49,145 bases of DNA from a bacterium. GTDB lineage: Bacteria; Methylomirabilota; Methylomirabilia; CAVQYV01. The notes beneath the pieces are model-generated. The model made no database searches. It had not been told where the DNA came from and saw only the letters and a program-made list of their open reading frames with translations. Shown piece after piece: positions 1 through 49,145 of this stretch. Position 1 is the first letter of the stretch; each line of letters begins with the position of its first letter. A program made the position numbers and the translations under genes. The stretch spans positions 1 to 49,145 of the forward strand of contig JAZDMQ010000021.1 in NCBI GenBank assembly GCA_043800755.1, read 5' to 3'.

Positions 1-1587
1 GTCGAAAAGGGAGCATCCGTGATCGTGGTCGAAGCGAACTTCGACATCGGCGGACACGCCATCGTCAGTGGGGGAAATGTCCCTCTGGGCGGCGGGACGA
101 GCGCCCAGAAGAAGCACGGCATCGTGGACTCGCCGGACCTCATCTTCTCGGACCTGACCGACTGGTCCATTGTACAACCCAACGGGTTCCCCGATTACCG
201 GTACAACGACAAAGAGATCGTTCGTGCCTTCGCCGACAACAACGTTTCGACCTTCGACTGGCTGTTGGCCCACGGCGTCTCCTTTGTGAACAAAGCCCCT
301 GACAACCATGGCGGGACCTCGGTCGGGAACTCTGTCCCCCGGGAGATGCATACCGCCGCGCTCACCTATCCATTGATCCAGACCGGCAAGCCGGTGGACC
401 CCACCCTGCAAGCGACGACCTACTCGGGTGTGGGTCTCATGCGGCCCCTGGAAGCAACGGGGAGGAAGTTGGGCGTGCAAATCCTGCTGGAGCACAAGAT
501 GACGGGCATTCACCGGGAAAGCCCTGCTTCGGGCAGGGTCCTGGGCATCGCCGTGGATCACAAAGGCAGAAAGCTGAACATCCGGGCGAAGAAGAGCGTC
601 ATCATTGCAACAGGCGGCTCCACTGGAAATGTGAACCTTCGCATGATCTTCGACCCGCGGCTGACGGAGGAGTACTGTGGTCTCTCGGGTGAGCCCTGGT
701 CTCCTCAGGACGGCAGCGGAGAGCTCGCCGCCATCGCCATTGGGGCATCGCTCTGGGGTACCTATAATCAGACTGGGGAGTTCGGTTTCGTTCTTACCAA
801 AGCAGGCTGCATCGGGTGTCAGTACGGCTATCGCTATTTGCAGTGGATGCCGGGCAGCCCCGTGTTCCACCTCGCCCGCGCCACTGGCCTTCGGGTCGCC
901 AACTGGCAAGATGTCATCCTCGTCAACCAGGCGGGCAAGAGATTCTACGATGAGACGGCAGAGCAGTTCACCGCGAACAGCTACAGGTCCCTCGACCCCT
1001 ATGTCCCAGGAAGCTATCTCAATGCCAAGAACATCAAGTACGGCCCGGCGAATTTCATCAATGCGGCCTTGGCCGGAACGGGGGAATCGCGGAATGGAGG
1101 CGGGCCGATCTGGGCCATCTTCGATGCGGACGCCGTGGCCCGGGAGAGATGGAATCCCACGCCTCCCCAGGTGGACATCGAGGCGGGCTTCTTTTTCAGT
1201 GCCGACACCATCGCGGAATTGGCCAACAAAGTGGTTATGAAATACCAGCCCCGAGGAATTCCCGCCCAGGCACTGGAAGAGACGGTGGCCCGGTACAACT
1301 CTTTCGTCGATTCGGGGCAGGACGAGGACTTTGGGAAGCCCAAACCTCTGCACAAGATCCAGAAACCGCCGTTCTATGCGGCTTGGTCGACGCCCGTCAT
1401 CCATGATTGTCGCACGGGCGTTCGGATCAACGCTAAGTGCCAGGTGGTAGACTTTTACGGCCAGGTCATTCCGGGCCTCTACTGTGGAGGCGAGTCGGCA
1501 GGCGGTTTCAGCCAGCATGGCCTGGCCCGATGCATCGTCCAGGGTCGCATCGCCGGCCAGGCCGCCGCCGGCGAAAAGGCGATATAG
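1..1587 (+). CDS. FAD-binding oxidoreductase, flavocytochrome c/fumarate reductase flavoprotein superfamily (5' end lies outside the window)
   Basis: Frame is open from base 1 (VEKGASVIVVEA..GGHAIVSGG). Has VIIATGG, VNQAGKRFYDE and IPGLYCGGESAGG motifs of the FAD_binding_2 family; the N-terminal GxGxxG is upstream of the window. Confidence 0.85.
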   Translation, partial: VEKGASVIVVEANFDIGGHAIVSGGNVPLGGGTSAQKKHGIVDSPDLIFSDLTDWSIVQPNGFPDYRYNDKEIVRAFADNNVSTFDWLLAHGVSFVNKAPDNHGGTSVGNSVPREMHTAALTYPLIQTGKPVDPTLQATTYSGVGLMRPLEATGRKLGVQILLEHKMTGIHRESPASGRVLGIAVDHKGRKLNIRAKKSVIIATGGSTGNVNLRMIFDPRLTEEYCGLSGEPWSPQDGSGELAAIAIGASLWGTYNQTGEFGFVLTKAGCIGCQYGYRYLQWMPGSPVFHLARATGLRVANWQDVILVNQAGKRFYDETAEQFTANSYRSLDPYVPGSYLNAKNIKYGPANFINAALAGTGESRNGGGPIWAIFDADAVARERWNPTPPQVDIEAGFFFSADTIAELANKVVMKYQPRGIPAQALEETVARYNSFVDSGQDEDFGKPKPLHKIQKPPFYAAWSTPVIHDCRTGVRINAKCQVVDFYGQVIPGLYCGGESAGGFSQHGLARCIVQGRIAGQAAAGEKAI

Positions 1588-1617
1588 TGATGGAGTGATC
1601 CAAACAAAATTCTCACA

Positions 1618-2088
1618 ATGAGGAATATCATGAGCAGGCCATTTCGATTGGTGTACACGGGGTTGTTCATTTTCACTCTAACTCTGAGCCTACTGGGTTC
1701 TGCTTCGGCTCCAACGCCCGCGCTCTGGCCACTTCCTGCATCGATGATCGCGGCGGCGACCGCCGCTTCCTCTGAGCCCTCGCCAACTAGCCCCTCGACG
1801 GCTGGAGACTCCAAGGACCTTTGCCTGGACTGTCACGGGCCTTTCGATGACCTCGCCAGATCATCCGCCGGCTATGTGGCACCGAGTGGGGAAAAGGGCA
1901 CGCCGCACCGTTACATTCCCCATGAAAAGAAAGACGCCAGTGCCATCCCAGGATGCAGCAATTGTCATCAGCCACATCCGGTGCCGCCGCCCTCACCGAT
2001 GGTAGCGCCTAAGGCGAGCGTGGACTGGTGCTACCGTGCCTGCCATCACGAGAACAATTTCAAGTCATGCAAGGAGTGCCACCAGTAA
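1618..2088 (+). CDS. Small periplasmic tetraheme cytochrome c (cytochrome c3-like)
   Basis: Signal-peptide-like N-terminus; heme motifs CLDCH, CSNCH, CKECH plus atypical CYRACH (CX3CH). Start could be 1630. Confidence 0.8.
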   Translation: MRNIMSRPFRLVYTGLFIFTLTLSLLGSASAPTPALWPLPASMIAAATAASSEPSPTSPSTAGDSKDLCLDCHGPFDDLARSSAGYVAPSGEKGTPHRYIPHEKKDASAIPGCSNCHQPHPVPPPSPMVAPKASVDWCYRACHHENNFKSCKECHQ

Positions 2089-2162
2089 CCCAACCATCAT
2101 CAAGCGCGCGGAAACCAGACAAGACCCCGGTTATCCGTTCATAAGTTGAGGATGGGAGATCC

Positions 2163-3029
2163 ATGAATGAAGATGAGACTCACCTATTTGGCGAACCGGT
2201 CGTGGAAATCATCCGGAGGAGGAGGTCTGTCCGGACCTATTCCAAGCTGCCGATTCCGGCAGATGTTAAAGAGAGGTTACATCAATATTTTCAACAGCTG
2301 GAGGGTCCGTTCCAGGTGGGAATCCGGTTTGAGCTACTTGATAAACTGGCAATAAGGGCAGATGCGGAGATCAAGCTGCGAACATACGGTGTGATTCAAG
2401 GGGCATCTTCCTTTATTGCTGCGGCTGTTGAGAAAAAAGAACACAACTTGGAACAGCTGGGGTATATTTTTGAAAACCTGATCCTCTACCTTACTTCTCT
2501 TGGACTTGGGACCTGCTGGATGGCCGCCACATTCAACAGAAGCCAATTTTCAAAGGCAATGAGGATCGGAACAGACGAGATTCTTCCCATTGTAACCCCT
2601 ATTGGATATGCAAGTGGGATAAGAAGCCCGATCGACACTTTGATGAAGCCGTTCCCCGCTGTCAAGATGAGAAAGGCCTGGAATAAGCTCTTTTTCAAAA
2701 ACAGCTTCAATACCCTTTTGGAGGGGGCCGATGCCGGGGCCTATGCCATGCCTCTTGAAATGGTAAGGCTTGCTCCGTCCGCTTCCAATAAACAGCCCTG
2801 GAGGATCGTGAAGGAAGACGGGTCTTTCCATTTCTATCTCGCTCATGATGCAATCTACAGCTATAGATACAAATATGACATCCAGAAGATCGACATGGGA
2901 ATTGCCATGTTCCATTTCCAATGCACGGCAAGTGAAGCGGGGTTGAAGGGCAGATGGGAAATTCAAACACCGGTTTTAAAAAATGTCCCCGGGGAGTTGG
3001 AATATATTATAACCTGGATTTCGGGGTGA
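2163..3029 (+). CDS. Nitroreductase family protein (two-domain)
   Basis: RRSVRTY, LGLGTCW, RLAPSASNKQPW and IDMGIAM motifs; RBS GGGAG upstream. Confidence 0.9.
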   Translation: MNEDETHLFGEPVVEIIRRRRSVRTYSKLPIPADVKERLHQYFQQLEGPFQVGIRFELLDKLAIRADAEIKLRTYGVIQGASSFIAAAVEKKEHNLEQLGYIFENLILYLTSLGLGTCWMAATFNRSQFSKAMRIGTDEILPIVTPIGYASGIRSPIDTLMKPFPAVKMRKAWNKLFFKNSFNTLLEGADAGAYAMPLEMVRLAPSASNKQPWRIVKEDGSFHFYLAHDAIYSYRYKYDIQKIDMGIAMFHFQCTASEAGLKGRWEIQTPVLKNVPGELEYIITWISG

Positions 3030-3086
3030 AGGGGCTGCAAATCTTGCACCCTCCTGATTTTCTCAGGACAGAAATCAAAGAAATCA

Positions 3087-3829
3087 GGGGACATAATACC
3101 GATTCTTCCCTTGCCTTTGTCAGCGTATTCTCATGGCATACCAGTATGGCCCGTATCTCACGCATCGTTGTTCCGGGTTACCCCCACCATGTAACCCAAC
3201 GGGGCGTCCGCTCGATGGAGGTGTTTCACCGGGATGAGGAACGCCGCGCTTACCTTCGGTTCTTTGCCGAGGAGGCAGGGCGCTTCGGCGTGGACATCCT
3301 CTGCTGGTGCCTGATGACCAACCACGTCCATGTCATAGCCGTCCCCCATCAGGAGACCTCTCTTGCCAGGGCGTTCGGCGAAGCGCACCGGCGCTATACC
3401 CGATTGAAGAACTTCGCGGAAGGCGTACGCGGGTAGCTCTTCCAGGGACGGTTCAGCTCGTGCGTCCTGGACGAAGATCACCTGCTTTCTGCGGCACGGT
3501 ACGTGGAATTGAATCCCGCCCGTGCCGGGATGGTGAAACACGCCTGGGGGTACCCGTGGTCAAGCGCACGGTATCATACGGGGGTTTCCGAAATCGATCC
3601 TCTGGTGAAGGACCGGACGCTGCTGGGATTGATCACCGATTGGAAGGAGTTTCTTCGTAGGGAAGACGACAAGGCGACGGTCCGGCTCCGGCTGGCGACG
3701 CGGACGGGTCGGCCGGCAGGAACTGAGGAGTTTATTGCCATAGTGGAAGGGCTGACTGGTTGTGACTTGCGCAGAGGGCCACCGGGAAGGCCCAGAAAGA
3801 CGCAGGCATGAAAACAGTATTATGTCCCC
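3087..3829. mobile_element. RAYT (HUH/Y1 transposase) element bounded by perfect 13-bp inverted repeats
   Basis: GGGGACATAATAC at 3087-3099 and its exact reverse complement GTATTATGTCCCC at 3817-3829 bracket the transposase gene. Confidence 0.75.
3146..3811 (+). pseudogene. REP-associated tyrosine transposase with an in-frame TAG at 3434-3436
   Basis: MARISRIVVPGYPHHVTQRG, CLMTNHVH (HUH), EGVRG*LFQGRF, RYVELNPARAG, YPWSS. The two track ORFs (2954-3436 and 3503-3811) are the same frame. Confidence 0.85.
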
Positions 3830-3857
3830 GCCAGAATCGCCCGAGAATCGAAAGTAA

Positions 3858-3984
3858 GGGGCTGGGAAGCCCCGTAGGGGCGAGATTTTCGGAAGGGGGC
3901 CTCCGCCATCGCCCGTGCTTGCTCTGCGAGCCTCCGGCTCGCCCGCTGCGCGCGAGGAGCCGCTCAGCTCGCGCCCCGTTGGGC
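3858..3984 (+). repeat. Palindrome-rich REP-like / partial attC-like segment
   Basis: Hairpins GGGGCT-GGGA-AGCCCC (3858-3873), GTAG-GGGCGA...TCGCCC (3874-3914) and GCGAGC-CTCCG-GCTCGC; ends in GCTCAGCTCGCGCCCC-GTTGGGC (GTTRRRY). Confidence 0.45.
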
Positions 3985-4012
3985 ACTCAACCACCCGAAA
4001 AAGGAGAGAATA

Positions 4013-4261
4013 ATGTCCAAATGCAAGTACTGCGGGTCAAGTAGCTTTGGGTCTTGCAGCAACAGTCCACATAAGAAGCATGAGCACAGTGGTTTGGATG
4101 AAAAAAAGTGTGTTTTCTGCGGTTCATCCAGCTACGGCTCTTGTAGCAAGAGCCCGTTTAATAAGCACCAACATGGCAGTGGAAACTATAAATGCGTTTA
4201 TTGTGGTTCAACCAGCACTGGCTCATGTAGCAATAGCCCTCATGGAAAGCATGAAAAGTAA
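4013..4261 (+). CDS. 82-aa protein of three CxxCGSxSxGSCxxSPxxKH repeats, putative metal-binding
   Basis: Strong RBS AAGGAG; three internal Cys/His repeats; more AT-rich than its flanks. Confidence 0.8.
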   Translation: MSKCKYCGSSSFGSCSNSPHKKHEHSGLDEKKCVFCGSSSYGSCSKSPFNKHQHGSGNYKCVYCGSTSTGSCSNSPHGKHEK

Positions 4262-4304
4262 CCGGGCCTAATTCACGTTAGGTTGCTTGCCATCATGGAC
4301 ATTT

Positions 4305-4373
4305 GTGCATGTCACGCAGCGTGGCAACAATCGTTCCCCGGTATTCTTCGATGACCAGGACCGCCAGTTCTAC
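4305..4373 (+). pseudogene. Fragment of a second RAYT transposase
   Basis: Translates VHVTQRGNNRSPVFFDDQDRQFY, the N-terminal HVTQRGNNR motif of RAYTs. Not in the ORF track. Confidence 0.7.
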
Positions 4374-4388
4374 TGTGGGGGGGGAAGT

Positions 4389-4583
4389 GGGGTCGAATCT
4401 TTAATCTTGATGATTTAGCTCACTGCTGAAGATGCAAAGTGAGAGAAGGGGGAAGAAAGGGACCCCCCTATGCCCGGTGCCTTCAGTGTTTCTGTAGAAC
4501 CCGGTAGATGTCATCGAAGCGCTCATGAATCAAACTGAAAATAGAAAGAAAGAGAAAGAAAGGGGTCAAATCTTTATTCTTGA
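4389..4583 (+). repeat. Imperfect 22-bp direct repeat
   Basis: GGGGTCGAATCTTTAATCTTGA (4389-4410) and GGGGTCAAATCTTTATTCTTGA (4562-4583), 2 mismatches. Confidence 0.75.
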
Positions 4584-4608
4584 CTTTAGCCTCTTGGTCG
4601 CAAAACCA

Positions 4609-4643
4609 AAGGGGCTGCATCTGAGCATCTGATACAACCCCTT
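4609..4643 (-). terminator. Hairpin downstream of tRNA-Glu, possible terminator or island junction
   Basis: Minus strand AAGGGGTTGTATC-N9-GATGCAGCCCCTT pairs with G-U wobbles, followed by TGGTTTTG. Confidence 0.5.
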
Positions 4644-4651
4644 GATTTTAT

Positions 4652-4729
4652 TGGCGTCCCCAACGGGATTTGAACCCGTGTTGCCGCCTTGAAAGAGCGG
4701 TGTCCTGGACCCGACTAGACGATGGGGAC
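4652..4729 (-). tRNA. tRNA-Glu(UUC)
   Basis: Reverse complement GTCCCCATCGTCTAG...CCGCT-CTTTCAA-GGCGG...GGTTCAAATCCC...GGGGACGCCA; cloverleaf with encoded CCA. Confidence 0.97.
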
Positions 4730-4802
4730 GCGATGACGGGCAGGGACGGGGGCAAGGACCCCTCAGGCCCTCTCACTCCCTCGCACCTGATGAATGCTCA
4801 AT

Positions 4803-4879
4803 TGGTGACCCGTGTTGGACTCGAACCAACGACTCCCTGCTTAAAAGGCAGGTGCTCTACCAACCTGAGCTAACGGGCC
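4803..4879 (-). tRNA. tRNA-Lys(UUU)
   Basis: Reverse complement GGCCCGTTAGCTCAG...CCTGC-CTTTTAA-GCAGG...GGTTCGAGTCC...GGGTCACCA. Confidence 0.97.
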
Positions 4880-4887
4880 ACATAGAT

Positions 4888-4896
4888 ATTATACCA
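4888..4896 (-). promoter_or_regulatory. Extended -10 promoter (TGnTATAAT) for the tRNA pair, overlapping the purA stop codon
   Basis: Minus strand TGGTATAAT ends 8 nt before tRNA-Lys; no clear -35. Confidence 0.55.
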
Positions 4897-6196
4897 TCTT
4901 CCACTTCCGAAGGGAGGGAGTTTTCATGGTGATGGTCTCTTCCCGGGCCGGGCCGGTGGAGATGATGGAGAAATCCACCCCCGCCAGTTCGCTCATCCTT
5001 CGCACATAGTCCTGGCAGCGGTGTGGCAGCGCCTCGAAGGAGGTGATGCCCACAATGCTCTGCTTCCATCCCGGCCATTCCTCGTAGATGGGCCGGCAGG
5101 TAGGTAGTTTGCTCGTCTCGTTCGGGAACTCGGAGAGGACCTTCCCCTGGTAGCGATAGCCCACGCAGACCTTGATCGTGTCCAGCTCATCCAGGACATC
5201 CAACTTCATCAAGGCCAGGGTGGAGAGGCCGTTGACTCGGACCGAATAGCGCACCACCACGGCGTCGAACCAGCCGCACCGTCGTGGCCTCCCGGTGCTG
5301 GCCCCATACTCGGATCCCCGATTCCGCAGAAGCTCTCCCACCTCATCGGAAAGCTCGGTCGGGAACGGCCCCTCCCCTACTCGGGTGGTATAGGCCTTGG
5401 TGACCCCGATCACGCCGTTGACCTGGGTAGGGCCGATCCCCACCCCGATGCAGGCGCCGCCCGCGGTGGAGCTGGAGGAGGTGACATAGGGATAGGTCCC
5501 CAGATCGACATCCAGCAAGGTTCCCTGGGCTCCCTCAAAAAGGATCCTCTTTCCTTCCTCCAGGAAGCGGTGAATGGTGAGCCCCCCATCTACCAGAAAG
5601 CCCTTCAGCCGCTCATAATAGCCCATATAATCCCGGAAGATCTCCTCCTCGTCCAATACATGGATCTTGGAGTCCGGCGGCTGCAAGGCCTTTTTCTCTC
5701 GCAGGTTGAAGGCCAGCCTCTCCCGGAAATGGCTCGGGTCGTAAAGCTCCCCGAAACGGATCCCCAGACGGGCTGCCTTGTCGGCGTAGGTCGGGCCGAT
5801 CCCCCGCCCGGTGGTGCCGATCTTGTGAGCCCCGCGCCGCGCCTCGTTCTCGATGTCCATCAACTTGTGGTAGGGCATGATGAGGTGGGCATTCTTGCTG
5901 ATGAAGAAATTGTCCTGGATGTCGACACCCAACCCCTTGAGCTGCTCCATCTCCGCTAACAGCTCCTTGGGATCGATCACCACCCCATTGCCCAGGAGGC
6001 AGATCTTTCCCCGATGGAGGATGCCCGAGGGGACCATGTGCATCACGAACTTATTCTTCCCCACCACCACGGTGTGGCCCGCATTGTGCCCTCCCTGATA
6101 GCGCGCCACCACGTCGAAGTGATCGCAGAGGAAGTCCACGATCTTCCCCTTCCCCTCGTCCCCCCACTGAGCCCCAACCACTACGATATTGGCCAT
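4889..6196 (-). CDS. purA: Adenylosuccinate synthetase
   Basis: GAQWGDEGKGK, GGHNAGHT, FEGAQG, TGRPRRCGWFD. Confidence 0.98.
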   Translation of the reverse strand: MANIVVVGAQWGDEGKGKIVDFLCDHFDVVARYQGGHNAGHTVVVGKNKFVMHMVPSGILHRGKICLLGNGVVIDPKELLAEMEQLKGLGVDIQDNFFISKNAHLIMPYHKLMDIENEARRGAHKIGTTGRGIGPTYADKAARLGIRFGELYDPSHFRERLAFNLREKKALQPPDSKIHVLDEEEIFRDYMGYYERLKGFLVDGGLTIHRFLEEGKRILFEGAQGTLLDVDLGTYPYVTSSSSTAGGACIGVGIGPTQVNGVIGVTKAYTTRVGEGPFPTELSDEVGELLRNRGSEYGASTGRPRRCGWFDAVVVRYSVRVNGLSTLALMKLDVLDELDTIKVCVGYRYQGKVLSEFPNETSKLPTCRPIYEEWPGWKQSIVGITSFEALPHRCQDYVRRMSELAGVDFSIISTGPAREETITMKTPSLRKWKMV

Positions 6197-6213
6197 TTAC
6201 CCTTTAGCCCTCC

Positions 6214-7797
6214 TTAGATCTTCACCAGCTTGGCGAAGACGATATTGGGGAGATTGCGCAGGCGCTCCAGAGTCTCCGGCGGAACGGGCTGATCCACATT
6301 CACCAGGGAAAGGGCCCGCCCTCCCGCCTTCTCCCTGCTCAGCTGGATGCTGGCAATGTTCACCTGGCTTTCTCCCAGAAGGCAGCCGATCTTCCCCAGG
6401 ACCCCCGGGGTGTCGATATTACAGAAGATGAGGATGTGGCCCTTGGGGATCGCCTCCAGGCGAAACTCGTTGATCCGGATCACCCGGGGCTCTCGTTTCT
6501 TGACCACGGTCCCCGCCACCTCGGACTGTCCCTTGTCGGTCTTCAGCCCCACGCAGATGATGCTGGCGAAGTCCTCATCCTCGCCCGACTTGCTCTCCAC
6601 CACCCGAATCCCGCGACCCTTGGCGAAGGGCAGGGCATTGATGGTGTTCACCATCTCCTGCAGGATCGGGGAGAGGACGCCCTTCACGATGGCCACCGTG
6701 AGCGGGGCCAGGTCCATGCTGGCGATCTCCCCGCGGTAGTCAATCCGGATCTCCTCGATCCGCCCCTCGGAGAGCTGTGATTCTAAAGAGCCCAGCCTCT
6801 CCGCCAGGTCCAGGTAGGGCTGGATCTTGGAGAGCACCTCTGGCTCGATCGAGGGGGCGTTGACCGCGTTGCGGATCACCCCTCGCTTCAGATAATCGAT
6901 CACCTGGCGGGCGATAGCGATGGCCACATTCTCCTGGGCCTCGGCGGTGGAGGCCCCCAGGTGGGGGGTGCAGATGAAGTTGGTCAGCTCCAGCAAGGGG
7001 CTCTCCTTCAGCGGCTCCTTCTCGAAGACATCCAGGGCCGCCCCCGCGACCTTGCCGCTCTTCAGCGCCTGATAAAGGGCCTGCTCGTTGACGATCCCCC
7101 CCCGAGCGCAGTTGATGATGCGCACCCCGTCCTTCATCCGGGAGAGGGTCCCCTCATTAATCAGGTTACGGGTCTCCTCGGTCAGAGGGGTGTGAAGGGT
7201 GATGAAATCCGATTCGGCGAAGAGGCGATCCAGGTCGGCCAGCTGCACCCCCATCTCCTGGGCCACCTCCGCGGAGATGAAGGGATCGTAGGCGATGACC
7301 TCCATCATCATCCCCTTGGCCCTCCGGGCCACCTCGGATCCAATGCGCCCCATGCCAATGATCCCTAAGGTCTTCTGATAGAGCTCCACCCCCATGAACT
7401 GGTTCTTCTCCCACTTCCCCTCCTTCATAGAGGCGGTAGCCTGAGGGATGCTGCGGGCCAGGGCAAGGAGCATGGAAATGGCGTGCTCGGCGGTGGTGAT
7501 GGTATTGCCCCCCGGGGTATTCATGACCAGCACGCCCCGGGCGCTGGCGGATGCCACATCCACATTATCCACGCCGATGCCAGCCCGGCCCACCACCTTC
7601 AGATTCTTCCCCGCCTCCAGCACCGCCTCGGTCACCTTGGCGCCCGAGCGGATGATGAGGGCGTGATAATCCCCGATGATCTGCAGCAGATCCTGCGGGG
7701 GTAGAGTGTTCTTCACCTCGACCGCCAGGCCCTCGGCTTGTCTGAGGATCTCCACCCCGTTCTGGGAAAGGTTGTCGGTGACCAGAACTTTATACAT
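6214..7797 (-). CDS. serA: D-3-phosphoglycerate dehydrogenase (long form with ASB and ACT domains)
   Basis: GRAGIGVDNVD, GMGRIG, NCARGG, TPHLGAST, C-terminal ACT domain. Confidence 0.96.
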   Translation of the reverse strand: MYKVLVTDNLSQNGVEILRQAEGLAVEVKNTLPPQDLLQIIGDYHALIIRSGAKVTEAVLEAGKNLKVVGRAGIGVDNVDVASASARGVLVMNTPGGNTITTAEHAISMLLALARSIPQATASMKEGKWEKNQFMGVELYQKTLGIIGMGRIGSEVARRAKGMMMEVIAYDPFISAEVAQEMGVQLADLDRLFAESDFITLHTPLTEETRNLINEGTLSRMKDGVRIINCARGGIVNEQALYQALKSGKVAGAALDVFEKEPLKESPLLELTNFICTPHLGASTAEAQENVAIAIARQVIDYLKRGVIRNAVNAPSIEPEVLSKIQPYLDLAERLGSLESQLSEGRIEEIRIDYRGEIASMDLAPLTVAIVKGVLSPILQEMVNTINALPFAKGRGIRVVESKSGEDEDFASIICVGLKTDKGQSEVAGTVVKKREPRVIRINEFRLEAIPKGHILIFCNIDTPGVLGKIGCLLGESQVNIASIQLSREKAGGRALSLVNVDQPVPPETLERLRNLPNIVFAKLVKI

Positions 7798-8940
7798 CTA
7801 TGCCTTTCCCTCCATCAAGATGGCCTCTGCGGCCTGCACGCCCTTCCCTAATTCCACCGGATAGCCAAGCCCGGCCAGGGTGAGCTCCAGGGCGGAAATC
7901 ACGGTCACGATGTCGTAGGTATCCACATATCCCATGTGGGAGATGCGGAAGATCTTGCCCTTCAGCTGGGATTGTCCCCCGGCGATGGTGATCCCGTGCT
8001 TGGTCCGCAGGGTCTTGACAATCGCCCCGCCCTCGATCCCCGGCGGGGCCTTGATGGCCGTAACCGCCGGAGTGGGCGACTTGGAGTAGAGCTCCAGGCC
8101 CAGGGCAACCGCCCCAGCCCGGGTCGCTCGGGCCAGCCGATCGTGGCGGGCGAAGACATTGCTCAACCCCTCCTCCTTGATCAGGGCCAGGGTTTCCCGC
8201 AAGGCCATCAGCAAGGAGACCGCAGGGGTCCAGGCATTCTGGTTCTTCTCGATATTCTTCTTCTCCCGGGCGAAGTCGAAGTAGAACTTGGGCAGCTTCG
8301 ATTGGGCCACCATCGCCCAGGCCTTTTCGCTCACGCTGCAGAAGGCGAGGCCCGGAGGGAGCATGAGGCCCTTCTGCGATCCCGCCGCCGCCACATCAAT
8401 TTTCCAGGCATCCACCGGGACATCGGTCACCCCCAGGCTGGTCACCACATCGGCGATGAGCAGGGCCGGCGTCTGGGAGACGATCTCAGCGATCGCCTGC
8501 AAATCGTTCAGGGTGCCGGTAGAGGTCTCGCTGTGGGTGACGAGGACCGCCTTGATGGATGGGTCTTTTTTGAGGGCCGCCTCGATCAGGCCCGGATCCA
8601 CTGAAGTCCCCCATTCCACATCGAGGGCCTCGAAGTTCACCCCATAAGCCTGACAGATCTCTCCCCACCGCTCCCCGAATTTTCCACCCCGCACGACCAG
8701 GGCCTTGTCTCCGGCGGAGAGGGTATTCACCACCGCTCCCTCCATCCCGCCGGTGCCGGAAGAGGCAAAGACCAGCACCTCGGTCGAGGTCTGAAAGAGG
8801 AATTTCAGGCCTTGGCGCACCTCGGAGAAGATCTGCTCATACTCCGGGGCGCGATGGTGGAGGATGGGCTTGCTCATCGCCAGCAAGGCCTCCACCGGAA
8901 TGGGCGTGGGACCGGGAGCCATCAGGTATCTCTTCATCAT
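7798..8940 (-). CDS. Class V PLP aminotransferase (alanine-glyoxylate/serine-pyruvate family; plausible SerC substitute next to serA)
   Basis: LMAPGPT, HSETSTG, GSQKGLMLPPG (PLP lysine), FRISHMG. Start reset to ATG 8940. Confidence 0.9.
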   Translation of the reverse strand: MMKRYLMAPGPTPIPVEALLAMSKPILHHRAPEYEQIFSEVRQGLKFLFQTSTEVLVFASSGTGGMEGAVVNTLSAGDKALVVRGGKFGERWGEICQAYGVNFEALDVEWGTSVDPGLIEAALKKDPSIKAVLVTHSETSTGTLNDLQAIAEIVSQTPALLIADVVTSLGVTDVPVDAWKIDVAAAGSQKGLMLPPGLAFCSVSEKAWAMVAQSKLPKFYFDFAREKKNIEKNQNAWTPAVSLLMALRETLALIKEEGLSNVFARHDRLARATRAGAVALGLELYSKSPTPAVTAIKAPPGIEGGAIVKTLRTKHGITIAGGQSQLKGKIFRISHMGYVDTYDIVTVISALELTLAGLGYPVELGKGVQAAEAILMEGKA

Positions 8941-9030
8941 CGGACGATCCACCCTTCGTACAGGAATTGATTGGCTTGAATCAGCCAATTTGCGTAATAT
9001 GCCAGATTCCACCTGGAAAATGGCCGAGAG

Positions 9031-9059
9031 ACTATAGCCAAAACCCCCATCCTTGTCAA
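9031..9059 (-). promoter_or_regulatory. Sigma70 promoter for aminotransferase-serA-purA
   Basis: TTGACA-N17-TATAGT on the minus strand. Confidence 0.8.
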
Positions 9060-9131
9060 GACAAATCCTCCCGGGCCTTGGCCTGGCTTTGGCGGGCCCT
9101 TTCCCTTCACCCATCCAGGGAATTCCCAGGA

Positions 9132-12059
9132 TCAGAAAGAGGCCCCCAGGCCCAGCATCATCTGGGTCTCCCCTCCGCGCTGAAGACCCCGGGCCAGGAT
9201 GAGACGCAGCTGGAGGGGGATCGCATAGGCGACCTCTAAGTTCAGCCTTCCCTCCACCCCTACCCCCACCTTGAAGTCATCGAAGTCCCCCCGGTGATCC
9301 CAAGCGTTCCCGCAATCCACGAATCCCGCCCCATGGAGGCGCTGCAGGAAGAAGGGCCAGGTGCCCCGACCCCGCTCGATGTTCCAGATGGGAAACCGAT
9401 ACTCCAGGCTTCCCGCCGCCATCCTCTGCCCGCGAAACTCCCGCTCCGGATAGCCCCGAAGAAAGATCTCCTGGTCCTCGATCTGCAACGGGCCCACTCC
9501 TCCGGTCAGGCCCCCCATTTGGAAGGCCCGCTGGCGGAGAAGGTCGCCCTTCGCATATCCTCCCAGGAGCCTCAGGGCCAGGACCTGGTGGCGGAAGGGT
9601 ATATTGACATACTCCCGCCAATCTCCCAGGTAGCGGTCGAGGTTGAAATCGCTGCCCAGCCGGTCATCCATCCGCTCGTAGGAGAGGCTGATCGTCCTAC
9701 CCTCCTCCGGGCTAATGGAGAACCCATACCGCTGGGCATTGGAGTAGAGCCAGCGCAGATGGAGGCCAGCGAGATCTCCCTCCTCGGGCCTTTTCGTCCA
9801 GGAGGGGACCTGCGAGAGGCGATCCAGCTCCTGGCGGCGATATCCGAAAAAGAGGACCTGGCCTGAGGCGATAAAATAGAGGGGGATGCCCACCTCCGCA
9901 CTGAGGGTGCGCTGCCGTTCCCAATAGTCCCGTCCCTCATCCTCCTCCTCATCGCGCCGCAACAGATCGCTGTAGAGGGCCGCACGGTCAGAAACCCCCA
10001 ACTTCAGGGTGGGATAGAACTGGTCGTTGGTGTACTGGAGGTCATAGGCCCAGCGGTGACTCCTGGCCCCGTAGTAGGCCTGCAGCAAATACTGGTGCTG
10101 GGCCAGGGTATCCGCCCCCAAGGTCAGGCCCCCCACTTGTAGCCCCCGCTCGTCCTGGCCAAACCAGGGGACCCAGAAGCGGGGCCAGAGCGTGGGAAGG
10201 GGATTATAGGAATGGGAGCGCACGGAAGGGGGCGAGGGGGAAGGACCGGCGGGCTCTGGCGCGGGCAAATCCTGGGCCACCCGGACCCCGGACTCGACCC
10301 TCCGCCACTGCTCCGGCGCGACCTCCATGGTATAAAGATCGAATCCCTTCGCGGAATAGCCGATGAAGGCCAGCTGCCGCCCATCCGCCGAGCAGTCAGG
10401 ATAGAATGCCCCTCCCAGGACATTGCTCACCTGGTACAGGCAGCCCTCCTCCAGGGAGAAGGCGTACAGGTTATAGACCCCAGTCCGATCAGAAGAGAAG
10501 AAGAGGTAGCGCCCATCCGGGGACCAGCTCGGTCCCGTATCCAGCGATCGATCCTGGGTGAGGCGTGCGATCTCCTCGCCCCGCTGATCCAGGAGAAGGA
10601 TATCCTGAGGTCCGCCCTCCCTCCTCATGGAGACCGCGATCCTTTTCCCATCCGGGGACCACCGGGGCTTGGAATACTGGATCCGCTCCTGATTGTGGGT
10701 GAGGGTGGTGATCTGGCGCGTAGCAAGATTTAGGGTCGCCAGGTCATTCGTACCCAGGTGATTGATGACGAAGAGCACCTGGCCTCCATCCGGGGAGATA
10801 TCCGGATCGCGGGCCCGCAGGCCCCGGGTGAGTCGGATCGTCTTCTCTCGCTCCAGGTCGTGGAGATAGAGGTCCTGGTAGCTGGAGAAGCTCCAGTAGA
10901 GCTCATATTGGGAGAAGGCGATCTTCTTGCCATCTGGAGCCCAGGAGATCCCCTCCCCCCAGTTTCGGCGGCAGAGGGCCCGATCTCCCCGGCCACCGGC
11001 CTGGATCAGGCGGAGCGAAGGATATTCATCCTGGTTATACTCGGAATAGGCGATGCTCTGGCCGTCCGGAGAGAGGGCCGGCTCGCTGATCAGGTATCCG
11101 CGGAGGGTCAGCCGCCTCGTGGGGGAAAGGCCCGCGGCTCGGACCTCCTCCATTTGGGCCACATACTTTTTCCGCAGCTCCGATTGCCACTCGGCCCACA
11201 GGGCCTGGTAATCTCTCCCCAGGACCTGCTTGGCAGACCGGTTCACCAGGAAGGGGACCAGACGACTGCCATAGTTGTGGGCGATCTCGCTCAACTTCTC
11301 CTCCCCGTAACGCTCCGCCAGATATTGATGGAACATCACCCCGTACAGATAAGGGACCATCCCTCCTGGCCAGGAGACTAAAGAGGAGGAGGCCTGATCC
11401 AGGGAGTTCAATCGCCCTTCCAGGGCGGCCATCCGGAGGATCATCTCGAAGAGGTTGCTCCTGCCGCGGCCTCCGCTGGTCTGCTTCGTCTCCTGATAGG
11501 TGGGAACCCCCTCGATGATCCAGAGGGGCTGCCACAGATTAGGAAAGTAGAGGCGGCCGAAGATGTATTGCAGGGCCTTCGGGGCCCCCTCTACTATGTC
11601 CAGGTGCAGGATGTGGGCGTACTCGTGGGTGATCACCAGCCGCAGCCAGTCGTCCTGGTTCTCCAGGCCGGAGAGCTCCCCCCCCGAGGGGGCGGAGGCA
11701 GTGATGAGTATGGCATTATAGGGGAAGGGGGTGGAGAAGCCGTTCGATTCATCATAGCGATCGATCAGGACCAGCTGGGTGCTGCCTCGCGGCTCCCAAC
11801 GCAGGTCGGAGGTGAGTCGCGCATGCACCTCCTCTGCGATCTCGGCCGCACGGGCCGCCAGGGCCTCTTCTCCCTGATGATAGTGGATGGCAAAATGGGG
11901 GGTCTTGAAGGTGCGCCAACGCAGTAGGGGATCCGGCTTGCCGACCGGGAAAAGGCTGGGAGGGGCACATCCTGAAAGGATGAAGACCAAGAAAAGGGGG
12001 ATCAGCAGGAGCCACTTATCCCGTTGGAGGGGCAGAGATGCCTGAGGCCTTCCCTTCAT
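9132..12059 (-). CDS. Omp85/BamA-family outer-membrane protein with HEXXH peptidase-like domain and PD40/TolB repeats
   Basis: Lipobox LSGC; HEYAH plus WIIEG; several SPDG/WSPDG repeats; LRGY barrel motif; terminal Phe. Confidence 0.8.
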   Translation of the reverse strand: MKGRPQASLPLQRDKWLLLIPLFLVFILSGCAPPSLFPVGKPDPLLRWRTFKTPHFAIHYHQGEEALAARAAEIAEEVHARLTSDLRWEPRGSTQLVLIDRYDESNGFSTPFPYNAILITASAPSGGELSGLENQDDWLRLVITHEYAHILHLDIVEGAPKALQYIFGRLYFPNLWQPLWIIEGVPTYQETKQTSGGRGRSNLFEMILRMAALEGRLNSLDQASSSLVSWPGGMVPYLYGVMFHQYLAERYGEEKLSEIAHNYGSRLVPFLVNRSAKQVLGRDYQALWAEWQSELRKKYVAQMEEVRAAGLSPTRRLTLRGYLISEPALSPDGQSIAYSEYNQDEYPSLRLIQAGGRGDRALCRRNWGEGISWAPDGKKIAFSQYELYWSFSSYQDLYLHDLEREKTIRLTRGLRARDPDISPDGGQVLFVINHLGTNDLATLNLATRQITTLTHNQERIQYSKPRWSPDGKRIAVSMRREGGPQDILLLDQRGEEIARLTQDRSLDTGPSWSPDGRYLFFSSDRTGVYNLYAFSLEEGCLYQVSNVLGGAFYPDCSADGRQLAFIGYSAKGFDLYTMEVAPEQWRRVESGVRVAQDLPAPEPAGPSPSPPSVRSHSYNPLPTLWPRFWVPWFGQDERGLQVGGLTLGADTLAQHQYLLQAYYGARSHRWAYDLQYTNDQFYPTLKLGVSDRAALYSDLLRRDEEEDEGRDYWERQRTLSAEVGIPLYFIASGQVLFFGYRRQELDRLSQVPSWTKRPEEGDLAGLHLRWLYSNAQRYGFSISPEEGRTISLSYERMDDRLGSDFNLDRYLGDWREYVNIPFRHQVLALRLLGGYAKGDLLRQRAFQMGGLTGGVGPLQIEDQEIFLRGYPEREFRGQRMAAGSLEYRFPIWNIERGRGTWPFFLQRLHGAGFVDCGNAWDHRGDFDDFKVGVGVEGRLNLEVAYAIPLQLRLILARGLQRGGETQMMLGLGASF

Positions 12060-12062
12060 CGG

Positions 12063-12599
12063 TCATCTCTCAGGCTTATAGATGCGGACCCAGATCGCCC
12101 TCCATCCCGGCCTCTTCGATCCCTCCGCACCGGCAACCTCTCCCGGGGCCAATACAAAGGAGACCCCTTGCTGGGGATAGCTCAATATCGGTGGGCGATA
12201 GGGAATATGGCCATAGGTCTCCTGGATCTTCTCGACAAAGTCACCTTCCGCAACTCCTGAGGCAGTCCTCCAATTCCGGCGCAGAAGGATCGAGGCGACC
12301 TTGCCGGTCTTCACTTCAATCATGATCTCGGCGAAATCATAATCGTAGTACCGCCAGGCCTTCTCCTCTTGCTGCTTCGGCGGCTTTCCCAGGCGGCGCA
12401 CCACCTCCTCCCCTGAATCCCCCAGGGAGAGACCCCCTGCCCAGCCTTTTCCTTCCTGCAGGAGGAAGGGTGCGTCCTTGCCCCGATGGCAGCCAATGAG
12501 CAGACAGGCGAGGCCAAGGAAGAGGCACAGATGGCGCTTGACAAACCCCGATCTAAAAAGGAGGGGACGCCTTGCCGACAGCGGATCCGCGGTAATCAA
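12063..12599 (-). CDS. Hypothetical lipoprotein
   Basis: Hydrophobic segment ending LIGC; start overlaps the rpoZ stop; start uncertain. Confidence 0.6.
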   Translation of the reverse strand: MITADPLSARRPLLFRSGFVKRHLCLFLGLACLLIGCHRGKDAPFLLQEGKGWAGGLSLGDSGEEVVRRLGKPPKQQEEKAWRYYDYDFAEIMIEVKTGKVASILLRRNWRTASGVAEGDFVEKIQETYGHIPYRPPILSYPQQGVSFVLAPGEVAGAEGSKRPGWRAIWVRIYKPER

Positions 12600-13087
12600 T
12601 CCCCTCCTTCGTGCTCCTTCTCGATCTCCACTCCCCCCATCTCCTCCCCCAGGGCCACCTCGGCGATCGGGTCGAATTCCAACACCCCCTCCTCCACCAC
12701 ACCCGCCGGTCCCACCTCAATCTCCGGCTGAAATCCCTCCACTACCCCCTCAGCCTCATATCCCTCGACGGCCCCCTTCTCCTCCTCTGGGGCCAGGTGC
12801 TCTTCCAACATTAGCTCTTCCGGCGGGATATGACGGAACCATGCCGCTCTCGTCTCCTGCGCGGCTTGCTTGCTCTGACTTCCCGCCCATTCTGCCGGGG
12901 GCGATTGGAAGTTGATCCTCCCTGCGAAAACCTCATCCAGGGCAATGCTGGTGGGCTTCAGGGCCCTGCTGTTCACCAGTGGGCGGGCTCCGCGGTTGAT
13001 CTGTTTGCTTCTTTTCGCCGCAATGATGACCAGGCGGTATTTGCTATCGATACCCTTGGGCAAATCGTCCAGTATGTGAAACATCAT
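12596..13087 (-). CDS. rpoZ: RNA polymerase omega subunit with long acidic C-terminal extension
   Basis: SKYRLVIIAAKRSKQI...KPTSIALDE; follows gmk with an ATGA overlap. Confidence 0.9.
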   Translation of the reverse strand: MMFHILDDLPKGIDSKYRLVIIAAKRSKQINRGARPLVNSRALKPTSIALDEVFAGRINFQSPPAEWAGSQSKQAAQETRAAWFRHIPPEELMLEEHLAPEEEKGAVEGYEAEGVVEGFQPEIEVGPAGVVEEGVLEFDPIAEVALGEEMGGVEIEKEHEGGD

Positions 13088-13710
13088 TTCCTCCTCCACT
13101 CCTCCTCCAAGAGGTCCTTCAAAAAACCAGTATCGGCGCGATAGGTCTTGCAACGCTCCGCGAGGATGATCGACCTGAGCGCACTGATGGCGGTCTCCAA
13201 CTCGTCATTGATGATCAAATATTGATATTTGCTATACTCCTTCATCTCGGCCATGGCCTTGTGCAGGCGCCGTTGAATCTCCTCCTCAGGATCGGCCTTC
13301 CTCAGCCTGAGCCTCTGCTCCAGCTTCTCCATGGTGGGGGGAAGGACAAACACGAAGATCCCAGTAGGGAATTTCTCCCGCAGTTGGGTGGCCCCCTGCA
13401 CATCGATGTCCAAGATCACATCGTTGCCCCCCTGAAAGTGGCTCTCTAATTGGAGGCGAGAGGTCCCATATAGGTACCCATGGACCCTGGCCCACTCTGC
13501 GAACTCTCCCCCTTCGATCTTCTTGGCGAACTCCTCCTCCGAGAGAAAGAAATAGTCCCTTCCCTCTTTCTCCTCCGGACGGGGCGACCGGGTAGTAAAA
13601 GAGACCAAGTGCACCATATCGGAGATCGAGGTCACCGCCCCCCGGCAGAGCGAGGTCTTCCCCGCCCCGGAAGGGGCGGAAACCACCACCAGAAGCCTAT
13701 TTTTGATCAT
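13084..13710 (-). CDS. gmk: Guanylate kinase
   Basis: SAPSGAGKT, TTRSPRPEE, LDIDVQGA. Start reset to ATG 13710. Confidence 0.96.
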   Translation of the reverse strand: MIKNRLLVVVSAPSGAGKTSLCRGAVTSISDMVHLVSFTTRSPRPEEKEGRDYFFLSEEEFAKKIEGGEFAEWARVHGYLYGTSRLQLESHFQGGNDVILDIDVQGATQLREKFPTGIFVFVLPPTMEKLEQRLRLRKADPEEEIQRRLHKAMAEMKEYSKYQYLIINDELETAISALRSIILAERCKTYRADTGFLKDLLEEEWRRK

Positions 13711-13768
13711 CTCTTGTAGAGGCGCAAAAGCCGATCCACCTGAAAAAGGCTGGGCCGAGCGATCCCTG

Positions 13769-14029
13769 TTAGTTTTTGCCCTCGTCTCCTGCCAGGCGCT
13801 GCACAATGGTCTCCGTCTGCACGGCGGAGAGGATGACATGATCGGAGTCCATAATGATGATGGAGCGGGTCCTCCGGCCATTGGTGGCATCGACCAATTT
13901 CTTATCTTGCTTGGCCTCGTCCTTTAGCCTCTTGATCGGGGCCGAGCCCGCATTGACGATGGCCACGATCCGGCTGGAGGGCACCGTATTGCCGAATCCG
14001 ACATTGACTAATTTTTCCAAACTAAACAC
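13769..14029 (-). CDS. remA: RemA (DUF370) family protein
   Basis: [21 protein letters not shown]; yicC-remA-gmk-rpoZ synteny. Confidence 0.92.
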
Positions 14030-14065
14030 CTCCTGGGGAAAATGTCTGCGTCCCCCTGCGATCGA

Positions 14066-14941
14066 CTATTCCACATTTTGCACCTGCTCGCGCAACTTCT
14101 CCAACTCCATCTTCATGCCGATGATTTGATGGGAGATGGGGGCATCCGAGGCCTTGGCGGAGATGGTGTTAGCCTCGCGATGCATCTCTTGTAGCAAGAA
14201 ATCGAAGGGGCGGCCGGAAGGGGAATCCTGAATTAGAAGGCCCTGGGCTTGCTGAAGGTGGCTTTGCAGACGGGCCACCTCTTCCGCAATATCCCACCTC
14301 TCCGCCCAGAGGGCCAACTCCTGCTCCAGTCGGCCTTGGTCAATCTCTTGCCCTTGCATAATCTCCACTATCCGCTCGCCAATCCTCCCTTGGTGCTCTC
14401 TCCTGGCCTCCGGCCATCGGGAAGCGATGGTATTCAGGAGGCGTTGGGCCTCCAGGAGACCCGCTTGGATCTGGGCCTCTAAGGCCAACCCCTCTTTTCG
14501 TCGCATGCCTTCAAGGCCCTCCAGTGCCTGACTGATGGCCTTCTGCGCATCTTCCCAGTACACCTCCGTAATCCGGTGTTCCTCGGAGGAGAAAATCTCC
14601 CTCATCTCCCCCACCAGCCGGAGGTCTACTCGCCCGGAGAGGCCCAGGCGTTTCTTCAGCAACTTGAGGGACTGCACATATTGCTCGGCCAGGTCCCAGT
14701 CCAGGCCCAGTCCTCCTTGCCTCTCCCCCTTGTTTCTCTCGGCCAGGTAAAAGTCGAAGTGGCCCCGCTTGAACCTGCCAGAGATCTCCTTCTGGATCCG
14801 AGATTCGTGGGCAATCCAACCCCGAGGCAGGCGGGCCTTCACCTCCAAAAATCGGTGATTGGTCGAAGAGACCTCCACAAAATATGTTCCCGTGGGTCCG
14901 GCATGCTCCCCCCGACCATATCCCGTCATGCTCCTGATCAT
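14066..14941 (-). CDS. yicC: YicC/YloC family endoribonuclease
   Basis: MIRSMTGYG, DFLLQEMHREANT, REQVQNVE. Confidence 0.95.
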   Translation of the reverse strand: MIRSMTGYGRGEHAGPTGTYFVEVSSTNHRFLEVKARLPRGWIAHESRIQKEISGRFKRGHFDFYLAERNKGERQGGLGLDWDLAEQYVQSLKLLKKRLGLSGRVDLRLVGEMREIFSSEEHRITEVYWEDAQKAISQALEGLEGMRRKEGLALEAQIQAGLLEAQRLLNTIASRWPEARREHQGRIGERIVEIMQGQEIDQGRLEQELALWAERWDIAEEVARLQSHLQQAQGLLIQDSPSGRPFDFLLQEMHREANTISAKASDAPISHQIIGMKMELEKLREQVQNVE

Positions 14942-14946
14942 CGGCC

Positions 14947-15369
14947 TTAAGGGAGTTGAAAGACCAGCTGGCCTTCCCCTACCACTTCCCCTCCAATCCT
15001 CGCCTCTCCTTGAAATTCGAAGAATCGACCAAACTGATGGAGCAACTTCATCCTAAGCCATAGCTCCTCACCCACCTCAGGTTCTCGGACGATCCGCATC
15101 CCCTTGATGGCCGCGTAGAAACCGGAGGGGGGCACCTTCTCCTGGGAGGCCGAGGCGGCCACTATCGAGGCGGCCTGCGCCATGGCCTCCGCAATGAGAG
15201 ACAGGGGAAAGAGCCCGGGAGGGCCAATCTGGCCCGCGAACTCCTCTCCCGCGCTCACCCGTTTCAGGGCAAGGATCTCCTTGCCCGGCTCCAACTCGAT
15301 GACCCTATCTACCAAGAGGAAGGGGTAACGATGGGGAAGAAGGCGGGGGAAGGAGCCGTCATGGGTCAT
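14947..15369 (-). CDS. fabZ: FabZ-like hot-dog dehydratase, atypical active site
   Basis: LPHRYPFLLVDRV and EAMAQ present; GHFP motif absent. Confidence 0.8.
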   Translation of the reverse strand: MTHDGSFPRLLPHRYPFLLVDRVIELEPGKEILALKRVSAGEEFAGQIGPPGLFPLSLIAEAMAQAASIVAASASQEKVPPSGFYAAIKGMRIVREPEVGEELWLRMKLLHQFGRFFEFQGEARIGGEVVGEGQLVFQLP

Positions 15370-15380
15370 GGGCTAAGGAC

Positions 15381-15644
15381 CTACTTGGCTCTGTGCTTCT
15401 CCACATAGCTGCAAAGGGCCTCCACCGAGGCGAAGGCCTCCTTTCCCACATCTTCATCCGGAATGGAGATGCCAAATTCCTGCTCCAATCCCACAACCAG
15501 CTCCAGGGCATCGATGGAATCCAGGCCCAGACCTTCCCCAAACAGGGGAGCCTGATCCTCGATGTCCGCCGGGGAGATCTCCAGTCTCAGCCGCCGAATA
15601 ATAAGGTCTTTGATCTGCTCCTTCAGGGTCCGATCGTCTCCCAT
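15381..15644 (-). CDS. Acyl carrier protein (aryl-polyene/flexirubin-like type)
   Basis: PLFGEGLGLDSIDALELVV with the phosphopantetheine Ser. Confidence 0.93.
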   Translation of the reverse strand: MGDDRTLKEQIKDLIIRRLRLEISPADIEDQAPLFGEGLGLDSIDALELVVGLEQEFGISIPDEDVGKEAFASVEALCSYVEKHRAK

Positions 15645-15740
15645 GCTCCCGAAACGCTCCCTCCTTTATCGCCGAACCCACCCCGCATCTTTTGGGATTT
15701 GCGAGGCAGGAAAAATGCCGCCCGATCCCCCCACTGCGGA

Positions 15741-16499
15741 TCACATTACCATTCCGCCATCCACCGAAAGAATCTGCCCGGTCAGGTAGTCGGCTGCCGG
15801 AGAGGCCAAAAAGACCGCCGCCGCCGCCACCTCCTCCGGAAGGCCAAACCGGCCCAGGGGAATCATCCCTAAGAATTCCTGCCGGATCTCCTCTGACAAT
15901 TGACCGGTCAACTCCGTCTCGATGATTCCAGGGGAGACGGCATTCACGGTGATCCCAAACCGGGACAACTCCCGGGCCAGGGACTTGGTGAAGCTCACCA
16001 CACCCCCCTTGGAGGCGGAGTAATTCACCTGTCCCGCCCGGCCAGAAAGGGCGCTGGGGGATGCGAGATTAATGATCTTGCCCGATCTCTGGCCGATCAT
16101 CATGCGGCAGGCCGCCTTGGAGCAGAGAAAGACCCCCTTGAGGTTCGTGGCCAGGACCTCGTCCCAATCCCCTTCGCCCATGAGCATCAGGAATTTGTCC
16201 CGGACCACCCCCGCGTTGTTCACCAGGATGTCCAGGCGACCGAAGGCTCCCTGCAAGGCTTGGAAGATCTTGCTCACCTGCTCGGCCGAGGAGACATCGC
16301 CCTCTAGGAGGATCCCCTCTGACCCGAGCGCCTTCACTTCGGCCAGGACCTGCTCTGCCGCCTCCCGGCTTTTTCGACAATTGACGGCCACCTTTGCGCC
16401 CTGCGAGGCCAGAGCGCGGCAGATCGCGGCGCCGATGCCCCTTGAACCGCCCGTGACCAAAGCGGCCTTGCCCTCAAACAGTCTCTCCAACTCTCCCAC
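15741..16499 (-). CDS. fabG: 3-oxoacyl-ACP reductase
   Basis: TGGSRGIG, NNAG, NYSASK, SVDGG. Confidence 0.93.
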   Translation of the reverse strand: MGELERLFEGKAALVTGGSRGIGAAICRALASQGAKVAVNCRKSREAAEQVLAEVKALGSEGILLEGDVSSAEQVSKIFQALQGAFGRLDILVNNAGVVRDKFLMLMGEGDWDEVLATNLKGVFLCSKAACRMMIGQRSGKIINLASPSALSGRAGQVNYSASKGGVVSFTKSLARELSRFGITVNAVSPGIIETELTGQLSEEIRQEFLGMIPLGRFGLPEEVAAAAVFLASPAADYLTGQILSVDGGMVM

Positions 16500-17421
16500 C
16501 CTCGAAGATCCGCTCCAGCAGGACCGGATCGTCCGTCGCCAGGACCTTCACCTTCCGGTCGATCCAACGGGTGAGGCGAGAGAGCATCTGCCCCGGTCCC
16601 ACCTCAATAAAGGTATCCACCCCTTCGCGCACCAGGCGTTCGATGCAATCCTTCCAGCGGATTTGGCTGTGCAGCTGCCGTGAAAGGAGGTCGCGGGCCT
16701 CCTCTCTGTCCCGCACATATTCCGCATCCACATAGGAGAGGACCGGGAGGCGGGGATCCTGGAGGTCAACCCCCCGCAAAAAAATCGCAAACCGCTGCGC
16801 GGAGTCCTGCATCAAAGGAGAATGATAGGCAGCCTCCACCTCGATCTCCTTCGCCTCCAGGGCTCCCCGGGCAAGGGCCAGGGAGCATGCCGCCTCCACT
16901 GCCTTCGCATCTCCTGAGATCACCACTTGCCGGGAGGCATTCAGGTTGGCCACCACTGCATGCCCATGTCCCTGCACCTCCTGGCAGATCTGGAAAACCT
17001 CGTCCTCCAGGAGCCCGATGACGGCGGCCATTTTGCCCGGGCGGGAAGCAGAGGCTTCCTCCATCAGGCGACCCGCCTCTTGAATCATGGCCAGCCCCGC
17101 AGAGAAATCGAAGACCTGCGCCGCCATCAGGGCGGAATAGAATCCCAGGCTGTAGCCGGTCACCGCCTGGGGGATGAGCCCCTGATCCTTCCAGAGCGAC
17201 CAGAAGATCGCATTGGCGACAAAGGTGGCCACCTGGGAAGGGGTATCCTGAAAAAGGAGGTCGCGGGGACCCTCCCGGATCAGTTGGCCCACATCAAATG
17301 GCACCAAGTCCTTGGCCTCATCGAGGAGGCGAGCAGTTTGAGGGGATCGCTTCAGAATCGCCCCTGCCATCCCCACATACTGTGAGCCCTGTCCGGGAAA
17401 AAGAAAGGCTTGCCTCGGCAA
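16474..17421 (-). CDS. fabD: FabD-like acyltransferase, atypical active site
   Basis: FLFPGQGSQ, GYSLG nucleophile, AYHSPLM, EVGPG. TTG start at 17421 with AGAGGA RBS. Confidence 0.85.
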   Translation of the reverse strand: MPRQAFLFPGQGSQYVGMAGAILKRSPQTARLLDEAKDLVPFDVGQLIREGPRDLLFQDTPSQVATFVANAIFWSLWKDQGLIPQAVTGYSLGFYSALMAAQVFDFSAGLAMIQEAGRLMEEASASRPGKMAAVIGLLEDEVFQICQEVQGHGHAVVANLNASRQVVISGDAKAVEAACSLALARGALEAKEIEVEAAYHSPLMQDSAQRFAIFLRGVDLQDPRLPVLSYVDAEYVRDREEARDLLSRQLHSQIRWKDCIERLVREGVDTFIEVGPGQMLSRLTRWIDRKVKVLATDDPVLLERIFEGGRVGETV

Positions 17422-17444
17422 TGAATTTCCTCTAAGGACAAATC

Positions 17445-17473
17445 TCAATAGCAGAAATGAGATGAAATTGCAA
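17445..17473 (-). promoter_or_regulatory. Candidate promoter for fabD-fabG-ACP-fabZ-yicC-remA-gmk-rpoZ
   Basis: TTGCAA-N17-TATTGA with TG extension in a locally AT-rich gap. Confidence 0.4.
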
Positions 17474-17641
17474 GACAAATCGTCATTATGATCTTGGACC
17501 GGGGAGAGCCAGCCCAAAAGGGGGGCACAGCAGCGATCAGATCGGAATGGTTGACTCCAGTTCCCTTCCCGCTCCCAAAGAGACCCCGCCGGGGAGGCAT
17601 CCTCCGAGGGCAAGGGCACTGCCTTAGGGGAGCCCTGGTAT

Positions 17642-18742
17642 TTAACCCCTACACCGGCGGGCCTGGAGCAGATCCACAAAGGCCTCCAGTCGGGTGTTGA
17701 CCCCCGCCTCCCCCGTGTGTTCATCGAAGATGAGGGTCAGGATGGGAAAGGAGAGATCGCGGCTCACACGCGTGAGGATGCCCTGGGCCACGATCTCCGG
17801 CATGCAGGTAAAAGGCATCACATGGACCACCCCGTCGTATCCTTTGCGGGCAAAGTCGATCGCCCCTCCCACAGAGATGAGGCTCTCTCCTCCGGCCGAA
17901 TGATCCAGATAGCCTCGGGCCAGCCTCGCTGCCCTCCGGGTGCGGCTCCGCTTCCAGGGTTCGAAGTGAAAGCGCTCGTTGAGCCATTCGGAGAGCCATA
18001 TCCCCCTTTCCACATAGGCGCCCATCTCCCCCAATTTCCTCTCCACCTCAAAATTCGCATTCGGCTCTTCCACCATGAACAGCTCCCCCACGATGCCGAT
18101 CTTCACCACGGGCAGGCCGGGAGAAACCGCGGGAACGGAGGAAAGCAGCCGTCGAATCTGCTTCCTCGCCCGCTTTAGCTCTCGCAAATTAGAGGTCCCA
18201 TCGATCAGGGCCAGTGCCTGCTGGTAGGCCCTGGAGGAAGCGCCCTTCTCCTGCTCCCGGGGCCGGACCCGGTGGCATAGCCTCCGGGCCTCATCTGCCG
18301 CAGACAGCCTCTTCATCATGAAGTAAAAGATGCGAAAGCCCTCCCAGCGAGAGTTGATCCCGGTGATCTCGCGGATGGTGGCGATGGTGGAGGACATCCG
18401 GTCGGGGTCGTCGGTGGTGCCCATGGCGAATTGATACCCCAGGTCTTTGAGTATCTCCTCTTGCAGGCAGCTGTAGTAGCCGAAGCGGCACGGCCCGCAC
18501 CCCCCATAGGTGAGGATGGTATTGGCCCCCATCTCCAGGGCCTCTATCATATTCCCCATATTGAGCTTGAAGGGAAGGCAGGCGAACTCGGGCGACACCC
18601 GGCTCCCCAGCTTGAGAGAGCGGGCGTTGGGTCGCGGAGGGACGATGACCTCAACCCCTTTCCTCTCCAACACGCGGGCGTAGGCGAGGTCAATGCGCCC
18701 CATGTGGGGAACCGTAATCTTCAAGGAGGGAGGACGCGCCAT
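17642..18742 (-). CDS. 2-hydroxyacyl-CoA dehydratase (HGD-D)-like Fe-S protein, PlsR/Ger-domain-like
   Basis: PEFACLPFK, GGCGPCRFGYY, PFTCMPE, FDEHTGEAGVNTRLEAF. Confidence 0.8.
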   Translation of the reverse strand: MARPPSLKITVPHMGRIDLAYARVLERKGVEVIVPPRPNARSLKLGSRVSPEFACLPFKLNMGNMIEALEMGANTILTYGGCGPCRFGYYSCLQEEILKDLGYQFAMGTTDDPDRMSSTIATIREITGINSRWEGFRIFYFMMKRLSAADEARRLCHRVRPREQEKGASSRAYQQALALIDGTSNLRELKRARKQIRRLLSSVPAVSPGLPVVKIGIVGELFMVEEPNANFEVERKLGEMGAYVERGIWLSEWLNERFHFEPWKRSRTRRAARLARGYLDHSAGGESLISVGGAIDFARKGYDGVVHVMPFTCMPEIVAQGILTRVSRDLSFPILTLIFDEHTGEAGVNTRLEAFVDLLQARRCRG

Positions 18743-18771
18743 GGGATTAAGAGAGCACCCTGTTTGCGGGG

Positions 18772-19776
18772 CTACTTGCCACCTGCCTCCCTGCTCTTTC
18801 CCTTGACCATGTCCAGGAAGGCCTCCAGCCGGGTTTGCAGCCCAGTTTGGGAGGTATGTTCATCGAAGATCAAGGAGAGATAAGGAAGGCGATAAGAGGC
18901 CCTGATCCGCCGATCGAGCAAGTCCTTGCTGAAGGAGTCGGGGCCACATCCGAAAGAGCTGAGGAAGATCATCCCCTGAATCCGGCCCAAGCTCAGGAAG
19001 TTGAGGGCCGCCCCCACAATGTGCCGGGTCAGACTCCAATAGATCTTCTTGCGCAGCAGCGCATTCTTCTCCTCTACCTGCTCCTGGCTCACCATCTCCG
19101 GGGTCAGCAGGTCGAACCCCCAGCCCCGAACCTGGTCCAGCAGATTGAAATTGAGGTACTCATCATAGAGGTTGTAAGGGTGGCCCACCACCGCAATGTG
19201 CGGGCGGCCGGTTTGAGCGGCCCTCCCCACCTCCTCCTCCTCCTGCCTCCTCCGCGAATCCACCGCCTCCATGGCCGACACCGGGGGCCATCCCTTCCGC
19301 AGAAGCCCTTCGAACCTCCCCTGGACTTCGAGCGCCTCATCGAGGGCGGCCTTGATCGTCCTGGCCTCGGCCCCCAGGGCTACCCCCGCCTCCCGGAGTC
19401 CTTCCCGGATCCCTTTTCCGGGGACCTTGGCATTGAAACAGGGGGCGAGCAGCGGAGGAAGGCTGTCCAAGCTCGCCTTGACAAAGTCGGGCAGGCCCAG
19501 AAATTTGGGGCACAAATAGGTATCCGAGGAGAAGCTGACCAGGCGCGGGAGGAACAGGAAATCCACCTTTCCCTTCAGGGCCTCCACATGCCCCAGATGC
19601 AACTTCATCGGCAGGCATAAGTCTCCTACCCCCAACCGCACGCCCCTCTCTAAGATCTCCCGCTGGGTCGGGGGAGACAGGACGACCTCCGCCCCCACAC
19701 CCTGGAAGAAGGATCTCCAGAGGGGGAAATAGTGATAGAAGAGAAGTGACCGGGTGATGCCGACGCGAGCGCCCAT
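18772..19776 (-). CDS. DUF2229 acyl-CoA dehydratase activase-related Fe-S protein
   Basis: VGITRSLLFY, CLPMK, CPKFLGLPD, GHPYN, FGCGPD, DEHTSQTGLQTRLEAF. Confidence 0.82.
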   Translation of the reverse strand: MGARVGITRSLLFYHYFPLWRSFFQGVGAEVVLSPPTQREILERGVRLGVGDLCLPMKLHLGHVEALKGKVDFLFLPRLVSFSSDTYLCPKFLGLPDFVKASLDSLPPLLAPCFNAKVPGKGIREGLREAGVALGAEARTIKAALDEALEVQGRFEGLLRKGWPPVSAMEAVDSRRRQEEEEVGRAAQTGRPHIAVVGHPYNLYDEYLNFNLLDQVRGWGFDLLTPEMVSQEQVEEKNALLRKKIYWSLTRHIVGAALNFLSLGRIQGMIFLSSFGCGPDSFSKDLLDRRIRASYRLPYLSLIFDEHTSQTGLQTRLEAFLDMVKGKSREAGGK

Positions 19777-19809
19777 ACCTGAAAGCAGCCCTCAAGCCCA
19801 AAAAAAACC

Positions 19810-19838
19810 TTGCAAGGGGAAGCGGATGATATTACTAT
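19810..19838 (+). promoter_or_regulatory. Sigma70-type promoter
   Basis: TTGCAA-N17-TACTAT upstream of ATG 19874. Confidence 0.6.
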
Positions 19839-19873
19839 CCGAAATCATTGTGAACGATGGGGATCAATGGCCT

Positions 19874-20242
19874 ATGATCACTGGATTCAACACCGATGTA
19901 GGTTATAACAAAAAGGTCTACCATGTCCAGACCGAAGACGTGGCCGGGGACAATCCCTATGTCCTCACCCTGCTTTATCAGGGAGGGGCCATCATCGCCC
20001 GCGTCAAGACCAATTACGGCCCCCTCTCTCCGCAAAAGCTCAGCGAGCGCCAGATCCTCGAACTCATGGAAAGGCAGCACAAGAAGATGATCCTCGATCT
20101 GCGTTCGGGAAAGTTCGCGGCGGTAACCGGGGTCGAGCCGGAGCGAACCTTTGCGGCGGATATCCTCTCTTCCGAAAAGACCTTTGACCAGCTCATCCTG
20201 GACTACCTGGCGGGCCAAGATCCTTCCTCCGAGAAGAAATAG
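19874..20242 (+). CDS. Conserved hypothetical protein
   Basis: MITGFNTDV..YHVQTED..GGAII..LMERQHK looks like a conserved family; it has its own promoter and a downstream hairpin. Confidence 0.75.
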   Translation: MITGFNTDVGYNKKVYHVQTEDVAGDNPYVLTLLYQGGAIIARVKTNYGPLSPQKLSERQILELMERQHKKMILDLRSGKFAAVTGVEPERTFAADILSSEKTFDQLILDYLAGQDPSSEKK

Positions 20243-20254
20243 GAAAAGCAGAGA

Positions 20255-20277
20255 GGGCCCCCCGGCAACCGGGGCCT
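20255..20277. terminator. GC hairpin between convergent genes
   Basis: GGCCCCCCGG-CAA-CCGGGGCC imperfect stem. Confidence 0.4.
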
Positions 20278-20302
20278 TGAGCTTCGTTCCCCAGCCCTTG
20301 TT

Positions 20303-21823
20303 CTAACCCCTCGCCCTCAACACCTCCTGGGCGGCGATCCTTCCCGAAACGGTCACCGAAGCAATCCCCCCACCGGGAAAAGTCCAATGACCTGCCAGAT
20401 AGAGGTTCTCGATGGGGGTCCGGGGCGAGAGGCGCCGCGGGCCCACTTGATTCGGGCTCTGCTCCCACCCATAGGCGGCACCCTCGAAGTTCGCCGTGTA
20501 CCGTTCGAGGGTCAGGGGGGTGGAGATCTCCCGCACCAGGATGTGCCGGGAAAGGCCAGGGATCACTTTCTCCGTAACCCGGATCAGGTGGTTGGCCACC
20601 TCCTTCTTGATGCTGGTCCAATGCGCCCCCCAATGATAGGGAACCAGGAGGCTGAGGGTGAGGATATGCCTCCCGCGGGGCGCCAGCTGCGGATCGACTA
20701 GGGTGGGAATCACCATCCCGATAGAGATGGCTTCTTCGCTCAATTTGCCGGCCGTCTGGGCGGCAAAAATGGACTCGACCTCAAAGGTGGAAAAATAATC
20801 GATATGATGGCACAGGCCCATCTCCTCCAGGGGCAGATCGAGGCCCAAGAAGACCATGAAATAGGAGAGAGAGGGTGTCATCGCCTCGATCCTTCGCCGG
20901 AGGGACGACCCCACTCCGTCCTCTGGCAACAGACGAAAAGAGGTCTGACGGGCATCGATCGCCGAGACCACAGCCCCGGCCCCGATCTCTTGCCCATCTT
21001 CCAGCCTCACCCCGGTGGCCCGGTGGTCCTGAAGCAAGATCTCCCTCACCCGCCGCGACAAGAGGAGATGACCACCCCACCTCTGCAGGCCGCGGCAGAG
21101 GACATCAGCCAGACGCTGCACTCCTCCCTTCGCCTGAAAGGACCCGTCCTGCAAATAACCGAGGAGCATGCTCCCCATGCTGATCACGGAGGCCCTGGCC
21201 GGGGAGACCCCCATATACATGCATTGGCCAGAAATCAGCCCCTTGAGGCGCTCGTCGCGCAGATATTGGTCCAGCAACTGCCTCAGGGTGAGCAAACGGT
21301 ACCGGGTGAAGTAGGGATACCTGGTGGCAAAGCCCTTCAGGGAGTCGGAATCGAAGAGCAGCGGCATCGCCTTCAACTCGGAGAAAACCCCCTCCAGGGC
21401 GCCAAAGACCTCCGCGATCCCCTTCCCCTCCAGGGGAAAGGCCCGTCTCAGTCGGGCCAAGTAATCATCATATCGGGCGGGAAGGGAAAAGTGAAGGTCG
21501 GGAAAGAGGAGTTCCTTGATGGGGTCTAAGGGGATGAATTCGATCTCGGAGTCGAGATCCAGGCCTGCCAAAAGGTCACCAATCCAGCCGGATCGGTTGC
21601 AGCTGGAGAGGGAGTTAATCGCCACATCGAAGGTGAAGCCGTCTCGTCGGAAAGAAGTACAATATCCACCGGGGCGACGGTGCTGCTCCACCACCAAAAC
21701 CCGCATCCCCTCCTTCGCCAGTACCGCAGCGCACGAGAGACCGCCTATCCCGGCCCCGATGACCACGACATCATAGGAGGGGGCCAGCAGGGGGATCCCC
21801 CGTCCTCCCGGCCCTTCCTTCAT
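20303..21823 (-). CDS. Phytoene desaturase (CrtI/RetSat)-family FAD oxidoreductase
   Basis: VIGAGIGGL, PGGY, TPLTLERYT, GAAYGW, LYLAGHWTFPGGG. Confidence 0.88.
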   Translation of the reverse strand: MKEGPGGRGIPLLAPSYDVVVIGAGIGGLSCAAVLAKEGMRVLVVEQHRRPGGYCTSFRRDGFTFDVAINSLSSCNRSGWIGDLLAGLDLDSEIEFIPLDPIKELLFPDLHFSLPARYDDYLARLRRAFPLEGKGIAEVFGALEGVFSELKAMPLLFDSDSLKGFATRYPYFTRYRLLTLRQLLDQYLRDERLKGLISGQCMYMGVSPARASVISMGSMLLGYLQDGSFQAKGGVQRLADVLCRGLQRWGGHLLLSRRVREILLQDHRATGVRLEDGQEIGAGAVVSAIDARQTSFRLLPEDGVGSSLRRRIEAMTPSLSYFMVFLGLDLPLEEMGLCHHIDYFSTFEVESIFAAQTAGKLSEEAISIGMVIPTLVDPQLAPRGRHILTLSLLVPYHWGAHWTSIKKEVANHLIRVTEKVIPGLSRHILVREISTPLTLERYTANFEGAAYGWEQSPNQVGPRRLSPRTPIENLYLAGHWTFPGGGIASVTVSGRIAAQEVLRARG

Positions 21824-21846
21824 CCCCTTCCTCCCCTCACTCCGCC

Positions 21847-23100
21847 TCAGACTTGGACTCTTCGCAGCAGGATTGAGATGTGGCTCCCCCCATTGGAGGA
21901 ACCATTAATCAAGACATTCTCCAGATCGCCCGACCGACCGACATTGGGAATCCAGTCCAGATCGCAGGCTGGATCGGCCACCTGATAATGAATGGTGGGA
22001 GGTATCCATTGATGAGCCAAGGAGAGGGCAGAGGCCACTATCCTCAAGCCTCCACAGGAATTGAATTCCCCCAACATCGATTTGATGGCGCTGACCGGAA
22101 TCCCCGAGGACTCCTCACCCCGAATTCTCTTGATGGCCCGGGACTCCATCAGGTCCAAGCCCTGCGAGGAATTGGCGCAGGCGTTGATCGATTGCACCTC
22201 GCCTGCCTTGAGCCCTCCTGCCTTCAAGGCCAAACCCATCGCCCTGGCCAATCCTTCTCCTTCCTCCTCGTAATCGCTCACCCGGCACGGGCTCCCGCTC
22301 ATTCCCCACCCGGCCACCTCCGCATAGATGGAGGCCCCTCGGGAAAGGGCATGGGACAACTCCTCCAAGACCACGACCCCGGCCCCCTCTCCCAAGATGA
22401 TCCCATTGCGCCGCAGGTCGAAGGGGCAGCAGATCTCCTCTCCTCCCCGGCGATGCGGCGACAGCGCCCCCATCTTCCAATAGGAGAAGTGCAGGATCTG
22501 GCTTAGCTCATCCACGGCTCCCCCCAGGAGGAGGTCGGCCTTGCCGTGTCGGATCAGATCGCAGGCAAAGACAATGGCATTCTCCCCGGAGACCTCCTTG
22601 TGGGAGAGGGTGGCATTGGGGCCCTTGAATCCCATTTCGATGGCCACCTGGCTGGCCGGCGCATTGGGGACCGTGTTGGGAAAGAGCATGGGATTGGCCC
22701 CGGATGGTCCCATATCCAGCAGACCTCGAAAAAAGGCCTCGGTGCTGACCAGGCCGGAAAAGCCGCTTCCCAGGATGACGCCCACCTCGCCCGCTCCGTC
22801 AAAGGAGCGGGGAAAATGCGCGTCTTCGAAGGCCAGGCGGGCAGCCGCCACCGCCATCTGGCTCACCCGATCCAGCCTCCGCACCTTGGCGGCCGCCAGG
22901 AAGTCCTTGGGCTCAAAACCCCGCACCTCCCCGCCCAAACGGGAACCCGTCAAGGAGGGGTCGAAGTGGGAGATCTCCTGCAGCCCAGACCTCCCCTGTC
23001 GCAGGGACTCCCAGAAGGCCTCCTTTCCCAATCCCAAGGAGCTGATGATTCCCAGTCCGGTGATGACGACCCTTCGCTGATTGGGCTCCGAAGCGGCCAT
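21847..23100 (-). CDS. Catalytically inactive FabF paralog (chain-length-factor-like)
   Basis: KS fold (VVITGLG, GEGAGVVVLE); Cys replaced by Glu (SHKEVSG), NAHGT becomes NACAN, GHCLG becomes GEFNS. Confidence 0.88.
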   Translation of the reverse strand: MAASEPNQRRVVITGLGIISSLGLGKEAFWESLRQGRSGLQEISHFDPSLTGSRLGGEVRGFEPKDFLAAAKVRRLDRVSQMAVAAARLAFEDAHFPRSFDGAGEVGVILGSGFSGLVSTEAFFRGLLDMGPSGANPMLFPNTVPNAPASQVAIEMGFKGPNATLSHKEVSGENAIVFACDLIRHGKADLLLGGAVDELSQILHFSYWKMGALSPHRRGGEEICCPFDLRRNGIILGEGAGVVVLEELSHALSRGASIYAEVAGWGMSGSPCRVSDYEEEGEGLARAMGLALKAGGLKAGEVQSINACANSSQGLDLMESRAIKRIRGEESSGIPVSAIKSMLGEFNSCGGLRIVASALSLAHQWIPPTIHYQVADPACDLDWIPNVGRSGDLENVLINGSSNGGSHISILLRRVQV

Positions 23101-24362
23101 TATTCCCCCTTCTCAATTAGGGATGGGCGGAATTCTCTTATCACGAGGGCCGTATTGTTCCCCCCGAAGGCGAAGGAGTTAGAGAGCGCCACCTTGATCT
23201 TTTGCCTCCTCGATTGGTTGGGAACATAGTCGAGGTCACATTGGGGATCTCGATGCTCGTAGTGGATGGTGGGGGGCGCAGTTTGGTAATGGATCGCCAG
23301 GGCCGTCGCTGCCGCCTCGATGCCCCCCGCAGCCCCCAGGCAATGTCCCACCATGGACTTAGTCGAGCTGACCGGCAGATGGTAGGCCCGTTCCCCGAAG
23401 ACCGTCTTAATGGCCAGGGTCTCGACCAGATCGTTGTATTGGGTGCCGGTGCCGTGGGCGTTCACATAATCCACGGCCTCGGGAGAAAGGCCCGCGTCCG
23501 CCAGGGCCGAGGCCATCGCCCGCACCGCCCCTTCTCCCTTCGAATCAGGAGCGGTCATGTGATGGGCATCGCAACTGATGCCATATCCTGCGAATTCCCC
23601 ATAGATCCTGGCCTTACGGGCCAGGGCATGCTCCGCCTCCTCCAGGACCAATAAGGCCGCACCCTCCCCCAGGGAGATGCCCTTCCGCTGCGCATCGAAA
23701 GGGCGGCAGGGGCCCTCATCCAGGGCCCGCAGCGAGTTGAAGCCGGCGAAGGTGAGCTGGCACATGGCATCGCTTCCCCCTGCCAGCATGAAGTCGGCCT
23801 GACCATAACGGATCAGGTCCGCCGCATAGCCAATGGAGGTGGCACTGGAGGAACAGGCGGTGACCACCGTGGACCGCGGCCCCCTCAGGCCGTATTCCAG
23901 ACAGATCCAGTCCGTGACCATGTTCGGAGGGGTGGGAAAGACCTGGAGCGGGTGCGCGAAGGATGCGCCCTTCCGATAGTAGTCTTCATAAAAGGATTCT
24001 GCAGTGCCGATCCCGCCGGCTCCCCCTCCGACGATGATCCCGAACCTCTCCCGATCCATCCTCTCCCAGGAGATCCCCGAATCCTGGAGGGCCTCCCGGG
24101 CGGCGACGAATCCCATCTGGTCGCACCGGGACATCCGCCTCAGGCTCTTGGCCGGCAGGTACCTTCCTGCCTCCAGGTCCCTGACCTGGGCCCCCAATTG
24201 GCTGCGATACCCGGAGACCTCAAAGAGGGTCAGGCGCTCGATGCCGCAACGCCCCTGGAGGATTCCCTTCCAGAAGGCAGCGGTAGTATTCCCCAGCGCC
24301 GAGACCACGCCGATCCCGGTAATCACCACCCTGCGCCGGGCACCCCTCGCGTTGTCGCTCAT
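23100..24362 (-). CDS. fabF: Beta-ketoacyl-ACP synthase II
   Basis: TACSSS, NAHGTGT, GHCLGAAG, SNSFAFGG; Cys-His-His triad intact. Confidence 0.94.
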   Translation of the reverse strand: MSDNARGARRRVVITGIGVVSALGNTTAAFWKGILQGRCGIERLTLFEVSGYRSQLGAQVRDLEAGRYLPAKSLRRMSRCDQMGFVAAREALQDSGISWERMDRERFGIIVGGGAGGIGTAESFYEDYYRKGASFAHPLQVFPTPPNMVTDWICLEYGLRGPRSTVVTACSSSATSIGYAADLIRYGQADFMLAGGSDAMCQLTFAGFNSLRALDEGPCRPFDAQRKGISLGEGAALLVLEEAEHALARKARIYGEFAGYGISCDAHHMTAPDSKGEGAVRAMASALADAGLSPEAVDYVNAHGTGTQYNDLVETLAIKTVFGERAYHLPVSSTKSMVGHCLGAAGGIEAAATALAIHYQTAPPTIHYEHRDPQCDLDYVPNQSRRQKIKVALSNSFAFGGNNTALVIREFRPSLIEKGE

Positions 24363-24412
24363 AGACTTTTGTCTTCCTCGTTCTCTTTTAGCGGGATGGG
24401 GAGCCGAAGGCC

Positions 24413-25699
24413 CTAAAAATAACCCCCGTCCCGGCAGGCCCGGCGAAACGCCCAGTTCATCGGCCCGAAGACCTGTACCCGCCTTCCCGGGGGCAGCAGG
24501 AGCCGCCGGATCATGGAGGGATAGGAATAGATCTCGTGATAGGCCCGATATAACCCTTCCTGCAGACTTTCCGGGGACATCTGCCGGGGATGGAAGACCA
24601 CATGGGAGAGATCGTATCTGGACCAGTCCCGGTCGAAGATCCTCCCTTGCTCCTCCAATTTGCGGTAGAGGCGCGTCCCGGGAAAGGGGGTGCGGACAAA
24701 GAAGTGGGCCCCATCGAGCTTGGTCTTCTTCACGAACTCGACGAGGCGATCAAAGACGGAGGCCTGATCCTCATCATAACCCACCACGAAGGAGCCTTCA
24801 ATCCCGATGCCCACATCGTGAAGCCTCCTCACCGCCTCCTCGTACTCCCCCACCTTGTTGACGCTCTTGCCGATCTCTTTGAGGTTGGCCTCCGAGAGGG
24901 ACTCGAAGCCGATGAAGAGACCACAGCAGCCCGATTGAGCACAAAGGGCGAGGAGCTCGGGGTCTCGGGCCAGGTTGAGGGTGGCATGGCTGAGCCAGCG
25001 CTTTCCATAGGGGATGAGCCTCTGGAAGAGATCCCGCGCGTAATTCCTGTTTCCCACGATATTGTCATCCACGAAGACCAGGTAGTTCAGCGCCCCCTCC
25101 AGGGCTTGGATCTCCGCCTCCACCTCTTCCAGGGGCCGGCTCCGATAGGTATTTCCGTAGAAGGCCGTCACCGCGCAGAACTCACAGTTGAAAGGACACC
25201 CGCGGGTGGTCTGCAGGGTATTGGTGAAGAAGTAGGGCTTGTCCTTGATCAGCTCCCGGCGGGGGAAAGGCCATCCCCAGCGATCCGGACGGGAGGTGGT
25301 CCGATACTCTCTCTGGAGCCTCCCCTCTTGAACATCAGAAAGCAGCTTCCCCCAATAGCCCTCCGCCTCTCCGATCCCCACCGCATCTGCATGCTGCAAG
25401 GCCTCCTGGGGCATATAGGTGGGGTGATAGCCCCCCAGGACCACCTGGGAGCCCACCTCCCGGAATCGATCGGCCAGCTCGTAGGCGCGGGGGGCCAGCG
25501 GGGTCATGGCCGAGATGGCCACCAGGTCCGGGGGGGCGTCGAAGCCGATCTCCTCTACATTCTCGTCCGAGATGGAGACCTCCCACTCCGGCGGGGTCAA
25601 GGCGGCCAGGGTGGTCAGGGAGAGGATGGGGAATTGGAAGAACATGGATCCCCAGAAGCTCTTGGCCGGCCAGCGAGGGGAGAGGATTTGGAGTCTCAT
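24413..25699 (-). CDS. B12-binding radical SAM protein
   Basis: N-terminal cobalamin-binding domain (VVLGGYHPT, GEAEG); RGCPFNCEFC; IGFES. Start reset to ATG 25699. Confidence 0.92.
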   Translation of the reverse strand: MRLQILSPRWPAKSFWGSMFFQFPILSLTTLAALTPPEWEVSISDENVEEIGFDAPPDLVAISAMTPLAPRAYELADRFREVGSQVVLGGYHPTYMPQEALQHADAVGIGEAEGYWGKLLSDVQEGRLQREYRTTSRPDRWGWPFPRRELIKDKPYFFTNTLQTTRGCPFNCEFCAVTAFYGNTYRSRPLEEVEAEIQALEGALNYLVFVDDNIVGNRNYARDLFQRLIPYGKRWLSHATLNLARDPELLALCAQSGCCGLFIGFESLSEANLKEIGKSVNKVGEYEEAVRRLHDVGIGIEGSFVVGYDEDQASVFDRLVEFVKKTKLDGAHFFVRTPFPGTRLYRKLEEQGRIFDRDWSRYDLSHVVFHPRQMSPESLQEGLYRAYHEIYSYPSMIRRLLLPPGRRVQVFGPMNWAFRRACRDGGYF

Positions 25700-26244
25700 C
25701 CCTTCCCCTTCCCCTCTTCCACCATCTCGTCCAGGGTGACGAACCGGTAACCCTGGGCGCACAGTCCCTCGATGATCTTGGAGAGGGCCCGGGCCATCTC
25801 CTCGCAATTCCACTCGGTGCCCGTCCTCCACCCATCGTGGAAGTTGACGATGGAGCCGGGTTCAGTATTTCGCAGCAGCTTCTCCGCCAACACCGAGGTC
25901 GAATGGCCGTTGGCATAATAAGGGGGGCGATGGGTGTAGCCCACCAGGGTAATCCCCTTCTCCCGGCAGGCCTCCAGGGTCAGGTGGTTCTTGAACCCCT
26001 GCGGAGGCCGGAAGAGGGTCGGCCTCTCCCTCAGGATGGCGTTCAACACCACCTCGCCCTGTTCGATCTCCTCCATCACCCTCCTGCGGCCGAAGACCCC
26101 CTCGAAGCTCATGTGGGAAAGGTGGCTGTAGGTGTGATTGCCAATCAGATGGCCCTCCTCCTGGATCCGGTAGACCAGATCCTTCCGGGCCGCTGCCTTC
26201 TTTCCCACGATGAAGAAGGTCGCCTTCACTCCGAATCTTTTCAA
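25696..26244 (-). CDS. Polysaccharide deacetylase (NodB/CE4) family, N-terminally truncated
   Basis: KATFFIVG, GNHTYSH, FRPP and FHDG present; TFDDGP motif 1 not present in frame. Confidence 0.75.
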   Translation of the reverse strand: MKRFGVKATFFIVGKKAAARKDLVYRIQEEGHLIGNHTYSHLSHMSFEGVFGRRRVMEEIEQGEVVLNAILRERPTLFRPPQGFKNHLTLEACREKGITLVGYTHRPPYYANGHSTSVLAEKLLRNTEPGSIVNFHDGWRTGTEWNCEEMARALSKIIEGLCAQGYRFVTLDEMVEEGKGKG

Positions 26245-26263
26245 AGATATTCCCTTGCCCTGG

Positions 26264-27637
26264 TCAGATCCTCCCTCCTTGAGTCGAGGAGAGAGGCCTG
26301 GGGCCTTCTGGATGAATTTTCCGATCTAACATGCGCATGCCGTAATTCATTCCCAGATAGAACCCCCGGCGGGGAGAATGGTGAAAGAGCCTGCCCCAGA
26401 TGGAGCGATGGCTCAGAGTCTCCCGCCAGAGCCAGTGCACTCCATCCAACAGCTGCTCCGGGGACATCCGCTTGGGCCTAAAGACCACATGGGTGCAATC
26501 GTAGCGGTCCCAGTCGAAGTCGAAGATGCGTCCCTCTTCCAACAGCTTCCGCCGCAGTCGGGTCGCGGGGAGGGGGGTGGAGATGAGGAAGTAGGAGGCA
26601 TCGATCCCGCTCCGGCGGATGAATTCATAAGTCCTTTCGAAGACCGAGAGGTCATCTCCATCCAGGCCGAGGATGAAGCTGGCCACGATCCCGATCCCGC
26701 GGCCCTGAATCCTCTTGATCGCCTCTTCATAATCGGTGGCCCGGTTGAAGCCTTTGCCCATCCGATTCAGGTTCCCCTGGGAGAGGGACTCGAAGCCGAT
26801 CGCCAGGCCAACACAGTTGGAGGATTGGCAAAGATCGAGCAGCTCCTGGTCCTTGGCGATGGCGATGGTGGAGTAGCTCATCCAGGGGACCCGGTATTTC
26901 CCCAACATCTGGAGCAGCTTGATCGCGTGGCCCTTCTCTCCGATGAGGTTGCTGTCGGCGAAGAAGATCATGCCCTGGGGGTAAGGGGTCGTGAGGCGCC
27001 GCAGCCCAGCCACCGCCGGCTGCTCCGCCACTGCCCGCACGTCCCTCTCCACCTCGTCCAGGGGGCGGACGCGAAACTCCCCCCCATAGAAGGAGGTAAC
27101 GGCACAGAAATCGCAATCCAGCGGGCAGCCTCGGGTCGTCTCCAGGATGGTGATGGGGAAGTACTTCTCCCTCTTCATCAGATCCCAGCGGGGCGGGGGG
27201 ACGCCTTCCAGGGAGGGAAATTCCGGATTTCGATAGATGGGCTGGAGCCTCCCCTCCGCAAAATCCCGGAGCAGCCGAGGCCAATTACCCTCCGCCTCCC
27301 CCACCACCACGGAATCGGCATGCTGGGCTGCCTCCTCCGGAACGGCGGTGGGGTGGATCCCGCCCAACACTACCTTGCTGCCCCTCTGCCGAAATCGCCC
27401 CGCGATCTCATAGGCCCGCAAGGCCATGGGGGTCATCAGGGTGATTCCCACCAGATCCGGTTCCTCATTGAAATCGATATCCTCCACGATCTCATCCACG
27501 AGATGAACCTCGAACTCCGGAGGCACCATTCCCGCGAGGACCGGAAGGCAGGCGGTGGGGAAGGGGAATTTGAATTTCCGCCCCACCGCGGTATGCCTTC
27601 CTTCAGGACAGATCAGGAGAATTCGCACGGGCCTCAA
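26264..27637 (-). CDS. B12-binding radical SAM protein
   Basis: VVLGGIHPT, GEAEG, RGCPLDCDFC, IGFES. Confidence 0.92.
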   Translation of the reverse strand: MRPVRILLICPEGRHTAVGRKFKFPFPTACLPVLAGMVPPEFEVHLVDEIVEDIDFNEEPDLVGITLMTPMALRAYEIAGRFRQRGSKVVLGGIHPTAVPEEAAQHADSVVVGEAEGNWPRLLRDFAEGRLQPIYRNPEFPSLEGVPPPRWDLMKREKYFPITILETTRGCPLDCDFCAVTSFYGGEFRVRPLDEVERDVRAVAEQPAVAGLRRLTTPYPQGMIFFADSNLIGEKGHAIKLLQMLGKYRVPWMSYSTIAIAKDQELLDLCQSSNCVGLAIGFESLSQGNLNRMGKGFNRATDYEEAIKRIQGRGIGIVASFILGLDGDDLSVFERTYEFIRRSGIDASYFLISTPLPATRLRRKLLEEGRIFDFDWDRYDCTHVVFRPKRMSPEQLLDGVHWLWRETLSHRSIWGRLFHHSPRRGFYLGMNYGMRMLDRKIHPEGPRPLSSTQGGRI

Positions 27638-29127
27638 CTATTCTGCCCTCTCGGGCCGTGAACCGGCTGAAATGGCCGACCCAGCTTCTGGCTCATGAAG
27701 GCCTCAAAGGGCATATAGTTCTTCTGCTCCCATTTCTGGCGGGTGATGGTCTCCCAGGCGAGCTTCAAGAAGAACTGATTGTTGCGACGCAGGAATGGAT
27801 TCGGGGAGAAGAAGGCATCCCAAAACACCTGGGGCCGGGAGTAGAACCTCTGTATCGCCCGGGGATGAAGGGTGCCGACTTGCTCCAGCGAAAGGGTCCT
27901 GGTGGGCATGATCGGGTTGAGCATGTCATACTTGGAATAATCCCTCTCCTGGATGCGGCCCTCCGCCTCGGCCTGACGTGCATATTCCGTCCCAGGAAGG
28001 GGGGTGGTAAGCTGGATGGCAAAATGGGCGCTATAGGGCGCGGCGAATTTCAGCGTCTCCTTTAAAGTCTCCTCCGTATCCTCCCAGTCCCCCCACATGA
28101 CGTTGGCAATAAAGAGGAGTCCGTTTTTCTTGATGACCTCCATCGCCTGCCGCGCCATTTCAGGGGTTTGCTTCTTGTTATAGTTATCCAGGACCTTCTG
28201 GCTGGGTGTCTCGACCCCCATGGATAGCATGTAAAGCCCCAGTCTCTTCAGGCGGGGCAGAAGGTCGGCGTCCCGCAGGATGGCATCCACCCGGGTCTGA
28301 AACCAGAAGTGGATGGGAAGCTTCCTTGACTCCAATTCCTCGGCGAATTCCAGCAGACGCTGGCGCGTGCCGTTGAAGATGTCATCCCCGAACATGAAGG
28401 AGATCTTGCCGAATTTCCGATACAGAAGCTCCATCTCATCCACCACCAGCTTGGCCGAGCGGGGCCGCCAGGTATTTCGCCACAACGCCGCCTCCGAACA
28501 GAAGGTGCATTCCCCCTCGCAGCCCCGAGCGGTGGTGAGGACGATCGAGCGATGGATATCCATCCCCAGGGAGGGCATGAAATAGCGATCCATGGGGAAG
28601 AGGTGGTAGGCGGGAAGCGGTAGCTCATCGACATTGGGGAGGAGGGGCCTCTGCGGAGTCTTCACGATCTGCCCATCCCTGCGAAAGGCCAGACCCTTAA
28701 CCTCCATGGCATCACCTCGCGACTCCAGGGTCCGAAGCAACTCGTGCATGGACACCTCGCCCTCCCCGACCACGATATAATCGAGGGAGGGGCATTCCTG
28801 GAGGCTCTCCTCCGGCAGGGCGGAGAAGTGAGCGCCCCCGCCCACAGTGATGATCTTGGAATCGATCGTCTTCACCAGATAGGCGGTGTTCATCGCGTCA
28901 TAGACGAAGGAGGTGGAGCTGGATCCAATCCCTACCACATCCGGATGGTAGGCGCGGACGGTCTCTTCCAGATCTTCCCAGGGATGATCGAGGACCGTCC
29001 CATCGCAGACTGCCACCTCGAAATCCTTCTCCAGATAGGCCGACAGGGCCACCAATCCGGGAAAAGGCATACGCCCCCGGAAATACTTGAAGATAGCATG
29101 AGGTGGATCGATCAAGAGAACCTTCAT
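27634..29127 (-). CDS. B12-binding radical SAM protein (BchE-like class B)
   Basis: GGGAHFS, GEGE, RGCEGECTFC, MGVET, TPLPGT. Confidence 0.92.
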   Translation of the reverse strand: MKVLLIDPPHAIFKYFRGRMPFPGLVALSAYLEKDFEVAVCDGTVLDHPWEDLEETVRAYHPDVVGIGSSSTSFVYDAMNTAYLVKTIDSKIITVGGGAHFSALPEESLQECPSLDYIVVGEGEVSMHELLRTLESRGDAMEVKGLAFRRDGQIVKTPQRPLLPNVDELPLPAYHLFPMDRYFMPSLGMDIHRSIVLTTARGCEGECTFCSEAALWRNTWRPRSAKLVVDEMELLYRKFGKISFMFGDDIFNGTRQRLLEFAEELESRKLPIHFWFQTRVDAILRDADLLPRLKRLGLYMLSMGVETPSQKVLDNYNKKQTPEMARQAMEVIKKNGLLFIANVMWGDWEDTEETLKETLKFAAPYSAHFAIQLTTPLPGTEYARQAEAEGRIQERDYSKYDMLNPIMPTRTLSLEQVGTLHPRAIQRFYSRPQVFWDAFFSPNPFLRRNNQFFLKLAWETITRQKWEQKNYMPFEAFMSQKLGRPFQPVHGPRGQNS

Positions 29128-29174
29128 CTTAACCCCCTTGACAGGTGAATGGGAAAAGGAACCTGCTCATCTCT

Positions 29175-30626
29175 TTAGCGAGGAGGAGTGGCATCGGCCT
29201 CCACCCCCAGCTCCCTCAGCCGCTCCTTGACCTGGGGAAGGAAGACGCTGGGGGTCTCGGTCAGCCAGCCCTTCAAGACATCCTCCTTGGAGATGCGGTT
29301 CGACCTCCTCTCCCGGGCGCTCTTCTCCGCCCCGGCAGAGGTCTTCTTCTGGGCAATCTTCTTGAGTAGGGCGGGGACAGCCTCCAGCAGATCCTGGTGC
29401 AAACCCCTGGCCTCCCCTTCCCAGACCAGCCCCTGATCCTCCCGATATTCCTGCTCCTTGGCAAAGACGGCCCCGCTCACTAGGTCCTCCAGGAAGGCAT
29501 CGTACTTCGCCACCTGGGCCTTCAATTCCTCGCTCTTCACACTGATCGCCCGATCGGCAATCTCATCGCAGTAGCGGCACTCCTCACAGAAGGTGCGGGA
29601 GCAGTCCACCTTCTTGAAGAATTCGAGGAAGTCCGCCGGGATCTTGCGGGAATCGATCTCGATGAGCTCGCTCACCGTCATGTCGCAGCAGTCGGCGAAG
29701 TCCATCAGTTTGTCCGTATTCACGAACTCCTCCCGCATCAGGTATTTCAAGTTGACCGGGAGAAATGCCCCTCGCTTGGGCAGATTCAAGAGATCGATCA
29801 GGTTTCCCTCATATCTTCGTTCCGTATACGCCTTCAGATAGGAGAGGAGCACCTCGGTGGTCTTGTAACGGTCAATGATCTTCAGCCGATCAATCCCCAC
29901 CTCCTCATAGTAACCCACATCCTCAGGCCGGATCCACCGGATTTTTATCAATTCCCTGGGGTCGGCCATCTTCCTCCGGGTGCAGGAGAAATAGCAGCTA
30001 TCGATGATGAATCCCTCGCTCACATGCCCGGCCTGGGAGCCGTGGGTCATGGTATTGGTGTGATTCAGGTGCTGATGGCACTCATAGAGACAACCCGGAT
30101 TGGCGATAAGGATCAGCTCCCCCTGGAAGGCTTTCCGGATCGCCTCCAGCATCCGGAAATCCCGGGCCGTATCCTCCTTCAGGATGATCGAATCCGCCCC
30201 CCAGTCCTCCCAGAATTTTGCGGTACGGGGATTGTTGACCCGCGCGTGGCTGGAGATCTTCACCTCCAGGCGGGGAAACTGCTTCTTGATGATGCACAAC
30301 AGGAAGGGGATGGAGACGGTGACGGAATCCACGCCCAGGCTCTCCACCCAGGCGATATGCTCTACGATCCTTTTGTTTCCCTCCCTCTGATATTCCATGT
30401 TGTCCAGGCAGGTGGCATTCAAGAGGAAGTTGAACCGCAGCCCCCGACGATGGACTTCCTTCACATATTGCTCCACATGCTCCGGCGTAGCCTCCACCGC
30501 CACAAAGGAACCCCTCCCTCCCGCGATGGGGCTATTGGGCATCCCCCCAAAGAGCTCATCCGCGGGGGTTCCCGCCAAGCCGTCCAACAGCGCGGGATCC
30601 CAGTTGCAGGCCATCTCAAATTTCAT
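29175..30626 (-). CDS. U32 family Fe-S protein with C-terminal PCP_red-like helical domain
   Basis: FNFLLNATC, ANPGCLYEC, SCYFSC, WIRPED, LKIIDR; tail WEGEA..VPALLKKIA..AE..ISKEDV. Confidence 0.82.
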   Translation of the reverse strand: MKFEMACNWDPALLDGLAGTPADELFGGMPNSPIAGGRGSFVAVEATPEHVEQYVKEVHRRGLRFNFLLNATCLDNMEYQREGNKRIVEHIAWVESLGVDSVTVSIPFLLCIIKKQFPRLEVKISSHARVNNPRTAKFWEDWGADSIILKEDTARDFRMLEAIRKAFQGELILIANPGCLYECHQHLNHTNTMTHGSQAGHVSEGFIIDSCYFSCTRRKMADPRELIKIRWIRPEDVGYYEEVGIDRLKIIDRYKTTEVLLSYLKAYTERRYEGNLIDLLNLPKRGAFLPVNLKYLMREEFVNTDKLMDFADCCDMTVSELIEIDSRKIPADFLEFFKKVDCSRTFCEECRYCDEIADRAISVKSEELKAQVAKYDAFLEDLVSGAVFAKEQEYREDQGLVWEGEARGLHQDLLEAVPALLKKIAQKKTSAGAEKSARERRSNRISKEDVLKGWLTETPSVFLPQVKERLRELGVEADATPPR

Positions 30627-30691
30627 CGCTCCCTCCTCGAAAATAACCCGTTAACCAGCGCCCATTCGCCATTAGATCATGGCGCCAGGTG

Positions 30692-32221
30692 TTACAGTGC
30701 CCCTTCCACCCATTCGGCGGCCCGGCGACCCGTCATGAAGGCCGCAGGAAGCCCGCCGGGATTAAAGGTCCAGTGGCCGGCCAAAAAAAGGTTCTTGATC
30801 GGGGTCTTCTGGGGGAGCTTGTGCTGCTCCTCCGCGTCCATGCTCCAGCCGGAGGAGGCGCCCATGCTGTTTCCCGTATATCGATAGAAGGTCAGGGGCG
30901 AGGCCGCCTCTTTCACCAGGATATGGCTCTCCAGGCCCGGGATCGCCTCGCCGGCCAAGCGGACCAAGGAATCGGCCACCCCCTCCTTCCAATCTTCATA
31001 TCCCCTCCGATGCTCTCCCTCCACCCTCCCAAACCACCTCTCGCAATCCGGCGCGAAGGCGCCGATGACGACGGCATGGCCGCCTGCAGGGGCGGCTCCC
31101 TCATCGCTTAAGGAGGGGATGCCGATGCCGATATATTCGGGAAGGACGGCCCTCCCCTCCCTCTCCGGAAAATACCAGAGGACGGGGAAGGGGCAGCTAT
31201 CTCCCGCCTTCAAGTCCAGATCCACCCCCAGATACACATAGAAGAAGGACTCCGACAGCCTCCACTTCCTCAAGCTCTCCAGATACCTCCGGGGCAGCCT
31301 CGCTCCCCCTCGGGATGAGGGATCCCCCGCAGGGCTATCCCCGCCCAGCATCTGCAGAAAGGTCTGCCGGGCATCGGCATTGGAGATCACCGTCCGGGCT
31401 CCAATTACGGTATTATCCGCCAGCCGGACCCCCGTGGCCCGGCCCTTCTGGGTGAGAATCTCCGCCACCCTGCGGTCATAGAGGATCTCCCCTTTGCCCC
31501 TCCGGCAATTCTCAGCAAGGACATCCGCGATCCTCTGGATCCCCCCCCGGGGATAATAGCAATCTGCGCTGGAGATGATATTCCAGAACCAGGAGAGCAT
31601 CACCATGGAGACCCGGGGGAAGATGGCAGCGATCTTCAAGATTCGCCGCAGATCGGGATCCCGGGTGAGGCGATCCACCACCTCTGCCCCGCGACGGCGG
31701 TGGTAGCGGGCGATGTGGGGAAAGCGGAGGGGAAAGGTGGCATGGAAGCCGAGTCTGGCCAGGCCCTCCTTCGCGTCGGGGTCGGCCGTGAAGAGGTGGA
31801 ACATCTCCTGCGTGATCTTGCCCTGAAGGGCAAAGAATCGATCCAGGCCCTCCCTCTCCGCGGGGAAGCGTCCCTGCAGATAGGCCAGGGTCTGGGATCT
31901 GCCCTGGGGGATCGCATACCGATTCCCGGGGGTAGCCACCGCCAGGGGGGGATCGATCTGGACGAAATCGATCTCCCCCTCCAGGCCCAGATCTCTCAAA
32001 ATCTGATGGATGATCCCCCCCTCGCCACACTGGGCGATCCAGTGGACGCCCGCGTCGAACCGAAATCCCCCCCGGGCAAAGGAGGTGGCGCATCCCCCCG
32101 GACGGGGGTTCTGCTCGATGATCAGGGTGGAGTAGCCCGCCTGAGCCAGGTAATTCCCTGCGGTGAGGCCGCCGATCCCGGAGCCGATAATGATCACATC
32201 GTAGGAGTTATCCATGGTCAC
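30692..32221 (-). CDS. Second phytoene desaturase-family FAD oxidoreductase
   Basis: IIGSGIGGL, FDAGVHW, SPLTFYRYT, LFLAGHWTFNPGG. Confidence 0.88.
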   Translation of the reverse strand: MTMDNSYDVIIIGSGIGGLTAGNYLAQAGYSTLIIEQNPRPGGCATSFARGGFRFDAGVHWIAQCGEGGIIHQILRDLGLEGEIDFVQIDPPLAVATPGNRYAIPQGRSQTLAYLQGRFPAEREGLDRFFALQGKITQEMFHLFTADPDAKEGLARLGFHATFPLRFPHIARYHRRRGAEVVDRLTRDPDLRRILKIAAIFPRVSMVMLSWFWNIISSADCYYPRGGIQRIADVLAENCRRGKGEILYDRRVAEILTQKGRATGVRLADNTVIGARTVISNADARQTFLQMLGGDSPAGDPSSRGGARLPRRYLESLRKWRLSESFFYVYLGVDLDLKAGDSCPFPVLWYFPEREGRAVLPEYIGIGIPSLSDEGAAPAGGHAVVIGAFAPDCERWFGRVEGEHRRGYEDWKEGVADSLVRLAGEAIPGLESHILVKEAASPLTFYRYTGNSMGASSGWSMDAEEQHKLPQKTPIKNLFLAGHWTFNPGGLPAAFMTGRRAAEWVEGAL

Positions 32222-33260
32222 CTGATCCCGCCTCGCCCCTCACCGCCGTCCCGTTTTCCCAGTAGGACACATAATTGAACCACTGATCGGGATACCTTCG
32301 CAGATATCCCTCCAGGACAGATGTCACCCGCGTCAGATTCTCCCGCATATCCTCCTCGCGATTCCCCGTCTCCTGCATGGGCACGGGATCCTCCACCAGG
32401 AAGCGATAACCCTTCTTCTCCTGGAGGATGAAGATGGGGATCAGCGGGGCCTTGCTGGCCATGGCCAGGATGACCGGGCCCGGGGGGAAGGAGACCGGGG
32501 AGCCGAAGAATTCCACCTTCACCCCCCTCCTCCCATAATTTCTGTCTCCCTGGAGGCAAACGATCTCGTTGCGCCGAAGGGCCTTCATCATAGAGACCAG
32601 GGAGAAAGGAGTCCCGCTGATGGAGAGCTGCCCCACCCCCTTCCGCTCGCGGTAACGCCGGCGGGATTTCTCCACCCCCCAGATGCGATCCGGAAAATAG
32701 ACGATGTTCACCGGAAGGTGAAGGGCCTTGAGGATCATCCCCCCCAATTCCCAGTTTCCCAGGTGGGCGGTGACGAGGATGGCCCCCTGGCCTTCTTGCA
32801 GGGCTTGGGTGATCACCTGCTCATTGGACACGCCGGAGATCAGGCCCCGCAACGCTCCCTCGTCCATGCGGGAGGTGCAGATCAGATCGATCAGATATTG
32901 CGCATACCGGCGGAAGGTCTGCTTGGCCAATCGGGCCGCCTCTTCCCGGGAGGTCCCCTCCCCCAGTATATGGTGGATATTGGAGATCACGGCCTCGCGG
33001 TCCAATCGGGCGAAGAGGAAATAGAGGTCGGCAAAGGGGATTCGAACCTTCGAGATGGCCTCACGGGAGAAGAGGCGGAGGGTGAGCCGCAGGGCATGAA
33101 ACAGGAAGGCATTCAGGGGATAATGATACCAGGCCCTCTTGAACGGCGTCCTGGACTCCACCTCCCAGACAATTGAGGATCTCCCCTTCGGCATTGCCTC
33201 CGAGACCGCAAGCAGCTCAGCCTTCTCCAATCTTCCTCCTCTCTCCTCCTGCGGAGCCAA
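32208..33260 (-). CDS. Lysophospholipid / lipid A (LpxL-type) acyltransferase
   Basis: VTAHLGNWE, LQGDR, FFG, YPDQWF. Start uncertain. Confidence 0.88.
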   Translation of the reverse strand: MAPQEERGGRLEKAELLAVSEAMPKGRSSIVWEVESRTPFKRAWYHYPLNAFLFHALRLTLRLFSREAISKVRIPFADLYFLFARLDREAVISNIHHILGEGTSREEAARLAKQTFRRYAQYLIDLICTSRMDEGALRGLISGVSNEQVITQALQEGQGAILVTAHLGNWELGGMILKALHLPVNIVYFPDRIWGVEKSRRRYRERKGVGQLSISGTPFSLVSMMKALRRNEIVCLQGDRNYGRRGVKVEFFGSPVSFPPGPVILAMASKAPLIPIFILQEKKGYRFLVEDPVPMQETGNREEDMRENLTRVTSVLEGYLRRYPDQWFNYVSYWENGTAVRGEAGSGDHG

Positions 33261-34638
33261 CGCCCCGGCCCCTGCCCCTCAGGTTGCGCATATAGCCCCA
33301 GATGGGCCCCAGCTTCCCTCTCCGGCAGAACTGCTGCAGTCTCACCGAGTAATTGATATGGCAGCCCGGGACGATCCAACTGCGGCACCTGCCCGCGTGG
33401 GCCACCACCAGATCAATCACTTCGTCCCCCAGGGCGGGGGAGAGGTAGAACCTGGGAGGATGGGCAATCTCCGCGGGGTGAAAGAGTCCCTCTCTCACCA
33501 GGGCCTGGGCCAACGCCGTATGGGGATAAACCCGCACCCCGATCATGGCGATCACCGCGGTGGGATCCACCTCCTCCATCAGTTCAAAGGTCTCCTGGAG
33601 GGTGGCGCGATCCTCTCCCGGGCCTCCCAAAATCAGGCTGTGGCAGAATTGAATCCCCGACCGATGGCAGGAGGAGGAGGCCTCCCGGATCTGCTGGGGC
33701 CCGAAGTTCTTCTTCAGGGCGGAGAGGACCAGAGGGGAGCCGGAGTCGGTCCCGAACTCGAGGTTCTTGCAGCCGGCCCGGGCCATCAGCTCCACCAGGG
33801 GAGGGCTCAGGTAGCCGGGATGGGCATAGCAGGTCCAGCTGATTCGGAGGCCCCGAGCAATGATCTGCTCGCAGATCGCCTGGGCATGCTGGGGGGGGTG
33901 ATTGAAGACATCATCCACGAAGAAGAAGTGGCCGATGCCATAATCCCTCTGCAGCCCTTCCATCTCCGCCACCACCTTCTCCGGATCTCGCAGGCGCACC
34001 CTCCCACCATTGATCAGGGGGTAGGTGCAATAGATGCACTGGAAGGCACAGCCCCGCTTCGACTGAATATTGCAGACCCCGCCTTCGCGGAGATAGGCGG
34101 CCACATCCAACAGGTCCCGGGCGGGCAGGGGCAAGGCATCGATATTGAGCAAAGGGGAAGGAGGTGTGATCTGGAATTGGCCTCCCTTCCTGCAGATGAG
34201 CCCCGGCACCCCATCTGTCGCCCCCTGCGCCAGGAACCGGACCATGGACCCCTCTCCTTCCCCCACGATGCCCATCTCCAAATCGAGCAGCCCGAGGAGC
34301 TCCTCGGGCATGATGGTGAAGCCCGATCCTCCCACCAGGATTGGGGCGGGTGAGAAGCGACGCAGCAAATCCACCACCCTCCGCAGAGGCTCGATGTAGG
34401 AGACGGTGAAGGGGTAGGCGGTGTTGTCCACATTGCGGATGGAGAGGCCGATGATCTCGGGGGGGAAGGCGCGGAGGCCTTCCTGGATGGAGGCCTCAAG
34501 GTCAAGGGAGAAGCAGAGGTCCAAGAGGGCAACCTCATGGCCCGCCTCCCTCAAGGCCGCCGCCAGGTAAGAAAGCCCAATGGGGGATACCGGATCGGGA
34601 AGGAACTCCTGATTGGGGGAAACCAGCATTACCCGCAT
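33217..34638 (-). CDS. Lipid-biosynthesis-type B12-binding radical SAM protein
   Basis: PDPVSPIGLSYL, LSIRNVDN, RGCAFQCIYCTYP, EFGTDS, GVRVYPHT. Confidence 0.9.
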   Translation of the reverse strand: MRVMLVSPNQEFLPDPVSPIGLSYLAAALREAGHEVALLDLCFSLDLEASIQEGLRAFPPEIIGLSIRNVDNTAYPFTVSYIEPLRRVVDLLRRFSPAPILVGGSGFTIMPEELLGLLDLEMGIVGEGEGSMVRFLAQGATDGVPGLICRKGGQFQITPPSPLLNIDALPLPARDLLDVAAYLREGGVCNIQSKRGCAFQCIYCTYPLINGGRVRLRDPEKVVAEMEGLQRDYGIGHFFFVDDVFNHPPQHAQAICEQIIARGLRISWTCYAHPGYLSPPLVELMARAGCKNLEFGTDSGSPLVLSALKKNFGPQQIREASSSCHRSGIQFCHSLILGGPGEDRATLQETFELMEEVDPTAVIAMIGVRVYPHTALAQALVREGLFHPAEIAHPPRFYLSPALGDEVIDLVVAHAGRCRSWIVPGCHINYSVRLQQFCRRGKLGPIWGYMRNLRGRGRGVGSAGGERRKIGEG

Positions 34639-34647
34639 AAGTTACTG

Positions 34648-35871
34648 TCAGATCCGGGGTTGCAGGGAAAGCTCGCTGATCCGCGGGACATACCCCGCTT
34701 TCCGATGGGAATAAAATTCTCTCCAGGCCTGCCGATATCCGTCCCGGAGTTGGTCCACGGACATGGATCTGGGCTTGAAAACCACATGCATGGTATTGTA
34801 CTTGCTCCAATCCCGCTCAAAGATCCTCCCCTCCTCCTCCAATCTCTCGAAAAGGCGGGTCTTGGGATAGGGGGTCAAGATCAGGAATTCCACCTCATCC
34901 AACCCGGCCTCCTGGGCAAACCTCACCGTCCGCTCGAAGACCCCCGGATCATCGTGATCGAAGCCAAAGGCAAAGGAACCGATCACCTCGATCCCCGCAT
35001 CGTGGATCTTCTTGAGGTGGTCAAAGCACCGCTCCCTCTGGTGGAGCCCCTTGTTTCTCTCACTGAGGTCCGCGGAAATCCAGGGGCCCATGTCCACATA
35101 CATCAGCCAGCAGCCGCTTTTAGCCATCAGCCCTAATAGATCGGAATCGTCAGCGATGCGCAGGGAGCCCAAGCAGACCCATTTCTTGTTGAGGGGAATG
35201 AGGGCCTGCAGGAGCTTCTCGGTATAGGACTTCTTGATCAGGAGGTTATCGTCGACGAAGAAGAGGGAGGAGCTCAACTCCGCGATCTCGGAGAGGACCT
35301 CGGGGAGCGGACGGACGCGATAGGAACGGCCGAAGGTAGCCGGCACGGAGCAAAACTCACAATTCACCGGACACCCTCGCGCCGCCTGGATCAAATCCAC
35401 CGGCAGGTATCCCTTGCCCCGGAGGAGGTCTCGTCGGGGGAAGGCGAGGTGGGACAGCTCCACCTTCTCCCCACAGCGGTAGACGGGCTCCAGGCCCCCG
35501 TCCCGAAGGTCTTTCAGGAGTTGAGGAAAGACGCCTTCCGCCTCTCCCACCACCACCGAATCCACATGGGCTGCGGCCTCCTGAGGGAGCACCGAGGGAT
35601 GGGGTCCTCCTAAGATCACCTTCACCTTCCGCGTCCGGAAGGCATCTGCGATGGCGTAGGCGCGGGAGGCTTGAAAGGTCATGGCCGAGATCGCCACCAG
35701 GTCGGCCTCCTCCTCAAAATCGATCGGCTCCAATCTCTCATCGGTGAATTTCACCTCCCACTCCGGGGGAAAGAGGCTGGCCACGGTAATCAAGCCCAGG
35801 GAGGCAATCCGGCTGCGATAACGAAGCGGGAAGTCGCCTCCATCCGGATAAATAAGTCGTACTCTCATCAT
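34648..35871 (-). CDS. B12-binding radical SAM protein, divergent
   Basis: ILGGPHPS, GEAEG, RGCPVNCEFC, TPYPKT; the GxES motif is replaced. Confidence 0.9.
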   Translation of the reverse strand: MMRVRLIYPDGGDFPLRYRSRIASLGLITVASLFPPEWEVKFTDERLEPIDFEEEADLVAISAMTFQASRAYAIADAFRTRKVKVILGGPHPSVLPQEAAAHVDSVVVGEAEGVFPQLLKDLRDGGLEPVYRCGEKVELSHLAFPRRDLLRGKGYLPVDLIQAARGCPVNCEFCSVPATFGRSYRVRPLPEVLSEIAELSSSLFFVDDNLLIKKSYTEKLLQALIPLNKKWVCLGSLRIADDSDLLGLMAKSGCWLMYVDMGPWISADLSERNKGLHQRERCFDHLKKIHDAGIEVIGSFAFGFDHDDPGVFERTVRFAQEAGLDEVEFLILTPYPKTRLFERLEEEGRIFERDWSKYNTMHVVFKPRSMSVDQLRDGYRQAWREFYSHRKAGYVPRISELSLQPRI

Positions 35872-36111
35872 CTAAGGCGCCTCTGTGAAGAAAAACAGGG
35901 TGTCCGCGCTTTCTCGTAAAAAAGGTTATCTCCTGCAGCGAAGACACCCGTCCAGGGGAGGTTGATCTCCTCCCCAAGCAATATACAAGCTAAGAAGCGT
36001 CTTGGCCCATCGTCTCCTCCATCGAGCTGCCGGATTTACCATGGATGAGGCGAAGATAAACCTTTTCACTTCAGGGAGCGAATCACGGCCGCCCGGGAAG
36101 GCAGCGCTTGA

Positions 36112-37509
36112 TCACCCCATGGTGGCCGAGATCTTCTCCGCCTGATCCCTGGCCTTGATCTTCTCCCTTTCCTCCTCCCAGATCGGGTCCGAGATCCGGG
36201 CATAGGCGGAAGAGAACTGGTCGATCTCGCTGGCCAGGTCGCCGAACATCACCTCCGCGCCCTGGTGGGTCGGCCGGGCCTGGTGAAGCTGGATGGCCGA
36301 TCGTGAGACCTCGGGCTTGTCCACCAACATGCAGGGGCGGTAAAGGTTCTCATTATACGGGATCTGTCCCCGGATATAGCGAAAGAAGGGGGAACTCAGG
36401 GCCTCCTTGAGGGATTTGTCCCGGATATTGTCCACCGCATAGTGGCAGAAGACACAGGGCTCGATATCTCCCTGAGAATTGATATGGAAGTATTTCCGGC
36501 CCCCGGCGATGCAGCCTCCCACCACCGCCCCATCCCCCATGAAATCGCCCAACAGGATGGGTTTGGCCTCCCGAAAGTATTTCACCCTCTCCCGCAGCTG
36601 GTTGCGCTGCTCCGGGGTGGGCATGAGATCCATCTTCGGTTCTCGCCCAATGGGCATGTAGATGAAATACCAGCCGAGGCTCACTCCCTTTTCGATGTAA
36701 TGATCCAGGAAACGATCGGAGAGGATCAGGTCGGCATTCTGCCGGGTTAGGGTGGCGGAAAAGGCAAAGAGGATCCCGGCCTCCCGCAGAAGGTCCATGG
36801 CCCGTTCCACCTTGGCATAGTGCCCCGCGCCGCGCCGGGCATCGGTCTCCTCCTCGAATCCCTCGATGCTGATGCAAGGAAGGACATTCCCCAGGCCTGT
36901 TAGGCGTTCCACGGTCTTCTCGTTCAAGAGGCCTCCATGGGTGTAGATCATGAAGGCCACATCATTGTGGGCGGCAAAGAGATCGAACAGGTTCGGGTGC
37001 AGGAACGGCTCTCCCCCTGAGACCACCACGAAATAGATCCCCATCTCCTTGCCTTCCTTGAGGACCCGATCCATTAGCGGATAGGGCAGGTCTTGCTCCC
37101 GGGAATACTCGCCCGAATAACAGCCATAGCAGTGGAGATTGCAGCGCATGGTGGGGGAGAGGACGAAAAGGCCCGGGGGATAAAAGCCACCGGGGGACTC
37201 AGAGAACTCCTTCCTCTTGTTCGTGCCCACCAGCAGCTGATTGATAATGAAACACTCCACCAGCTTGCGGCGATGGAGCGGGTTTGTCTCCTGCATGATC
37301 CTTTTGGCCACCGTCAGGGCTGGATGCTGGCTCTCAAAGAGGGACCGGATGCGCCGTATCTGCCGCCGGTAATAGTCCTTCTGGGCCACCTTTTCCGCCA
37401 AATAGGTCATGCGGATCAGATTCTGATCGGAGCTATTGCCCAGAGCCCCGACCAGGCCGCTGATCACCTGGCTCAGCGTGTAATTACGGATCTGCTGGAG
37501 GTAGTTCAT
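36112..37509 (-). CDS. Radical SAM protein with SPASM/twitch C-terminal domain
   Basis: CNLHCYGC, SGGEP, SIEG, GCIAGG..EPCVFC..RPC. ATG 37509 with GGGGAGG RBS. Confidence 0.92.
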   Translation of the reverse strand: MNYLQQIRNYTLSQVISGLVGALGNSSDQNLIRMTYLAEKVAQKDYYRRQIRRIRSLFESQHPALTVAKRIMQETNPLHRRKLVECFIINQLLVGTNKRKEFSESPGGFYPPGLFVLSPTMRCNLHCYGCYSGEYSREQDLPYPLMDRVLKEGKEMGIYFVVVSGGEPFLHPNLFDLFAAHNDVAFMIYTHGGLLNEKTVERLTGLGNVLPCISIEGFEEETDARRGAGHYAKVERAMDLLREAGILFAFSATLTRQNADLILSDRFLDHYIEKGVSLGWYFIYMPIGREPKMDLMPTPEQRNQLRERVKYFREAKPILLGDFMGDGAVVGGCIAGGRKYFHINSQGDIEPCVFCHYAVDNIRDKSLKEALSSPFFRYIRGQIPYNENLYRPCMLVDKPEVSRSAIQLHQARPTHQGAEVMFGDLASEIDQFSSAYARISDPIWEEEREKIKARDQAEKISATMG

Positions 37510-37598
37510 GGGTCCTCCCCTGAGGGATGAAGAATGCTCCCAATCGCCCGCCGAAAAAACCGTGAACTGATCCATCTGAATAGATCAGAGACCAGATT

Positions 37599-37628
37599 CT
37601 CATAGCACATTCCCTCCCTCTAAGTCAA
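37599..37628 (-). promoter_or_regulatory. Candidate promoter for the radical SAM gene
   Basis: TTGACT-N18-TATGAG with TG extension. Confidence 0.4.
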
Positions 37629-37808
37629 TTGGAAAAAGGGATTGTCCCCTGCCGATTTCCAAGGGGAAAGGCGCCTCAAGAATCGCTACCTCCCCTTTTT
37701 CATCCATGAAAATAAGGGGAAGAGCATTTCATCTAAGCGCGTTAGATGTTTGCTGTCCCCCTCAGACTCATCTATCTCATTTCGGCCTGGAGGCCAAGGG
37801 AGGATTTC

Positions 37809-38375
37809 ATGAAGTCCAAGGCGCTTTTTTCAAGGTGGTTGACCATAGGGGTTGGCATCCTTTTCTTGTCTTCGTTCGTCTCTTATGCCTCGGGAGTCGA
37901 GGAGGCTCCCTCCCCTTCCCAGATCAAGGTAGCGGTGCTGGAGAAGATGTCCCAGGGCCAGTCTGCCCACCGCTTCGGGTATCTCTATCCCAGTCTTACC
38001 GAAAACATCCGGCGGGCGCTTTCCCAGGACGGCCGCTTCGAGCTTATCTCGCAGGAAGAAGTCCATCAGGCATTAGGCAACTTGAGGATCGGAAAGGAGA
38101 AGTTGAATACCGACGGCCTAGAGCAAGTTGCGGAAATCGGAAGGCAGGCAGGGGCCGATCTGGTTCTCATCACCTACTTGTATGAGATGAGCTGCCACGG
38201 CGGGCCCATGCGCTCGCGTAATGTCCTTTCGCTGGTTAGGGTGCAGGATCAGCGGATGGAAACGGTTCAGAAATCCTGCCACCAGGAACTCTCCGCCCAG
38301 GAGCTGGCCTCCAGCGATCAGGTGGCCTTGCAGGAGTTACTAACCAAGGCAAAATGGCTCCTGAAGGGGCGTTGA
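37809..38375 (+). CDS. Hypothetical exported protein
   Basis: GGGAGG RBS, ATG 37809, signal-peptide-like N-terminus. Confidence 0.7.
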   Translation: MKSKALFSRWLTIGVGILFLSSFVSYASGVEEAPSPSQIKVAVLEKMSQGQSAHRFGYLYPSLTENIRRALSQDGRFELISQEEVHQALGNLRIGKEKLNTDGLEQVAEIGRQAGADLVLITYLYEMSCHGGPMRSRNVLSLVRVQDQRMETVQKSCHQELSAQELASSDQVALQELLTKAKWLLKGR

Positions 38376-38500
38376 GGTCCGCCAAATACTTCGGCAGAAT
38401 TACCCGGACGATCAGGCCGTCGGCCATCAGACAGGAGACTTCAGGGGATCATCAGGGTCACGGTACCCGCGGAATAGAGAGACCCTGAGGGACTCAGCAA

Positions 38501-39631
38501 CTAAGCTAAGGTCTTTCTGAATCTCCGCGAAGATAGCCAAAGCGTCAATACGCCCATGACCGCCAGGGAAACGAGCTGCGGCCAGAGTATGTTGGCTCCA
38601 ACCCCCTTCAGAAAGATGCCCCGGATGATCACCAGAAAGTAGCGCATGGGATTGAGGTAGGTGAACCACTGGACGATGACGGGCATATTGGCGATGGGAA
38701 ACATCAAGCCGGAGAGGAGGATGGCGGGCATGAAAAAGAAAAAGGTGGTCATCATGGCCTGTTGCTGAGTGCGACTGACGGTGGAGATCAATAGGCCTAT
38801 CCCTAAGGTGGTCATCAGATAAAGGGAGGTGGCGAAGAAGAGCAAAAACAGATTTCCCCTCACCGGCACCAAGAACCAGAACACGCCTACCACTGTTACC
38901 AGGACCACATCCGCAAAGCCGATAAGGGCAAAGGGGGCCGTCTTTCCCAGGATGAACTCCCATGGGGTGATGGGAGTGACCATGATCTGTTCCATGGTGC
39001 CGATCTCCTTTTCCCTCACAATGGCCATGCTGGTGAGCATGAGGGTGATGAGGGTCACGATGATGGCGATCAGCCCCGGGACATAGAAGTTGCGGCTCTC
39101 CAAGTTCTCGTTGAACCACGCCCGGGCCTGCATCTCTATCCGGCCCAATGGCTGGGCCGCCCCTTTCAACCTGGCCCATTCGACAAGCAAGACCTCTTGA
39201 GAGTATTCCCGTACGATCCGGGAACCGTATTGGAGGACGATTCCTGCGGTGTTGGAATCGGTTCCGTCCACCAGGAGTTGAACTTCGGCAGATTGGCCGG
39301 CCCGTACTCTGCTGCCGAATCCTTTGTCCATCCGCAAAACCGCCTGAGCCTTGCCCCGGTTGATTAACTCTTCCACTTGGTCCTCGCTGCCGATATAGGC
39401 AACGGGCTCGAAATATCCCGATTGAATGAAACGGGAAACCAATTCACGGCTCTCTGTGCTGTTATCGCGATCGAAGATGGCCGTCGCAATGTTCCTGACA
39501 TCAGTGGTCACCGCATAGCTGAAGACGAGCAGTTGAATGACGGGGGCCACGAAGATGACGCCTTTCATCCTGGGATCCCGAAAGACCTGGATGAATTCCT
39601 TGATGAACATATGTTTGATGCGCTCGAACAT
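38501..39631 (-). CDS. ABC-2 transporter permease, YbhR-like
   Basis: REKEIGTMEQ, LSGLMFPIANMP; several TM helices. Confidence 0.92.
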   Translation of the reverse strand: MFERIKHMFIKEFIQVFRDPRMKGVIFVAPVIQLLVFSYAVTTDVRNIATAIFDRDNSTESRELVSRFIQSGYFEPVAYIGSEDQVEELINRGKAQAVLRMDKGFGSRVRAGQSAEVQLLVDGTDSNTAGIVLQYGSRIVREYSQEVLLVEWARLKGAAQPLGRIEMQARAWFNENLESRNFYVPGLIAIIVTLITLMLTSMAIVREKEIGTMEQIMVTPITPWEFILGKTAPFALIGFADVVLVTVVGVFWFLVPVRGNLFLLFFATSLYLMTTLGIGLLISTVSRTQQQAMMTTFFFFMPAILLSGLMFPIANMPVIVQWFTYLNPMRYFLVIIRGIFLKGVGANILWPQLVSLAVMGVLTLWLSSRRFRKTLA

Positions 39632-39633
39632 AT

Positions 39634-40767
39634 CTACGCCAGCTTCTTCTTGAACTTCACATTGGCCAGGGCTACCACTATCGCCGCGAAGATCACCAGA
39701 AGGGCCGCCTCCAAGGCAATGAACTCAAGGCCTAGACCTTTCAGGTAGATGCTCCTAAGCAGCTTCACGAAATACCTGGCGGGAAAGAGGTAGGATATGA
39801 CCTGCAAGGGCTTGGGCATATTGCTGATGGAAAACATCAGTCCCGAAAGCAGGAGGGCCGGCAAATAGGTCACGATCATCGCGGCCTGACTGGAGAGGAG
39901 TTGGCTCCGGGTCAGCACGCTGAACAACATGCCGACGGAGAGCACCCCCACCAGAAAGATAGCGGCCATCGCAAAGACCAACGCACCGTTCCCTCGCAGC
40001 GGGACCTGGAAGAGGTACTTTCCCATGAGGACGGCCAAGAGCACATCGAACATGCCGATGCCAAAGTAAGGCAGGAGTTTTCCCAATATCAGCTCGGGCC
40101 CCTTCACCGGTGTGGAGATGAGCTGTTCCATGGTCCCATTCTCCCACTCGCGCGCTACCGTCAAGGAGGTCAGAAGAGCGGCAATGACATTCATGATCAC
40201 CGCAATGAGCCCAGGGATGATGAAGTTCTTGGATTGCATCTCCGTATTGAACCAGGCGCGGGGCCGGAGATCCACGGGCAGACGGGGGAACTGGCTCCCC
40301 ATACGGCGGACCTTTTCAGCCACGACCTCTTGAGAATAGGTCTGCACCAGCACATCCGCGTACCCGAGGGCGATGGTGGCGGTATTGGAATCGCTACCGT
40401 CCACGATGACCTGGATGGCCGTCGGGCGGCCCGACTCCACGCAATCCGCGAAGTCACGAGGGATCACCAGCGCCACCAGGGCGGCTCCCGAATCGATGGC
40501 CCGCTCCAGTCCTCCATAATCAGAGACCTGCCTTCGCATCGAAAAGTAGCGAGATCCACCAAAGCGACTGACAAGCTCCCGACTGATCTGGGTCTCGCTC
40601 TGATCCCAGACGACCAGAGGAACATTATCCACATCCAGGGTCAATGCATAGCCGAAGAGCAACAATTGCAGCATAGGAATGGCGATGGCCATGGCCAGGC
40701 TCCGAGGATCTCGGAAGATGTGGATGGCCTCCTTGCGAGCCACGGCCCACAGGCGTTTCGCCCTCAT
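39634..40767 (-). CDS. ABC-2 transporter permease, YbhS-like
   Basis: AREWENGTMEQLISTP; several TM helices. Confidence 0.92.
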   Translation of the reverse strand: MRAKRLWAVARKEAIHIFRDPRSLAMAIAIPMLQLLLFGYALTLDVDNVPLVVWDQSETQISRELVSRFGGSRYFSMRRQVSDYGGLERAIDSGAALVALVIPRDFADCVESGRPTAIQVIVDGSDSNTATIALGYADVLVQTYSQEVVAEKVRRMGSQFPRLPVDLRPRAWFNTEMQSKNFIIPGLIAVIMNVIAALLTSLTVAREWENGTMEQLISTPVKGPELILGKLLPYFGIGMFDVLLAVLMGKYLFQVPLRGNGALVFAMAAIFLVGVLSVGMLFSVLTRSQLLSSQAAMIVTYLPALLLSGLMFSISNMPKPLQVISYLFPARYFVKLLRSIYLKGLGLEFIALEAALLVIFAAIVVALANVKFKKKLA

Positions 40768-41747
40768 GCTTTGACCTCCTGCTGTGGTTCTTCCGCTCGG
40801 TCTTTAGCCTCGATGAGGGAGACAAAGACATCCTCCAAGGAAGGAACGATCTTCTCCACCCGCGCAACCTGGTAACCTCGATTGGGGAGCAGGTTTCGAA
40901 TGGTAGCTGCAGCCGACTCCGCATCCTCGGCAACGACATGAAGCCCCTTGCCAAATAGGGCGACCTCTTTGACTCCCTCCATCCTCTCAATCTCTTCCAT
41001 TGCCTCCGGGGGACGATCACACACCACCTCCAGTACCTGCTCCTGCATTAACTTGGTCTTAAGGAGCTGGGGGGTTCCGCTCGCAATCAGCTCTCCGCGG
41101 TAGATGAGGCCCAGGCGATCGCAGTATTCCGCTTCATCCATGTAGTGGGTGGTGACGAAAACGGTCACCCCTTTGCCTGAAAGCTCATAAATCAGGTCCC
41201 AAAACTGGCGACGGCTGATGGGATCGACTCCTGAGGTGGGCTCATCCAGGAAGATGATGGGAGGCTCATGTAGAATGGCACACCCCAAAGCGAGGCGCTG
41301 CTTCCAGCCTCCTGAGAGAATGGCCGTCTTGGCGCTCCGGTGATCCTGGAGGCCCGCCATTTCGATTACCCACTCCTTCCGCTGGTTCTTCTTTTCCTGG
41401 GGGATCCGATAGATGCCGCCGTAGAAATCGATATTTTCCTCTACCGTCAGGTCCTCATAAAGGGAGAACTTCTGGCTCATATATCCAATATGGCTCTTGA
41501 TCGTTTCTGCCTCGGTGCGGATGTCGAGTCCTGACACCGTCCCCGATCCTGCGCTGGGCGAGAGGATGCCACAGAGCATGCGGATGGTGGTGGACTTGCC
41601 TGCACCATTGGGGCCGAGGAAACCGAAGATTTCACCCCTCCTCACCTCGAAGCTGATCCGGTTCACCGCGATGAAGCTGCCGAATCGCTTCTCCAGATCT
41701 TCTACTACCACCGCATTAGCGGGCCCCACGGTGGTCTCCCTCGTCAT
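40764..41747 (-). CDS. ABC transporter ATP-binding protein (YbhF second-half-like)
   Basis: GPNGAGKST, LSGGWKQR, LDEPTSGVDP, TTHYMDEAE. Confidence 0.94.
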   Translation of the reverse strand: MTRETTVGPANAVVVEDLEKRFGSFIAVNRISFEVRRGEIFGFLGPNGAGKSTTIRMLCGILSPSAGSGTVSGLDIRTEAETIKSHIGYMSQKFSLYEDLTVEENIDFYGGIYRIPQEKKNQRKEWVIEMAGLQDHRSAKTAILSGGWKQRLALGCAILHEPPIIFLDEPTSGVDPISRRQFWDLIYELSGKGVTVFVTTHYMDEAEYCDRLGLIYRGELIASGTPQLLKTKLMQEQVLEVVCDRPPEAMEEIERMEGVKEVALFGKGLHVVAEDAESAAATIRNLLPNRGYQVARVEKIVPSLEDVFVSLIEAKDRAEEPQQEVKA

Positions 41748-42667
41748 GCCCCCTCCCGGGAAAGGACCGAAACGAAGACATCCTCAAGGGCCGGCTCGAT
41801 CCCTTGAATGCTATGAACGCCAATTCCGGCTCTTGCGAGGATGATCTCGATCTTTTCGGCGGCTTGCTGCGGACTATGAGTCACCACATGAATGCGGTCT
41901 CCATAAAGCCCCACCGACCTGGCTTCGAGTTGCTCCCTCAAGAGCAGGGCAGCCCGACGGGGCTCGGAGGAGCGGATTTCGAGGATCATACCCTCCATGA
42001 GCCCCTTTACCTCCTCCGGCACCCCCACGGCCAGAAGTCTGCCCTGGTGCATGAGCGCTACCCGGCTGCAGCGCTCCGCTTCGTCCAGGTAGGCGGTGGA
42101 GACAAAAATGGTTACCTTCTCCCAAAGGAGTTGGTAAAGGATGCGCCAGAAGTCACGCCTCGATACAGGATCTACACCATTGGTGGGCTCATCCAGGAAG
42201 AGGACCTTTGGGGTGTGGATCAAAGCGCAGGCGAGGCCCAACTTCTGTTTCATCCCTCCGGAGAGGTTTCCAGCTAAGCGCTTCTGGAAGGGGGTGAGGT
42301 TGCTGAAGGCGAGGAGACGGTCGATCTTCTCTTTCCGACCGGTGTGCGGGACGCCGTAGATATCAGCATAGAAGTCAATGTTCTCCATGACCGTGAGGTC
42401 CGGGTAGAGGCCGAACCTCTGGCTCATGTAGCCGATCTCTTCCTTGATTGCCTCCGACTCCCTTACGATGTGATGGCCGGCCACCCACGCCTCGCCGGAG
42501 GTGGGCTCCATGATGGAGGTCAGAAGGCGCATGGTAGTGGTCTTGCCTGCCCCATCGGGCCCGACTAAACCGAAGATCTCTCCCTCGGCAACCGTGAGCG
42601 TCAGATGATCCACTGCGGGCAAGCCATCAAAGGACTTGGTGAGACCCTCTGTCCGTATGGCCTCCAT
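41744..42667 (-). CDS. ABC transporter ATP-binding protein (YbhF first-half-like)
   Basis: GPDGAGKTT, LSGGMKQK, LDEPTNGVDP, STAYLDEAE. Confidence 0.94.
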   Translation of the reverse strand: MEAIRTEGLTKSFDGLPAVDHLTLTVAEGEIFGLVGPDGAGKTTTMRLLTSIMEPTSGEAWVAGHHIVRESEAIKEEIGYMSQRFGLYPDLTVMENIDFYADIYGVPHTGRKEKIDRLLAFSNLTPFQKRLAGNLSGGMKQKLGLACALIHTPKVLFLDEPTNGVDPVSRRDFWRILYQLLWEKVTIFVSTAYLDEAERCSRVALMHQGRLLAVGVPEEVKGLMEGMILEIRSSEPRRAALLLREQLEARSVGLYGDRIHVVTHSPQQAAEKIEIILARAGIGVHSIQGIEPALEDVFVSVLSREGA

Positions 42668-42699
42668 CCTCTCGCCTCTCGCCTCTCGCCTCTCGCCTC
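42668..42699. repeat. Heptamer tandem repeat (CCTCTCG)x4.6
   Basis: Four exact copies at 42668-42695 plus a partial copy; fills the whole intergenic gap. Confidence 0.95.
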
Positions 42700-43855
42700 A
42701 CTTGGCGGGGCCTACCAGGATCTCTGCGTCCGCAGGCATGCCCGGCTTCAACTCCATATGGGGATTCTTTACATCTATCTTTACCCGATAGACCAGCTTG
42801 ACCCGTTCCTTCTCCGTCTGGACATTCTTGGGGGTGAATTCGGCCTGCGAGGCAATGAAGGAGATCTGTCCCTCATACACCTTGCCCCGGTAGGTATCAG
42901 TGGTTACACGCACCCTTTGGCCCACCTTCACCCGCCCCAAATCAGTCTCATTGATGTAGGCTCGCAGCCATACGTTTTCCAGGTCACCGACGGTGATGAC
43001 CGGCGTTCCGGGAGAGACATACTCCCCTGTCTCGATGTTTTCCGAAAGGACAATCCCAGAGAGCGGCGATACCAATGTGGCGTAGCCTAAACGCGTCTCT
43101 GTCAGGGCCAGAGCCTCGATGGCTTGCTGGAAGCGAGCGCGGGCCTGCTCGATCGTCTCCTTGCGGGGGCCCTTTCTTACCAGGACAAACCGTTCATTGG
43201 CTTCCCTCAAGGCGGCTCGGGCCTGCTCGATCTCTTCCTCGCGAGGACCTTCCTTGACCAGCTTCAGGTTCTCTTCCGCCTCTTTCTGCCTTGCCATAGC
43301 CACCTCATGATTCGTCCGAGCCACATCATATTCTTGATCGGACACGAAGCCTTCCCCAAAGAGCCTTCTCTGCCGCTCCTCCTCCAGTTTCAGGCGATCC
43401 GTTTCGGCTCTCGCTCTCCGCACCACCGCTTCGGCCGTCGCAATCTCCTGGGATCTCGCTCCGGCCAGCAATTCCTCGAGCCGGGCCTGCGCCCTGCGAA
43501 CAGAAGCCTCGGCCTGCCCGATTTCCTCGGGTCGGGATCCGGCTTCCAATTCAGCGAGGGCGGCCTGTGCCGCCTGGACTTCCGCTCGGCGAAGGGCAAC
43601 CTCCTGGGCAAGTTCCGTGCTATCCAAGCGGGCCACGATCTGGCCGGCCCTGACCACCTCACCCTCCGAGACCAGGCGCTCCTGTACGCGGCCTGGGATC
43701 CTGAAGCTCACCTCCGCATCAGTGACCTCAATGTTCCCTGAGACCCGGATGATATTAGGATTGTTATTCGCTCTGTTCTGGAAGTACTTATAGGTCAAGA
43801 TTACGGCAACTGCGATCACCGGAAGCAAAAGGAATAGCCTCTTCTTATTCTTCAT
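42698..43855 (-). CDS. HlyD/YbhG-type periplasmic adaptor
   Basis: N-terminal TM, SGNIE, long coiled coil, AEFTPKNVQT, LKPGMPAD. Confidence 0.92.
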   Translation of the reverse strand: MKNKKRLFLLLPVIAVAVILTYKYFQNRANNNPNIIRVSGNIEVTDAEVSFRIPGRVQERLVSEGEVVRAGQIVARLDSTELAQEVALRRAEVQAAQAALAELEAGSRPEEIGQAEASVRRAQARLEELLAGARSQEIATAEAVVRRARAETDRLKLEEERQRRLFGEGFVSDQEYDVARTNHEVAMARQKEAEENLKLVKEGPREEEIEQARAALREANERFVLVRKGPRKETIEQARARFQQAIEALALTETRLGYATLVSPLSGIVLSENIETGEYVSPGTPVITVGDLENVWLRAYINETDLGRVKVGQRVRVTTDTYRGKVYEGQISFIASQAEFTPKNVQTEKERVKLVYRVKIDVKNPHMELKPGMPADAEILVGPAK

Positions 43856-44083
43856 ATGAGCCTACCCCACCTATCTCCAGACCGGAGGATCCCCTACGGG
43901 TCACAGACCTCCGATAGGTAATCCCCATGCCTCGCCATCCTGCGATCATGGTTCATGCAACCGCTCCCTGTTAGCTTCGTCCGTACTATAAGAGTAAGGC
44001 TTCCATCTGATACTGTTTGTTATTGCCTTACGAATGATTCATGAGTAAAATCAAATACTTTCACCATAACACTCTTCTTCCGT

Positions 44084-46792
44084 TCACTTCTTCCTCTGTG
44101 GCTTGCCATACACGCCCAGCTGCTTCAATATCTCGTCAGCTACCCAGATCGTGCCCGATACCATTACTATCCAAACCCAGTCTGTCCAGGAGAGCCCTGT
44201 GGTTCCGAACAGCAACTGCCCGACAGGAGTGTGTACGGCTCCGATTTGCAGCAGAATCGCAATCCCCACGCCCAGCAGGACCCATCGATTGCTGAAGACG
44301 CCGATAGCAAAGACGGACTGATAGTTTGATCGCGCGTTGAATGCCTGGAACCACTGGAACGCCACCATCGTGGTGAAGGCTACAGTCCTGGCGTAATCCA
44401 GTCCACCATTCTGCTGGGCATACCAGAACAGGCCGAGCGTGCCGGCAGCCATGATAGGTGTAAGCAGCGCCATACGCAGCGCCACTCGCCGGTCCACAAT
44501 GAATTCTTTGGGATCCCGCGGCGGGTGCTTGAGGACATCCGAGTGCCTTGGCTCAACACCGAGGGGCACGGTGCAGGCGCCGTCAGTCACCAGGTTGACC
44601 CAAAGAATCATGACCGCCGTCAGGGGCAGGTCCAGACCGATGACCAGGGCTGCGGCCAGGGTGAGAATCTCGCCAAAGTTGGTCGCCAGCAGGAAGAAGA
44701 CAACGCGGCGCAGGTTGCTATAGATGACTCTGCCTTCTTCCACCGCGTGAACGATCGTGGCGAAGTTATCGTCAGTCAGCACCATGTCGGCCGCTTCCTT
44801 GGCCACCTCGGTGCCGGCCCGGCCCATGGCTATGCCGATATCCGCGCCTTTCAGCGCTGGGGCGTCGTTCACGCCATCCCCGGTCATGGCCACTACATGC
44901 CCATGCTCCTTGAGCGCCTCCAGGATCTTGAGTTTGTGCGCCGGTGTGACGCGGGCGAATACGCCCCCCTCAAGGGCCGCCTTTGCAAGATCAGGTTTCT
45001 CCATCGTTTCGATATCCCGGCCTGTCAGGGCTTTCCCGTTCTCGGCAATGCCTACCTGACGGGCAATAGCAAGAGCGGTTACCGCGTGATCACCCGTGAT
45101 CATGACCGGATGGATGCCCGCTCCCTTGGCGTCGCTCACTGCCTGGATGCTTTCCTCGCGCGGCGGGTCGATCATTCCCCAGAGCCCGGCAAGTGTCAGG
45201 CCCCCTTCCACGTCGGCCTGTTCCAACTTGTCCTGGCCCTGCGGCATTTCCCGGTACGCGCCGGCCATCACCCGCAGCGCCTGGGAAGCAAATTGCTCGT
45301 TGCTCTCGACGATTTCCCGGCGAAGATCCTCGTTCAGTTCCACCGGCTTGCCGTCCCTCAGCACATGGGAGCAGAATTCCATTATCTGTTCCGGAGCTCC
45401 CTTGAGGTAGGCGACGCGTCCTGCGCCGTCTTCCTCCGGATGCAGGGTGGCCATGTACTTGGTGTCGCTGGAAAACGGTACCTCGGCAAGGCGCTTTCCG
45501 TCCTGGCGCATCTGGTCGATGTCCATGCCGGCCTTGATCGCCACTGCGAGCAGTGCCCCTTCACTGGGATTACCCTCGACACGCCACTGACCCTCCTCCT
45601 CCTTCAGGTTGGCATTGTTGGACAGCGCGCCGATACGCAGAAGCCGTTCAAGGGGATCGGGCAGTTCTCCAATCGTTTCACCGCCGGCCTTCTGCAATTC
45701 ACCTTCCGGCTGATACCCTTCGCCGCTCACCTCAAACGTCTGGCCGCCTGCCCAGAGCATGCGCACCGTCATCTGGTTCTTGGTGATCGTGCCGGTCTTG
45801 TCAGAGCAGATGACGCTCGTAGAACCGAGGGTCTCTACGGCCGACATACGCCGTATGATCGCGTTCCGCTGGGCCATGCGCCGCACACCCAGAGCCAGCG
45901 TCACGCTGATAACGGCAGGAAGACCTTCCGGGATGGCCGATACGGCCACGGCAACAGAGAACATGAGCATCTCGACTGCGTCGTAGTTTCGCAGAATTCC
46001 CAGTCCGAATACGGCGGCTGCAAGCGCAATACCCGCAATTCCGAGGACAATGCCCAGTTTGTGCATGCGCTTCTGAAGCGGAGTGCTCTCCCGGACGGTA
46101 GCTCGCACCTCCCCGGCTATCCGCCCCATTTCAGTCCGCATTCCTGTCTCTACCACAACAGCCCGGCCGCGGCCGCCGGTCACGCTTGTGGACATCCACA
46201 CCATGTTTTGACGATCCGCCATCGGCGTATTTTCTGCCACCTTTCCGGACTGCTTGGCGACCGGCTGAGATTCACCGGTTAGGGCTGACTCGTCCACCTG
46301 CAGATCATCGCCTGAAAGCAGCAGGGCGTCGGCGGCCAGCCGGTCCCCGGTTTCGAGCACCAGCACGTCCCCGGGCGCCACGTGGGAGGCGTCGATTTCC
46401 ACAGATTTCCCATCCCTTAAGACGCGGGCGTGAGGCGCAGCCATCTCGCGCAGGGCATTTAGGGCGCCCTCGGCTCGCCATTCCTGGATGAACCCAAGCA
46501 TGCTATTGAGGACGATTACTCCGGCAATCACCGCCGCATCCACGCGATGGCCGATAAGGAGGGACAACACCGCCGCACCCGCCAGCAGGTAGATTAAGGG
46601 ATTATGAACCTGCCGCGCCAGCAGGCGCAACGGGCTGATGCCTTCCTCGGCTTCCAGCGAATTCGGCCCTGTCTCTTCAAGACGTTGCTTCGCCTGGGCC
46701 TCGCTCAGACCATCCTTCCCGGCGTCCAGGCGTTTAAAGACCTCCTCCGTATCCATCGCGTGCCAATGAACGGTTGCAGTTTCCTGGTCCAT
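44084..46792 (-). CDS. Cation-transporting P-type ATPase (P2A-like)
   Basis: TGES, IPEGL, CSDKTGT, KGAPE, TGDGVNDAPAL. Confidence 0.95.
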   Translation of the reverse strand: MDQETATVHWHAMDTEEVFKRLDAGKDGLSEAQAKQRLEETGPNSLEAEEGISPLRLLARQVHNPLIYLLAGAAVLSLLIGHRVDAAVIAGVIVLNSMLGFIQEWRAEGALNALREMAAPHARVLRDGKSVEIDASHVAPGDVLVLETGDRLAADALLLSGDDLQVDESALTGESQPVAKQSGKVAENTPMADRQNMVWMSTSVTGGRGRAVVVETGMRTEMGRIAGEVRATVRESTPLQKRMHKLGIVLGIAGIALAAAVFGLGILRNYDAVEMLMFSVAVAVSAIPEGLPAVISVTLALGVRRMAQRNAIIRRMSAVETLGSTSVICSDKTGTITKNQMTVRMLWAGGQTFEVSGEGYQPEGELQKAGGETIGELPDPLERLLRIGALSNNANLKEEEGQWRVEGNPSEGALLAVAIKAGMDIDQMRQDGKRLAEVPFSSDTKYMATLHPEEDGAGRVAYLKGAPEQIMEFCSHVLRDGKPVELNEDLRREIVESNEQFASQALRVMAGAYREMPQGQDKLEQADVEGGLTLAGLWGMIDPPREESIQAVSDAKGAGIHPVMITGDHAVTALAIARQVGIAENGKALTGRDIETMEKPDLAKAALEGGVFARVTPAHKLKILEALKEHGHVVAMTGDGVNDAPALKGADIGIAMGRAGTEVAKEAADMVLTDDNFATIVHAVEEGRVIYSNLRRVVFFLLATNFGEILTLAAALVIGLDLPLTAVMILWVNLVTDGACTVPLGVEPRHSDVLKHPPRDPKEFIVDRRVALRMALLTPIMAAGTLGLFWYAQQNGGLDYARTVAFTTMVAFQWFQAFNARSNYQSVFAIGVFSNRWVLLGVGIAILLQIGAVHTPVGQLLFGTTGLSWTDWVWIVMVSGTIWVADEILKQLGVYGKPQRKK

Positions 46793-46873
46793 GCCTACTA
46801 CCTCCTTTGCGAGTTGTTCATCGGCGAAGAGCCGGCGCTCCGCTCCTCTGATATCCTCATGGGAACGTGCCCC

Positions 46874-48574
46874 TCAGCGAGAGTAATAGGCGTTCAGCAC
46901 ATACTCCTGCATCATCCTGTGGGTATTGAAGAACGATCCGTTGATGGCGATGGAGTAGATCATTACGTCGACGAACCGCTCCCGGTCGTGGTAGAAAAGG
47001 GGAAGAATGACCCGCTCCAGCTTGTCGTACAGGGCCGCGGCATCCAGGGAGTGGTCCCGGCCTTCTCTTTGTTCCCGGGAGATCTCGCCGATAGACCAGC
47101 CGGTCAGCCCCTCGATATGGCCCTCGATCCACCATCCGTCCAGCACGCTCAGGTTGGGAACGCCGTTGAGGGCCGCCTTCATCCCGCTGGTTCCCGAGGC
47201 CTCCATGGGGGGCTCGGGTGTGTTCAGCCAGAGGTCGACCCCGGCGGTTATCATCGCCCCCAGCGTCATGTTGTAATCCTCGAGGTACGCGATCCTGATG
47301 TCGTTCTCGAGGGCTTGCTTCGCCCGAAAAATCCGCTTGATGATCTCCTTGCCCCCCTGGTCCCGGGGATGGGCCTTTCCGGCATAGATCACCTGGATTT
47401 TGCCGGCTTTTGCGGAGATCTTTCTCAGCCGCTCCAGGTCCTGGAACAGGAGCTCGGCTCTTTTGTAGGTCGTGGCCCGCCGGGCAAAGCCGATGGTCAG
47501 CACGTTCTCATCCATTCCGGCGCCGGTTTCCCGGTTGACAAAGCCGATCAGCCCTTTCTTGGCTTGCATATGGGCATCCCACACCTCCGGCTTCGGAATG
47601 CTCAGGGCATAGCGGAGGCTGAAATTGTCCTGTTGCCAGATGGGGATATATCGGTCGAAAAGTTCCCGGAACGGCTCCGAGACCCAGGTGGCCGCATGAA
47701 CTCCGTTGGTGATCGCCTCGATGGAATAGCCGGTGAACATCAGCCGGGAGACCTCTCCATGTTTTTTGGCGACCCCGTTGATATAACGGCTCAGGTTAAG
47801 AGCCAGGTAGGTCATGTTGAGAATGTTTCCCTCATAAAGAACCCCCTCCAGGGCAAAGAAATCCTCCCGCTGTCCGATCACCCTTCGGGCCAGATCTGCG
47901 GGAAACTTGTCGTGCCCGGCAGGGACGGGGGTATGGGTCGTGAAGACGCATTTCTCCCGCACTGCTTCCCGGTCGTCTTCGGTAAGCGATCTCCTGCCGG
48001 CCCTTTTGGCCTCCTCGTCCAGGAGCTCCAGGGTCAAGAGAGCGGCATGCCCTTCGTTCAGGTGGAAGCTCCGGATGTTTTCATGGCCGAGGTCGCGGAG
48101 CATCCTGACGCCGCCGATGCCGAGAATCACCTCCTGGCAGAGCCGGTAGTGCTCGTCCCCGCCGTAAAGAGAATGGGTCAAGGTCCGATCCCATTCGGAG
48201 TTCTCCGGGAGATCGGCGTCGAGGAAATAGACCGGCACCGTAAAGCCGCCGGTCCCTTTGACTTCATATTTCCAGGACCGGAGATGGACGGTTCGCCCTT
48301 CCACGGGAACCCAGGTTCGCTGGGGCATCTCTTCCAGAAAGTCCTCGACGGCCCATGCCGCAGGCTCTTCTCGCTGCCACCCATCCGCCTCGAGCTTTTG
48401 GCGGAAGTACCCCTTGCGGTAGAGGAGGGTAACCGCAACCATTGGGATGTTGAGATCTGCTGCAGACCGAATTGTATCCCCGGCCAAAACCCCAAGGCCA
48501 CCACTGTAAGTCGGCATAGCAGGCTCAACACCCACCTCCATCGAAAAATATGCAACTGTTTGCTGCTCATTCAC
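46874..48574 (-). CDS. glgP: Alpha-glucan phosphorylase (short type)
   Basis: [36 protein letters not shown]. Confidence 0.93.
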
Positions 48575-48650
48575 GGGTTTTCCTCCTTCACTCCAAGTAT
48601 CCTACCTTGTTATCCATGCGCTATAGCTCGGCGATGTCAGGAGCATCGAA

Positions 48651-49145
48651 CTAAAAAATTACCCCTTCAGGAGAAGCCTTCCCACTTAACGCAGCGATCT
48701 CTTCTGTTGTCAGCAGTTCCTCCTGGAGCATGCCCAAAACCCGGCTAACCTCCATCAGGATGTGAGCCCAGGTGCATCGGTTGACAAACAACATACCTGG
48801 AACATTTAGGGTCCCGCCCTTGTTGATAAAACCAAGGCCGGAAGTCATATCCTTACCCGTATGGAGGGGTTGCACTATTCCAAGTATAGACTCTGGTCGG
48901 GTATGAGTAACAAATACACGGGCAGGTACAGAGTTCGGATAGAGCTCTGCCTGCAATTGGGTTGGAACCAGGTGAGCCTCTTCATGCTCACTTCGAGGAG
49001 TTCGAAATCTCCCGGGCTCGAGCATATAGACAACCGAATGAGGCACCTGGCACTCATTCAGACGTGCAGAGGCTTTCAGCACCTCCTCTAACTGTTAAGC
49101 TCCAATCGCTGTCAGTACGGCTCGTTGTCTTTCCGTCTCATAGCA
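48651..49145 (-). pseudogene. 3' end of a phosphoketolase-family gene with an in-frame TAA at 49095-49097
   Basis: Frame reads ..AVLTAIGA*QLEEVLKASARL..YMLEPGRFR..THTRPE..LGFINKGGTLNVPGMLFVNRCTW. Family recognised from memory; the gene continues beyond the window. Confidence 0.6.

Follow-up and report, generated by a model that had tools for sequence, protein, structure and literature searches.

Does the long run of fatty-acid-synthesis-like and radical enzyme genes in this Methylomirabilota genome encode a single route to an unusual lipid and, if so, how much of that route is new? In the window (the whole stretch of 49,145 nucleotides analysed), the array occupies positions 14947–37575 of the minus strand (Table 1); the original prediction had ended it at 37509, and we moved its upstream limit to the ATG of the SPASM gene. 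All of the gene families named earlier were found on that strand by Pfam and NCBIfam profile matches: ACP, FabG, FabD, a FabZ-like protein and an active/dead ketosynthase (KS) pair; five B12-binding radical SAM enzymes (rSAMs), one SPASM rSAM, two CrtI-family flavoproteins and a U32 protein; and an LpxL-type acyltransferase, a deacetylase and a DUF2229/HGD-D pair, about 20 genes in total.

Extent and conservation of the array

In a sister genus (G001), 16 of the 20 array genes occur in the same order with 56–87% amino acid identity, and the order is also kept on metagenome contigs L141–L144. The arrangement is therefore not due to chance, and the conserved co-occurrence that the original prediction implied is borne out. 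The block rSAM2–rSAM3–U32–CrtI_b is missing from the G001 locus. Housekeeping FASII genes lie elsewhere (fabD–fabG–acpP–fabF on contig C108 and FabZ on contig C155), in keeping with the proposal of a dedicated ACP and a second FAS/PKS-like system. RNA contigs from two libraries of one study matched 27 of 30 and 25 of 30 bins of positions 17601–37600 at ≥95%, bearing in mind that such libraries can hold DNA and that around 29642–32274 no RNA contig was placed. The array is a real, conserved set of genes that probably make and radically tailor an unusual fatty-acid-like lipid without oxygen.

The genes had all been assigned to the minus strand, which holds for the array itself, but a real plus-strand gene for a 122-aa protein lies inside it. 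Two minus-strand ORFs (19835–20218 and 20193–20633) were rejected as genes. When ORF 19835–20218 is compared with four relatives, substitutions concentrate on its codon position 1, which is position 3 of the plus-strand ORF; because this pattern fits the plus-strand reading frame, the minus-strand ORF is not a gene. The 122-aa protein has homologues in 2,537 representatives at E ≤ 0.001, with no Pfam match and no fold match.

Table 1. Genes of the array in window coordinates, with the evidence for each assignment (percentages are amino acid identities)
Feature	Position	Strand	Evidence
FabZ-fold protein without catalytic His	14947..15369	-	FabZ models 96 and 92 bits, below cut-offs 113 and 155
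Dedicated ACP	15381..15644	-	PF00550 3.1e-13; LGLDS motif; 43% to housekeeping ACP on C108
3-oxoacyl-ACP reductase FabG	15741..16499	-	TIGR01830 302.2 bits, cut-off 297.75
Malonyl-CoA:ACP transacylase FabD, corrected TTG start	16474..17421	-	TIGR00128 256.7 bits, cut-off 260.9; start by conservation
DUF2229/HGD-D subunit b	17642..18742	-	weak PF09989/PF06050
DUF2229/HGD-D subunit a	18772..19776	-	PF09989 7e-47 (160 bits)
Conserved 122-aa gene	19874..20242	+	codon-position test; 73–79% in G001, L143, L144, L164
CrtI-family flavoprotein a (CrtI_a)	20303..21823	-	TIGR02734 crtI_fam 206.9 bits, cut-off 238; 67% in G001
Inactive ketosynthase partner, chain-length-factor-like	21847..23100	-	PF00109/PF02801
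Active ketosynthase, FabF type	23100..24362	-	TIGR03150 496.1 bits, cut-off 493.75; Cys-His-His present
B12-binding radical SAM 1 (rSAM1)	24413..25699	-	PF04055, PF02310, DUF4070; 72% in G001
NodB-type polysaccharide deacetylase, 5'-truncated	25696..26244	-	PF01522, model positions 28–123 only
B12-binding radical SAM 2 (rSAM2), accessory block	26264..27637	-	PF02310, PF04055
BchE-like B12-binding radical SAM 3 (rSAM3), accessory block	27634..29127	-	TIGR02026 BchE 235.6 bits
U32-family Fe-S protein, Cys-rich region, DUF2621-like tail; accessory block	29175..30626	-	PF01136 1.4e-11, PF11084 1.2e-06
CrtI-family flavoprotein b (CrtI_b), carotenoid-isomerase-like, accessory block	30692..32221	-	PF01593, PF13450
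LpxL/PatA-type acyltransferase (Lip_A_acyltrans)	32208..33260	-	PF03279 8.3e-38
B12-binding radical SAM 4 (rSAM4), TIGR04072-like	33217..34638	-	TIGR04072 6.9e-103, 344.6 bits; 75% in G001
B12-binding radical SAM 5 (rSAM5)	34648..35871	-	PF02310, PF04055, DUF4070; 77% in G001
rSAM/SPASM enzyme, first array gene	36112..37575	-	PF04055 7.4e-19, PF13186 9.6e-08

Core and tailoring enzymes

The FabZ-like protein, described at first as atypical, proved more so than claimed: its catalytic His is replaced by Gln (Ser in G001), with the Glu retained. FabD had also been called atypical. The protein has GYSLG in place of GHSLG, but the long N-terminus of the 416-aa ORF is an artefact of ORF calling. Between the stop of DUF2229/HGD-D subunit b and the core of FabD, the sequence is not conserved and five relatives show indels. 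After this stretch come a TTGCAA..TGCTA element that is conserved, a site rich in purines and then, at 17421, a TTG that is likewise conserved, from which translation begins MPRQAFLFPGQGSQ and yields about 315 aa. Alignment with two housekeeping FabF proteins of the same genome upheld the pairing of an active with a dead KS, the latter having Glu, Arg or Cys, and Cys at the Cys-His-His columns, as in G001. No enoyl reductase was matched in the array by Pfam or NCBIfam.

NCBIfam includes a model, TIGR04072 ('lipid biosynthesis B12-binding/radical SAM protein'), for the B12-rSAM of ladderane-type clusters; rSAM4 scores just under its cut-off of 360 bits, with the next family, BzaD, far behind (226.7). 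rSAM5 is a paralogue of rSAM1 (45% identity) and rSAM2 (41%). rSAM2 itself is 47% identical to rSAM1 and 59–60% to its counterparts in L060/L061, where CrtI_b (TIGR02730, 158 bits, below cut-off) reaches 61%; both are absent from the G001 locus. For rSAM1, which has CxxxCxxC at 212–219 of the long ORF, the most likely start is Met45 (25699), whose codon shares an ATGA overlap with the stop of the deacetylase gene. The SPASM enzyme has an N-terminal extension of about 135 aa, 87% identity to its G001 counterpart and no NCBIfam model above cut-off; homologues with 51–55% identity adjoin BcrAD_BadFG and DUF2229 genes in L146 and L154–L160. The best NCBIfam match of the LpxL-type enzyme is a PIM acyltransferase (122 bits, below the cut-off of 209). 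The deacetylase lacks the N-terminal membrane segment and TFDDG motif that are present in the full-length proteins of G001 and L144, and L140 has the same truncation; because of this truncation, the acceptor chemistry may differ from that of relatives.

The split ether-lipid-like reductase of the original prediction corresponds, as judged from domain matches, to a DUF2229/HGD-D pair that matches the half of Ger/PlsA responsible for catalysis, not the ATPase half, as that architecture is described in PMC13159169. The pair shares with Ger/PlsA–PlsR the DUF2229 (PF09989) and HGD-D (PF06050) domains and has three invariant Cys per subunit (in subunit b, Cys 55, 85 and 313 in 26 sequences); subunit b also gives weak profile matches to 2-hydroxyacyl-CoA dehydratase chains (7yyl_C, 0.0029; 3o3m_B, 0.029). 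The genome's own fused homologue of 1,420 aa has the B-B-D-H domain order, as in Ger. Unlike Ger/PlsA, the window pair is split into proteins of 334 and 366 aa without BcrAD_BadFG ATPase domains and sits inside a FAS/rSAM cluster; identity to the fused paralogue is 27–29% (29% for subunit a, against the residues encoded at C159:8879–9811). No PF01869 (BcrAD_BadFG ATPase) match occurs in the window, and the genome's only genes above cut-off are on contig C159. Among distant metagenome loci (<60% identity), 17 of 74 have another cluster family in the flanks of DUF2229, in at least three arrangements; L154, L156 and L160 have the order SPASM, BcrAD_BadFG ATPase, DUF2229 b-a-a-b, LpxL, SRPBCC, rSAM1-like, MMPL, CrtI. 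That DUF2229 pairs, which resemble the catalytic halves of Ger/PlsA, are repeatedly linked to SPASM, LpxL, B12-rSAM and CrtI genes is new.

The U32 protein has a profile match to PDB 5d88 (3.6e-16), which is also the best fold for its predicted model (pLDDT 88.4; TM(target) 0.74), and Cys 73, 179, 183, 215, 342, 347, 350 and 353 are invariant in 26 homologues. Among the NCBIfam subfamilies TrhP, RlhA, UbiU and UbiV, only TrhP matched (31.5 bits, cut-off 534). Like these hydroxylases, it has the U32 barrel fold, and relatives adjoin chorismate mutase (a family in 11 of the 18 U32 loci analysed, from 78, with one member Pfam-scanned); its conserved Cys set may include the four-Cys motif by which such hydroxylases bind a 4Fe-4S cluster. 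Unlike UbiU/UbiV, it is a single gene with an extra CX4CX2CX2C region and a DUF2621-like tail and, unlike all four, it has a B12-rSAM as conserved partner: rSAM3 is directly downstream of the U32 homologue in 37 of the 67 loci with room. BchE, the anaerobic Mg-protoporphyrin monomethyl ester cyclase, is a B12-rSAM that oxidizes and cyclizes rather than methylates. It is the top NCBIfam match of rSAM3 over nearly its full length (3–454 of 497), but the score is well under the cut-off of 481.35 and there are no bacteriochlorophyll genes nearby. In five genomes from this phylum (G027, G032, G075, G204 and G250), the flanks examined of the U32 homologues contain no cluster homologue. A U32 and BchE-like B12-rSAM pair that is conserved across phyla, often beside chorismate mutase, and here inserted in a ladderane-type cluster is likewise new.

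Relation to ladderane-type clusters and rival explanations

Clusters of this kind were described in 2009 by Rattray et al. in the anammox bacterium Kuenenia (kuste3603–3608 and kuste3335–3352) and the deltaproteobacteria Desulfotalea psychrophila, Geobacter and Pelobacter (PMC2649909), and antiSMASH 'ladderane' clusters are reported from nine non-anammox or mixed phyla of one basin (PMC9902471). The novelty first claimed thus does not extend to the kind of cluster; it does stand for the full gene combination, which our literature search did not find in any characterized pathway. The family is presented as known and still uncharacterized (PMC10139942, PMC13459092), 'ladderane synthase' is given as still only proposed in September 2026 (PMC13598231), and we found no product, substrate or activity for any member in the literature. 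The suggested kinship is supported by features common to the window and the anammox-type clusters as described: a dedicated ACP, FabF plus inactive FabF, a FabZ homologue, phytoene-desaturase homologues, several B12-rSAMs (one near the TIGR04072 cut-off here) and a polysaccharide-deacetylase-like gene (PMC2649909, PMC10139942). Relative to the clusters described in PMC2649909, the window array lacks the phenylacetyl-CoA ligase, glycosyltransferase, SAM methyltransferase and 'new membrane protein', and adds the U32 protein, BchE-like rSAM, SPASM rSAM and DUF2229/HGD-D pair. We consider it probable that the cluster belongs to the ladderane-type (TIGR04072-associated) type II FAS/PKS-like lipid family, as a variant with two add-ons, and operates by the mechanism proposed below.

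An aryl-polyene- or flexirubin-like pigment, with a KS/CLF–KR–DH polyene built on ACP and anchored to an outer-membrane lipid by an LpxL-type enzyme, is unlikely. Such type II PKS systems share with the array a KS with a CLF-like partner, an ACP, a ketoreductase, a hot-dog protein, an LpxL-type acyltransferase and the absence of an enoyl reductase, and related clusters of the L154 type also encode an SRPBCC protein and an exporter of the MMPL family. The flexirubin FlxB model gives FabG 254 bits, but this is below the cut-off (340) and below generic FabG. Pigment clusters are marked by ammonia lyase, adenylating enzyme, thioesterase, glycosyltransferase and LolA/MMPL export genes, whereas none of the Pfam matches in the array is to a starter enzyme (adenylating or ammonia lyase), a thioesterase, a glycosyltransferase, a LolA-like protein or an MMPL protein; to our knowledge, aryl polyene clusters have no set of six radical SAM enzymes. 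That the FAS-like and tailoring genes are neighbours with different substrates (for example, rSAM, U32 and CrtI enzymes acting on hopanoids, carotenoids or quinones) would fit the many genomes in which the flanks examined of the U32–rSAM3 pair contain neither a KS nor an ACP gene, the weak best NCBIfam matches of several rSAMs to BchE, HpnJ and HpnR, and the plus-strand gene and promoter-like elements, which divide the array into three or more units. The gene order kept across genera, the reunion of KS, CrtI, LpxL, B12-rSAM and DUF2229 in independent arrangements and the lack of Pfam matches to terpene or quinone synthesis genes in the array make this very improbable.

Rattray et al. suggested that the Desulfotalea cluster makes polyunsaturated fatty acids or hydrocarbons anaerobically: D. 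psychrophila, with its syntenic cluster, is described as lacking ladderanes and containing the hydrocarbons C31:8 and C31:9 (PMC2649909), and the window has two CrtI-type desaturase homologues. We find this explanation quite unlikely here, as the Desulfotalea link is a correlation only in that account, Pfam finds no head-to-head (Ole) type condensing enzyme in the window, and six radical SAMs, the U32 protein and the DUF2229 pair would be left unexplained. The absence of ladderanes from Desulfotalea (PMC2649909) also weighs against the array making ladderane (concatenated cyclobutane) lipids, which we judge extremely improbable. The ACP, KS and dead KS, CrtI and FabZ homologues and TIGR04072-like B12-rSAM are common with the anammox candidates, but the role of those candidates in ladderane synthesis is itself given as unproven, and amxFabZ is described as keeping the catalytic His that the window protein lacks (PMC10139942); ladderanes are described as reported from anammox Planctomycetota only (PMC9902471).

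A putative oxygen-independent pathway

In the ladderane-type lipid pathway that we favour, FabD would load malonate onto the dedicated ACP, the KS heterodimer would extend the chain and FabG would reduce the keto group. Since there is no enoyl reductase and the FabZ-fold protein lacks the His, dehydration and any saturation would have to rely on housekeeping enzymes or proceed in some other way; the chain would probably be left partly unsaturated or hydroxylated, with CrtI_a acting on C–C/C=C bonds. The core rSAM1, rSAM4, rSAM5 and SPASM enzymes may functionalize unactivated carbons (methylation and/or C–C ring or cross-link formation). On the model of the Ger/PlsA ester-to-ether conversion, the DUF2229/HGD-D heterodimer could perform ketyl-radical chemistry at the acyl carbonyl, primed in trans by the ATPase encoded on C159, and the LpxL-type enzyme would take the acyl chain off ACP and attach it to a (glyco)lipid hydroxyl. 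In the accessory block, CrtI_b, U32, rSAM3 and rSAM2 may add an O2-independent, probably prephenate-dependent oxygenation coupled to a further radical step. The oxygen independence predicted originally is consistent with the O2-sensitive enzyme types found throughout the array; the (poly)ene chain, glycerolipid acceptor and ether linkage of that prediction are hypothetical features. The product would be an envelope lipid and is very unlikely to be a ladderane.

Acyl chains are not among the U32 substrates known to us, which comprise aromatic rings and nucleobases. Chorismate mutase makes prephenate, and prephenate is described as the oxygen donor for UbiU/UbiV (PMC10990095). We offer as a speculative and rather doubtful proposal that the U32 protein and BchE-like rSAM form a prephenate-fed pair for O2-free oxygenation and ring closure on lipids rather than quinones or RNA, working with a Ger-like ketyl-radical enzyme in a ladderane-type acyl-ACP pathway. 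If so, the cluster would make a new class of lipid, anaerobically hydroxylated or keto-cyclized, radical-branched and possibly ether-bound, and this lipid would be a potential biomarker of anoxic sediments.

Composition of the gene array

The window is the whole of contig C9 (49,145 bases) in a 2.43-Mb genome of 166 contigs that is rated 100% complete, and it holds a near-continuous array of minus-strand genes that is followed, past the FabZ-like gene, by YicC, guanylate kinase and RpoZ. With families assigned by Pfam and NCBIfam, the gene inventory of the original prediction proved correct. Its reading of the KS pair as one active and one dead enzyme is borne out: Cys-His-His is intact in the active KS, and in the partner, both here and in the sister-genus genome G001, the Cys column holds Glu and both His are gone. 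The FabZ-like protein is indeed atypical, as had been proposed; Gln (Ser in G001) replaces the catalytic His of the genome's own FabZ, and the Glu is retained. In contrast, amxFabZ of anammox bacteria has this residue as His48 (PMC10139942). A Pfam scan of the array found no enoyl reductase, thioesterase or phosphopantetheinyl transferase. The genome keeps its housekeeping fabD-fabG-acpP-fabF operon elsewhere, on contig C108, and has FabZ together with an LpxL-like gene on contig C155; the window array is therefore a dedicated second system.

Features of the window (contig C9, array genes in order of transcription) and of two other contigs of the same genome
Feature	Contig	Position	Strand	Model match
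Gene array	C9	37575–14947	−	
1, radical SAM/SPASM	C9		−	
2, B12-rSAM5	C9		−	
3, B12-rSAM4	C9		−	TIGR04072, 344.6 bits (cut-off 360)
4, LpxL-type acyltransferase	C9		−	
5, CrtI_b	C9		−	
6, U32 protein, DUF2621-like tail	C9		−	
7, B12-rSAM3	C9		−	BchE (best model), 235.6 bits (cut-off 481)
8, B12-rSAM2	C9		−	
9, NodB-type deacetylase	C9		−	
10, B12-rSAM1	C9		−	
11, FabF	C9		−	496 bits, above cut-off
12, second KS	C9		−	
13, CrtI_a	C9		−	
14–15, two DUF2229/HGD-D proteins	C9		−	
16, FabD	C9		−	
17, FabG	C9		−	Above cut-off
18, ACP	C9		−	
19, FabZ-like protein	C9		−	
Accessory block (rSAM2, rSAM3, U32, CrtI_b)	C9	26264–32221		
Promoter-like element, fabD upstream	C9	17430–17500		
Promoter-like element, upstream of plus-strand gene	C9	19790–19870		
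122-aa gene	C9	19874–20242	+	
small127 (rejected)	C9	19835–20218	−	
HlyD/ABC-2 operon	C9	38501–43855	−	
LpoB-like lipoprotein gene	C9	37746–38375	+	
975-aa PD40/Omp85 protein	C9	9132–12059	−	
DUF2621-like/SPASM-type 996-aa frame	C78	5817–6767		
1420-aa DUF2229/HGD-D-like protein, ATPase gene 3′	C159	6788–12021		

A 100-residue N-terminal extension of FabD is ruled out as coding sequence, the stretch being unconserved, with indels, across five relatives; 3′ of it come a conserved promoter-like element and then a conserved TTG at 17421. The two promoter-like elements, which are of TTGCAA type, are retained in relatives despite divergent non-coding surroundings, and the TTGCAA-N17-TACTAT motif 5′ of the plus-strand gene is under the threshold of the promoter scan. 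The deacetylase begins past the membrane segment and TFDDG motif, both of which are present in its counterparts in G001 and in metagenome contig L144, and contig L140 (99% identical) has the identical truncation. We rejected the truncation as an insertion scar of the four-gene accessory block, since L144 has rSAM3-rSAM2 and then a full-length deacetylase.

Minus-strand open reading frames between CrtI_a and DUF2229a are spurious, because the substitution-rich phase of this stretch (72–83 substitutions against four relatives, compared with 24–48 in the other two phases) corresponds to the third codon position in a plus-strand frame. The apparent conservation (52–56%) of small127 is an antisense shadow of this plus-strand gene, which encodes 122 aa and is 73–79% identical in relatives. 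The protein has no Pfam match; its predicted model (pLDDT 74.4) suggests a four-strand sheet with helices and matches no PDB fold at E ≤ 0.001. Its profile matches 2,537 representatives. The N-terminal 85 residues, taken alone, define a family that is large and unnamed, with 975 representatives at E ≤ 1e-10, and is often found at the start of longer proteins. Ten longer relatives were scanned, yielding one C-terminal TonB_C domain, one sub-threshold match and nothing else.

Conservation and kinship of the cluster

The cluster is real and conserved. In G001, the one other genome of the family that was compared, 16 of the 20 genes occur in identical order and orientation at 56–87% identity, again up to YicC, confirming conserved co-occurrence in another genome. 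The contiguous accessory block is absent from G001, and rSAM3 and rSAM2 are in place in L144 (DUF2229b 80%), so the presence of the block varies among close relatives. Its G+C content (0.601) matches that of the rest of the cluster (0.607). Judged by homology, the cluster genes appear to be rare within the phylum: among 251 species genomes (own genome counted), U32 is found in 6 (E ≤ 1e-20), the rSAM4 type in 25 (E ≤ 1e-60) and DUF2229b in 2 (E ≤ 1e-30).

Contigs of two RNA libraries from one study matched 27 of 30 and 25 of 30 bins of 17601–37600 at ≥95%, which is compatible with transcription; DNA carry-over is also a possible source. The stretch from about 29642 to 32274 has no RNA contig, and in both RNA runs there are contigs that stop at 29642 in an identical loose end. 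DNA runs cover this stretch at lower depth, and strains possibly differ in the 5′ part of U32 and in CrtI_b.

Directly 5′ of the cluster are genes for an HlyD/DevB-type membrane fusion protein, two ABC ATPases and two ABC-2 permeases. This operon is syntenic in G001 (74–81%) and is a possible exporter for the lipid; an LpoB-like lipoprotein gene sits between it and the cluster. A 975-aa protein with PD40/β-propeller repeats and an Omp85 barrel domain has no counterpart in the syntenic stretch of G001. Other contigs of the 2.4-Mb genome (C129, C29 with two, C114, C143 and C25) carry at least five further B12-radical SAM paralogues, 42–53% identical to rSAM1, with the C143 copy 40% identical to rSAM4, together with a second SPASM paralogue (38%). 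No KS or ACP homologue was found on the contigs with these paralogues.

Candidate ladderane clusters have been described from Kuenenia, with counterparts in Desulfotalea, Geobacter and Pelobacter (PMC2649909). They share with the window core an ACP, a KS and dead KS, FabZ and CrtI homologues, a B12-rSAM (TIGR04072-like in the window, below the model cut-off) and a deacetylase-like gene; the window differs in its U32/BchE-like block, DUF2229 pair, SPASM enzyme and His-less FabZ-fold protein. antiSMASH 'ladderane' clusters are recorded from Desulfobacterota, Fibrobacterota, Myxococcota, Verrucomicrobiota, Latescibacterota, Omnitrophota and others (PMC9902471), and passages in papers of 2023 and 2026 still describe the ladderane pathway as unsolved (PMC10139942, PMC13459092, PMC13598231). 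As the core has the make-up of candidate ladderane clusters, the cluster is of a kind already catalogued and uncharacterised, and the window is a variant of it. What is added here is its modular anatomy and two recurrent associations, namely U32 with a B12-rSAM and chorismate mutase, and DUF2229 pairs with lipid clusters; our literature search found no description of either.

The U32 and DUF2229 modules

The U32 model (pLDDT 88.4) has as its best solved match Mk0906 (5d88), itself a U32 protein (profile 3.6e-16; fold TM 0.74 on target), and eight Cys are invariant across 26 homologues. A scan of genome contigs with the single U32 sequence found no relative; an alignment-based scan did, and 78 homologue loci were fetched with the homologue alignment. 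An rSAM3 homologue lies directly 3′ on the same strand, as in the window, in 37 of the 67 loci with room downstream; the source MAGs of these loci have the labels Thermodesulfobacteriota, Syntrophaceae, Syntrophorhabdus, Omnitrophota and Elusimicrobia. Neighbour-family clustering, which covered 18 of the 78 loci, placed a CrtI-like gene in 5 and a small family in 11; the one member of the latter that was scanned matches type II chorismate mutase (PF01817, 1.2e-24). Prephenate, the product of chorismate mutase, is the oxygen donor of the U32 enzymes UbiU/UbiV, and most of the twelve U32 subfamilies are described as uncharacterised (PMC10990095). The closest U32 homologues (77–79%) are on 42%-GC MAG contigs labelled 'Nitrospirae' or 'Nitrospirota', compared with 60% GC in the window genome, and the same contigs hold homologues of rSAM2 (59–60%) and CrtI_b (61%). 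Five same-phylum U32 homologues had no cluster homologue in the flanks fetched. Complex prediction for U32 and rSAM3 returned no verdict (score 0.00) and carries no weight for or against their association. On C78, a SPASM-type radical SAM region shares one frame with a DUF2621-like stretch (30–32% to the U32 tail), and loci L060 and L066 have a small ORF resembling the U32 tail 3′ of the U32 gene.

DUF2229a and DUF2229b are 27–29% identical to consecutive parts of the C159 protein, which starts with two BcrAD_BadFG domains and continues with DUF2229/HGD-D-like parts; a 323-aa BcrAD_BadFG ATPase gene follows 3′. The only BcrAD_BadFG domains above cut-off in the genome are those on C159. As the window pair matches the parts without BcrAD_BadFG, it is the catalytic half lacking the ATPase. 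The order in the C159 protein is that of the ester-to-ether reductase Ger (B-B-D-H; PMC13159169), and with this Ger/PlsA architecture the genome may support ether-lipid synthesis that does not depend on the window cluster. Split pairs are common, with 4,094 matches at E ≤ 1e-10 among 7,999 candidates scored. In most of 80 metagenome loci fetched the pair stands alone; other cluster families are present in 23 (17 of the 74 below 60% identity). Loci L154, L156 and L160 have the order SPASM rSAM, BcrAD_BadFG ATPase, DUF2229 b-a-a-b, LpxL-type, SRPBCC, rSAM1-like, MMPL and CrtI; L150 and L151 combine the pair with CrtI and KS/dead KS, and L149 combines it with LpxL, rSAM1-like and FabD genes. Because the same families are joined in independent arrangements, these loci argue for a functional link between the pair and these lipid-cluster families.

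Proposed pathway and implications

The original interpretation, an oxygen-independent pathway that builds an acyl chain on a dedicated ACP, modifies it by radical chemistry and transfers it to a lipid, seems reasonable from gene content. The KS heterodimer, FabD and FabG would build the chain on the dedicated ACP, and it would be incompletely reduced because neither an enoyl reductase nor a competent dehydratase is encoded. CrtI_a would act next, the three core B12-rSAMs and the SPASM enzyme would functionalise C–H bonds by radical chemistry, and the DUF2229 heterodimer, primed in trans, would perform ketyl-radical chemistry at a carbonyl. A (glyco)lipid would then receive the chain through the LpxL-type enzyme. 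Clusters with the accessory block may add an oxygenation that needs no O2, combined with one more radical step.

Other products can be envisaged from the same genes. An aryl-polyene-like pigment is unlikely, and anaerobic polyunsaturated chains are quite improbable. It is very unlikely that the tailoring genes act on another substrate than the FAS-like genes. The core resembles candidate ladderane clusters, and the account in PMC2649909 gives Desulfotalea, which has such a counterpart, as having no ladderanes; true ladderanes are an extremely improbable product.

Under the proposed acyl-lipid pathway, the locus bears on how radical SAM enzymes act on acyl (non-isoprenoid) lipids, an almost unexplored chemistry for which PMC13459092 names no examples beyond ladderanes and the Jaw5 product. 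Few lipid gene clusters without a known product are as widespread as those of the ladderane type. The association of U32, B12-rSAM and chorismate mutase in Desulfobacterota, Omnitrophota and Elusimicrobia points to a class of substrates new to prephenate-dependent hydroxylation, and the recurrence of DUF2229 pairs beside genes of these clusters suggests a use of Ger/PlsA-type chemistry outside plasmalogen synthesis. The locus is a natural experiment, in which the same core occurs with the U32/rSAM block (window, L144) or without it (G001), and comparing the lipids of such close relatives could assign chemistry to core and block.
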